Source: Eledone cirrhosa (Eukaryota). Taken from it: 64,000 nucleotides of DNA. Position 1 is the first letter of the stretch, and every line of letters starts with the position of its first letter. Below, piece after piece: positions 1 to 64,000 of this stretch. The notes below the pieces were generated by a model. That model made no database searches, was not told where the DNA came from, and saw only the letters and a program-made list of their open reading frames with translations. The stretch is taken from contig OZ024740.1 in the NCBI GenBank assembly GCA_964016885.1, positions 187,426,001-187,490,000 of the forward strand. The letters run 5' to 3'. The position numbers and the translations under genes were made by a program.

Positions 1-214
1 CATTTCTTTCTTCCTTTGTGTAATAGTCCTTGCTCTTTCCCTCTTTTTCCTCTCATTTATGGCATTTCTAGTACTTTTCAGTGCTGCTTTCTTTTTCTGT
101 ATTAAATTACATTAAATTTGCCTACCTTCAAAACTGCTGGTGTTGTGCTCAAATAAGAAACCATTATTCTTCATTGTTTTACGTTAACTTTTCCATGCTT
201 GCATTACTTGATAA

Positions 215-437
215 AGGGCAGTGAAATTACAGTATCAGTAATTCATTGGACACCATGCTTCACAACAGAATGTTACAGCCCTTTGTGTTCTGATTTCAAA
301 TCCTGCTGAGGTTAGCTTTGCCTTTCATATTTACGGGTTTGATAAAATAAAGTAGCAGTATCACACTGGAGTCGATTTAATCAACTTCCCATCTGCCTAA
401 ACTGCTGGTGTTGTGCTCAAATTAGAAACCATTACTA
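215..437 (+). mobile_element. tRNA-derived SINE family A, older long-tail copy
   Basis: Degenerate B-box (gatttcaaatcctgc), central motif ctttgcctttcatatttacgggtttgataaaataaagtagcag and tail ttgtgctcaaattagaaaccatt; alignable by eye to the copies at 20716-20900 and 46311-46525. Confidence 0.75.
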
Positions 438-526
438 TTATTTGATGTATTGTCGCAAAAGTGTAAATATTTTGCTAGATACACTTGAATCATATTCCTG
501 GTATAAAAAAAAGGTATGATCAATAA

Positions 527-760
527 AATCCCAGACATCATTTGCTTATTGAGTGGAGTGGAACTCATAGGATTGGACCATGGAAATAATGTTTCCATTG
601 GTTTTTCCATTGCTAATACGATCTGCTGGTCACAATTCCTGGCAGAAAGAGCAATAGGAAATAAAATGTCTTGCTAAAGGACATAACACATTACCTGGTC
701 TGGGAATTGAACTCAGAGCCTCATGATTACGAATACAATTCTATAACCACTAAGCTACAA
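527..760 (-). mobile_element. SINE family C (tRNA head + CORE-like domain + gaaacattgtttcc tail)
   Basis: Minus strand reads gcttagtggttatag...gagttcaattcccagacc...tgtgttatgtcctttagcaagacatttt...ggaaacattatttccatggtccaatc; same layout as 21835-22082 and 39203-39470. Confidence 0.75.
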
Positions 761-917
761 TAAAGGTGCAGGTGATATTTCTGGTATTATAATTTAATTC
801 CTTCATATTCCCTTATTTGGTCAATCCGTTTATTTGACTCTCTCCCATATCTACCTCAACTCAACTATGGAGAGCTAATCAACAGCATTGATGAACACGA
901 CAATAAAAACAATGTCA

Positions 918-1190
918 TCACCGATTACCATATAGAACTATGATAGTGATGATGACAATGGTGATGTTAATTATGATGATAACGATGGTGGTGTTGATGG
1001 TAGTGGTAATGGCAAACACAGCAGCAGTGACAGCTCGGCTGGTGGTGATAATAGTGACAGTCATGTTGGTTGAGTCGGTGGCTATGGTGGCTGCTGTGGT
1101 GATGATTATGGTGATTATCATGAAGACAATAATCATGATAATGATGATGATGATCACAATAATAGCAATAATGACAACAACAACAATACA
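918..1190. repeat. Degenerate trinucleotide low-complexity tract (GAT/GGT/AAC)
   Basis: Runs of gatgat, ggtggt and acaaca; these generate the poly-M/V/I ORFs. Confidence 0.85.
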
Positions 1191-1843
1191 GAGCATGAAA
1201 TTACAGTTCAGTATCTATTGATACAATTTATTTATTTATTTATTTTTTACATAGAAGCCCAACACTTAGCATGTATTTCTATAGCAACCATCATAGCATT
1301 GTTTCCCTCTCTACGAGTATGCCCACCATCCCCCTAAAACTGAACTGAACTAAACTTCCAATATGCCTATATCTTAAATATCATTTCAACAACCGATTAC
1401 TGATTTGGGGTTCATTAACTATTCCACTGCTTGATTGCTATCATCATATTGTCTTTTTATATTTATTTATCTATTTAATTGATTTATATATTTTTCTTGA
1501 TTTGTAGTTAGATGTTTTTATTTTATTTTATATTTTCTACATTTTTATATTTTTATATTTTTATATTTTTATTCATTTATTTATTTATTTATTCATATAT
1601 TTGTTTTGGCTTTCCAATAGTCATGAATAATTAGAATCAGTGAACGAAATTGCATTGATTGAACAGAAATACATGGAGGAAAGAGGAGGGAGGAAGCAAG
1701 GAAGGAGGAATGATGAAGGTGGAAGGAGGGGGAGGAATCAGCCATTACCCAAAACATGAATAAGCATGCCTTGATTTTTGCATGCAGCTTTTAATAATCA
1801 GTGTGCTGCTTGGGGATTGATTTCTTTAACACTTTATCTTTCA

Positions 1844-2960
<1,117 letters not shown>

Positions 2961-4068
2961 GCATATTTAAGATCGTGCAAATTACATATTGATGTTTTTA
3001 TGACTGTTATAAAAATTGCAATAATGTATGTATATGTTACTGTAGTTCATTTAAATTTGAAACCCTTTTACCACCACCACCACCACCACCATCACCATCA
3101 CTATCACAACATTATGCAGAATCTGAAGGAAAAGAAGCAAAATGAAAACAACTGAATAATTCCCTACTTTCTGCTCCTCTTATCATCATCATTATCATCA
3201 TCAATATTTTACATTGAATTTCCACATTTGCATGGGTTAGATGGGTTATCACATTCTGAGTCTAGCCAGGTCATATGACAGCATCAAACTCAAACATTCC
3301 ATTCTGGTATGGTTTCTATAGTTGGATGTCCTTTCTAAGGTAAACCACTTCCCAGCATGTACCAAATAGATTTTATAGTGGCACCACCACAACTACTTAT
3401 TTATGTGGGCGGGATGCATTTTATTGTGGCAGGCACAAGCACAATATATACATATATAAGACATATTTCAATCTATCACTTTTTCTTTCTCCCTCTCTCT
3501 CTCTCTCTCTATATATATATACAGTGTATATATATGTATATATATGTATATATATGTATATATATGTATATATGTATATATATATTAAATCATTTACAGT
3601 TAAATGGATGTATTCCAGTGAAGTTTTCTAACCCATGCACTTTGCAACAATATATCTAGTATATTCACAAACAACACCCAACCATTAAAAACCAAAAGTT
3701 TTAAAAATTCAAATACAAAATTAGCAAAATAAATATATAAACTTGCCCCAAAATATATTGCAAACATACTATTAAGTTTCTCCATGCATTTGTTTTATTT
3801 GAAATAGTAGTAAGATAGAAATAGAAAAAAATTACTTGATTTGCTTTCAAAATACATAGGTATCTATAATTTTGTGATCATTTGCAAAGTGAGCATGTTG
3901 TATTATACATGCTTAATGGATATTTATGTATATTGAATTCTAATTATATACCAGCTCTGCTCAAGCATTGTTCTCTCTGGAATCCTTTGAGATCCTGGTG
4001 GAATTCTTGTTTATTTGAACATTTACACTGATGTAAAGAAAATGCATGACCTTGAATAATACCAGAAT

Positions 4069-4209
4069 TAGATAAAATAATTGTTTCTACTATTGGCACA
4101 AGGCCAGAAAATTACCCAGTACATTACTGGTACTTTATTTTATCGACCCCGTAAGGATGAAAGGCAAAGTTAACCTCGGCGGGATTTGAGGTTAACTAGA
4201 TAAAATAAT
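4069..4209 (-). mobile_element. 5'-truncated SINE A with 13-bp target-site duplication
   Basis: SINE A 3' half at 4079-4189, flanked by tagataaaataat at 4069-4081 and 4197-4209. Confidence 0.9.
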
Positions 4210-4712
4210 ATTGAGCATATATATATATATGCCTATATTAATTTCTCTCTAGCTGTATATATATATATTTATACACACACGAATGATCACAAACTGATAT
4301 TTGAAATTAAAAGGCTTCTGAGTATATTTACATGAATGTATATAAAAGAGACATATACATATACGTTTTCGTTATAACACATTTCGTGATCATTTCAACA
4401 ATACATTTTGCTTCACACTTAACCTTGTGAATTTCTCTCATTCATGCAATATATTCATTTCATTGTACATAAATAAACACTTTTAGGGGGGCATCTTATC
4501 ATACCACCAGTATTTGTGATGAAGCTGTCTAAGTGATAGAATATCTTGCAGTATATTACAGGTACCTATTCAAACCAATGTGCTTACTTCAATGCAGAAG
4601 TTTGAGTTGCAAAAATTGTACTTAAATCTCTTTTAAATTACAACTGCTATCTTATATGAAGAAAGATACATGGGACTGTGTAATCCTGGATTTAAAAAAA
4701 TTGAATAAATGA

Positions 4713-4920
4713 ATCATCATCATCATCATCATCGCTGTTTTACGTCAATTTTTCTGGGCTAGCATGGATTAGACAAGTTGTCCTGTTGTGCGCAATGCTA
4801 GGTCAGGTGACAATGTCTTGCTTATACAGAACTGATTTTGGCTTGGTTCTTACAGCTGAATGCCCTTCCTAAAGCCAACCTCATTTATAGTAAGTACTGG
4901 GTGCATATTGTTGTGTCACC
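4713..4920 (-). mobile_element. RTE 3'-UTR/tail fragment (family D)
   Basis: (CAT)n tail then ttttacgtcaatttttctgggctagcatgg...cagctgaatgcccttcctaaagccaacc, homologous to 55955-56150. Confidence 0.75.
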
Positions 4921-4994
4921 AACAGGCCACTTTAGAGAATAGATAAATAAATATATAATTAAATAAATAGATTATTAACGTAGATAGATAAAGA

Positions 4995-5156
4995 GAACAC
5001 CTGGGTGGAGGTGATGAGAGCTGATTTAAAATCACAAAGTCTCACAGAGGACATGATGAAGGAACACGGCATGGGGAGAGATGCTGTGCTAAATATTACC
5101 CGTCCAACCTACATGAGCATGGAGAAATGGATGTAAAAACAATGATGATGATGATA
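4995..5156 (+). mobile_element. RTE LINE extreme 3' end, short-tail type
   Basis: Translates TWVEVMRADLKSQSLTEDMMKEHGMGRDAVLNITRPT, like the C-terminus KTWDDLINSDL...KTRLT at 56350-56470, and runs straight into the (GAT)n tail. Confidence 0.75.
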
Positions 5157-5606
5157 GATAATTAAATAGATAAATAAACAGATAGATAATTGAATAAATG
5201 AATATATAAATATAACAAGATGCGAACTGGCAGAACCCTTTTCATCGTAGATAGTATAGTGTAGAGACAACCTAAGAAATACGACAGGTGTTTATTTTAT
5301 CAAACCTGTAAAGACGAAATTTAAAGCCAACTTAAAAGTACAAATTCAGCTCAGAGCATAGTAGGTTGAAGTTATATTGCATTTAGTATAGTATAGTTCT
5401 CTTTTGGTGTGTAACTAATTCAATAGCTGAGTTTAAAAACAAAATGAATCCAAAGCAAAAATAGAATATTTATTGCTAAGAGCAACAGAAGTTTAGAAAC
5501 TGAAACATTGGAGAAGAATATACATAGTAAAGCTAATTTCAATAGCTGTCTTGTTGGTTCCCTAGAAACTGTTTGTCTTTATAGTATGAAAGATAAGCAC
5601 ATATAC

Positions 5607-5649
<43 letters not shown>

Positions 5650-7514
5650 ATACTATACCACAGATGACATATTAATGAATGTGGTTTATCCTTTAAAAAA
5701 TGGGATGTGCTTTTAATGGAAACAAGTTATTTCCAATTATGTTTTTTGTAGCTGATATTGTAAATATCCTTTTAGCTCCATACTTCTGATATATTGGGAA
5801 GTTGTAGGTTGTCACTACACTATACTATCTCAAGCACTTTCACAACTCTTTCATTCCAATTTTTCTCTATCTCTTTTTAGCCATATTTTGCCTCACATTG
5901 AACTTCTCTATTTACATTTTGTTTTATTTTATTTTATTTTAATTTTATATTCACTTATCTCTGTATATCTTTTTTTGTTCGTTTCTAAACTGTAAGAAGT
6001 ACTAGATAGTTCCGTTAGTTTATCATGGCTTACTAGCTCTATAAGGATGTTTCAATAAATAAATGTCATAATAGTGATTTTTAACATAAACAGAAGGTAA
6101 CACATTTTAGAAATGTTGGGTACAGTTGATTTATATTTAGAGAGAGAATAAAATCACAAACATAATCAAAATCTTAAATATTCGAACAGTCTTGACAATG
6201 GAATGAAATTACAAACATCAGCAAAACCTTAATTATTATATTTTCTAACATAAACAAGGCCAGCAATTTTAGGGGAGGGTTAAGTCGATTATAGATCCTA
6301 GTATTCTACTGGTGCTTACTGAATGAAAGGAAGAGTTGACTTCAGTAGTTGAAGAGCTATAATTAAATGCTATGAAGCATTTTGTCTGATGCTCTAACAA
6401 TTTCACCAAATTGCTACCCAAAATTTTAAACATAATGACAGGTGTTTATGAAAAAATCTCTCCCAATTCATGCCATTGCATCTTAAAGAAAGAAAGGACA
6501 CATTGGATAATGCAGATCTAGATATATTGAAACTGAACCACGATGGGGTGTTCATTAATGAAACACTTTTTGATAGGTCTAATTATTGTCTGTAAAATTT
6601 AAATTATGCATTTTCAGAAATTTATTGGCAGGGGGCAGTTGAATATATTGACCCCTTCCCAGTATTTTGATGGTACATTATTTCATCAACCCTTTAAGGA
6701 TGATAAGTAAAGTTAACTGTACACAGATTTGAACTCAGAATGTAAAAATATGCAATTATATATATAATCATACTGTCAATCCTGAAAGCAGTTATGTTCC
6801 ATCTCATATGTCTTAAATTTAACCTTCTACTCATGTTTTGACTCTCCAAAAGGATCATTTACATCATTGTATGTTAAGAAACACTTCACTGACAGATAAT
6901 TACGTAATTTCTAAAATTGTCACCCTTTTAAATATATGCTTCTAGCTTAATGACTTGCAAATGACCTGTAACTATTCCTGTTAAGCACTTTCGATAATGG
7001 ATATTTTGTGAAAATTATTTCGAAGACACGTGAATGTTTATAGAGCAATTCTAATAGTTTTGCTTTGTAATAAAGTCAACATTGTATTGCTTGATCTGAT
7101 GTTTTTTTCTTTATTTTTGTTTTTTTTTAATGGATCGCATGAATTATAGATGAATTGCACAATAACTGAATGGATATGGGAACAGCTTATTGCTTGATGT
7201 GTGATGTGCTCATATATTTCCCTAGCATCTTATTATCTACCTCATTCTAAATGGCCTCAACCAGAAAATTACGATAGATTCTATGAATCATAGAAGTGAT
7301 ATGTCAATAAATGTCACCTAATGGCTTTAAAATGATTTAAAGGGAAATAGAGTTTATTTATTGTATGATTTTTGTTTTTCAGCTTTCTACATTCATTTGT
7401 CATGTCAGTATGAGTTAGATGTTTTCATCACAAGTTTCTACAATTGCATATTGTTGGACTGAACATGAGCTCTAACAGATGGATACCAATCCTGCTGATA
7501 TTGACTTGCCTTTA

Positions 7515-7740
7515 AAGGAAGTTAGCCAACAAAAGTGCATCTATCTGGCCCTTTGACCTATTAGAAATAACAACAAAATTTCCTTCAAATTAGATTTTAC
7601 TGACTTAGAAATGGAAGGAAGTAAGATAATGTGCTAAATAAACAATGCCTGATATAAGAATGAATTAGTCATTACTGGAATGCTTTTGATGATAGGTCTT
7701 TTAAGTTAGGAATGACCTGGAGCTAAACAATAACAACAAC
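7515..7740 (-). repeat. Old dispersed repeat family E
   Basis: Shares motifs (gctgctatttctagcag; gttgtttagccccaggtc; cattatccaatgtgtcc) with 6470-6580, 8960-9120, 27055-27150, 27470-27625 and 51045-51230; class not determined. Confidence 0.55.
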
Positions 7741-7744
7741 TACA

Positions 7745-7890
7745 ATGCTAATATATCTCTTCCTTTCCTACTGATAATATACCCCTTCTTTTCCTACTGC
7801 TAAAATACTGCTTCCTTTCCTGCTGATCGGATACCGCTTCTTCTCTTAATGCTAATACACTGTTTCCTTTCCTACTGCTAATACTTTCCT
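7745..7890. repeat. Minisatellite, about 26-bp unit, about 5 degenerate copies
   Basis: Unit approximates tgctaatatactgcttcctttcctac. Confidence 0.8.
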
Positions 7891-10800
7891 AATTCTAAGA
7901 ATATAATTATGAGAAGGAATAAGAATTGAAGTCTACATATTCAAGCCTTCCAACATTAACCCCCAGGGTTACACTTTTCAAGCTTTTATAAAGTTTAAGT
8001 GATTTTCTATTCTTAAGCTTTAATATTTTTATGGAAAGATTTGGCAAGTTCCAAATAGTGATAAAAAAACAGTCCCAAGATATTTTTCTGTCGTATTTGA
8101 GGTCCTGTTTTCCTCATGCTTTTAGGCAATAACATTGCTATATAGTTAAGAGGTTTCTTTGCAACTACATAGTTACAAGATTAATACCACTGTGCAGCAC
8201 CTAAACCATGTGTCTTTTACCATAGCCTCTGATCAAACAGACCCTGTCAGTGAAATTTGATAGGCAAAACTGAGTAGAGTTGCATAAGAGGAATGCCTCC
8301 TTTTTGTAGGTAACAGACATAATCTAGCACTTGGTTTACCACTTTCACCAGTCCCAACACTGGGGATATTTAGTGGAGTTCAATCTGCTGCAAGTAATAC
8401 CAGGTCTTGGGTATTACAATACTATTTTCTCTTCTTTCCACCAGTCATAGAGACCTTGAAGAGAATCAAGGGTACCACCAAACCTATTCTGACTAAGACA
8501 TTAATAAGAACAAAAAACTGTTTACCTATTCATATACATTTTTATCATAGCTCTATTGTAAATTTTAACACTCTATATGCTAATGATGATTTCTGATTTA
8601 TATACAAGGCCAACAATTTTGGGGGAGAGGAAAGTAGATTAAATTGAACCCAATGCCTTACTGGTCCTTTATTTTATCAAACCCATAAGAATGAAATTTA
8701 AAGCTAATCTTGGTGAGATTTGAACTCAGAATTTTAAGGAATGTAACTATATGCAATAAAACATGTTATGTTCTTGACCGAGGCACTATATTTCACGTTG
8801 TTCTTTCTGCCAGGAGTTGTGACCTGTAGATAGTATTAGAAGTAGAAAGAGCAATGGAAACATTGTTTCCTTGGTTTGATTTGATGAATTCCCCTCCATT
8901 TGATCTTGTTGATTGTATCTTATCTTAGTATATTACCCCATATTGTAGAACCTACTTAAAAAAGAGTCAACTGGAGAGACTCTTTGTAGTCATTAATCTT
9001 ACTAGAAATATGAGTTAAATATATTTCAACCCATAGTACAGAATCTTTTAAAACAATTACACACTAGATAATGTAGTCCAGGTTATATTGTGTGTAGGGA
9101 AAAAGAAGAGATGAGTTGAATGATTATGGGCAGGTATGTGATAAGATCAGATTAATATATACCGTAGTGTTAATGTACATTTGATTATGTGAGGGTTATG
9201 TGGGTATATACATGTGCATGTATTGCATATGATATAATTATGAGTAACAGATCAGAATAAAGAATTAACATTTAAGAATAGACTCCCTCAAAATTGTAGA
9301 CCCTGTAAATGCATCAAATAACTACATTTTCATTCTGGCCTGGTCATCTCCTCATCCAAGGCTGACATGAAAAATAAATAACAATAAAATTAACATACTT
9401 GAAGCTAAATAGACCCAACTGTTTAGAGCTACATAAGTGTTTTGGCCAAACAATGGAATTTCAGTTATAGAATATAAACCTCTGAACCTTTCAGTTATCT
9501 GCTTATTTCTTTATTGAATTGGCTATCCACCATATGTTTCTTTAATTATATACAATGTATCTAAAATTAGGACATTGGAAAAATCGATGTATAAATTGAT
9601 ATTGAAACAATGGAATCCAACTTAACTAGTGATGGACTACATTGGCAATAGTACATAGAAACAGTATATACAAACAAAGGCAGGGAATTGGCAGCCATTA
9701 GGAAATCAGATAGAATGCTTTGTGGTATTCATTCTAACTCTCTGCTATCTGAATGTAAATTCAGCACATATCAACTTTGCCTCTCAAGGTAGATAGAAAA
9801 ATACCTATCTAGTATTAGGGTTGATTCTTCATCTACATCTTTTTCTTGCTTCCTCTTTATACCTCTTTCCCTCTCCCATTCTCTAGAAGAAATCAGTTGT
9901 ATTTTAGACCTAGAAAGGAGATGGGCTCCACCAGGTCTAAAATGCCCAACACGCATGCATGTCACTATAGTGTTTACTATGACTCCATCAAGAGTTACCG
10001 GTCCATACATATATACAAACAAGTTCACAAAATTGAAGTGCTTTGATGAAAGCATGGAATCTCTTCTGTTCCTCATGGCAGATTAAAGTATTTTACTTTG
10101 TGAACTGTTACTAGAGAATTAGTGTAGCTTATTATATTGTTGACAGATGCTGATGAAGGAAAAAAATATTTGATAAATGTGTCATATTTTAGAAACCATC
10201 TTCAATGTAATTATATTGTGCCTGCCTCAGTTTGATTCTTTCTTGATAATAAGGAATCATTTCAGTGTAAGTAATGACACTGTTTATTTAACTCCTTGAC
10301 AATTACCAAGTCTTCACATGCAACAAAGAGCAGATATAACAGATAAATGATTATTTTTAGTTGCGTTGACGACAGTTGAAAATATATTGTTAGAACTAAT
10401 TTGAAATTCTAAAAAGCTCTACTAGTTATTTATATTTATTGTCTAATTATTAATTTTCTAAAATATAAAAGATGAAATGGATTTAATTGCATTGATCATC
10501 CACAATTTTCTCATTAAAGCATTCTTTCATTTTGAATTGGAATTAACTTGTAGCAAAAGAAATTACTAGAAGTATCATTACTATTAACATTTAGAGTCAT
10601 GTTTTGGGGTTTTTATGTTTTTTTATTTTAATTAACAACCTGAAGAATGTTATTTTGTATTCTTTTGGCTCTAAATATTCTATTATTGGCATTGATTTTT
10701 GTGCCATATAACTATTGTAATCACTGTTGCACTGGAAACAACCATTAGGATGGAATTTACAATCATCAACATCATGATGGCATGAGGTTATAATTAACAG

Positions 10801-11632
10801 TCCCATTATAATTTCCTGTGATTTCTAAATACACTGTTAATTCTATCAATAGCTATGTTGTGCTGCTCATTGTCACTAGTTATTTCTATTTTGGATTTAT
10901 TCTTTCACAATAACAAATGCTTTCTGATTTTGTATTTTCATTTACAACTACCAAGTATATTCAACAATAAAGAAAGGAAAAATGCAAAATAATCAATTTT
11001 TATTCATTATACAAAATTAACTTTTTTCTGTTGTCAAATCTATATGGCCTCCAAATGGATTTTCTCCAAAACAAGCCAATAAAGGAGATCTACCTTGTTA
11101 CCTGGCCTGCTAAAATAGCAGCATAATTTTGTTTTAAATCATACCCTATTATCCTAAAAATGGAATATTGTATATATATATAAACATAGCCACCTTGAGA
11201 CAAGGCACCATATTAGCCTATACAATAATAAAGGCTTTTCACATGAGTAAAGGTCAGCCAACTGCAGAAACTATGTCCAAATAAAGGTTTAGAGAACTCT
11301 ACAGTTGTATCAAGGACATAACAACCTCTTTAGTGCTGATGCTATGATAAAATGTACTTTCTATAAAGTTCTGGAACATATGTGAGATTTAGATGGTAGG
11401 TCTGTTTAAGCGGTCAGCAGCTCCAATTAGATAAAGGGTTGGTCTGAGACAACCCATCCAAGTCATGCCAACATAGAAAAGTAGACATTAAATGATGATA
11501 TGTGTGTGTGTGTGTGTGTGTGTGTGCGCACGTGTGTGTGTGCATGTATGTGCGTGTATATATAAATATATATTCATATATATATATATTAGTATTTGAA
11601 TATATATATCTAAATCTAAATATATATTTTAA

Positions 11633-11672
<40 letters not shown>

Positions 11673-11704
11673 CTAAATCTAAATGTATATTTTAAATATA
11701 TATA

Positions 11705-11755
<51 letters not shown>

Positions 11756-14700
11756 GGTTGATCATGGCTCATATGCCATGATTACATGGGCTTGCTCCAT
11801 CAGAGTTGATTGGGGATAAATAAAATGGGAGCATTTTATCATAACTCTTATAGAGTGGATATATGTATATAATGTTATCACGATCACAATTTCCTATCAG
11901 TATTATATTTTCACTGAAATATGTTGAACTTATGCTTCTTGGTTACTTCACCATTTAACCTCAGAGTTCAATGAACCAAGCAACACAAAAGCTTTATCAT
12001 TTATGTACTTTGGCACTGGAAAACTTCTACCAGCCTTCATCTTATATTTGCTAATTGTTTTGTGATTTTAAGACTTTATGGTATTTTATCAAACCTATCT
12101 ACTTCGATAGTACACATCTCACAAAGCTGGGGTCTGTTTAATAAACTATGCTGAATCAATAACTCTTTGATGTTCAATCACATATATTTTCCAACCTTAT
12201 ATATTATCACAAAGTGACTCATTACATACTGCAGTTATCTTTCATGATTCTATGACATTTGTTTTTAAAGCCCTTCTTTTATGTTGCTGCTTATTATTTT
12301 TAATAATTATTCATTAATTATTAACTGATACTTAATGCTTCTGTGCTTCTGTGAAAGAGGACTCCTCTTCCTATTGGAATTATCATTTCCATATCTACTA
12401 ATATTCCAAAACTTTCTTCTGAAAATATTCTATAACCAGTTCAGAAAATGTGCATTTAGCTTTATTATAAATATATCTGAGAAAAAAAAATGTTATCCCA
12501 GGAAACTGCATGACATTATAGTTTTCAATTGAATAATTATATACAGTTAACTGGAGCAGGTATCTTACATTTGATAGGATTATGTATGTTGAAGCACTAT
12601 ATACTTTTAACATATGCTAAGCATGATATTTTATCATAAAAATGCCAAATCGTTTTAAATGTCAACCTTTCAATTGATTTTGAATTCTAAATCCCAACAA
12701 GAAAGCTTAATGTACATTTTCTCTTTCATTAGTTAAGTCCTTAATGGTAAATATTTAATAATAAACATTTTATGGTGTGAAAGTATTTTATATTTACCTC
12801 AAAAGCATTATTCAGGAAGGTGTTTATTTTTAAACATCTACCATATATATTTTTAAGTAGAATGATGATGTGAACTTTGTTAAAATGTAAAGGTAAGGGT
12901 TTGCTTTACAGTTTAATGAACACACTTAATCAACTCTTCAAACTGTGGAGTGAAATAACTTAACCAACAAAATATATTTGAAAATCCAGCAAAGTTCTTA
13001 TCGTCATATTGATTTTGGTAAGATGAAAAGCAAAGTTAATACTTGTGGGATTTGATTTCAAAATTCAGATCTTCTATGCATAATGATATGAAAAATTTAA
13101 AGTATAAACTTGTCTTTCTATGCATAATGACAAGTTTATGTTTTAAAATTTTCTATTTAATAATCTTTTTGTAAGGAAGAAAAATGTTGTTGGAGATATT
13201 TGAAGAGAAATTAACATGTTTGGTTTTATGAATATCATTATGATAATGATCATCATGATTTTACACCTACTTTCTATGCTGGAATGGGTTGGACAGGTTG
13301 TTATTGTCTGACTCAGTTCTTATTCAGAGTTACTATTCTCTTACACATTCCAATTTGTGGCATAGTTTCTGTGGTTGCATGCCCTTCCTAACACCAACCA
13401 TGTAAAATACAGAAATATTGTCCCTCAAGTCTTGACACATGCAAAATGCATATTTTCAATAAAAAAATTCAACAACATTTTATTTATTTGAAATATTAAT
13501 AAATAACATCTTCAATGTCAATTTCCATGCTAGCAAGGGTTGGGCAGATCTACATAGATCAAGTTAATACTGAAGTGGGGCTGCTGATCTCCCAGACAAG
13601 CTAGGGATCTCCATCTCATTTATATACGGTCAATAATCTACCATATATTTTGAATTGAAGCATTGTGGGCCCAAGAGATAAGACACATATTGGTTTTTCC
13701 CATATCATAGTTGAAAAAGTGTGACTTATCCACAAGTGTGTACTGTGTCTTATTCTCAATTAAACTTTTGAATTAAATAAAATAGTTCTGATTTAGCAAT
13801 ATGTACATCAAGGCAAATGAATAGCAGAATTGGTAGGTTGTTGAAAAAAATACTTTTTATTTTTAGTTGATTAAGTCTCTTTACATTCTGACTTTAAATG
13901 CTGCCAAGGTCTAGATTTCCGTTTCATCCTTATGGGTCAACAAAATAAATGTCAGTTGATAGAATGTCATGGGGTCAATGTAATTGACTATACCTTGGAA
14001 GTTGGTGCTCCAGCATGGCTATAGCCCAATGACAGAAACAAAAATTAAAAATAATGATAAATTCAAAGGATAAATTTTAAGTTGATTCCATTGGCTATTA
14101 TATTTAGGAATAAAGAAATTGTTGATTAATCTATTTTTTCCCTTTAGTATGATATAAAACACATAAGTTTACTCAATGAATATCTTGCTCTATTAAACTT
14201 ACAGCATATATTTAGCATTTAAAATATATCTTAACATTTTTATAGGTAAAATTCCCTTATAAATATGTTCTCAAAGTCATAAACACTAAATAGTATGCAT
14301 GGCATTTTTGTCTCAAATACTTAAATTTTATAAAGAATATGTGAAAAGTTTCTAACTCCTGCATAGTGAATTACAAAAATAAATTGATATATTTACCTTT
14401 TTCATTTATAGCAATAACATTTATTTTTCCTGAAATCAAAATATAATGAGATAGTAAAAGTAGTTTACAGAAATATTGTCCCTGTAATTACTACTATATA
14501 GGAGTAAACAGACATGAGATTTACTAAAATTTTAAAACACAAACACATAATATAAAGGATCAAAGATGGAAGTGTACTGTTTATAGTAATGCATTTTATA
14601 GTTATACATCACAATCTTTAAAGGTCATTTCATGTTATTTATTTATTTATTTATTATTATTATCAGCTTGTATATAATGGGTGTTATAGCTTTCTCATGT

Positions 14701-14892
14701 CATTTTGACCATTAAAAACTATTTAAAGAAGGAATCTTGTGAACTATAATTGGATGTAATAGTAAACAAAATGTGATGCTGTTTAACAGTCATGAATCAT
14801 TTGCTTTTGTACATGTGCAATTGAATTATTATTGCCCTTTGCTATTTTAAATTGAAGGTGAAAAATCATTTTTGCATGTATATACAAGAGTC

Positions 14893-15152
14893 TAAAGTCT
14901 GTCTTAAGCCAGAAGACTCATTTGGCCTGTGCTTATGCCGGTTTTATGGCATGAAGCGACTGAGAGTACAAGACACCCCCTACACAGGACGCTAGTCCAG
15001 CTATTGCTGGTACTCATTTCAGCTGAGTATACTGGAGCAACGTAAAAAGAAGTGTTTTGATCAAGAACACAACACACACACAACCCAGGAATTGAACCCA
15101 CGACATTATGATCATAAGTCCTACACCTTTACCACTAGGCCATGTGCCTCCA
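14893..15152 (-). mobile_element. SINE family B, near full length
   Basis: ggaggcacatggcctagtggtaaag (A-box), ggttcaattcc (B-box), tgtgttcttgatcaaaacactt (CORE-like), tail gtcgcttcatgccataaaaccggcataagc...cagactt. Confidence 0.85.
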
Positions 15153-16139
15153 CATATACAAGAGTATGTATGCCTATATATATATATGCATGTGCACATG
15201 CGTGCAAACAGAAAACACACAAAAGAGACTTAGATTAGCAAGGAGTAAATTATCAGTTTTGATCTACTACACATATATATATGTACATAACAGATATGAG
15301 TTGAAACTATATTAGAGACAAGAGCATTTAATAGTGCAACTAGAATACAAGATGGCTACAAATTATTTCATGTAATTATATCACAGTTATATAATAGACT
15401 ATACACTCTTCATGCTTCTTGTCTCATTTGAAATGTTCTTCTCCTGCCACAGCAAATGGATATCAGGTGTGGGATAGGAAGCTTGAAATATGTATTATGT
15501 ATTATATAACTAATACATAATTACAGGAAAAAATTTGAAACCATCTTACATCCTAGCTGTTGATTGTATACATATCTCTCCTTCTCTCTGTCTCTCTTCC
15601 TCTCTCTCATATATATATATATAGTCGTGAAAATGAGAAAGAGAGTTAACCTATATAAATATGAATATTGATGCATGCACCCATACATACACATACATTC
15701 ACACATTCATTTATGCAAATTGATTTTTCCTACATTTGAACTAATATATATATGATATTTGTATGCATAATATAGCTTCGCTATGAGATTTTTTAAAAGG
15801 CAATATAAAATATATAAGGCAACCCATGAGATTGTGTTAATCACATAATTTGGTATATTTTATATAAAAGAAGAATGATATTACAACTACTGGAAAACTT
15901 TAAAGTAGAACTACTGGATGGCAAGTGAAATATAATAATTATATCACACACTCAATTTCAAACTGTTTAAGTTAAAAGTAAACATTTGGGAAAATATTAA
16001 TTATTCTGTGAGTCACTCTTTAGATTTGCTTCCAAAATAAATAAAAAATTATACCACCACAATGAAATTGTTCATATTTCTGACATTTAAGTTTAGTTGC
16101 ATATCTACATATCAGCAGAAAAAGAGAGGTAGATGTAAA

Positions 16140-16495
16140 TGCCAAACTCAGTATCTTCAATTCGGTGTTAGTGCCTACCCTTATCTATAGTCATGTATCT
16201 TGCATAATGACCAAAAGAATACAATCGCAAATACAAGTTGCTAAAATGGGGTTCCTCCAAAGGGTCCTTAGAGTAATGTTACTTGATAGAGTGCAAAGTT
16301 CGTTGATTAGAGAGTCACTCCAGATAGAGGCACTACTTCTCCAAATTGAGAGATCACAGCTCTGATGCTATGGATGTGTGGTCAGAATGTCTCAGGAAAG
16401 AACCACTGGATAGATTTTATGGGCAAAACCAACCGACCCAGAGCATGATGGTTAGATAACACCCATAAGCTTGGTTATTCTTGCTTGAGCATCCA
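16140..16495 (+). mobile_element. Decayed RTE-clade LINE ORF C-terminal fragment (second RTE family)
   Basis: AKLSIFNSVLVPTLIYSH...IQVAKMGFLQRV...LLDRVQSSLIRESLQIEALLLQIERSQL*CYGCVVRM resembles the RTE post-RT region ending in the RWFGHV.RM motif; in-frame stop. Confidence 0.85.
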
Positions 16496-17867
16496 GTCGA
16501 ATCAACAAGAGGAGGAGAGGAAGAAGAAGAAATCCCAATAGAATCTGTTTTCCTTATTCTTAGTTGTTGTTTTCCCTATTGTATCTGGTTTTATACCAAA
16601 CAGACATGTTTTCAGTCAGCCAATCCTTCTAGCTCTTCCAAAACGTTTGCTAAGAATGTCCATCTATTGTTATCCATTTTAACATAATCATTCACAAAAA
16701 ATATTTTACACTCAGTTAACAGTTGATGAGCTGTTTATTTTCCTTGAATACTTCAAATCAGCTGTCATTTGCTTTCTTCTCAAATTCTCTAACAATCTTA
16801 TTTTAATCATTTGTTTCTGGAATGGGTTTTCATGGAATCTACATTGTACAATGTCTTCAGGTCATAACTGAGATATACAGTAGAGGGTGTGTAGGTGACT
16901 TTCTTTTTATGAGGGGGGGTTGCAATGCATATTAAAAATTAAATAAATTTCTTAATACTTTAGTGTATCTGGTTGACCAGAAACTGTAGTCATTGTCACA
17001 GAGAATGAAAACATGGCAGGTGTTAAAGAAAGGATATGAAAGATTGTTTTTATTGAAATAGGGATACATTATCATGTTTTTGTGGATCGAAGTGAGTAAA
17101 TTCCCCCAAAGAAGCAAAGATTAAAAACAAAATCAAAACAGATCCAAAATTGTATCCTGTATGTGCTGATTCTTGCTTTAAATTGATCAAGACTTGACAC
17201 CATAGACTTTTATTGCTATGTTCCTTAAGCTAAATTTCCTCTGAACTTTTTCTGCAGTCTCTTTTATAGATTCCACCAGATTTCCTTCTATGTACCCTAT
17301 ATTTTTTCTCCATTCATTTGGATTTATTCATCTCCAAATTTCCCATGATGTTCTAAGCATTGATTTCTTTCTTACTTGTGATAGTTAAACACCACCTATT
17401 TACATTTTATCTTTGCTATATAAGATTATTCTAATTTTTATTCTCTTATAAAGCACCTTTCATATTCTAGACATATCTACATCCAATTTTCCTTGTCATG
17501 AATAACCTTTCATCAAGTGCATGTCTGCTAAGCTGGCGAGTTTCTCTTAGAATTCTCTCATCATCAACATTATCGTTTAATGTCCATTTTCCCCTCATGT
17601 TTCCAATTCCATCCAGAATCTTTAGATCTACTTTGATGATGAGGATGGCAATAATAATAATAACAATAATAATAACAACAGCAACAGTAACAACAACAAC
17701 AACAACAACGATGATAATGATGATGATGATGATGATGATGATAATGTCATCAACCATTTACACTCACGTTACCATGATTGCAAGGGTTGGACAGTTCCTA
17801 TCCCTTCATAGCTCCTCTCAACCAATTATGTTCCTTCATCTCCAATGACAGGTTCTGCATTTTGAAT

Positions 17868-17947
17868 AATAACCCTACTTTATCATATTGTACCATAGTT
17901 AATGGGCTTTTTGTAAACCCTTTGTGGTTAATAAAGAAATCATTATT
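17868..17947 (+). mobile_element. 3' terminal fragment of the L1/Tx1-like element
   Basis: tgtaaaccctttgtggttaataaagaaatcattatt matches the 3' end at 47373-47407. Confidence 0.7.
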
Positions 17948-18472
17948 GTTGTGGTTGCTGTTGTTGTTGTCCTATCTATCTATACTTGTCTAGAAACCAC
18001 ATGAAAAAAAAAACATTTACAAGAGTGAGGCATTAACTTTTGATTTCCATTTCAATAAGAATATAATTTAAAAACTTATTATTTTTTCTCTTATTTCAAT
18101 CATTTCCAATTACAGTAACAACTTCAATGTCAAGAGAGATAGATGTAATTATAATGAGGAGAAAGAGCTAGCTAATCCTCTATAGTACTCAATATAACAG
18201 TTTACTACATCAGCTTCACAGTGTGTTGCATAATGTTCTCTTAGAAAAGAGAGAAAAAAAGCAACAATTTTTAAGAGAAGGAGGGAGAAGTGAGAGGATG
18301 TACACCACTAGAGACATACTTTTTCTTCTATTACGTTGCACTGAACAACAGGACACATAATAAATTTAATAGAAATTAATCGAATGTTTCATTAGTTTTG
18401 ATTTAGGAGCAAATCTACTGAGTTTTTGAAATACGAAAAAACAGCAAAAACATAGCAATGTTAATAATAATG

Positions 18473-18512
<40 letters not shown>

Positions 18513-18847
18513 GTTTTCTATTTTCTTTATACCCATTTTATTTTTTATCTATTTCAATTTTTTTTATTTGTCATTTATTTAATGAAAATTATAAATAACT
18601 ATCATGATTTTGTTCATTTTCTTTTCTAGAAATATGGTTTTATCTGTCTGTCTCTCATTTTTTCCTCTATATATCTTTTTAAAAAATCATATGTATATAT
18701 ATATTTCTGAGTGTGTGTGTGTACATGGTTGTGTGTCCATGTAATGTAAGATGATATATATATATATATATACACACACATACTTATATATATATATGTG
18801 CGTGTGTGTTTGTGAGTGTGTGTATTGTGTTTGTATATATATGTTTG

Positions 18848-18886
<39 letters not shown>

Positions 18887-19350
18887 TCTTTTATATATAT
18901 ACAAGTATGTGTGTGTCAATGAATAAATAATTAAAGAAAGAAAGAAATAAAGAAAGAAAAAAAGAAAAGAAGGAAGCAATATATGATTTGGAGAATTTTT
19001 CTTTAGGTGAAATAAAAAAGTATCTATTTTAACCTATAATGATGTATAAAGATTCAAAGAAAATTTTCTCTAGATGACTGCATTCTGACAGATATAATTA
19101 AACTGTCTGTCATTTAAAAAAATATGTTGTGATATAAACCTATTACTATCTTCCGAAAATATCATTCGTCTTTTATAGTAGCCATTTGTAGGAATATACA
19201 TGTGAAAATAATTTTCTAATAAAAGAATTAAAGAATAATCAACTGTTATAATGTGCACGCAATCCTGTATGTATATACATATATATATATAAATACAAAT
19301 ACAGACAGGCAGACAGACAGACACACTAACACACACACACATATATATAT

Positions 19351-19451
19351 ATAGGGTGTTCCCAAAATGTATACACATTTCAACATCATTCTAATAAATA
19401 TTGCCTGTACAGGTCATCAAAGTGTGTATACAATTTTGGGGACACCCTGTA
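19351..19451. mobile_element. Tc1/mariner-type MITE, about 100 bp
   Basis: TIRs agggtgttcccaaaatgtatacaca / tgtgtatacaattttggggacaccct in TA context; (TA)CAGGGTGT termini are typical of Tc1/mariner; second copy at 30217-30320. Confidence 0.85.
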
Positions 19452-20509
19452 TATATATATATATGTGTGTGTGTAGAATAATATACTATTTCAGATATGA
19501 AATTGTCATGATATAAGACTGTGTTTTTACTGACATAATTTATTTTGTATATTCTATGAAGTCCCTGACAACGTAAAATAGAATGGGATTAATGTTTCAT
19601 ACCAAAACTTCGCCTTTTATCCATTTGATTAAAAAGTATCTGTCTAGTTCTGGGGGTCGATTCTTCCTCACTCCCACTCTCTCACTCTCTATCCTTGTCT
19701 GGAAGAAATCTATTATGTTCAGACCTGGAGAGGTTCTGTTAGGTTTGAAAATGCCCTAGAAATTCCGTATGTCAATGCAGCACACCTACTACTCCATTAG
19801 GAGTTATGGGTTAAAAAGAAAAAGACCACATATCCATGAGTCAATGTTCAGATTATAATGTATAGGCACAACTTGATATTAATAATAGAGCTTGGGTGAG
19901 GTCTGTGACCATTTATATTTCTCTCTTGTATATTGTCTTCTCATTCTTGGCGAAACCCATATAAGATATATAAGATGTTTTAACTTCTTCATCTTGGATA
20001 TCTATTCATAGTTTATATGCTCTGTATTTCTGCATTCATATGACCCATTGGATTTGTTTACTTTAACTTTGATTCCTAATACTGTACATAATATACTTTT
20101 GATGAATTGCTTCAACATTTTCTGCATTGTGCTTGAAACTTTGTTATAATAACTTTCTTCATCTGAACTTTTAACATTGTTATATATATGTATATATATA
20201 TATATGCTTAGTAATGATGGTCATAAGAATAAGTACCCAATAACATAGTATAAATTATTATATCACACAATCCTGTGATTACACTGGAAAAACATCAGCA
20301 TACAATAACTGAAGCTTAGCCTTAATAGAAAAGAAAAAAAACCATATATATATATGTGTGTGTGTGTGTGTATATTTGTTTGGTGTGTGTAAGTGTCACT
20401 GTATGTGTATACAATATGTATATGGACAGACATCATTACATTGTTTTCTCATTGCTCTTTTAAAGTAGAAACTCCATATATTTAAGAATTCTACTGAGCA
20501 TATAATAAT

Positions 20510-20697
20510 AATTGTTTCTACTTTTGGCACAAGGCCAGCAATTACCCAGTGCATTACTGGTACTTTATTTTATCGACCCCATAAGGATGAAAGGCAAAGT
20601 TAACCTCGGCAAGATTTGAACTCAGAATGGCAAGGGCCGTAACTCTATGCGTCAAAGCATGGCGTCCGGCCCTCTACCGATACTGCCTATCCACCAT
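20510..20697 (-). mobile_element. SINE A, young short-tail subfamily
   Basis: Full head ggtggataggcagtatcggtagag through tail ttgtgccaaaagtagaaacaatt on the minus strand. Confidence 0.9.
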
Positions 20698-20715
20698 TAT
20701 TATTATTTTAAAAGA

Positions 20716-20900
20716 GGGCGGTGGATTGGCAGAATTGGTAGAGGGTTGGACATGCTTTCCAGCATAGTTACGTGCCTTTACGATCTGAGTTCAAATCCCG
20801 CCAAGGTTGACTTTGCCTTTCATCCTTACGGGGTCGATAAAATAAAGTACCAGTAATGCACTGCGAAATTGCTGGCCTTGTGCCTAAAGTAGAAACAATT
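20716..20900 (+). mobile_element. SINE A, young short-tail subfamily
   Basis: ggcggtggattggcagaattggtagag (A-box), gagttcaaatcccgcc (B-box), gttgactttgcctttcatccttacggggtcgataaaataaagtaccag (resembles the Nin/Deu SINE domain, from memory); flanked by attattattattttaa on both sides. Confidence 0.9.
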
Positions 20901-20911
20901 ATTATTATTTT

Positions 20912-21235
20912 AATAACACTGATATTGTTGTAAAAACAAACAACCTCCCCAAAATTGATTCTAATTGATATTAGGATCCCTCAAGACTACAATGTAGTTG
21001 AAAAGGAAATGGAAAGATAAATAATCATGCAGACCTTGCAGACACTATTAGAAATGAGCACCATGTAGAGACAGAGGTAATTCCAATTGGGACATGAGGC
21101 ACGTCACTAAATGCCTAACATCTTTCACCAAAAGCCTTGATAGATCATAGTGCCAAAATGTCTACCATCACTAGTATTGCCAAAATCCTTCATGATATAT
21201 TGAGCCTTTGAGATCAGGGTCTGAACCGAGGTCAA
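20912..21235 (+). mobile_element. R4/Dong-like non-LTR element, restriction-like endonuclease remnant
   Basis: NTDIVVK...PKLILIDIRIPQDYNVVEKEMER...ETEVIPIG...IAKILHDILSL* follows the PDIVV..D..IP.D.....KE.EK..KY RLE pattern, with frameshifts. Confidence 0.7.
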
Positions 21236-21834
21236 TTAATACTAACCTAGCAACCAATTGCTAGAGAAACCTTACAAAAAGGAAAAGATTATTGTAACAA
21301 TAGTCTTTTCAATATTTGACATTAAAGAAGCAATCATATTGTAATGACAAAACATATGTGGGACAAAAAAATGTGTAGTTTTGACAAACAAATTATATAT
21401 AATAAAGGGAAGAGCAAAAGAAATATACAAATATACAGAAGTGGATTTTAAAATTTATAAAAAACGTTATAAATAGATAATTAAGGTATGTTGATGAGAA
21501 AATACAATAAATATAATGAGATTAATTTTATCTTAATGCCAGGCCACCTACACATAGATTGGAAATTGCCATTTATGTTAATTAGTGCCCTCTGTGCCCC
21601 TGACTATGCATCCACTCTAAATCCACCATGTACACTTTTAAACTGCTAAATTCAAAATCCTGTTTGTTCTGTTAAATCATTCTTTTGTTTAGATATTTTT
21701 TAGAATATGATAGATCAAAGCTAGTCAAAACAAACCAGTCCCAATTAAAGAGTCATTTTGCTTCAGCACAGGAAATAAATAAATAAATAAATTGAATAGA
21801 ATAAACAGCAAATGATTAATTTTGGGTGATCCGA

Positions 21835-22082
21835 ATAGACAAGATCCCAGACTGCATTTATATACTAGTAGGGTGAAACTCGTCAGATCAGGCCAAGGAA
21901 ATAATGTTTCAATTGGTCTATCCAATTGCTAATACTATTTACTGGTTGCAAATCTGGCAGAAGGAGAAATGTGAAATAAAGTGTCTTGCTCAAGGACATA
22001 ACTCATCGCTCAGGCCAGGAATTCAACTCACAATTTCACAGTTGTGAATCCACCTCTCTAACCACCAAGCCATGTACCTTTA
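21835..22082 (-). mobile_element. SINE family C
   Basis: tRNA-like head ggtacatggctttggtggttagag, CORE-like tgtccttgagcaagacactttatttcac, family C tail. Confidence 0.8.
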
Positions 22083-22779
22083 CAAACAATTAATGGATAC
22101 TTTCGTTTTGCAATGTTATGGACATAAATTAGAAACTTTCCACACTTAAAACCACTTAGCAACATCTAAAACTCTGTAGCCCAAAATACATGTCTTGACA
22201 GCACAAGAACAAAAATGATGACGATGATGGTGATGATGATTATTATTTTAATAATGATAACAATAATGATAAACTTTTCAGACAGGTGTAGAGATAAAAT
22301 CTTTAAATAAGAAAAAAAGTAGTTGATTTATGTTCTTGTACTTACCAATAAATATGTAAATATTATTATTACACATTATCATTGGCAGAATATCTTTTAT
22401 AAAATGAGAAGCAACAAACAATTTACAAAAAGGAATTTATTGATTAGAAAAAAAAAAAGAAATGAGAATAAAAATTCTAAAAAAGAAGAATATTTTATAT
22501 ATATGGTGACCTATACAATAAGAATTTACAAACATATGTTTTGCTTTCCTTTTCCTTAAAAATGTATCAATTACTTTGCAAGACCAATTCAAATGATTTT
22601 TAATATCATTTTTGAATTAGAGAAAATAATTTTTTTTAAACAAAAAATAGAATTCATTCAATTTTCCATTACATATTTTATTTTCATTTAATTTTTTAGT
22701 TAAATGCTTTTCCATTTTCTTCAATACATATCGTGTTAGTTATACTTCTGATGAATATAATCTCTTAATCTGACTCTTA

Positions 22780-23345
22780 TTCTCTCTACTACTAGATCTG
22801 TCACTCTATTTATCTCTTTCACTCTCTCTTTCTTTCTCTTTCTCTGTTTCCTTCACTCTCTTTCTGTTTCTTTCTGAGTTTTATACAACCTTCTCTACCT
22901 CACCACGCAGTCTTTCTTTATCTGATTCTTTCATTTTTAAACACACTCTTCGAGCTTTCTTTTACTTTCTCTCTTTAGAAGCCACTAGACAGTTTAATCA
23001 GACTCTCTCTCTCTCTCTACTTTACTGGTATTATCTAATACCCTTTCTCTCCCTTTCTCTTTATCTGAGTTTAATTCTATTTTCCTATTTTTCTCTCTCT
23101 TTGACACTCTCATCTACCTCTGTCTATTCCTTCTCTGGACTTTATTTCATTCACGTTCACCTTCTCTCAATTTATCTGATCTTTTATCTTATTCTTTCTC
23201 TTCTTCACCTCTCTATGTTTTATCTCTCACCTTCTCTTAACCCCAACTCCACGACGACCACCACCACACTTCCTTTCTCTTCCATTTACTCATCTTTTCC
23301 TTTATATTTTCTCTGTCTCTGTTTTTCTTTTCCTTTCTTATTTGT
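22780..23345. repeat. Pyrimidine-rich (CT/TTTC) low-complexity tract
   Basis: Strong C/T strand bias with (CT)n runs. Confidence 0.8.
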
Positions 23346-24192
23346 TGCACATTTTAACAAAAGTCAGTTTTAGCACAGAAATTCTAAGAGTAACAATATT
23401 GCTAGGGGCAGACTAAATACCTGAACAAAACTCTCACAATTTTAAACCATAATTTTGTTTACTAAACATATTTTCGTAAATAGAACTTCAATTATGTAAT
23501 ATACACATTCAATTTTTTTTATTAGAATTTATATAAATTGTTATTGTAATAGTTTTAAATTCTAGTAAAGTGTTTACATGATTTTCTATACATTGTATCA
23601 AAACTGTCTCAACTAACTCTTACTTCTATCATTAGCATCATCATCATCATTACGATTATCATCATCATCACCATTATCAACATTTCATATTCTGGTATGC
23701 ATTAGACATGTATTTACAATCCAAATCAATTCCTATTTTCAGTTATTGCCTCCCTAAATGGGTCTAAGTCTGTCTTGTCTGAACAATTCATTTTTGGTAT
23801 AGTTTCTTTGGCTAGGTTCTTTTCCAACCATCCACCACTTTACAGAGTGTTTTAGGTACATTTTACCATGGCACAATCATTAGAAGGGATGTTATGTTCT
23901 CAGTTGAATTAAAGTATCTTCAACCACTTTTGTTGTCTTCACCCATTTGACAACCCTTTTAAAGAGTATTATATCTCACTGAGCATTACTTGCTAAAAAT
24001 AGCAACAAAATGTCCCTTAAATGACATCATACTATCTTCAAATACAAAATATACATTAGATAATGTAAGTTACACTATGCCTGAAAATAGTAAAAAAAAC
24101 TAACGGTGTCCCAGCATGGCCTCGGCCCCTATACTGGAATGCAAAAAAAAAAAAATCTACTGGTCATAAAACACCTTTGATAATAGATTTCT

Positions 24193-24960
24193 GCAAATCT
24201 CAACAGAGAGGAAGTAAGTGAGAGTGAAAGTCAATGTTTCAAAAGCTATGGACTAAAACCAGAAGTAGATCATCCAGTTTTAGCTACAAAGAGGTTTTAG
24301 ATCAGTTATATATAAACGAACTATAAGAACAAATAATGAAAACAGTTAGGCTAATATTGCAATATATCTCCCAGTCTTACTCTAGAAAGAGTATATCTAC
24401 ATATGTGAAAGAGCTGGAGTTTTCATACACAAGGAATTATGCCAGCATTATGAAACACTAACAAAAAAGAGGTGGTATACACATACTAGAAGAGATCGGA
24501 GATAATGACATGAATATCAATACAACTTGACACTATTTTCAAGGTCATTAAGGAAACTAAGTGCCTCATAATCAAAATACCAGTCCAGTCAGACAATAAT
24601 TTATCTCAAAACTAAATGTAGAAATTGTCCAAATATAAAGATCTAGAAATAGAGATACTTAAAGTGTTGGTACTGAAAACGGAAATAATTTCTATAATAA
24701 TAAATGCCTTAAAATATAGAACAAAGGATGCAAATACATAACCAAAACTCCATGACATACAAATATATACAACATACAGAAAATAGCACTACTGGGCCAT
24801 GCATATATATTACATTTAATACTTATACTTTTTAGACAATAGAAAATACAACAAAGAAAAAATACTAGCAAAAATCAAACACTGCATGCACCTAAAGTGC
24901 ACAGAGCTGCACTCAGAAGTGCAGTTGGAGTAAGACTTTCTGAAAAATAAAAATAACAAA
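24193..24960 (+). mobile_element. R4/Dong-like non-LTR element 3' portion, decayed
   Basis: KSYGLKPEVD..VLA; FIHKELCQHY...KRWYTH; KCLIIKIPVQSDNNL...KLSKYKDLEIEILKV..LKTEIISIIINAL; IQKIALLGHAYIL. Typical R4-clade zinc-knuckle-adjacent and RLE sequence with multiple stops. Confidence 0.8.
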
Positions 24961-25555
24961 GAAATCTCCTTCAGTAATTCCCACCCTTCAGCTTTGAAAA
25001 TAATGTCCTCTTCATAGCAATTAAATAAAAAGTAAAAAAACAACAATATAAAAAAAGCACTATCAATTTAAATGGTGGCTAATGGCTAAAAGTCATATTA
25101 TAGATACAATACATTACATTCTTTCATTGGGATGCGTTTACATACAATAGTAAGAAAAATATGCAAAGGTCACTAGCCATCTGATTGGAAAACTATTAAA
25201 AATAAAAGGAAATTGATAGTCCCAGTTAGGCAAATTCCAACAAATATTCAAGACTCTAAGTAGAAAACTACATGTTAATTGTTCTATGTTCAAATCCGGC
25301 CAAGGAGGTCCTTTTTGCATTTCATCCTTTTGGGGTCAATAAAGAAAGTACCCATTTAGTGCTGCTTCTGGCTGTCACATCCTGGATGTTCCTCTGAATT
25401 AAATGAAAGATGGCTGTGAGCGTGTTTGTGTCTGCTTGTAACTGTATGAGAACCTTGGCAAAAGCATGGTGTATACTACTCAATAGCAGGTGATGGCTGT
25501 AGTAGTAGTTTAATGTCAGTCATGTTTGAAATGCAATTAAGTAAAAGAAAGTATT

Positions 25556-25740
25556 TAATTGTTTCTACTTTTGGCACAAGGCTACCAATTACCCAGTACA
25601 TTACTGGTACGTTATTTTATAGAACCTGTAAGGATGAAAGGCAAAGTTAACCTCGGCGAGATTTGAACTCAGACCGTAAAGGGACGCAACTATACTGGAA
25701 AGCATGGCGTCCAACTCTCTACTGATACTACCAATCCACC
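25556..25740 (-). mobile_element. SINE A, young short-tail subfamily
   Basis: Near-identical to 44185-44368. Confidence 0.9.
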
Positions 25741-27150
25741 TACTGTTAGATAGAGTGGAATAATATTTATTCAAATCATGGATTGAATGAATCACTGCTG
25801 ATCGTTTAATGAATGAAGCTTTTTTATACATACATTCATTAGATCTGTTTGGGTAACACTGAAAACAATTTGGCAGGAATCATTGGTTCTATCTTCATAT
25901 GAGTATATAACAATATATAAGCAAGGATATATGCTATAATTTTTAAAAATTATAGCAGAAAAGTTCATTACAATTTATTAAAAATTCTATTGAACAAAAC
26001 CTGTGGCTAAGATAAAATTCTATAGAAAAGCTCTTTCATAAAATTTTAATGAAAATGTCTAAGTGGAACTCTATTAAGGAATCTTTAGTGACCTTATGAA
26101 TGTAGACATGTATGCAAACTAGTGTTCTTTTCTAACATGATAGAGTGAGTTGACATAGATTTAGCTGTTATTTCTAAAAGGTAAAGCGACCATGTAGAGA
26201 CTTCCTTGCTGGCCTGAGAACTCATGGGTTGCTGCAGAAATTATCTTCAGTCCAGAGATTTGGTCCAAATATTTGCAAAAGAGTGGACTTCTACTAAAGG
26301 CTCACCAATGGTCAGGTTGTGTTGTTAAACAGAATGATTGATGATCAATACCACACAAGAATAGGTATGGAGCATCCATTAGGACTCTACAAAGCTATTT
26401 CCTGTCTAGTTTTATTTACAAGGCTTGGGTTTATCTGAAGCTTTGCACAATGTACTGTTGAGAGAATCAAACATTGAACCACATGATTATGAATCAAACT
26501 ACTTAACTAAACAGACATGTCAGTGTTCTGATACACATACCTGTATGAATTATATGTCTTATACATGTGATATATATTGGAGGAGGAAGAGTATCAAGTG
26601 ACAAGATCCTAGGTCTCATTTGCTTATTGAGTGAGATGGAGCTTGTCAAATCAAACCAAGGAAACAATGTTTCCATTGCTGATATTACCCAGTCTGGAAA
26701 TTGAACTCATAACCTCACAATTGCTAATCCAATTCTCCAACAACTAAGCCACACACTGCTATTTATTAGCTAATAGCTATTAACACATATAAGCATATAG
26801 CATTTTAGTTTGTCAACAAAGAAGTTAGTCACAAAACATAACATTTGTCAAATCATTAAATAATAGGGTGCATATTATTGATGAAACCAAATGGATCAAA
26901 ACAATTTTCCCCTATGATCTCCTGATATATGTGTATGTGCATGTATGTAGCTATGTATGTGTGTGTTTATGAAAAATATGTATTTTTAATGTAAAGAGAT
27001 TCAGTTATGTCAGCTGCTAACAAGGAAAACTGTTAATATTGTGACTAAAATGACTGGTTGTTGTTGTTTAACACCATGTTAGCTCTGATTGCATAAACTT
27101 ATTCAGGCATAGTGTACCTAGGACTACAATATTAAATGTGCCCTCCCCTT

Positions 27151-27400
27151 TTTAACTCTTTCATTATTACATTTTTAATGATAGACACTGTCTATTATTT
27201 TCAAATAATTTACAACATAATTAAGAATGTAAAAAGGATTTAGTAATAGAACTAATTTTTTTCCTTATTTATCTGTTGTTTGAGACATACGAAAACTTTT
27301 TGCATATAATTATGATGGAAGGTTTTTAAATAAATAGAATAAACAAGTTTGTAACATAGTACTAGAGTTGGTTTCAGGTGGTTTAGTACCTAAAGGATTG
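27151..27400 (+). mobile_element. TTAA-bounded non-autonomous DNA transposon (piggyBac- or Kolobok-like), old
   Basis: Starts ttaactctttcatt and ends ctaaaggattga; reverse-complement homologue at 51337-51577 ends aatatggtaatgaatgggttaa. Confidence 0.45.
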
Positions 27401-29234
27401 AGACAGTAGTGTATGATATGAGGGATATCACAATTTGGAGTATGTTCCAAAAGACTCAGCTAGCAGGTTGTGGCTGTTGTTCTTTAGCTGCAGGTGAGCT
27501 TTGATTGAGTAAACCTTATGATTAAAAGCATTATACCTATATTTTACAGATTGTGAGGTGTGGTTTAAGAGCCAGTTCTAAAATGTTGAGTGACCACATA
27601 TAGGCTCCTTTGTTGGCTCAACTAGTGACACTTTTCTTTGGCTTGGTGAAAATTTTAGTAAAGTTGAATTCATACATATAAAATGTTAAAGGCCAAAGGT
27701 ATTCAGGTCCACGTAAATATGGTAATAGCCTCTGGCCAGATATAGAATACAGGCTCCATTTCAACTGGAAAAAAGAAACAGGCAATATTTATCATATAAA
27801 CCTCAATTTAAATTACTCATATAAATAATCAAAGCTAAATACATCATTTATGTATGTTTCACATTGTATATACAAGTATATGTAGTGTACATGATGAACT
27901 TATACATAACAGAATTGAATAAATGAATGGTGAAGATAGTTCAACATATCCTACTTAACCTTCTTAACATAGGTCCATGCCAGTGATCTCACATGGCTAC
28001 CCAGCCACCCCATTCACATCTAATGTTATTTTTACATTAACATAAGGCAGCTACTTATGTTCTAATTACCAGAAGATGTATGCTGACTGACATTATCTAA
28101 TCACCCCATCACAACCACCAAAAAATGATGATTGATGGATTGGACAAGTCTTCTGGCAGAATTCTTAAAAGTTGAATGGGGTGATTTGAGATATCAGTTC
28201 TAAATCTGTGTGTTCTGAGCTCAAATCTTGTCTCATGGATACTGGAAAAGCAGTGATGTTCCTTCAAGGGGTTGCAACCAGCAGATGGTATCAGCCATAG
28301 AAAGACCAATTGAAAAACAATTTCCTTTGTCCAATCAGCCAATCATATTTTTTGGTGATGGTTGTGAGGGTGTTGTTGTTGTTGGTGGTGGTATGGTGAT
28401 GGTGATGACGGTTGTAGTGGTTGTGGTGGTGGTGATTAGATACTTTCAGTCAACATACATCTTCTGGTAATTAGAACATAAGTAGCTGCCTTATGTTAAT
28501 GTAGAAATAACTTCAGAGTTGAATTGAATGCCCAAATGGGATATTATTTTTTCCCCCTGAGAAGATGAAAGGCAAAGTTAACTTCAGAGGGATTTGAACT
28601 AAGAGCTGAGAGTGCCAGAACAAATAACAAAACATTTAATCCCACGCTATAATGACTGCCAATTTATCCCCTTGCATAAGACCTCTTAAGAGAGTGTGTA
28701 ATACTTACTAAATGTGAGAGATAATGATATAAAATTTGTAAGAAAACACAAAGGTAGTCAAAGACTAATTGGTAATCTTGGTGACCTCAATACAGACCAA
28801 AGGTCATCATCATTTACAGGACAAAAAGATAGAATTTGAAGCTAGAACAACAAACTAACAATGGAAGGAAAGCATTAAGTGCTGTTTGTGAAAGAAATGT
28901 TAGAATTATTTGTTCATATTTAGTTTTACTGCTTTAAGGCAACCATTAAGAAAACTTTCAAAAACAGAATTTCACAAGATTTCTGTAAGATAAGTCAACA
29001 TCCATGAAAGAAGAAAATCAAACACAATAACATCAACAACAACAGTGCCAGAAATGTTTATGATGGACGGTGATGTTGGTGATGGTGTTGGTGTCGGTGG
29101 TGGTGGTAGTAGAAGTAGTAGTAGTTCTAGAAGAAGAAGAAGAAGAATTTACAGCAGTAGTAGTAGAAATAACAATAAGTAGAAAAAATAGATAAGGATA
29201 TAACAATAAGAAAGATAGATATAGCAGAAACATA

Positions 29235-29277
<43 letters not shown>

Positions 29278-29288
29278 AGAAACACATT

Positions 29289-29320
<32 letters not shown>

Positions 29321-29323
29321 CGT

Positions 29324-29392
<69 letters not shown>

Positions 29393-30167
29393 TATGTCAA
29401 AAACTTTTTTTCTCATACAAGTCAAGATTGATGACAATTGAAAGTCCATAAACAACTTGTTTACAACTAGTAAATTACTATTAAGCAGAGTGATACAGCA
29501 GGGAAAAATCAAAACAAAACAAAACTAAAACCAAAATCACAACAGAATATAACAAGAAATAATGTGTGTGCATATATATATATATATACACACCCAATAT
29601 ATATGTGTGTGTGTGTATATTCATCTTATTATAGAAATGACTTCTGCAGGACCAGAACTGTTATATATATATGTATGTGTGTGTGTGTGTGTGTGTGTGC
29701 ATATGATCATCATTTAACATCTGCTTCTCCTGCTAGCAAGGATTGGACGGGTCATATAATAAATAATAATCCAACCACATTCAGACAGAATTTATAACAT
29801 TTTCATTTGTCTTACATATGTTTCTACTAATAAAATAAAGATTAAAGATAAGGATGGTTGAAAATTCTCATTTTAGTAATATTCCAGTATAGAGATGTAA
29901 ATTCATATATTAGTTATCAGACTTAAAACAATAGAAACATAAAATAGAAACTTTACCTGCATTAATTAACTTTAGTTTAGTTGTTTCCCCAGAGACAAAA
30001 AAAAATGCATCAAAATCTACTTAAAATAAAGGAAAGGTGTGTCTCCTAAAAGAGAAATATTTGGACACACATATATATATGTGTGTGTGTGTGTGTGGAT
30101 GTGTACCTGTGTGTATATATATATCATCATCATCATCATTTAACGTCCATTTTCCAAGCTAGCATGG

Positions 30168-30216
<49 letters not shown>

Positions 30217-30221
<5 letters not shown>

Positions 30222-30320
30222 CTGTCCCTCAAAAATGTATACACAAATGCTGTGTATTTTAATAAATATTGCCTGTGCAGGTAATCAAAGTTTGTATACA
30301 TTTTTTGGGACAACCTGTAT
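30217..30320. mobile_element. Tc1/mariner-type MITE, second copy
   Basis: Shares internal taataaatattgcctgt(g/a)caggt(a/c)atcaaagt and the TIRs with 19351-19451; embedded in (TA)n. Confidence 0.8.
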
Positions 30321-30804
30321 ATATATATATGCATATATCATCATCATCATCTTATACATACATAAACACACAAATACACACACATATATATGCCTGTATT
30401 CTCAAGAAAGCTAGTAATATACTTATGTTTTCTGATGATTTCTTACAAATAAAACAGTTCTCATCTTGTAGAAGTCATTTCTATAATAAAATAAATATGC
30501 TTATACACAACTAACATCATATTGAGTACCTTTTTTCAGTGGTCACCTCCCAATATACAAGAGGAATCCACCTTTATATATATTGTTATACTTTGGGAGG
30601 CTCACGCTTCCAATAAAAAAAAAATCACACTCCTGTTGGATTTCACTTCCATTTATTATTATAATTTCCCAATCAGTTAGTTTAATAACTGAATGATTGT
30701 TTAGTTATTTATTGCCATCAAAGCTCTTATGTCACATATTCTGTGACCTCCTTAGTGACTTATTTTGTCTCTCATTTGTTCTGTCTTACATTTTGTAACA
30801 AAGT

Positions 30805-31022
30805 TGACTTAGTGGCTAGGGATTCTGATTAAAAATTATGAGACTGTGTGTTTGATTCCTTGGCTTGGCAATGTGTTGTGTCCTTGTGCTAGACATTTTA
30901 TTTCATGTTGCTGCTTGATTCAAGAGTTGTGACCCACAATATCAACAATTGGAAAGGTTAATGGTCCAATCTGATGAGTTCCATTTCATTCAGTAAGCGA
31001 ATGAGGTTTGGGATCTTGTCAA
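30805..31022 (+). mobile_element. SINE family C, degenerate
   Basis: gacttagtggctagg...tttgattcc...tgtgttgtgtccttgtgctagacattttatttcatg...ggtccaatctgatgagttcc...gggatcttgtc. Confidence 0.65.
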
Positions 31023-31603
31023 ATTGGGTAAAAAATAATTCAGATGGATAGCTCATTTGATTGAACATCTAGAAAACTCCTCATTGAAACCGATGGAGAA
31101 TCTATTATCATTGTAAAGAGATAATAGTTGTCATATTAGTGAAGTGAAGAAATTGAAACACAAAGGGACATATTTTAGATATCACATTTAAACATGAAGA
31201 ACACAACACATTGTTTAATGTAGCATCATATTTCCCAAGTGGTCAAAATATTGACAGTATACAGTAATAATCTGGGAATTGAATTCTGGTTAGACTGCTG
31301 GTGCTGGGGCATTGATTGTGTTCTACAGATTCATTCAATACTTGTCTACTTAAGTAATATCATTCAGAAAGCAAAGCAAAAAACGAAATGGGAAAAATAA
31401 ATAATGAAAACACTTATTTAATGCACAGTAATGGTTCATGCTTGCCCAGGCATTTTTATTAAACACAATGTAAAGAAGTTGTATAAATGCTGTATGTGTA
31501 TGTTCATGAATCTGTGTGTGTGTGTGTATATCTGAAAACAAGCATATGCACATACACAGACATGTATATATCTACATAAATATGTGTAAATGTATATATA
31601 TAA

Positions 31604-31679
<76 letters not shown>

Positions 31680-32324
31680 ATATGATATATGTACATGTAT
31701 CCAAATCATGTATATGTTGTATGTATGTGTATTTGTTTACATATGTTATTATGCATGTGTGATATCTGTCTTCTTTACCAACACACCAAAACCAGCCATT
31801 TGAAGGGATTTACTTATAACACAATACACAATACATCCCTATTTATCACAGTGATACATAATACACAATACATCACTTTGCATTGCTTTACTATCTCTAG
31901 GGTCTAACTGACTCCAAGCATATGTTTGTCCATGGTGATGCCACACCCCATAAACCTTACACATCTTCATGAGAGCCATAAAATAATTACAATCAGCTAA
32001 TCCTTCTTGTTCATGATATAGCAAATACATTCTACATTGACTATCATAGTACTTATATATTTGAAGCTCACACATTCAATATAGAATTCCATTGTAGTCA
32101 TATATTTGAAGCAGATAAGTTACCATCCACGACATACACTAACACGCACACACAGTCTAGTATTGTTGACAGAAAAGATCTTGTGATTAAAAGTCAGTTA
32201 AGCTCTATTATTCGTTTATCATTGCATTGTGGCTGTGTCTTGTATTTGTCCTTACTACAGCTACTACAACTTTGATCTTGCCTCTACTTTAAATACACAT
32301 AATACAAAAAAATGTCTAAAATCT

Positions 32325-32630
32325 GCTTCGAGCCCAGAAGTCCATCAGGCCAGATGGACTTTCGGGCACAAGGCAGATTTTAATTGTTGGTCCTGGTTTC
32401 CTTAGTGTTAAGCGACTGAGGGTACAAGACTCCTGCTGGACAGAATGACAGTCGAGTGCAGGGTTCAGCCCCTAGTTATTGCTGGTACTCATTTTCAGCT
32501 GGGTATACTGGAGCAATGTGAAATGAAGTGTTTTGCTCAAGAACGCAACAGACAACCCAGTCCAAGAATCAAAGCCATCACATTATGATAGTAAGTCCAA
32601 CACTCTTGCCACCACACCATGCACTTCCAC
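32325..32630 (-). mobile_element. SINE family B
   Basis: Collinear with 14893-15152 and 59137-59430. Confidence 0.8.
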
Positions 32631-32884
32631 ACATAATACAGACACCTTTCATATTACTATCTTTCATATGTCATACTAAACTTCTGTCCCTCTGCTTCCT
32701 CCCAACTGTCTCTGCATTTTATCAGTGATTTCCTACTTACAACTAAACATCAAACAACAACTATAAAATAAGTATGCTATATGGATGCATATGGTTAGTT
32801 CAGGTTAGGCTTCTGCCAGCTACTGGTGCCATGTAACCTGGTACGACTTGCTTCATGGTTGAGTGGTCAGTGACAAAACCATCT

Positions 32885-33060
32885 ACCCCATCAGGGTTGG
32901 TGAGGCTATTTAATCCATAGATGGAATGGATGGCCGTTGACTCTGAGGAGTTCATCCACCCTTTCAACAGCTCTTGTTTTTTGTGCTGCTGAGGTTCCAC
33001 ACACCCTTCTCACGAGACCAGGATCTAGTGTGGGATCATGAAGCAGATTGTACTTGCCAT
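32885..33060. repeat. Unclassified dispersed repeat, copy 1
   Basis: ggttggtgaggctattt...ttgactctgaggagt...tttttgtgctgctgaggttccac...catgaagcagattgtact aligns to 49748-49930. Confidence 0.75.
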
Positions 33061-33339
33061 TTAAACTCGCTAAGAATGTAGCTTCTAATTTGAATGGAAA
33101 GAGATGGGTGATGTGTTGGTGTAATGGTAGCACAGTGGTCGCGATAACCAAAGATATGGGTTTGACTCCCATGTACGTCAATACTCATCTTTTTCCATTT
33201 ATCTGAGGGTTCTAAACCCCATTATCAGGCTAAAATTCCTTTAGTCAAAAATACGGTAAAAGCTATTCTATTTTCTAATTTCAAACCTGCTCACTGTTTC
33301 GAAACATACTTACTTGCGATATATATATATATATATATG

Positions 33340-33399
<60 letters not shown>

Positions 33400-34701
33400 C
33401 ACACATATATATCTTCCTCCACCCCACATGTTATTGCCCCTCGCTACTCACACAGAGTAGAGAAGAATCTTCAGTCAATTACACTACGTAAAATGGTTGG
33501 TGTTAGGAAAGGCATCCTGGCAGAGAAGCCATGTCAGAAAGGATTGAGAAGACCCTCAATCATGACATGACTACCTCTCTAGTGCTAGAGCCATGATGAA
33601 TGCTACCAGTACACCATGCACCTGTAAAAACCAAGCCCTAAATGTTGAGACAAAATTTCAGATTTTTGTCAAGAGTATGACAACCATTCTACTTTTGGTG
33701 ACATAGTAACATGCACCCAGAACCCCCTGAAAACGCATCCAGTCACAGAAAACATTCCAAACAAAAAATCAAGAGGACTCTTCAGTTGTGTCAAAGAGAT
33801 GATGGCCTCTCTAGTGCTGGTGCCATGATAAAATGCATGGTGCCCTCTGTAGTGTGTGGGAACATATGCAAATGAGATGCAGCTCTCAACCCATCTGAGT
33901 GGTCACCAATGAAGACTTGGTCTATGATGATCTCTCTAACCCTTGTTAACAGTAGAAACAGATGTTAAATGATAATGCTACTGCTGCTGATGATGATGTT
34001 TATTATATTCAGTTGTTAGCCTCAGATCAAACCTGTTGTGACATTTCCATCATATTCAAATGATGATGATGTTTGTCACATTCAGCTGTTAGCCTCAGAT
34101 TAAGCCTGCTATGACAGCCACATCATCTTCATTGTAATTATAATTTTTCAGACATATTAACTTCCGCAATAGACATGAAAAACTTATTTGGCACCTGCTT
34201 TTCATTAGCTGTGTTATTCCTAGATGTTTACACAATTCTAGATTGGATTTTAAAAAAATGAAGTAATAACCTGTAGTTCTAAACTAAGAGTAAAAATGTT
34301 CATATTCACAGTACTATATACATATTCAGAAATACAGCGTCTGATGAGAATCAGAGATTAAACCTATAGAAATGTAGTGTAGATGTAAATATTTTAGAAA
34401 AAGTATAAATGTTTTATCTCAAAAATGCAATTAATGCACAAAAAAATGATATATAATCTTATTAATAAGATCTCATCTCAGACATTAGAACATTTGGAAA
34501 GTTTTTATTTAAGTTTCATATATAGTTATGATTATGATGATGATTTATCAAGTCTAAAATGTACTTGAAATCCTTTATTTACATTATCCCGAATGTAAAT
34601 AAATTAAAGTATTTCAAGTGCATTTTCGACATAATTTTTTCTAGATTTCTATTGTCTTCAGCTTCTTTTTCTACACACACACACACATTTATACTTGCAT
34701 A

Positions 34702-34827
<126 letters not shown>

Positions 34828-34850
34828 ACACATACAGGCATTTATACATG

Positions 34851-34882
<32 letters not shown>

Positions 34883-34908
34883 CTCATATATACAGGTATT
34901 TATACATG

Positions 34909-34954
<46 letters not shown>

Positions 34955-35479
34955 CACGCATACATTTATATATGTAAAAATAAATAAATAAATAAATATA
35001 TATATATATACACATGCATATATATATATATACTTTATTTTAAATCCAATGCCAATACCAACAATTTGTTTCTTGCCTTTGCATCTGTTATCAATTTCTA
35101 TTCATAACTTTACAAGATGTTTACTTTCAGTTTATATATTTTCCTTTTGTTATAAAGCTCTTAGTTATATTCTTTTGATATGTATTCCTTCCAGATATCC
35201 TTCATAATGTATTAATGGATTTAATTGTACATATGTTATGTTTGCTTATTCACAGTCACAACTAAGCTTCTCAAAATCCCAACAAATTTTTACATCTTAT
35301 CCCCCCAAAACATCCTCCTATCTCGAATTCTTTAACATGTTTTCTTCTTCACTGCCTTTTCAATATCATGTGTAAATATGTTTCAAAGACATTTAAAAGA
35401 ACTTACTCTTATTTTTCTCTCTCACTGACAATCTAAAAATGCTTTATATATATACATATAAAGAAATCATCAGGAAAGC

Positions 35480-35514
<35 letters not shown>

Positions 35515-35715
35515 GGAGGTGAGTTTTATTGTAGTACAATAAAGCAATGCAGATATCGGATAAGAAGTACTCTACAGTTTGTAGGACTGGAGTATACATA
35601 ATATATATGATCAAAAGGTTAAAAACACTTGTGGATAGTGCATTTTTAAATCAACATATGTTGATTTAAAACTGCACTATCCACAAGTGTTTTTAACCTT
35701 CATATCATATCCTCC

Positions 35716-35786
35716 TATTTTATCTGATGAAAACACAAATGTTATTGCATGATGATATTTGTTTTTGAAATGCGCATAATAAAATA
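35716..35786 (+). ncRNA. Type I hammerhead ribozyme motif (Penelope/retrozyme-like)
   Basis: Helix I tattttat/ataaaata (8 bp), CTGATGA at 35724-35730, helix II of about 15 bp with GCAT loop, GAAA at 35767-35770, palindromic helix III TGCGCA, UH = TA. Confidence 0.8.
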
Positions 35787-35845
35787 CATGGAACTCATTT
35801 AACCATCTTTTGATCTTATATATATATATATATATATATATCACA

Positions 35846-35967
35846 TTTAATATAGAAATGGCTTCTACAGAACCAGAACTGTTTCATTCAAAAGAAATCA
35901 TTAGCAAAGCTACTTTTTGATATCTTTTTAATGTAACAATTCTAGTAGAAACCATTTCTATATTAAA
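35846..35967. mobile_element. MITE-like element with about 27-bp TIRs
   Basis: tttaatatagaaatggcttctacagaa versus ttctagtagaaaccatttctatattaaa; a related left end occurs at 29627-29663. Confidence 0.65.
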
Positions 35968-36067
35968 CTTGATGTTTACACTCTACTAATGTATTGATTA
36001 TCTTACTAACTGTGGTTACCCCTTATTGAACACAGAACTCACACACACACACACACAGATTTATATA

Positions 36068-36412
36068 TCATCATCATCATCATTTTATTTTACGTCCGCT
36101 TTTTCCCTACTTGCAAGGGTGGGACGGGAACTGATTCTGGCTTGATTTCTACAGCTGGATGCCCTTCCTAACACCAACCTCATTTACAGTGAGTGCTGGG
36201 TGCTTTTTTGCCGTGGCACCTCCACGTCCACTTTGCAGTGGAATGATATGGACCCCAGTCCTTATCATCTCATTTCTACAGCTGAGTAAACTGGAGCAAT
36301 GTGAAATAAAGTGTCTTGCTCAAGGAAACAACACATCACCCGGTCTGAGAATTGAACTCACAACCTTTCGATTGCAAGGCCAATGCTCTAACCACTAAGC
36401 CATGTGCCTCCA
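36068..36412 (-). mobile_element. Full-length SINE family D (tRNA head + CORE-like + RTE-derived body and tail)
   Basis: ggaggcacatggcttagtggttagagc...gagttcaattc...ccttgagcaagacactt...ggttggtgttaggaagggcatccagctgtagaaa...ggacgtaaa...(GAT)n. Confidence 0.85.
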
Positions 36413-36482
36413 TTATGTTAGGCACAAGGCCAGCAATTATCCAGTACATTACTGGTACTTTATTTTATCGACCCCGTAAGGA

Positions 36483-36550
<68 letters not shown>

Positions 36551-36671
36551 AAGGTTGCAATAAATGCGTCCATAGGTGGTATGCCGTTTGAGTACTCGAT
36601 GCTCACGCGGAGCAGAGTATATTATAGATGCATATTATAGATATTAGTGATGCATTGAAACACAATTTATT

Positions 36672-36765
36672 AACATATTACATATGTTTCTCCGATGATC
36701 AGCTCAAGGCAGGATCTATTATAAACCGAACCTGACTCTCAATTCGCAAGGTCCTCAGATATGTT
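36672..36765 (-). ncRNA. Type I hammerhead ribozyme motif
   Basis: Minus strand: aacatat CTGAGGA [about 60-nt helix II region, cc/gg base] GAAA CATATG TA atatgtt, then aataaa; helix I is 7 bp perfect, cleavage triplet GUA. Confidence 0.7.
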
Positions 36766-36984
36766 TATTGTTTTCAAGGCATTTCTTCATGAAGCACACT
36801 GAGAACACCCAGCACACACTGTAAATCTGGTTGGCATTAGGAAGGGCATCCAGCTGTAGAAACCTAGACAGAAACAGTTCTATATAAGCAAGATACGGTC
36901 ACCTGACCCAATCTGCTTCTAATGGGACAACCTCTCTAACCCATACTAACATAGAAAATGGACCTTAAACGATGATGATGATAT

Positions 36985-37562
36985 ATGATTTGGTCCTTAT
37001 AGCCGAATCCATAAAAGAACTAGAAAATATGTTCTGACTATGGAAACGGAATTCGGAATGAAAGTTTCTGAGAGTAAACTTTGCCAAAACTAAAGTGCTA
37101 GTGATAGAACCCTGATTTCATCAGGGAATTTGCCTGGTTAAATGTGTAGAAAAGAAGTAGGCATAAACTCCTTACTACGTGCACAATGTAAATGTTGGTT
37201 ACACAAGAGATGTAGTGGGATAATGGGTAGACTTACAGAGATGGAAGACTTTGTATGTAGACGATGCACAGGGTTAATGAAGGAGAAGAGCATCAGTGAT
37301 ATAAACGTTTTTAATTCAGAGGAGCGGTCCATAGAAGTGGTTGATAGATTCTGCTATCTAGGTGACTTAATTATTAGCAGAGAAGGGTGCTTTGAGAGCA
37401 AAAAATCTAGAATAAAGATACGATGGAATAAAGATACGATACAAACTTTAGTGAGTTACTCCCACTGATGAATACAAAAGGTTTCTCCCTACACAAAAAT
37501 GGACGACTATATGATGTTTGCATGCTATGTGCAATACTTCATGTTAGTGAAACATGGGCTGT
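36985..37562 (+). mobile_element. Decayed RTE LINE fragment (RT end, PHD-like finger, thumb)
   Basis: DLVLIAESIKELE...RVNFAKTKVLV...CRKEVGINS...CKCWLHKRCSGI...FVCRRC...IEVVDRFCYLGD...SETWA; same family as 55955-57706. Confidence 0.9.
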
Positions 37563-39202
37563 ATATTTTGGTGGGAGAAGTTAATCAATTGAATTACCCC
37601 CAGTATATGATTGATTAGCACTATATGTTATTGACTTTAAAGGGCAACCTCAACAAGAATTGAAATCGTTACATAAAGAGACACAACTAAATCCTTTAAA
37701 GTAGTTTGTCTGATCTGCTAAACAATTTCGCCAATCCACAGAATAATAACAATCATTATAATTACAGTTATTACAAATTTTCTTATTAATATCATTGTTT
37801 ATATTATCTTCTTATCATTAAAAATATGTTTCTTTTTGCGTCTTCATTTCTATTTGCATTGAAAGGTAATGAAAAATTAATTAATAATTTTATTTGTTGT
37901 GTATATATGTGTATATATGTGTATATATGCTGGTGTTGTTGTTTTTTTATATGTCAGAAAATACTTTATTTCATTAGTGAAGTTAATAGTGGTGTGGTTT
38001 CAAAACTGATTTATTTAAAGTAAGGCCAAGCTGAAATGCCATAAAGACATTGCAGAATGTCAAATATTTTAGTCTTTAAATAGCCAATTTGGCACTTTTA
38101 AGTCATTAGATATCATTAGAATTTATTGCCTGTTGCCCTTTCGTAACTGGGAACTTATATTAACAAAATAAACCTTGATAAACTATTAAACAGATGATGT
38201 GATAATGTAGAAAAGACAAATGTGAGAAAACTAATTGATTTTTAAAAAACAATTAAATAAATTACAAAGAAAAATAAGACAAAAAAGAATGTTTCCACTG
38301 TGCATATATTATAACAACGAATAATTGTTCTCTAAGACAATTACATTCTGGTTTTGAAACTGTTCATCAGTTTCCAATCATAGTATGTGAATAAAGCAAT
38401 GAAGTAGATGATGTTGGAAAATGAGATTTTGCTAATGCTTAGACAAGATATCTGCATAATAAACCCCCTGCATAAATCAGTAAGCAACAGCTGTTAGAAT
38501 TTTCACACTGTTTTACTTGCAAATTTAGAAATTATTTGCCTTAAAATTAGCAACCTTAAATGTTACTACTGCAGCAGTAACTGGTCCTATAATTATCATA
38601 TCTGTTGCTGGTATATTTATATCTCAGTTCATTTCAAAACTGCCATTTTGTTTATTTCTTCATTCATTCAATCATCATCAGAGCTATATCTATTATCGTC
38701 CCCATTGTCATTTCTTTTTTACTATCAGCATCATGATTAGTATTATCAATAGTATCAATAGTATCATGATAACCATAGTCACCATTATCATCATCAGTAA
38801 CATATTTATTGTTATTTTCATGAAAAACATCACCTTAATCATCATTATCATAACAATTGTCAACATGACCATATTCATCACAATAACTGTCACCATCAGA
38901 ATACTCATTACTATATGTGATACTATGACTATAGATTCACTTTATAGCAATTAAAATATACATAGACTGTAAATATTGACATACACAATAAAAAGATTAG
39001 TTCACAAAATTATACACATCTATTGAAATATGTATATAACTATATATCTATATGCATAAACATTGACAGACATATATATCATCTCCTTTTTTATATCCAT
39101 TTTTTCCAGGTTGGCATGGATTGTATAGGGCATTTTGATGTAGTGGTTTAAGGCCAGATTCTGTTTCAGAGACTAACCTCTTATAAATATAAATATTATT
39201 CA

Positions 39203-39470
39203 GTCGATTGATTGACAAGATCTGACCTGATATGCTTACCGAGTTGAGTGGAACTCATGAAATTGGACCAAGGAAACAATGTTTCCATTAGTTTTTTCAA
39301 TTATTGATATTATCTGCAGGTCACATCCCTGGCAGAAGGAGCAATATGAAATAACGTGTCTTGCTCAAGGACATATATAATGAATGCATCACCCAGTCCA
39401 GGAATCAAACTTAACTTGCAATCTCATGATTGCAAATCTAATTCTTTGACCACTAATCCACACACTTTCA
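39203..39470 (-). mobile_element. SINE family C
   Basis: Head, CORE-like domain and tail ending gatcttgtcaatcaatc on the minus strand. Confidence 0.8.
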
Positions 39471-42400
39471 CAAAAATATAAATATATAAGCCACTTCCAA
39501 TTCCAAAATTGCATTCCAACGTTTGAGGGAAATTATACCCTTGATAAAACCACTCTAGTTTATTTCAATGTCTCGCATTTACACACAAAGAACAAAATCA
39601 CAAACAATTTGTATGCAGAAGAAAGAGGGACCATTTACAAAGTGCATCTCTAAAGGACCACGGAATACTCTGTTTATCCTGGATGAAACCATGAGGTTGT
39701 GCGTTTGATTCCTGGATTGGGCAATGCATTATGTTTTTGAGCAATACAATTTATTTAATGCTGCTCCTTTCGCTAGGAATTGTGACCAGTAGATAATACC
39801 AGCAATTGAAAACCCCAATGAATATGCTAACTTTTATTATGCTGAATTATACAGCTAAATTCTATTTTAGTTTTATCAGTGTTATATCCCTTACACTGAT
39901 GTTGGTATATTACATTAGCTCAAATCAAATTTGTAATCATTAAGGATGTCTGTATTTCTCGATTGTTCTCAGAGTGATCATAATTAAAGCTTAAACCTCT
40001 CTAACAGTTAGTTGAGATGACAGTAAACAGCTTTCATCTCTAATGGTAACAAGCAGCTGAATTATTAAATAAAATGAAAAAGCAAAGATAATAATATTTT
40101 AATGATGTAATACAAGATAAATATGTTCTCTCGTTTAACCATTGAATAATAGAAACAAGTTTATTTAGATTAAATCAAATGTCTGTTGAAAACAGAGTAA
40201 GTCTAGAGATGACAATACACAAGAGAGCAAACTTTGTGTCTTTCCTTGTTGGTTATATATCACACACTCAGTTACCATACCCAATAACTCATTGGTGGTT
40301 GCTTAATGAACCAACAGGAAAAAAAATGTTTTCCCAAAAAAGAGGATATTTAGTTATCTTAAATTACATCTGTCTTTTCTAAGCAATTATTCCAACATCT
40401 GTTAGATTCCAACTATTTTAAGATCCCAGACAATACTCATCTGATTCAAAAATATCTGCTGGCATTATAAACAAAGGCAAAAAGCAACAACAACAAAAAT
40501 AAAACAAGCCAAACCGTTATCTCTTTTTTTTTCTCAGTTTAATCTTGCTTTATTCAAAACTGTCACCATCTTGGAGGGAACTAATGACTAAATTTAGATA
40601 ATCTTGTCTATTTCCTGTTTCATGTATGAATGTTTCTTTTTTTGTCTTTTCTTGTTTTAGCTCTTAGAACAGAGTTCCTTTCTCCACAAAAATCAAATAA
40701 TTTACAATAAGGTTGTATTTTTGCTGACTTATTGTTCTAAAAATTAAAAAGATGAAAATGAGAAGAAAAGCAGGGAGTTTAGGAAAGGAAATTTTTGTAA
40801 CATGTCACATAGAATATATATAAATGGATAAATTAGTGGCAACTTTTATTATATTTTTAGCAACAATCTCATTTAAACTCATTCAGTTTTTTGTTATAAA
40901 GAGGTCATTTTTAAATGTCAAATCTATTATAAGTATATTAAAAAAATATAGCTGACATTATTCTTTTAAGAAACAATGAAATCATCTACAGTTAATATAA
41001 TAGAGTTGCAGAATAAATGAAATATCTAAGGAATTCCAAATTACTTTTCACCAAACAATAGTAAAAAGCTACTCTCATGTAAATGTATTCTTCTTTGTAT
41101 TCTGCTATGATTAGGTTATTTTTAAATGTCAAATTTGTTATTATAAGTAACAACAAAGTACTTTAGAATATTATTTATCTAACTAAAAAAACACCTTTCA
41201 AAACTATGAATGTCATTGGGGGCCAGAGGTTTATGTTGATTTTACACAAGAAATTAAATCAGAAGTAAAATTTTGCATGGGTAGATAATAGGCTCATACA
41301 ACTGCAACCTGTTATATTTGAATCTAAGCTGTATATATCTCTATATATACAGGAGATCTTATAGTTGTATAAGATCTCCTGTATATATTTGAATCTAAGC
41401 TGCAACTTTTTCTGTGAAAATACAATAGGAAAAATCAGATTGCAACTTATCTAGTGGACCTACAAAATCTCATTTCAAAGTATATGGTATATAGTAAATT
41501 TTGTATATAAAATAGAGGTGAATTATATATGAGTATATACAGCATACTCTGGCTAGATAAACTGAAGCGATGTTGGAGCTACATATTTTGTACGGAATTG
41601 TAATGAAATGCAAGCAGCAGAGAATCATTCTTAACCTTTGTGCTGGAACTCCAATTATCTATTCAGCTATTTTGCCTCTACTTATTATAGGATAATAAAT
41701 AACAGATATAAAAGTAACCCCTTTGTTAATTAAGATTGTATACAATAGTAGAGTAGAGTATCAATCGTCTAGTTTACAGAAATCACAGGGCTGACATTAT
41801 TCCTTTAAGAAACAATAAAATTAAATTTAGTTTAACATAACGTAACAGAGTAGCAGTCTAAATCATGTATCTGAAGAATTCTGATTTACTTGCAGCCAAA
41901 CAGAAGCAAAAAGGCAGTATCTGCTGGCTGTTTATCTAAATTGTCAAGAAAGTATACTATTAACTTAGTTTCTGTCATATAAAAGTTGTGTTTCTTTGAA
42001 TATGTAATAATAAAAGAAAACTTGCAAATTTATGATATAACGAATTATTTAGGTATTTTCAGCCTACACTAAGTTAATAATCAGATAAATTCTTGTGATT
42101 TATGGAATTATTAAATGTATAAGAGATAGAAAAGGATTTCTTTGAAAGTTATCCAAAGTTTCCATTACACTTTTGGAATAATCTTGGCCAGATCACATAT
42201 GGGGTCTATTCAACATAAATATATCAAATAATTGGCAAACTATGACATCTTCTATACCTATCAGTAAAGATTTTCATGATACTGTTTAAGCTTAGGATAA
42301 TCGGAATAAGAAAATCTTGCTGTATTATCTGTAAGTCATTAGTGATCATATAAGAATCACGATAAGATATTATCACATGTGTACTGGTTGTATAAAGTTA

Positions 42401-43264
42401 AATGTAATATATAGTTTGCAAGTCACAGAGTTCTTAAGAATTTCAAATTTTTCAAAGTTAAGCAAGCAACCCTATAAATAATATGACACACACTCTTTTT
42501 CCTCAGTAAACATTTTAACAAAATATTTGTTAGACACTCTTCTACATTCATTCATACATATGTAGGAATATCAACATTGATATACAATTATTTTTAGATT
42601 TATAATTATGGGGGTAATAAATAGAATGATTCAATGTCTGTGTGTACATTCATATTTATTTCTCTAAGAATTCAAACATACTTATTGAAAGTTAAATTTT
42701 TAGGTCTTTTCCTCCAAAGAGTAAGATATATTTTATTACAGCATTTGGGAACAATAACCACATTGGACATATGATCTATAAAAGGATCAAATAGATCAGA
42801 CAATTAAAGGTGAAAGCAATATGAAATATTTGTGCATTCATCTTTTCAAAGCTTATAATCTATCCACTGAGATGTTTTCACTTACAAGGCATTGTTTAGC
42901 TTAAGAACACACACGAAGATACTTGTCCAAGATATCAGAAAGCAAGATTGAACCCCCAAAAAAGAAGCCTACAAAGCACAATTCTTAACCAAACAGTCTA
43001 TGTTGTTAAAAAAATGCTTTTGCACTATGCACCATCAAATAAATTACTGATATCAAATATAACCATTCAACTTATATATTTTCCAACTCTACTAATATAG
43101 GGGCAAATCATACAGATCCCTTGATAGGCTTCATACTTATCCTGCAGTCCTTTTTGAGGTAATGATTTATGGCAAGAACAACTTCAGTCACCTAAAAGGG
43201 TCTTGACAGGGCTATGACAATAAGGGTGCTGTGTGAGCAATCTTTCCTAGAAAGCACATTGGTC

Positions 43265-43690
43265 ATCATCAACATTATCATTGTCTGGTTTAACATCTTC
43301 TTTACTTGTCATAAGCGTTGGATGTTTTTGTAGCCTCTTTCAAAGCATCTTTCCAGAATGTTCGTTCAAGAGATAGGTTTTGGTTCCAGGCTTTCAGATC
43401 ATCACTGATTACCTTTTCCCAGGTCTTACATAGGTGCTATATCTTTCCATTCTACCAGGACCCACCATCTTGATTCTTTGATATATCCATCCACCACTAC
43501 TGTTCATATATCCAAACCAATGCAGTCTGCATGATCTTAAGACATATTTGTGTGCTAGTATCTTTTATTTTTGGTAGAGGGATGCCATGTTAACTCTGTC
43601 TGAGATTTTGCACCTCATATTCAGTGAAGCATGACATTTTTGTTTCTCACCAGTTGCAATTTGTCCTCAATCTTAGAGGCCATATACTCA
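43265..43690 (-). mobile_element. Decayed RTE LINE 3' end
   Basis: Minus-strand fragments LRSCRLHWFGY and KTWEKVISDDLKAWNQ...WKDAL, followed by an RTE-like tail. Confidence 0.65.
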
Positions 43691-44141
43691 AGACCGTACA
43701 ATCACACAAATCAAATTTATTTTTCAAGAAACAAAAAAAAAGAAATAATAATAGTTATAAATGCCATTAATATTATTCATTATAAGCTCAAATATAAGGT
43801 AGATGCTCTACACTGCCTTATAATTATACGGCTGAGTAGAGCAGCTGGCTCACCATTTTTATTTTCGGTTTCAAATTACAATATATAATATCATTGAAAT
43901 AACAATCTTACCAGTTAGTTCATAGAATTATCTCTCATCAAAAAGATTGAAGCAAGGTAGGATACCTTGTTATGTTGAAGATTAGTAAAGTAACCTCTCC
44001 TGACAGCAGCACTGAGTGACTGACAAATTATCTTATAGAGATAAAACAAAAAAGTTATATGTGAATACAGAATGGTTAAATGACTTAGAAGTTTGCTTTG
44101 TAATTATATGGTTGCACAGCATGGCATTTTGGCCAACAATT

Positions 44142-44582
44142 GGAGGTGCATGGCCTAGCAGTAAGGGTGTTGGACTTATGATCATAATTGTTTCTACTTT
44201 AGGCACAAGGCCAGCAATTACCCAGTGCATTACTGGTACTTTATTTTATCGACCCTGTAAGGATGAAAGGCAAAGTCAACCTCGGCGGGATTTGAACTCA
44301 GATCATAAAGGGACGTAACTATACTGGAAAGCATGGCGTCCGACCCTCTACCGATACTGCCAATCCACGTGTTCGATTCCTTGACTGAATTGTGTGCTGT
44401 GTTCTTGAGCAAAACACTTCATATCACACTACCCAAGTATACTAAGCTGAAAATGAGTACCAGCAGTAGCTGGGGTGTTAAACCTACGATCCTGTCCAGT
44501 GGGGAGTCATATATTATCAGTCGCTTAACACCATGTAAACCAGGATAAGTACTGGCCTGATGAGCCTCCAGGCTCAAGACAG
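44142..44582 (+). mobile_element. SINE B interrupted by an antisense SINE A (44185-44368)
   Basis: SINE B head ggaggtgcatggcctagcagtaagg...atgatcataat breaks off and resumes at gtgttcgattcc after a complete minus-strand SINE A. Confidence 0.9.
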
Positions 44583-44886
44583 GTGAGCCAACACTAGAAT
44601 TGTGAGGAGAACTAGGTAGATGGAAAATATGTGGAAGCCCATTGGATGGATTATAATTGTAACTCAAAGGTCCAATCTTGTCAAACACTGATTTTAAAAG
44701 ACACATAAAAGACACATGCATCAATGGAATACTCAGTCAAATTCCATCTAATTCATTTTGTAATCTAATATTCATCATCAAAACCAATAGATACCTTTTT
44801 CATAACTGAAATAGCAGAAACATTAAGGTAGATAATATTTGAGAAAGGGAAAGGGTAGACACTCTGCAGTTTAAACAATAAATTTG

Positions 44887-45225
44887 TTCATCCAGCAAGC
44901 AAAGGATTCATGGCTCAAGCACTGTCAGTGGATCTGTTGCTCTACTCAGTCTGAAACTGGTGCTTATAATGTCTAAAACCATTTATATTAAAATCTTAGC
45001 ATTGAATTGGTTAAAAAAAGCAAAAAAAGAAATTCCTGTGGCAACATCATTGGTCACCCAGCAAGCAAATATATACATGGCTGAAGCACTGTCAGTTGAC
45101 TCGTTGCTTTATTTAATCTGAAACTGGTGCTTATAATGTATAATACCATTTATATTAAAATTTTAGCACTGAATTGGTTAAAAAAAATAGAAAAAATAAA
45201 AGTCTATTGCAACATTATTGTGTCA
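44887..45225. repeat. Tandem duplication, two units of about 167 bp
   Basis: ccagcaagcaaa...catggct.aagcactgtcagt...tctgaaactggtgcttataatgt...ccatttatattaaaat.ttagca.tgaattggttaaaaaaa occurs twice. Confidence 0.9.
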
Positions 45226-45643
45226 AAGCAGCTTTGTACCAAACCCTGTTGAAATAAATGTCAAATGTTTCTCATCTTTTTATTAAAAAAGATAGCTATG
45301 GTAGAACTATCAGGAATATCATCTAGATCAAATGGAAAGATAAATGGAACATGTAGAATTCATCTGAATTATAGCAATCAATTTGTTTATACTTGACTCA
45401 TTGCCTTTTTTCAACCAACTAGATTAATGATTTAGTTCAATGGTTATATATATACTATCTCAGTTTATGATATTTGCAGTAGTGTCGCTACTATATTAGT
45501 GAAATATTTCACTTAACTGCTTCTTCCAGACAATATTGTTGGTTTTTTCACCCACATTTCATGTCATCATAGTATGAAATAAATAGCTATATATTTCATT
45601 ACACTCATTAGTTTAAAACATTAAATGTATATATATTTATATA

Positions 45644-45738
<95 letters not shown>

Positions 45739-46310
45739 TTGTCTAACCCATGCTAGTGTGGAAGATAGACGTTAAACGATGATGATGATGATGATGATAT
45801 ATACACGTATATATTTATGTGTATATACACATATATATATTTATGTGTATGTGTATATATATATATATATATATGATATGTAACATTTATATTGATCTGT
45901 TTTGTGCTACTAATGTCATTCTTAAACATATCAGGAAATCCATATGTAGATATTTGGTTCCATATGGTTAGCTGTTGTGCAATTTACCTTCTATAGAGAC
46001 TAATGGCCCCTGAATTGCTTCAGCTGAAGCTTATTCAAATGCCATATCTTTGCAAAGCTGCCTCTCAAAGAGAAGTTTATGAAGAAGCAAATTATTGGAA
46101 AATACATGGATTATGGAAGTGTGATGAAGTATTGATTCCGTATATGAGAGGCCATAAACTAACAATCCTCCAGGTTGATTTAGCTTAAAACCAAATATTC
46201 CAGGCCTAGAAACAGACAAAATAGATTATTATTATTTGTAGTTGTAGTAGCCACAGTAATATTAGCAGCAGCAGCTGTTTTCATCGATGTCATCATCATA
46301 GTAGTAGTAA

Positions 46311-46525
46311 GGGAAGATTGGCAGTATCGGTAGAGTATTGAACAACATGCTCTGCAACATATTGTTACAAACCTTAATGTTCGGAGTTCAAATCATGCTG
46401 AGGTTATCTTTGCCTTTCATCCTTACATGGTCAATAAAATAAAGCACCCATAATGCACTGGAGTCGATTTAATCAACTTCCTCTCCCGAAAAATTGTTGG
46501 CCTTGTGCCTAAAGTAGAAACCATT
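46311..46525 (+). mobile_element. SINE A, long-tail subfamily
   Basis: Carries gagtcgatttaatcaacttcctctccc, which the young copies lack; ends agaaacc(att)n. Confidence 0.85.
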
Positions 46526-46543
46526 ATTATTATTATTATTATT

Positions 46544-47413
46544 GGGAAGAGCGACGATGTACTTGGGGAAACTCTAGGCATCGACAAAAATCAACTAGCC
46601 AATCTCTTTGGATGAACTTTTGGGCCGGGGCCTATGGACAACTTCCAGAAATCCCTGGCCTGGCAGTGCTACCGAGGAGCTTTGCCAGTTCGGGATAAAC
46701 TCTACAGACATGGAGGTGCCGTCAGCCGGGCATATTCGAGATGCACGCAAGGCGACGTAACCATCCTGCATGCACTCGTCCAGTGTCCGAGCATTGCTGA
46801 CTTGTGGGTTTATGTCGAACACCTGTTGTCGCGTGTAGAATGGATCCGACTATCAGCTGAGTCCATCGTGAGGATTGCCCCACCCTCTTCCTTTAGCTGG
46901 GAAGGGAAGGCAATTTTTATCTGTCTGGTGGCCATGGCGAAAGAGATAGTATGGTGGACGTGTCTAAAAGGGCTGAAGACGAGCACTTACCTCTTCGGTG
47001 ATGCCCTGATTAACTTTTTCCAATTTCATTTGAAAAGAAAAATCAGGGTAGAGAGGGAAGTGCTCTCTTCCCAGCTTTTTGTTGAAAGATGGGTGAGAGA
47101 GGCAAAAATGGCCCGAGTGAATGGACCTACTCTGAGTATATGCCTGTAAATTGAAGGTGGAAAACTGAGAGAGGGCACTTGCTCTGGTGGTCGGGGTCAC
47201 CGTGGCTTTTTTTAATGGGCTTTCTCCACGATGGCATTCGGAGTCTCCCCCCTATTGGGGAATTTTTCATTGTTCATTTATTACATCCTCTGTTTTTTGT
47301 TTTTTTTTCACGCTGAAATGCCTATTTGTACCATCCTGTATTGTCCTGTACTGTCCTTAATGTCTACTTTGTGTAAACCCTTGTGGTTAATAAAGAAACC
47401 ATTATTATTATTA
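46544..47413 (+). mobile_element. L1/Tx1-clade LINE, 5'-truncated 3' end (ORF2 C-terminal zf-RVT-like region + 3' UTR)
   Basis: ORF 46634-47149 KSLAWQCYRGALPVRDKL...RCTQGDVTILHALVQCPSIADLW matches the W...H..LP....C..C....ET..H....C......W pattern (first Cys lost); GC/CpG-rich relative to flanks; ends aataaagaaacc(att)n; (ATT)n on both sides. Confidence 0.9.
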
Positions 47414-47584
47414 TAGCAAGCCACATTTGAGACTAGAATAGTTCTTATATTTTATTCAGAAGAAATGATATTAATCGTGAAATATCAGCCCTGTTTCTTA
47501 TGATTTAATTATTCTCCATCCAAACCTACATTGCTGTAGCTTTCAACTCCAAATTTCCTTATTATTATTATTATTATTATTATT

Positions 47585-47785
47585 GGCGGTGGATTGACAA
47601 TATCGGTAGAGGGACGGATGCCATGCTTTGACACATAGAGTTATGGCCCCTGCCATTCTGAATTCAAATCCCGCCGATGTTAACTTTACCTTTCATCCTT
47701 ATGGCATCGATAAAATAAAGAACCAGTAATGCACTGGGTAATTGCTAGCCTTGTGCCAAAAGTAGAAACAATTATTATTATTATT
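47585..47785 (+). mobile_element. SINE A, short-tail subfamily within (ATT)n
   Basis: Full head to tail; (att)n on both sides. Confidence 0.9.
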
Positions 47786-48464
47786 AGAAGTAATTGTAGA
47801 AGTAATAGCAGCAACAGCAGCAGTTTTCATCAATGTCATAGTATAGTAGTAGTAGAAGCAGTAGTAGTAGTAGTAGTTTGTCAGTCAGTTGCTTATAAGA
47901 TTAATTTTATAAATTTGTCTGGAAGTTAATCAACTGATACTATTCTTCTGAGATATCTGTAGGCAATTAATATGTTTATAGTAATATTGAAGTAGATGTT
48001 AATAAGGTACACTAACACACTTTATAATTTTGCTTTTCACTGATTGGTAACAAACAGCATTTCATAGAAATCAGGACCATATGGCATACATAACACTTTT
48101 AAGTATAGCATTAATGTTAAATATGTATCTGTTTATCTATCTGTCTATCTCTCTCTCTCACTCTCTCTCTCGCCCCTCTCTCTCTCTAAATATATAAATA
48201 CATATATTTGTGTGTGCTGGGGCAGCATGTGTGTCTGTGGGCATGTGTGTATATACATTAATTCTAGGGTTTTTAAATAATATCAATATTTACTGATGGA
48301 AGAAATCAGGTAGTAGAGTCAAATTTATATATACACACAAACAAACACACACACATATATATAAATAGATAGATAGATAGATCTGGATTATACTAGATTA
48401 CTTGATACTTGGTATAGTAGAGTGTCAGGGCCTGACTACCGAACTCGTGCCATTTCAACAGTAA

Positions 48465-48640
48465 ATTCCAGAATTCTGGCATTTGCTGTTGAAATGATAA
48501 GAGAAATTCAAGAAACTTGCAGTCGCATAGTGTTTGTTGACAGTTGCACATACTCTCCAACATCAGAAGTTGAGTGTGCACTTTGCCATCACTCATTTTC
48601 AGTCTTGAGTAAATCCTTAAACATCCAGAATGGTGGTTTC
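48465..48640 (+). mobile_element. Probable decayed hAT transposase C-terminal dimerisation domain
   Basis: Across a frameshift: IPEFWHLLLK**EKFKKLAVA*CLLTVAH / SPTSEVECA...SFSVLSK resembles FW......FP.LA..A..LL..P.SS...ER.FS. Confidence 0.45.
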
Positions 48641-49079
48641 TTCCAGTGATTATGAAACTGCCAACTACTTGAAAGGTCAACTAATATCATATATGAAAAT
48701 ATATATACACAAATTTGCACAAACACAAGAAAAGATCTAACGTAAGACGATGATATTAAAGATTGTACAGTTTATAAATCCACTATCAAAAACTACAGAG
48801 GAAGCAGCTATATAAAATCTAGAAAGTTAAGCCTCTCAGAAATGATGATATAACAGAATCAAAACACATGAAATATGACACATTCATCTAACCAATATAT
48901 TACTATTAGCTGCCTTTTATTCTCATAAGGCGGGGTGGGGTGGGGGGGGTGATAAAGTATGTACCAGTTATAGACTGAGATAAGTTTTGAATTCAAGTCA
49001 CCAATTATTTTACCATTAATTATCTCCATAATTCATATTCAAGCATAAATGATTATCGTTCTTATTGACAGAGTGGTAG

Positions 49080-49362
49080 AGTGGTAGATTGGCAGTATCA
49101 GTAGTGCATCAGACAAATTGCTTTGTGGTATATAGTTATGCTACTTTACATTCTGCATTCAAATCCATCAAGGTTAGCTTTGCATTTCATCCTTATGGGT
49201 TTGATAAAATAAAGCACCAGTACCACACTGAGGTCGATAAAATAAAGCACCGGTAATGCCCTGAGGTCAATAAAATGAAGCACCAGTAATGCACTGAGGT
49301 CAATTTGATTAACTTTTCCCTCCCTCACAATTGTGGCCACATGCCTATATCAAAAACCATTA
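49080..49362 (+). mobile_element. SINE A with internal 33-bp triplication
   Basis: gataaaataaagcaccagta...ctgaggtc units start at 49203, 49236 and 49269. Confidence 0.85.
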
Positions 49363-49747
49363 TTATTTTTAGTGGATTCACAGAAACATGGGAATGTGGG
49401 AAAAATTGCTTTGTTGTATTTGTTCTAGCCCTTTACATTCTGAGTAAAATCATGATGAAGTCAACTTTACCTTTTATTCTTCCAAGGTTCAGTAATGTAA
49501 AATACCAGTCAACTGTTGGTTTCAATTAACCTCTCAAACTAAATATGTGACATTGTTCCTATACAAGACATTATTGTTATTATTACTTAAAAATCATTAT
49601 TATTACTATGGATCTAATTTCAATCTAATTCAATCCAAGGTCTTCTCACTCAAGTTGGAGGAACTTCTCCCTGGTTTACCTCCAATGCTTTGTATTTCTT
49701 TTTTGTCATATTAGAGGTACATCAGTACTCACCACGCTTAGCCAATT

Positions 49748-49930
49748 GCAGGTTGGTGATGCTATTTCACCCATAGTTGGGAGGGATGGCTGTTAACTCT
49801 GAGGAGTCCATCTGCTCTTTTTACAGATTTTAGTTTTTGTGCTGCTGGGGTTCCACTTACCCTCCTCATTAGACCATGGACTCGTGTGGCAGTCAGTTTA
49901 TTCACTGACCATGAAGTAGGTTGTACTAAC
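49748..49930. repeat. Unclassified dispersed repeat, copy 2
   Basis: Homologous to 32885-33060. Confidence 0.75.
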
Positions 49931-51336
49931 TATATCACCAAAATCTGAGGCATTTGATCTGTTTGTGTTAGGTTTCTGAAAAGTATGTCATCTATTAATT
50001 AATTCCCATCATGTCTTATTGAATCTTGTAACATAAATTCATAAATACTTTCTGCTAGAATATCCAGAAGATATTACAAGTGTCACCATTCTCAGCCAAT
50101 TATATATTCAAACATATATGGTATTTATTTCAAATAAATCTTATAGGAAAGCGGTCAGATGTATGGAAGTTAATCTCAATTAAGTCACTGCAGAATGGTC
50201 TAAAACATCATTCTTATGCTTGAGAAATCACAAGATGTTCATATAATACTGGTCAGGATTTTATTGGTATCCACTGATTTAGCTATTTCAATCAAATTGT
50301 TCTAAATTTAATTTCTATCAATCCTAACTAATTATTATCAGCCCAGATATTGTCATTAACGTTGGCAATAGATTAGCAGAATTGTTAGAGCATCATTCAA
50401 AATGTTTTGCAGTATTTAGTTACAACCTTTAAGTGCTGAGATTTCAAATCCAGCTGAGGTCAACTCTATCATTCATCCTTCCAGTCTTTTTTAAAGAAAT
50501 AACATACCAGTTAACTACTGGGGTCGATTTCATAGACTGTACACTCTCAGCTAAATTATCTATCAATATTTAGTCATAACATTTTTATATTCTGAATTTA
50601 AATAATTGTTTCTACATTTGGCACAAGGTTTAAATAATGAGGTCAACTTTGGATTTCATCCTTCTGGTTTTGATAAAATAAAATACTAGTCAATCACTTA
50701 GGTGAATTTAATCAACAATATCCCTCTGCAAAATTTGTGTCCATGTACCATTGTTTCAAATCATTATGAAAAGTAATTTCTGTTGGGAGAAGAAAGGAGA
50801 TAGGGAGGAAAGGAGGGAGGGTTATAGTCAATTGAATAAACTCTAATTGCTTTATTGGTATTTATTCACCCAACCCAAAATAAAAAAAAAGGAATAAAAA
50901 ACATACCCTCAGAATGTAAAGGGTGCTTTAAAAATTAATTGGGTGACACTACCAGCCCAAGTGTTGACATTTTCTATCCTATCACTTGTGCTCAACTGTA
51001 CTTTCCTACACAAATGTCAATTTACTTATGTGTGTTCAGAGAAAATGTGATTATTTAGCCTCAGTTTAACTCTGAATATGTAGATCTATAAAAAATGCTC
51101 CAGCCTTAACTAAGCTGTTGTCTTGGACATTGTGTCGAGATCAGATTATCTGAGTATACAATCAATATAAGGAAATCTGGCTGCTATTTCTAGCAGAGTG
51201 AACGATTATGTATCAGCTCCCTTGTTGGGTCTTCCACCTTGTTGTAAATAGCTAATGTGTATAAATGCTTCTTTGCACAGTGAGGGGTAAGATTACTTCA
51301 AATTCTGAATTCAAGATCTTCTATTCTAGCCTTCTG

Positions 51337-51577
51337 GTTAAAACTTTTGACATCAAATCACACGAAACCATTCTTGGTTCTGCAATACAATACCATTTGT
51401 TGTAAGAGTTTATATTTATCTAAATGCCCTCCATCGTCATTTTATGTAAGAACACCTGCCTAATAATGAGAATGTTAGTTATATTACTAAATCAACGAAA
51501 TTCATTATCATTTTCAAAGTTATTTTAAAATCATAGTCAATATTTTTCATTTGAAATATGGTAATGAATGGGTTAAA
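51337..51577 (-). mobile_element. TTAA-bounded non-autonomous DNA transposon, second copy
   Basis: ttaaaacttttg...gaatgggttaa termini; internal similarity to the reverse complement of 27151-27400. Confidence 0.45.
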
Positions 51578-54093
51578 TTCACCAATTGTCTCAGATCTTC
51601 CTTGAAATTGGGTTTACATTCTCCTGATTCAGGCCAACTGTGAAGGTTGGTGTGTAACAGTACATCTCATTGTGAACACATATCTGATTCAGGCATCTAC
51701 TACTATGTTGATAGTTAACTCGATTATATAGAACTTTCAATGACAACATAAAAGCTTATTGAAAAAAAAAGTTTGCTGAAAAACGGATATTGAAAAGCAA
51801 TAATGAATATAATGATAATTATATATTATTAGTCTTATTTTCTTGAATGTTACATCTAAGATGAAGTAGACAAATTCTTTAAGATATTGTCTGAAGTCCA
51901 GTATTAGTATTCTGCTGTCCCACTGAAGAGCAGGAAAGAGTGAAACATCAGATTTAATCAAATCAGGACCTTGAAATTTCTAGACAACACTCACTAAATA
52001 AAAGTAAATAAATATTGATTTATGGAAGTGAAATTTCTCACAAATGACATCAATAAATACTTGAATGTGTACGTGTATGTATCTGCATAAGTGTGTGCAT
52101 CATCTATCAATTTTGCTTCTAGCTAAGACACATTGATTTCATTAGTTCTATCCCCAAGGACATCTTTTCAGCAGGAAAATGAATTTGATTCTGTCTTCTC
52201 ATTATTACTTGTGTTCTACTGTGATTTAATATCAGTATAAATAGTTATGGTTGTCTTCCTTGATTGTTTGTGCTTGAAAATGACTGAACAAAACTACTCT
52301 TAATTGGGAAACAGTATATAAGTTATAATTTACCTTTATATGCTTAGATAATCTATCTACAGCTGTTATAGAATATTTGTAAAGTTTCTTGCTGGAATAT
52401 AATCTTGTATGTTAAAAATATTTTTTCTTTCTTTTTTTCACTCTTGATAATTTTTTGTTCGTAAGGAAAATATATATTAAATTATATTACATTAGAGCTG
52501 TAATTTTTTTTTGTATTATATTTTAGCATAAATATTTCACAGAACAGTTCATCTTATTAAAAATGTCCATTCTTTTGTTGTCTAAAAACAGTGGCTTTAA
52601 ATCTCCCCTATAGTAATTGTTATGAAGAAAACATTTTGCTGTGTGCTTTACTTTATTGTTGTGATCTCTGTTAGAAAAATAATCCATCTCATTAGTATAA
52701 ACCTTAACAGATTTCTTCAGATTTAATGAAGAAAATACATGATAGGCAGAGAATTACATCTCATATCGTATACTCCTCAAATGTCCTTGACACATTTTTC
52801 ATCCTCCTTTTACAATAAAATATTTCCTTGTGAAATTTAGTTATTTGTTAAATGCATACTGTTGTTTGGCATGTTTTTGCTCTGTAAAATGAAGCAAGAT
52901 TAGGCAATGACAGATTAGATACTTCATGGTTAAGGGCATAATGGGATTTGATTCTATTGTTATTTCAAATCCATCTTATTAACACATAACTAAACAAAAA
53001 ATATATAGAATTTCCTTAAGAAATAATGAATAATGTTTATATTTTTTCCTTTCTCTAATTGGAATTTTGCTTGCACTGTAACATTAATACATTAAAAAGA
53101 AATTCAAAGCAACATTAAATGATAGCATTGTGGCATCAACAGTACTCCACACATGACACTCATGTTTCTTTGAAACAAATTTGGTAATTATTATTTTCAC
53201 CCCAGTTATTATTGGTATGAAGGAAAATAAAGGAGAAAAGATGACAGAAATGCACTAATTTGTTTAAAATGATTAATTTCACTAAAATTAATGCTTTAAA
53301 GTAATGCTTGCTGTCAAAAATATGTTTTGAAGGTCAACGTAATTAATGTTAATTTCCCATTCAGTACTTATTTGCTTAAAGTAACAAATAGTAGTGGTGA
53401 TGGTGGTGGTTGAAATGGACATAGGTATGCATTGAGTTTATTGAAATTGTTTCATTTTATGAGGACCATGAATTATGGGAACCAACTCACATGAGATGCA
53501 ATAGAAGAAGACCTGTTTGAACCTTCATCGATCAACTCTCAGATGATACAAATTTGATAATTCTTAAGATTCAACAATGGTGCAATACATATATATTGTA
53601 ATCCTAGATAATCTTCAACAGTCGTGACTGATGTGCTTTTAACCTTAGGTCAGCTTACTCAGAGTTGAACTAGAAAAAAAATATGATCAAATAATTTTCT
53701 TTCAACAATTTTCGAAACAAAGTTAGTTAAAACTTGAAACTGTGACTTATGATTTTAAACTATGGCTTTGAAAAAATCACTAATTTAACAACATAGGGTA
53801 TTTAGAGATAAATAGAGTTCGACTTCATTCATTTACTGAGTATGGTGGGACTTGTTACAGACACACACGTATATATATATATATAGAGAGAGAGAGAAGT
53901 GGTTACACAACAGTTAGTTCACCATACCAAGAACAATTGTTTCACCTTAGCAGATTCTCAGCTCGTAATGGACATGGTTAAACCCATCTTGGTATGGTGA
54001 ACTAACTGTTGTGTAACCCCATCTACCTAACTTGTCCCATGGACTGAGTGCTCTACCACTACGGATATTACCTTACCACTATATATATATATA

Positions 54094-54655
54094 CGTTTGG
54101 AGTTGGAAGGCCAAAACAATGCAGGTATGGATATAGAATATAAATATAAATGCAAAAGATATTGTCTTTACCTTAAATTTATTTGAATATCCTTAATTTT
54201 CGAGATAATATCTCTTCTTCAGAGGGAAGTAAAGGGTTAATCCAGTGTTCTAATTAGCTTACCAAGTCATGCTGACAGGAAATGGTATAGAGATTCCATT
54301 CTATTTCTAATGGCAAAGAGTGAAGTTTAGGTGGATAAAGAGTTGTCTCCCTTTAAAAGGGGTTTTGAACATGTATGTTTAAGTGTGTGGGAGAATACGT
54401 GAAGGTGTAAATATGCGTGTGTGTATGTGTGTGTGTGAGAGAGAATAAGTGGAGGTGTAAGTTTGTGTGTGTGTGTGTGTGTGCGTATGTGTGTGTGTGT
54501 GAGAGAGGGGGTATGTGGAGGTGTAAGTGTGGGGCTAGGTGCTCTATCATGTTAAAAATTGGGTGTTGAGTTCTAGTCTGTTATTGATTGGTGGTTGTGT
54601 TTTATCTATAATGTAAGGAGGAGTATGTCATCTTCATATCGGGTGAAGAAGGAAT
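54094..54655 (-). mobile_element. Putative Penelope-like element 3' end with degenerate hammerhead
   Basis: Minus strand YIIDKTQPPINNRLELNTQFLT* resembles the I....P..N terminus of PLE GIY-YIG ORFs; then a (CA)n UTR, CTGAAGA-a-gagat-att-atctc-GAAA-at-TA (54188-54228), aataaa and (TA)n. Confidence 0.5.
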
Positions 54656-54661
54656 GGTCTA

Positions 54662-54789
54662 TATATTATAAAGAGTCAGGACCCAATGGCTAAGCTCTTG
54701 CTGTTCCACAGCTAGTTGCAGATTCACTCTGGAACTAGCTGTTGAAATGGCAAGAGCTTAGCCATCAGGTACTGACTCTTTATAATATA
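54662..54789. mobile_element. Hairpin/MITE-like element, about 128 bp, almost fully self-complementary
   Basis: tatattataaagagtcag...atggctaagctcttgc...acagctagtt / aactagctgt...gcaagagcttagccat...ctgactctttataatata. Confidence 0.7.
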
Positions 54790-54864
54790 ACCATACTCTA
54801 CTAACCCAAGTATCGAGTACTCTGTTGAGTAATGGTCTACCAGTATCAAACATAAACCATCCTG

Positions 54865-54901
<37 letters not shown>

Positions 54902-55954
54902 CATACATATATATTCTCTAAAAGGAAATTCATCAGCCTTAACTCTAACCTTCATATCTTCCTTCTGCAAATAAAACAAACAATAACAAGATTTTTATTT
55001 TCTTTCATTTTTATAGACTGTGTTGTTTTTTTTCTTTCTACAAGAGAGAGTTGTTGAGAATGAAGATAGAAAATATCAATAATGTTTAATAATGGAATGC
55101 AAGGCAAAATTGATATTATTGGGAATTGAATTCAGTAAAACTGAGATAGTGAACAAGGTATTATTATGAAGGAGTTAATGTCTTGATATACAGAATGCAC
55201 TAAATCAACTGTTGCTAGCGAGCTAAACAAATACTAAAACAGAAAAAGAAAACTGTAATAGAAATGAAATTAAACAACCTTTTTTCATTTTTGGATTGCA
55301 ATGTTTAGCTGTATGGGTGTGTGTATATAAAATACATATATTTGAATACTAATTTACCTGTTCCACCTGAAAGGCTGAGCCCATGCTGGGACACTGTATT
55401 AAACTTTGTATTGATCTAAACATTGCTTTGAGATTTGAAAATAAGAATGCCACAAATGGAACTCAGACCTACCTCTCACTTGCTAGGCAACTGCATTTAT
55501 ATGCTTGCCTTCCAAGAGCAGCTTTCAACAGTTCTGCATAAGCTTTCCTCTTCTGCAACCTCCATTCACTTGGACTTGTTGGCATTCTTCACCTATCAAT
55601 CATCATACCAGTGCAATCCTTTCTCTTACACATCACTGCTTTGGCTAACTTACAGGGTCACCAGATTCTGACATGTCCCAGACTCACTTGTCGGAATCTT
55701 TTTGATCCTGATGATGTAGGAGAGAGGTTGTGGTGGAAAGGATCTGTTCAACCCAAACAACCATGGAGAGTTTACGTAAAGTGATGATGATGGTTATTAT
55801 TATTATTATTGTTGTTGTTGTTATTATTATTATTTTTATCATTATCATAAATATATACAAATATATATGTGTGTGTGTATATATATGTATGTTTATGACA
55901 AAAGTCGGTGGATTATCTGACCAACCAACTTTCCATAATTATATGATATATATA

Positions 55955-57705
55955 TCATCATCATCATCATCATCATCGTTTAACGTCCATCTTCCACGCT
56001 TGCATGGGTTTGGACGGGAGTTTTCCCACTTGAGGCAAGATTTGTTGTCCTGCTCGTATAGGACTGTCTGGCGGGTTTTCTACGGCTGGATGACCTTCCT
56101 AACACCAACCACGTTTACAGTGTGGACTGGGAGGTTTTTACTGTGTTACCTACACGGCCACATTACAGCGTGGACTGTGTGTTTTTTTTTTGTTGTGACA
56201 CCTACTCAACCTCATTTGGTTCGGACTGGATGTTGTGGTACCAACATAACTTCACATTTAAGGGGGTGGTGTGGATAGGGTGGGGGTAGTGGCACGGGGG
56301 TGTATTTTGTTAGAGGTGCTTACTTACTGTAGTAGGTTTCGCTTTGTACTTAGGTAAGGCGGGTCTTCTGTATGACTGTGTAGCGCCAAAGATCTCGGTC
56401 CAGTGACATTGTCTTGGAGAGGTGTAAGTGTGTGAGGTCGGAATTTATCAAGTCGTCCCAGGTTTTTCTGGGTCTGCCTACTCCGTGGCTACCATCTATT
56501 TTTATCGCCCTGCACTTTTTTATACAGCTGTCATCTTTCATGCGCATCATGTGACCATACCAACGTAGTCTTCTTTCGAGTAAACAACATCTGATCCCTC
56601 TTATTCATAATTTCTCCCTTAGTTCGTTTATGCCTTGCCGTTCATGTATATTACTATTACACATCCAGCGGAGCATGCAAGCTTCGTTTCTCTCCAGTCT
56701 GTGTATATCCTCTGCACACAATGCCCAGGTCTCACTGCCATGTAACATTGCTGTTCGTATGCAGGCATCATACAGCCTGCCTTTCATTTTTAGAGAGAAC
56801 CCTTTAGCGGCCAATAGTGGTATAAGCTCTCTGAACTTTTTCTATCCCATTGTGACTCTAGCTAAGGTACTTTCAGAGCACCAGGTAACGGAAGGTGTCC
56901 ACTATTTCTATAGAACCATCTGTGCAATGGAATGAGCTAGTATTCTGTGGGCACTTGCTGCTACTTATTGCACCAGCGCACCAACCACATATAAAATCTA
57001 TATTCTTAGTTAGCTTACCTGTGATCCCACTACATCTTTTATGCACCCATACTTTGCATTTGGGACATAAAATGGAGTTTCTGCCTACTCCCTTCCTACA
57101 CACTGAGCATGGCCATTTCCCAGATGGGACCGGTGCCCTATTTTCCTTCCTACAAACTAGAACTTTAGTCTTAGACAAGTTAACTTTAAGGCCTTTTGAT
57201 TCTAGGCCATGCTTCCATGTTTGGAATTTCTTCTCTAGTTCAGCCATTGATTCAGCTATGAGCGTTAGATCATCTGCATATAGGAGTTCCCATGGGCAGC
57301 TGGTCTTGAACTCCTCTGTTATAGCCTGAAGGGCAATAATAAATATATCACAAGCCATTCATCAACACCTAGATTTTTAAGCGCCCACCAGATAATGGAA
57401 CGGGGGACTCTGTCAAAGGCTTTCTCCAGGTCAACAAAAGCTAAGTATAGGGGGTTTACTTTTAGCTAGGTACTTCTCCTGTAGTTGTTGTACAATTAAA
57501 AGAGCGTCTGTGGTACTTTTACCTGACACAAACCTGAACTGCATTTCATCTAGATCAATTCGTTCTCTGATTAGTTGCGCTGTTACTTTTTCTGTGACCT
57601 TCATGACCTGGTCGATTAATTTAATGCCTCTATAGTTACCCCTATCAAGAGCATCTCCTTTACCCTTGTAGCAGTTAATGGCCCCATTCTGTATGACTTT
57701 GTTTA

Positions 57706-57706
<1 letters not shown>
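55955..57706 (-). mobile_element. RTE-clade LINE, 5'-truncated, internally deleted and frameshifted (RT, PHD-like finger, thumb, long 3' UTR, (GAT)n tail)
   Basis: NYRGIKLIDQVMKV, QFRFVSGKSTTDA, FVDLEKAFDRVPR, LLYADDL, MLHGSETW, RLRWYGHM, GRPRKTW; 3' UTR ends ggacgttaaac(gat)n. Confidence 0.95.
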
Positions 57707-57750
<44 letters not shown>

Positions 57751-57815
57751 ACCGAATTTCTGACTGATAAGGTTGAATCTACATGGGTACGTCTTTATTT
57801 AGAAAACAAACTTTG

Positions 57816-57880
57816 TATTTTAACTGATTAAAGCGCACCAAGATTGGCTTAGTTGCTCTTGAAATATATATAATAAAATA
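57816..57880 (+). ncRNA. Degenerate type I hammerhead motif
   Basis: tattttaa CTGATTA aagcgca...tgctctt GAAA TATATA TA ataaaata; G8 is mutated to T and the helix I closing pair is mismatched. Confidence 0.55.
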
Positions 57881-57914
57881 AATATGGTTTTATAAATATA
57901 GTTTCCATTTGTAG

Positions 57915-58118
57915 GCGCCACGAAAAAGCACCCAGCACTCACTGTAAATGAGGTTGGTGTTAGGAAGGGCATTCAGCTGTAGAAATCCAGCCAAATCAGT
58001 TCCTGTATGAGCAAGGCATGGTCAGCCGACCAGAAACTGCCCACAACAGGACAACCCGTCTAACCCATGCTAGCGTGGAAGAACGGACATAAAACGGTGA
58101 TGATGATGATGATGATGA
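57915..58118 (+). mobile_element. RTE 3'-UTR/SINE D fragment
   Basis: gccacgaaaaagcacccagcactcactgtaaatgaggttggtgttaggaagggcattcagctgtagaaa...acccatgctagcgtggaa...(gat)n. Confidence 0.85.
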
Positions 58119-59136
58119 TTTATTTAATATCATGGTATATATATATATATATATCATATAATTATGGAAAGTTGGTTGGTCAGATAATCCACCGACTTTT
58201 GTCATAAACAGAGGTAAAGCACTCTATGATTTGTATTCCTTAAAGTGTTATTGATAGGCTATCACCCAGAATGTCAATATTATAAAGAACAGAGATGGCT
58301 TTAAATGTAGATCCTCTGTTTATTACATAATCTTATACGTATTTCGAAACGTCAAAGTGATTGCATCTGACTTTTGTTGTAAACAGCTTATTATGCAATC
58401 AACTTGAAGTCTTTGAAATACATACAACAGGATTATATAATAAAGAGAGGAGGTACATTTTAAACCGTCTCTCTTCTTTATAATATTTATATATATATAT
58501 ATATATATATGCGTGTGCATATGTCTGTCTGTCTGTACATGCACAAATGCAGCCTTTAATCTTACTCAGTTTCTGTTAATATGCACTCAACAACCATTAT
58601 ATAAAATTTCATTTTCATTTTATATTTCTCTCTAATAATTTGATCAACTTAGAAAAATTGACAAATATATCAATCTTCAAACAAATTGTTTCATCTATCT
58701 AGTCTCTACTCTATTAATTCTATGAATTGGGTGAAAATAATACGCATCAAAATAATATAAAGTAAAATAATAAAGGGTTTAAGATCATTAAGCGAAATAA
58801 TTTTAATATTGATTTCTAATTTTAGCACAAAACCAGAATTTGTTGTCTTTGTGGGGGGCAAAGGATATTTGATTAAATCAATTCAGTACATGACTTTTAT
58901 TTTTATTTTATCAATTCCAGAATGATCAAAGCAGTAATTTTAGTCAGATTTGAACACAAAATGTAAAGTGCCATGATTAAAAACTGCAAGGCATTATGTA
59001 TTTAGATATTAGGGCAATCTTTAGAGTGTTGGACAAATGCTTTGTAGTATTGGTTCTGGCTATTTATGTTCTGAGTCAACTAGCCTTTCATACTTTCTAG
59101 GCTGACGAAACAGTATACCAGTAAAGTACTACTATA

Positions 59137-59430
59137 GAAAGTCCGTCTTGAGCCTGGAGGTTCAACAGGCCAGTGCTGGTTATCCTGGTTTCCATGGCGT
59201 TAAGTAACTCAAGTTCAAAACTTCCCCCTGGGCAGGATGCCAGTGGACCACAGGTTTAAATCTCCAGCTATTGCTGGTATATATTTTCAGCTGAGTATAC
59301 TGGAACAATGTGACATGAAGTATTTTGACTCCTGTATGCTATAAGGAACAACACACAACCCAATCCCGGAATCAAACCTATGACATTCTGATTGTAACTC
59401 CAACACCCTTATCACTACGTTATGTGCCTC
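59137..59430 (-). mobile_element. SINE B inserted into an old SINE A (59010-59135 and 59435-59502)
   Basis: Complete SINE B on the minus strand; SINE A central domain to its left and SINE A tail (ggccttgtgcctaaattagaaaccatt) to its right. Confidence 0.8.
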
Positions 59431-59694
59431 TAATACAGGCAATATAATCGACATTCCCTTCCTGATGGATTGCTGGCCTTGTGCCTAAATTAGAAACCAT
59501 TATGTATGTAGACATTGTTGTACCAATCTAATAGAGAAAAGAACAACAGTTTCATTGATGCAACTCAAAGCACTTATTTATTATTTGCTAAAAGCCAAAA
59601 TAAGTTCTGTGTTAGCAAGACTTCACCTGGCTTAATTCACGAGAGGAATCGTCTAATCCATGGTAGCATGGAAAATGGATGTTAAACAATGAGG

Positions 59695-59741
<47 letters not shown>

Positions 59742-59748
<7 letters not shown>

Positions 59749-60296
59749 GAATATAAAATGAAAGTGCTTTTTTTAAAAAAAAGGAATTTATTAGGTATTG
59801 ACATATGTTTCTGTAACAGACGGAACACCTATGTATCGCTGCTTGCGTAATCATATAATGTTAGCAAGTATTCGATAGCAAATGTATAATAAGTTGTCAC
59901 TTCTTCAGAGATTTTGGATAAATTGGAAAAAATCAGAAAAATTGAAGTATTTATATTAGTTGTAAGAAAGGAAGAAGAGAGGGGATATTATATGACAAAT
60001 GGTAATTCAATTTACTGCTAAACAAGTATATAAAGGGTTTCTAATGAGAATACAATGAGTAAATGGTTTATTTTATCTAAATAAGAATTTTTGGGAGTGC
60101 CTATTTTAATCTATACTTGACCAATTGAACAATGGACAGGGCTGGTCATTTGGTGTAGTAGTATTAATTATAAAGTGTCAATTAAGGAAGGGGGAGATTT
60201 TGACTGCTACTGAATAACATCAATGCTAGTAGCCAGCTGGTATATGCATTAGGGCATTGAATTAAGAAATGTCATTTTATCTATAGCAGTTTATAT

Positions 60297-60339
<43 letters not shown>

Positions 60340-60412
60340 TAAATATATATATATATTTGTAAATGTACATTTGTAAATATATATATATACATATATATAT
60401 ATTACTGAATTG

Positions 60413-60463
<51 letters not shown>

Positions 60464-60895
60464 AAATGTATATTTGTAAATATATATATATACATATATA
60501 TATTTATTAAAATAACAGATTAAAGTTTAAGCAAAGAATTGCTGCTTTCACCCTTAACGGGATCTTCTGAAACTAATACTTCAATTTTTCTGATTTTTTC
60601 CAATTTATCCAAAATCTCTGAAGAAGTGACAACTGATTATACATTTGCTATCGAATACTTGCTAACATTATATGATTACGCAAGCAGTGATACATAGGTA
60701 TTCCGTCTGTTACAGAAACATATGTCAATACCTAATAAATTCCTTTTTTTTAAAAAAAGCACTTTCATTTTATATTCATCTTTTCTACATTTTCTCCGGA
60801 ATATAATTTATACTCGTTGAGCAAACCTACACGTACGCTGTTAATCTCTAACGTAACGATATATTATCACTACATTATTGATAACCTGAAATTTA
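59742..60895. mobile_element. Putative Penelope-like remnant with 210-bp inverted pseudo-LTR pair
   Basis: 59742-59951 is the reverse complement of 60575-60784 (3 mismatches seen); each copy has CTGAAGA...GAAACATATGTC and aataaa; (TA)n at both outer ends. Confidence 0.65.
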
Positions 60896-60918
60896 TATAT
60901 ATATATATATATACATAG

Positions 60919-60950
<32 letters not shown>

Positions 60951-61099
60951 GACACGACAAAAAGAACTCAGCATATACTGTAAATGTGGTTGCCATTAGA
61001 AAGGGCATCCAGCTGTAGAGACCAAGCCCAAATCAGATTCAGGTGAGTGAAACACCGTCCTCTGACCTGATTCTCTCCCAGTGAATATTAATAATGCCT

Positions 61100-61131
<32 letters not shown>

Positions 61132-61668
61132 AGGCATTATTAATATTCACTGAAGTATTTGAACTAGTGTCCTCGTTTTTGTTCTTATAACCACAATGTT
61201 TCAGTGAATGTATCCTCTGGGCTTCTTAGGCAGTTTCTTTTTTCCTCTGGAGTTAATTTAATCGACAGGGGCAGATTGGATGAAAAGTTTATTTGAAATT
61301 ATGAGAACATTACCAGATATGATAGACAGAAGAAAGCTTGCAGATCAATGAACAAAACATTGAGGCTATAACAAATTACATGAGAACACTTGTCTGAATA
61401 TATCAGTATAGAAAATATATTCATTTACTGGCGGCGGAAACTTTCCACTTGTACCAAGCACGGTTTCTCATTTTGTGTCCTATCACAGCACTTGACCTAT
61501 TGACTAGCTTGAAAACTGAAGTTGTAACAGAACAGAGTGAAGCATCAGCTTCCAGTAAATGAGAGAGTAAACTCAACAACATACATCTGAAGTCTAAAAC
61601 ATACATAAACACACACATATACATATATATACCCCTGCTTGCAGGGAAAGTAGACATTTAAATGACAA

Positions 61669-61723
<55 letters not shown>

Positions 61724-63284
61724 CATACATACATACAATGGCAGCAGGAGATATCTAGAAAATATCTACATTAAGAAAATAGATCATGTACTACAATAAT
61801 ATTACAAATGCTGATGTAAGAATTTATAAGTAAAGGATTTTGTATGAATGTCATTGTTCTATTTTTTATATTTTGTGAATATTTTAGAAAATAATTTATG
61901 CTTGAAATTCTAATCAGAACAATAGAACATTTTTTTTTTTTTATGTATCATTGCATGAAAATATGTTTATTTCTCTCTATGCATTCTTATTTTATTTATT
62001 TTATTTTATTTAGTATTGTACAAATGTGGTTGTAGACATGACAAGAATAATATGAGATAATTTTATGACAAGTTTACAAAATCATTGAAAATCTAAACCA
62101 AAACCATGCAGAAAGATGCATTTACTTTCCTACTTTCAGTAAACAAATTACGTTTGCTAGTTATATTAAATTTTCAAGTGACTAATTATGATTACACAGT
62201 TCTTTTGTCTTTCTTTTCAAATATTCTTCTGTACAGACTGAATTGTGGCATGCATATGTAATCGCTTACAGCTTCCTTATAGCATACAGGAGTCATTTTT
62301 CTGTCTACAGAATTTAACTCATAGACATTTTACATATTGATAATGTTGTCTTGGTGCCATAGATTTCTTACTGTGAATAATTACTCCAGAGAAATTAAAT
62401 GAGGTAGTCTAAATTAGTTTTCAAACAAGGCGTTGTTTCATTAATTCAAAATGTTAGTTACTTGTATAGAGAAAAATGTTTTCTAATTTATATCATTGCT
62501 AACTTTCATCTGTCTTTTAGATATTTCTAATATTAACCCCTGCATTTTAGAAACAACTTTTATCTGGAATTGAACAACATAGGTACATTATACAGCATAG
62601 AAATTAAGGAACATTAGGTCAGGGTAGGGTTATTAAATATATGGAATGTCCTTGTGTTGCAAGAATCATATTTCTTTGGCTTATTTTGAATCTAAGACAT
62701 AGGTTTATGATTACTTAGTTTTCTTTTATCTTGTATGTATTCCAAATACAATTTATCAGTGCTGAAATATATTCTATAGAATAGTATTGGAACAACTAGC
62801 TGATGTACTTGTTGACTTAATACACAGACACAAGCACACAACTATATATATGTATGCATGCATGAATATATATATATAATGTGTGTGTATTTGTTGATCA
62901 ATATAGATATGTGTGTTACTGTTACTAATACTGAAGTAAACACTAATTCATTCTATCAAACTGCTGTAGGGCCAAAGACAGTAAATAAGTAAAAATAAAT
63001 AAATAAATAAAGACATCATAATATTGGATTTTAGTTTTAATTATCCATGATACGGTACAAAAATTGGAACTTTCATTTAATTACATTTTAAGCTTCTTGA
63101 AACCAAAGTAAGAATTTCCAAAAGTAGATAATCAGAATATATTTTCTCTAAATAGATCCCTGTTTTATATCTCATATCACCCCTTTGAACTTACCCCTTT
63201 AGATTTCCTTCAATTTTATTTATTCTATTCTGTTTTCAAAGCTTTGGTTACATTTGTTAGCAAAATTGTATAGCTTTAGCTTAA

Positions 63285-63706
63285 AAGCATCCAGTCTTCA
63301 CTGTAAGGTGGTCTTATCGGTGATTCAACAAAAAACACCCACTCTACCATGTAAGGTGGTTGTTGGTGACACAACAAAGAGCATTCAGTCTAACCTGTCA
63401 GTTAGCCATGCTGGTGACACAACAAAAAGCACTCAATCCATCCTATAAAGTGGTTATGCTGGTGGCATAACAAAAAGTACCCAGTTTACTCTGTAGGGTG
63501 TCTGTGTTGGTGCCATGATAAAAGGCATCCAGTCCACATTGTAACATGGTTGGCATTAAGAAGAGAGTCCAGATGTAGAAACCAAGTCAAAATACAGATC
63601 CATATGAGCATGATGTGATCTCTGGACCTGCCTTTTCTCATAATGTGACAGCTCATCTGATCCATGCAAGCATGAAAAATAGACGTTAAATGACGATGAT
63701 GATGAC
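63285..63706 (+). mobile_element. RTE 3'-UTR fragment with about 5 tandem 48-bp units
   Basis: g(c/t)tggtg units at 63362, 63410, 63458 and 63506, then ggttggcattaagaagagagtccagatgtagaaacc and tail agacgttaaatgacgatgatgat. Confidence 0.85.
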
Positions 63707-64000
63707 AGATCCATGTTTCATTTCTTATATAAAAGGATCTTTGAACTTACCCATCTGTTATTTATTATATTCTTTTATTCAAAGCTTTGTTCACATTTGT
63801 TAACAAAGTTTTATAGTTTTAGATTATACTTCATGGAAATACTTTAAAACGTATGCCTAATCCAAAATCTATTCGAAGAAGATATATGATGTAATAAAAT
63901 TATTTTAGCATACAGATATGGTAGAATGCTTAAGACATTTAGTTTGCAATCATGATGTTTTCTATTCAATCCCACTGCATAACACCAAGAGTAATTTTTT

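Follow-up and report, generated by a model that had tools for sequence, protein, structure and literature searches.

Penelope-like elements (PLEs) that carry hammerhead ribozymes have been described before. For the Hydra clade, hammerheads, (TA)n insertion and a family from Octopus bimaculoides, Hydra-1_Obim, are all documented (PMC8557442, section 11 and supplement); canonical hammerheads are stated there to be universal in the clade, and the question of whether retrotransposition requires the PLE hammerheads is raised as an open one. Retrozymes are defined by tandem units of 150–450 bp (PMC7229834), and those of animals are derived from PLE pseudo-LTRs in a preprint (10.64898/2026.07.22.740005). 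In work on hammerhead connectivity, the block formed by a stem I strand, CUGAnGA and a stem II strand is assumed not to be split (PMC10085705).

We analysed a stretch of 64,000 nucleotides from Eledone cirrhosa (the window; contig OZ024740.1, positions 187,426,001 to 187,490,000), in which a preliminary description had seen eight loci with all or part of a type I hammerhead layout and a candidate (TA)n-targeting system. We conclude that these loci are very probably the 5′-truncated 3′ ends of several PLE families, mostly with Hydra-clade motifs, lying in (TA)n and likely placed there by endonuclease-primed reverse transcription. Such a system does exist here, but the loci are tail ends of PLE families, mostly of the described Hydra type, in TA microsatellites, and the system is therefore a known one (PMC8557442); the finding thus mainly adds families and scale. 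The features are as follows.

35482-35511 and 35817-35840: (TA)n flanking the F1 insertion on both sides
35512..35816, + strand: F1 insertion, an inverted tail and arm (35512-35657) followed by a direct 3′ end (35658-35816); putative Hydra-type PLE
35716..35786, + strand: F1 intact type I hammerhead, with 8-bp helix I, core 35724-35730, GAAA at 35767 and palindrome TGCGCA
After 35778, + strand: predicted F1 cut site; the F1 core is retained in 27 of 28 relatives
36543..36789, − strand: F3 3′ end bearing a tail, which terminates in (TA)n at 36489-36542; no coding partner linked
36672..36765, − strand: F3 intact type I hammerhead, with 7-bp helix I, core 36758-36752 and palindrome CATATG; core present in 16 of 19 relatives
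53895..54079, − strand: F4 short insertion that has an inverted arm and a tail, flanked by (TA)n at 53870-53885 and 54080-54093; no coding partner linked
About 53922-53971, − strand: F4 hammerhead (the 53935 locus), with core G8 changed to A in the window copy
54094..54612, − strand: F7 3′ end, beginning in the last codons of the F7 frame; apparently a non-Hydra PLE
About 54188-54229, − strand: F7 minimal hammerhead, with 4-nt palindrome and 3-bp helix I; most relatives have CCGAAGA (U4C)
57748..57910, + strand: F5 3′ end; a Hydra-type endonuclease lies upstream in copy L100
57816-57880, + strand: F5 hammerhead, with two changes in the window copy (one in helix I, one at core G8); canonical core in 14 of 14 relatives
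57911..58118, + strand: SINE-like repeat inside the F5 3′ end, boundaries approximate, so labelled from its likeness to other window repeats and its GAT-repeat end
58119..58135, + strand: final bases of F5, with (TA)n following directly at 58136-58153
58154..58487, − strand: F6 3′ end, tail and inverted arm, with the hammerhead 3′ half only (the 58335 locus; GAAA at 58345), this copy being 5′-truncated and without the CUGANGA box that 7 of 14 relatives have; a Hydra-type endonuclease lies upstream in copies L107, L114 and L115
59743..60291, − strand: F2 inverted 5′-truncated copy, motif at about 59792-59908, its end lying in (TA)n at 59699-59742, inner boundary approximate
60504..60575, − strand: F9, a ninth locus, absent from the preliminary description, with type I hammerhead layout at 60524-60574, U4A core and a closed helix III of 4-5 bp; putative Hydra-type PLE
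60575..60893, + strand: F2 direct 3′ end with tail, running into (TA)n 60894-60950
60618-60624, + strand: F2 CUGAAGA; 60695-60702, the 8-nt helix I partner; 60715, GAAA, followed by CATATG; 60725-60726, UC site
61073..61227, − strand: F8, an old hammerhead-like unit (61132-61227), now decayed, whose inverted arm spans (TA)n at 61100-61131; candidate ribozyme

Of 177 Rfam matches at E ≤ 10, the 150 listed include no hammerhead family, and we therefore used a type I descriptor of our own. It places the half-motif GAAA, 6-nt palindrome, UH at 35767 (+), 36690 (−), 53943 (−), 57861 (+), 58345 (−), 59811 (−) and 60715 (+), with the palindromes named earlier present at all seven positions. The strict full motif occurs at two places in the window, with cores at 35724 (+) and 36758 (−), the latter lying 61 nt further away than the 36672 locus had suggested, with a helix II region of 61 nt. 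Hence of the eight proposed loci only 35716 and 36672 are intact, the others being mutated, truncated or variant; in the 59790/60715 pair, helix I is a perfect 8 bp, except for one mismatch at 59790, but no core adjoins it, and the decayed motif at 61195, unconfirmed, is a weak candidate ribozyme. The AATAAA-like motif at 35716 and 57816 overlaps the 3′ strand of helix I. Monomer folds predicted for the window copies mostly lack a hammerhead junction. At the family level, CUGANGA, GAAA, UH and three helices are all found in F1, F3, F4, F5 and F6.

Chance matches in AT-rich, microsatellite-rich DNA would explain why most window copies are imperfect, why 7 of the 14 GAAA-palindrome-UH halves in the window lie outside the earlier list, and the Rfam result. 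As a general explanation this is nevertheless highly improbable. In sixty 10-kb pieces (600 kb) picked by position across the genome, 34 strict type I motifs were found, against none in each of six dinucleotide shuffles; with the helix III requirement dropped there were 50 matches, 28 of them palindromic, against 3 in ten shuffles. Pairing is kept across many different helix sequences in the sampled motifs, and the canonical core is restored in relatives of the imperfect window copies. A chance origin is refuted for F1 and F3–F6, and may still account for F8. A first extrapolation gave 170,000 intact motifs (bootstrap 100,000–255,000), which is probably too high because 9 exact F9 patterns fell in the sample, against 3.6 expected from their count in the genome; from the 600 kb and this one calibration, we place intact PLE hammerheads at roughly 70,000–170,000 in the 3.0-Gb genome.

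The motifs belong to families that are multicopy, as the preliminary description required, for seven of the cited loci, and large; for 61195 (F8) this is weak. Similarity searches, which scored the best 40 candidates and so favour complete 3′ ends, gave 44 near-full F1 matches at 95–100% among the 40 scored of 260 candidates, with candidate counts of 1,723 for F2, 3,173 for F3, 1,199 for F4, 1,477 for F5, 693 for F6 and 2,149 for F7. F2, a young family, has at least 2,095 copies, and a 31-nt F9 pattern has at least 17,750 exact matches. The loci are unrelated to one another apart from short motif likeness, in keeping with the proposal of independent families. The copies are dispersed as 5′-truncated ends with inverted partners (in 20 of 28 F1 copies and 13 of 30 F2 copies), and their 3′ ends are of two kinds, either short, stopping at an internal TA-like site, or bearing a tail of 50–110 nt.

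The association with (TA)n was borne out. A (TA)5 tract lies within 200 nt downstream of 28 of the 34 position-sampled strict motifs, against a background of 19.1%, and by family the counts are F1 26/28, F2 15/19, F3 18/19, F4 12/14, F5 12/14, F6 8/14, F7 11/13 and F9 17/19; F8 relatives show no such link (0/7). CA/TG tracts are not enriched near the motifs (3/28 against 9.9%). The 57816 locus, cited as an exception with its (TA)n upstream, is none, since the F5 3′ end continues from 58119, past the SINE-like insertion, and reaches (TA)n at 58136. It might be argued that (TA)n was made or lengthened by insertion, through slippage that starts at the TA-rich end of the element itself, and not chosen as a target: the short 3′ ends break off at an internal TA-like site, and (TA)5 tracts are plentiful in this genome, at 22 per 10 kb sampled. 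Yet tailed 3′ ends also adjoin (TA)n, and of the 16 5′-truncation junctions without an inverted partner, to which the element contributes no TA, 9 fall in (TA)n (F1 5/6, F2 4/10) against 7.8% background. We therefore consider slippage improbable, and the view of (TA)n as landing sites is supported.

The suggestion of a Penelope-like origin is upheld by coding frames. In longer copies of six of the nine families (F1, F2, F5, F6 and F7 among those cited, and F9), reverse transcriptase (RT) and/or GIY-YIG frames lie upstream in the same orientation, with RT followed by GIY-YIG in one frame in F1, F2 (copy L236), F7 and F9, and the endonuclease part in F5 and F6. The L236 frame encodes 725 aa with RWK, DKT, YRDD, CNC-x5-C and GIY-YIG-like motifs; the F2 protein has 540 homologues at E ≤ 1e-30, unnamed, the best at 42% identity. 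In another F2 copy (L232), two motif copies flank the frame 3,119 bp apart, a partial tandem. Of 12 distinct F2 copies, 10 go out of frame or meet a stop ahead of the endonuclease C-terminus. Tblastn of the window against PLE proteins gave no match.

Pfam likewise gives no significant match for the Hydra-type proteins, and the clade was therefore assigned by comparing motifs by eye with those in PMC8557442. F1, F5, F6 and F9 have the endonuclease type of F2, and a CxCX5C linker without CCHH is present in F1, F2, F5 and F9, that of F6 being decayed yet alike. The RWK/DKT comparison covers F2, which has both, and F9, which has DKT in a printed frame that excludes the RWK region; the RT N-terminal region was not recovered for F1, F5 and F6. 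A Neptune-type reading of the linker was dropped against the Hydra clade definition (PMC8557442). Judged on these sequence motifs, the proteins of F1, F2, F5, F6 and F9 fit the Hydra clade. F7 (54188), with a YVDD RT, a Pfam GIY-YIG match (E 9e-7) plus RT, and an endonuclease with CxxC and two His that departs from the Hydra linker, appears to belong to another clade.

No frame was linked to F3 (36672; 24 ends) or F4 (53935; 23 ends) in a search covering 1.5–2.5 kb upstream of similarity-ranked short copies, nearby frames being those of other families, and none with RT or GIY-YIG was found for F8. These three could be non-autonomous, retrozyme-like elements that borrow PLE enzymes; the F8 locus L135 does hold several tandem units of about 102 nt with decayed motifs, and a PLE pseudo-LTR origin of animal retrozymes has been put forward (10.64898/2026.07.22.740005). 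We think this unlikely. F3 and F4 share the inverted-partner-and-tail anatomy of the coding families, their frame search reached just 1.5–2.5 kb, and tandem units of 150–450 bp (PMC7229834) are unseen in the F1–F7 alignments, where self-comparisons also revealed no short tandem arrays. The earlier, broader suggestion that several elements are non-autonomous or retrozyme-like is not supported, given the frames upstream in five cited families and the dispersed copies; the weak 61195 family alone showed a tandem array, at the single locus L135.

Drawing on the literature, we propose that the element RNA would be transcribed from an upstream pseudo-LTR, and that the RT–GIY-YIG protein would nick a (TA)n tract and prime copying from the RNA 3′ end. 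Copying would mostly stop early or fold back, such that the hammerhead-bearing end alone remains. The palindromic helix III would allow two hammerheads to cut the precursor RNA as a dimer.

Among the variant families, F9 has U4A in 17 of 19 copies, and a core adjoins helix I in none of 30 position-sampled F2 copies. This fixed U4A core and a young F2 with no core adjoining helix I both look new. F2, having no core beside helix I, is therefore either dead or rearranged. A pattern for a sister of F2 whose canonical core adjoins helix I, with a helix II of 4–34 nt, gave 0 matches, and in four contig sets from one study the F2 core is nowhere restored by an insertion. Read as type III, F2 fails by eye, helix III being unpaired. 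In a rearranged, active form, the CUGAAGA box, 97 nt before GAAA, would make a 6-bp helix II, whose loop would hold the 8-bp helix I partner, joined by a 5-nt linker to the helix II 3′ strand; such a hammerhead of new connectivity, if true, would split the block kept whole in all described permutations, but we regard it as a long shot. Predicted pair probabilities are about 0.02 for the far-core fold, against 0.84–0.98 for the helix I hairpin, which is evidence against an active rearranged form, and the F2 motif is most likely inactive. Likelier, though a weaker claim, is that the most successful families (F2 core-less, F9 U4A, F7 U4C) have spread with a crippled ribozyme, to which we give somewhat less than an even chance; if true, cleavage would be dispensable for Hydra-type retrotransposition. 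The natural series from canonical (F1, F5) through core variants (F9 U4A, F7 U4C) to core-less or rearranged (F2), all recently amplified, makes the need of PLE hammerheads for retrotransposition, the question raised in PMC8557442, directly testable.

With the animal non-LTR retrozymes (Cervera and de la Pena 2020, PMC7229834; 10.64898/2026.07.22.740005), our families share a short, repeated, non-coding stretch that contains a type I hammerhead and, at F8, one tandem locus; the copies here, known from DNA alone, are dispersed coding-element ends and not 150–450-bp tandem units. The non-circularly permuted hammerheads of type SGC (Eckert et al. 2023, PMC10085705), with a short linker between stem I strand and stem II strand, are a precedent for altered connectivity, but keep stem I strand, CUGAnGA and stem II strand as one block, which the F2 model splits. 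The minimal hammerheads that Cervera and de la Pena (2014, PMC4209133) described in metazoan PLE pseudo-LTRs have in common with ours the type I layout, a palindromic or very short helix III, a helix II that begins with an unpaired base, a majority of single motifs derived from truncated PLEs, and opposite-strand pairs 100–700 bp apart; F7 fits their short-helix variants. Most motifs here differ from them in a longer, 8-nt palindrome (including the A15.1–U16.1 pair) and a helix I of 5–8 bp, the closed helix III of F9 might work as a monomer, and the density is far above the 2,000–9,000 per genome reported there.

The Hydra clade (Craig et al. 2021, PMC8557442) is a close relative, sharing the single frame of RT and C-terminal GIY-YIG, RWK, DKT, CxCX5C without CCHH, a hammerhead near the 3′ end, (TA)n insertion, inverted 5′-truncated partners and a one-sided tail. 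None of our nine motifs matches, by eye, the published Hydra-1_oBim hammerhead row. Compared with that clade as described, the families here are numerous, helix II regions extend to 61–63 nt, F2 repeats at 3.1 kb, and tails are 50–110 nt instead of 30–40 bp. A canonical hammerhead near the 3′ end is present in F1, F5 and F6 relatives and absent from F2 and F9, which, with no core beside helix I and with U4A, respectively, depart from the universality of canonical hammerheads stated for the clade.

A strict descriptor for the type I hammerhead (CUGANGA and GAAA core boxes; helix I of at least 4 bp; helix II of at least 2 bp; palindromic helix III) finds 34 motifs in 19 of 60 stretches of 10 kb taken at round coordinates of the Eledone cirrhosa genome, versus none in each of six dinucleotide shuffles. 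Dropping the demand on helix III gives 50 matches, 28 of them palindromic, versus 3 in ten shuffles. The proximity to (TA)n claimed for the window extends to the sample: (TA)5 lies within 200 nt downstream of 28 of the 34 strict motifs, compared with 19.1% of background positions, an enrichment whose binomial p of 3e-15 is overstated because inverted pairs share loci. Of the 28 palindromic matches, 23 have (TA)5 within 200 nt downstream, 9 have it upstream, and 3 are followed by CA/TG tracts (background 9.9%). The position-sampled stretches (L142-L201) contain many further hammerhead families, with palindromes CTAG, CCGCCGG, CTAATTAG, CG and GTAC and helix II regions of up to 63 nt; they have no link to coding frames beyond Hydra-type endonuclease matches in 16, and F7-type in 3, of 61 sequences (the 60 stretches and the window).

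Within the window, the preliminary description listed eight loci with all or part of the type I hammerhead layout, here families F1 to F8. Its GAAA-palindrome-UH halves lie where it placed them, but the strict descriptor finds only two motifs, at 35724 (+) and 36758 (-); the others are mutated, truncated, variant or unconfirmed. Relatives were drawn from the best 40 candidates scored in each family search, and their counts exclude the copy in the window itself, together with a single locus in each of F1, F7 and F8 where no anchor motif was found. The window copies of F4 (53935) and F5 (57816) are point-mutated, and the core is canonical in 12 of 14 and 14 of 14 aligned relatives, respectively. 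F6 (58335) is truncated within helix II in the window and retains the core in 7 of 14 relatives, and F7 (54188) is a minimal variant with CUGANGA in only 2 of 13 relatives and CCGAAGA in most. Seven of the eight loci fall into large families; F8 (61195) is weak, with eight relatives at 73-79%, and its hammerhead-like unit is unconfirmed. Elsewhere in the same genome, at L135 (C13:14212562-14215653), several ~102-nt F8 units with decayed hammerhead boxes stand in tandem, the sole retrozyme-like array seen. Nor is 57816 an exception with (TA)n upstream only, as had been thought: F5 does reach (TA)n at its 3' end, past a SINE-like insert.

A Penelope-type origin is borne out by the anatomy of Penelope-like elements (PLEs) and by coding frames in longer copies. 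An inverted, 5'-truncated partner accompanies 20 of 28 copies of F1 and 13 of 30 of F2, and 3' ends are either short or carry a 50-110-nt tail. Reverse transcriptase (RT) or GIY-YIG frames lie upstream, in the same orientation, in longer copies of five families: RT and endonuclease in F1, a 725-aa frame in F2 (with a 3,119-bp tandem), endonuclease in F5 and F6, and RT with GIY-YIG in F7. No upstream frame was linked to F3 (24 ends) or F4 (23 ends). The ends in the window are non-coding, except that F7 includes the final codons of its frame. The suggestion that several elements are non-autonomous is unsupported for six of nine families.

Tracts of (TA)n bound these 3' ends, in keeping with the proposed use of (TA)n as landing sites. 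5'-truncation junctions lacking an inverted partner also fall in (TA)n, in 5 of 6 cases for F1 and 4 of 10 for F2 (background 7.8%), which points to tracts that pre-existed insertion. Following the PLE literature, we propose that an RT-GIY-YIG protein would nick the tract, that reverse transcription would be primed there at the RNA 3' end, and that early stops and fold-backs would leave short hammerhead-bearing ends. The palindromic helix III would allow a tandem precursor to self-cleave as a dimer; one such motif was inactive as a monomer and of low activity as a dimer (PMC4209133). A single (TA)n tract is common to the ends of F4 and F7 (54080-54093) and of F5 and F6 (58136-58153), which suggests repeated insertion into one tract.

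The window is AT-rich and dense in microsatellites, in an assembly of 3.0 Gb in 1,796 contigs. Of five frames tested, two gave the sole protein-family matches, LINE-like and unrelated to the hammerhead finding; the tRNA-like Rfam matches are probably heads of tRNA-derived SINEs.

56400-57706, minus strand, and 46616-47149, plus strand: decayed LINE fragments, RVT_1 with PHD-like finger; zf-RVT below cut-off
33110-33180, plus strand: tRNA-like, 40 bits
15077-15147, minus strand: tRNA-like, 28.8 bits
36345-36402, minus strand: tRNA-like, 28.1 bits

The F6 tail end is present twice in opposite orientations (55884-55956, +; 58154-58210, -), flanking a 2.2-kb stretch with a LINE RT fragment, possibly a small inversion or duplication.

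F2 (59790/60715) has 2,095 exact genomic matches to its 3' half and 1,068 to a longer core-less form. The core is beside helix I in 0 of 30 position-sampled copies; in 26, CUGAAGA lies 97 nt before GAAA, and the next six bases can pair with those preceding GAAA. Because the sequence is predicted to fold into a simple hairpin (far helix p ~0.02) and the endonuclease end is out of frame or stopped in 10 of 12 distinct copies, the motif is likelier dead; an active form would have to split a block assumed indivisible in a published scheme (PMC10085705). The core-less form may be new; Lunse et al. may cover such variants. Within the endonuclease frame, a ~30-nt patch is far more variable than the sequence around it: minority letters make up 16% of one 20-column block and ~1% on either side. 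Of 12 copies, 10 are out of frame or stopped there (copies compared: L034, L038, L039, L043, L046, L047, L050, L051, L203, L216, L235, L236). The patch may reflect CpG decay together with errors in homopolymers, or it may be a genuine hot spot.

Contig depth ~20 times that of F2 revealed a ninth hammerhead-layout locus, absent from the preliminary description, sitting on the F2 insertion junction:

60504-60575, minus strand: F9, a Hydra-type family

F9 combines a 5-bp helix I, a 3-bp helix II, GAAA, a closed 4-5-bp helix III and a UU site with A at core position 4: of 19 copies in the sample, 17 read CAGAAGA. Leaving that base free, a 31-nt pattern has 17,750 exact genomic matches (control, 0), and the base is A in all of the first 100 listed. 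The sample holds 9 exact F9 patterns where 3.6 are expected, which suggests that it is ~2.5-fold rich; therefore 70,000-170,000 hammerhead motifs is a fairer total than the roughly 170,000 given by simple extrapolation from the 60 stretches. A U4C variant is slow in vitro but sufficient in vivo (PMC3088659); 'U4A' is absent from that paper's main text, and of the 12 titles listed from 14 matches in a literature search on U4A, none concerned a variant of this kind. A family with a fixed U4A core may be new.

The Hydra clade of PLEs is defined by RWK, DKT, a CxCX5C linker, absence of CCHH and canonical hammerheads, and almost all its families, among which Hydra-1_Obim is listed, insert into (TA)n (PMC8557442). 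Judged from motifs rather than a tree, F2 shares RWK, DKT, the linker and the absence of CCHH; F9 has DKT, the linker and the CxxC/CxH pair; F1, F5 and F6 share the linker and endonuclease type; and F7, which differs in its CCHH-like residues, belongs to another clade. An Octopus vulgaris repeat annotation lists Penelope-like families, with neither 'hammerhead' nor 'ribozyme' in the main text (PMC13282606), and a search on hammerhead and octopus gave no PLE-hammerhead title besides PMC8557442, though it also listed a giant squid genome paper. Retrozymes require short tandem units (PMC7229834; preprint 10.64898/2026.07.22.740005), which were seen here at one F8 locus only. Earlier work has already described lone motifs derived from truncated PLEs, as well as pairs on opposite strands (PMC4209133). 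The pattern is real and corresponds mostly to the Hydra-clade PLE package that has already been published, here in new families.
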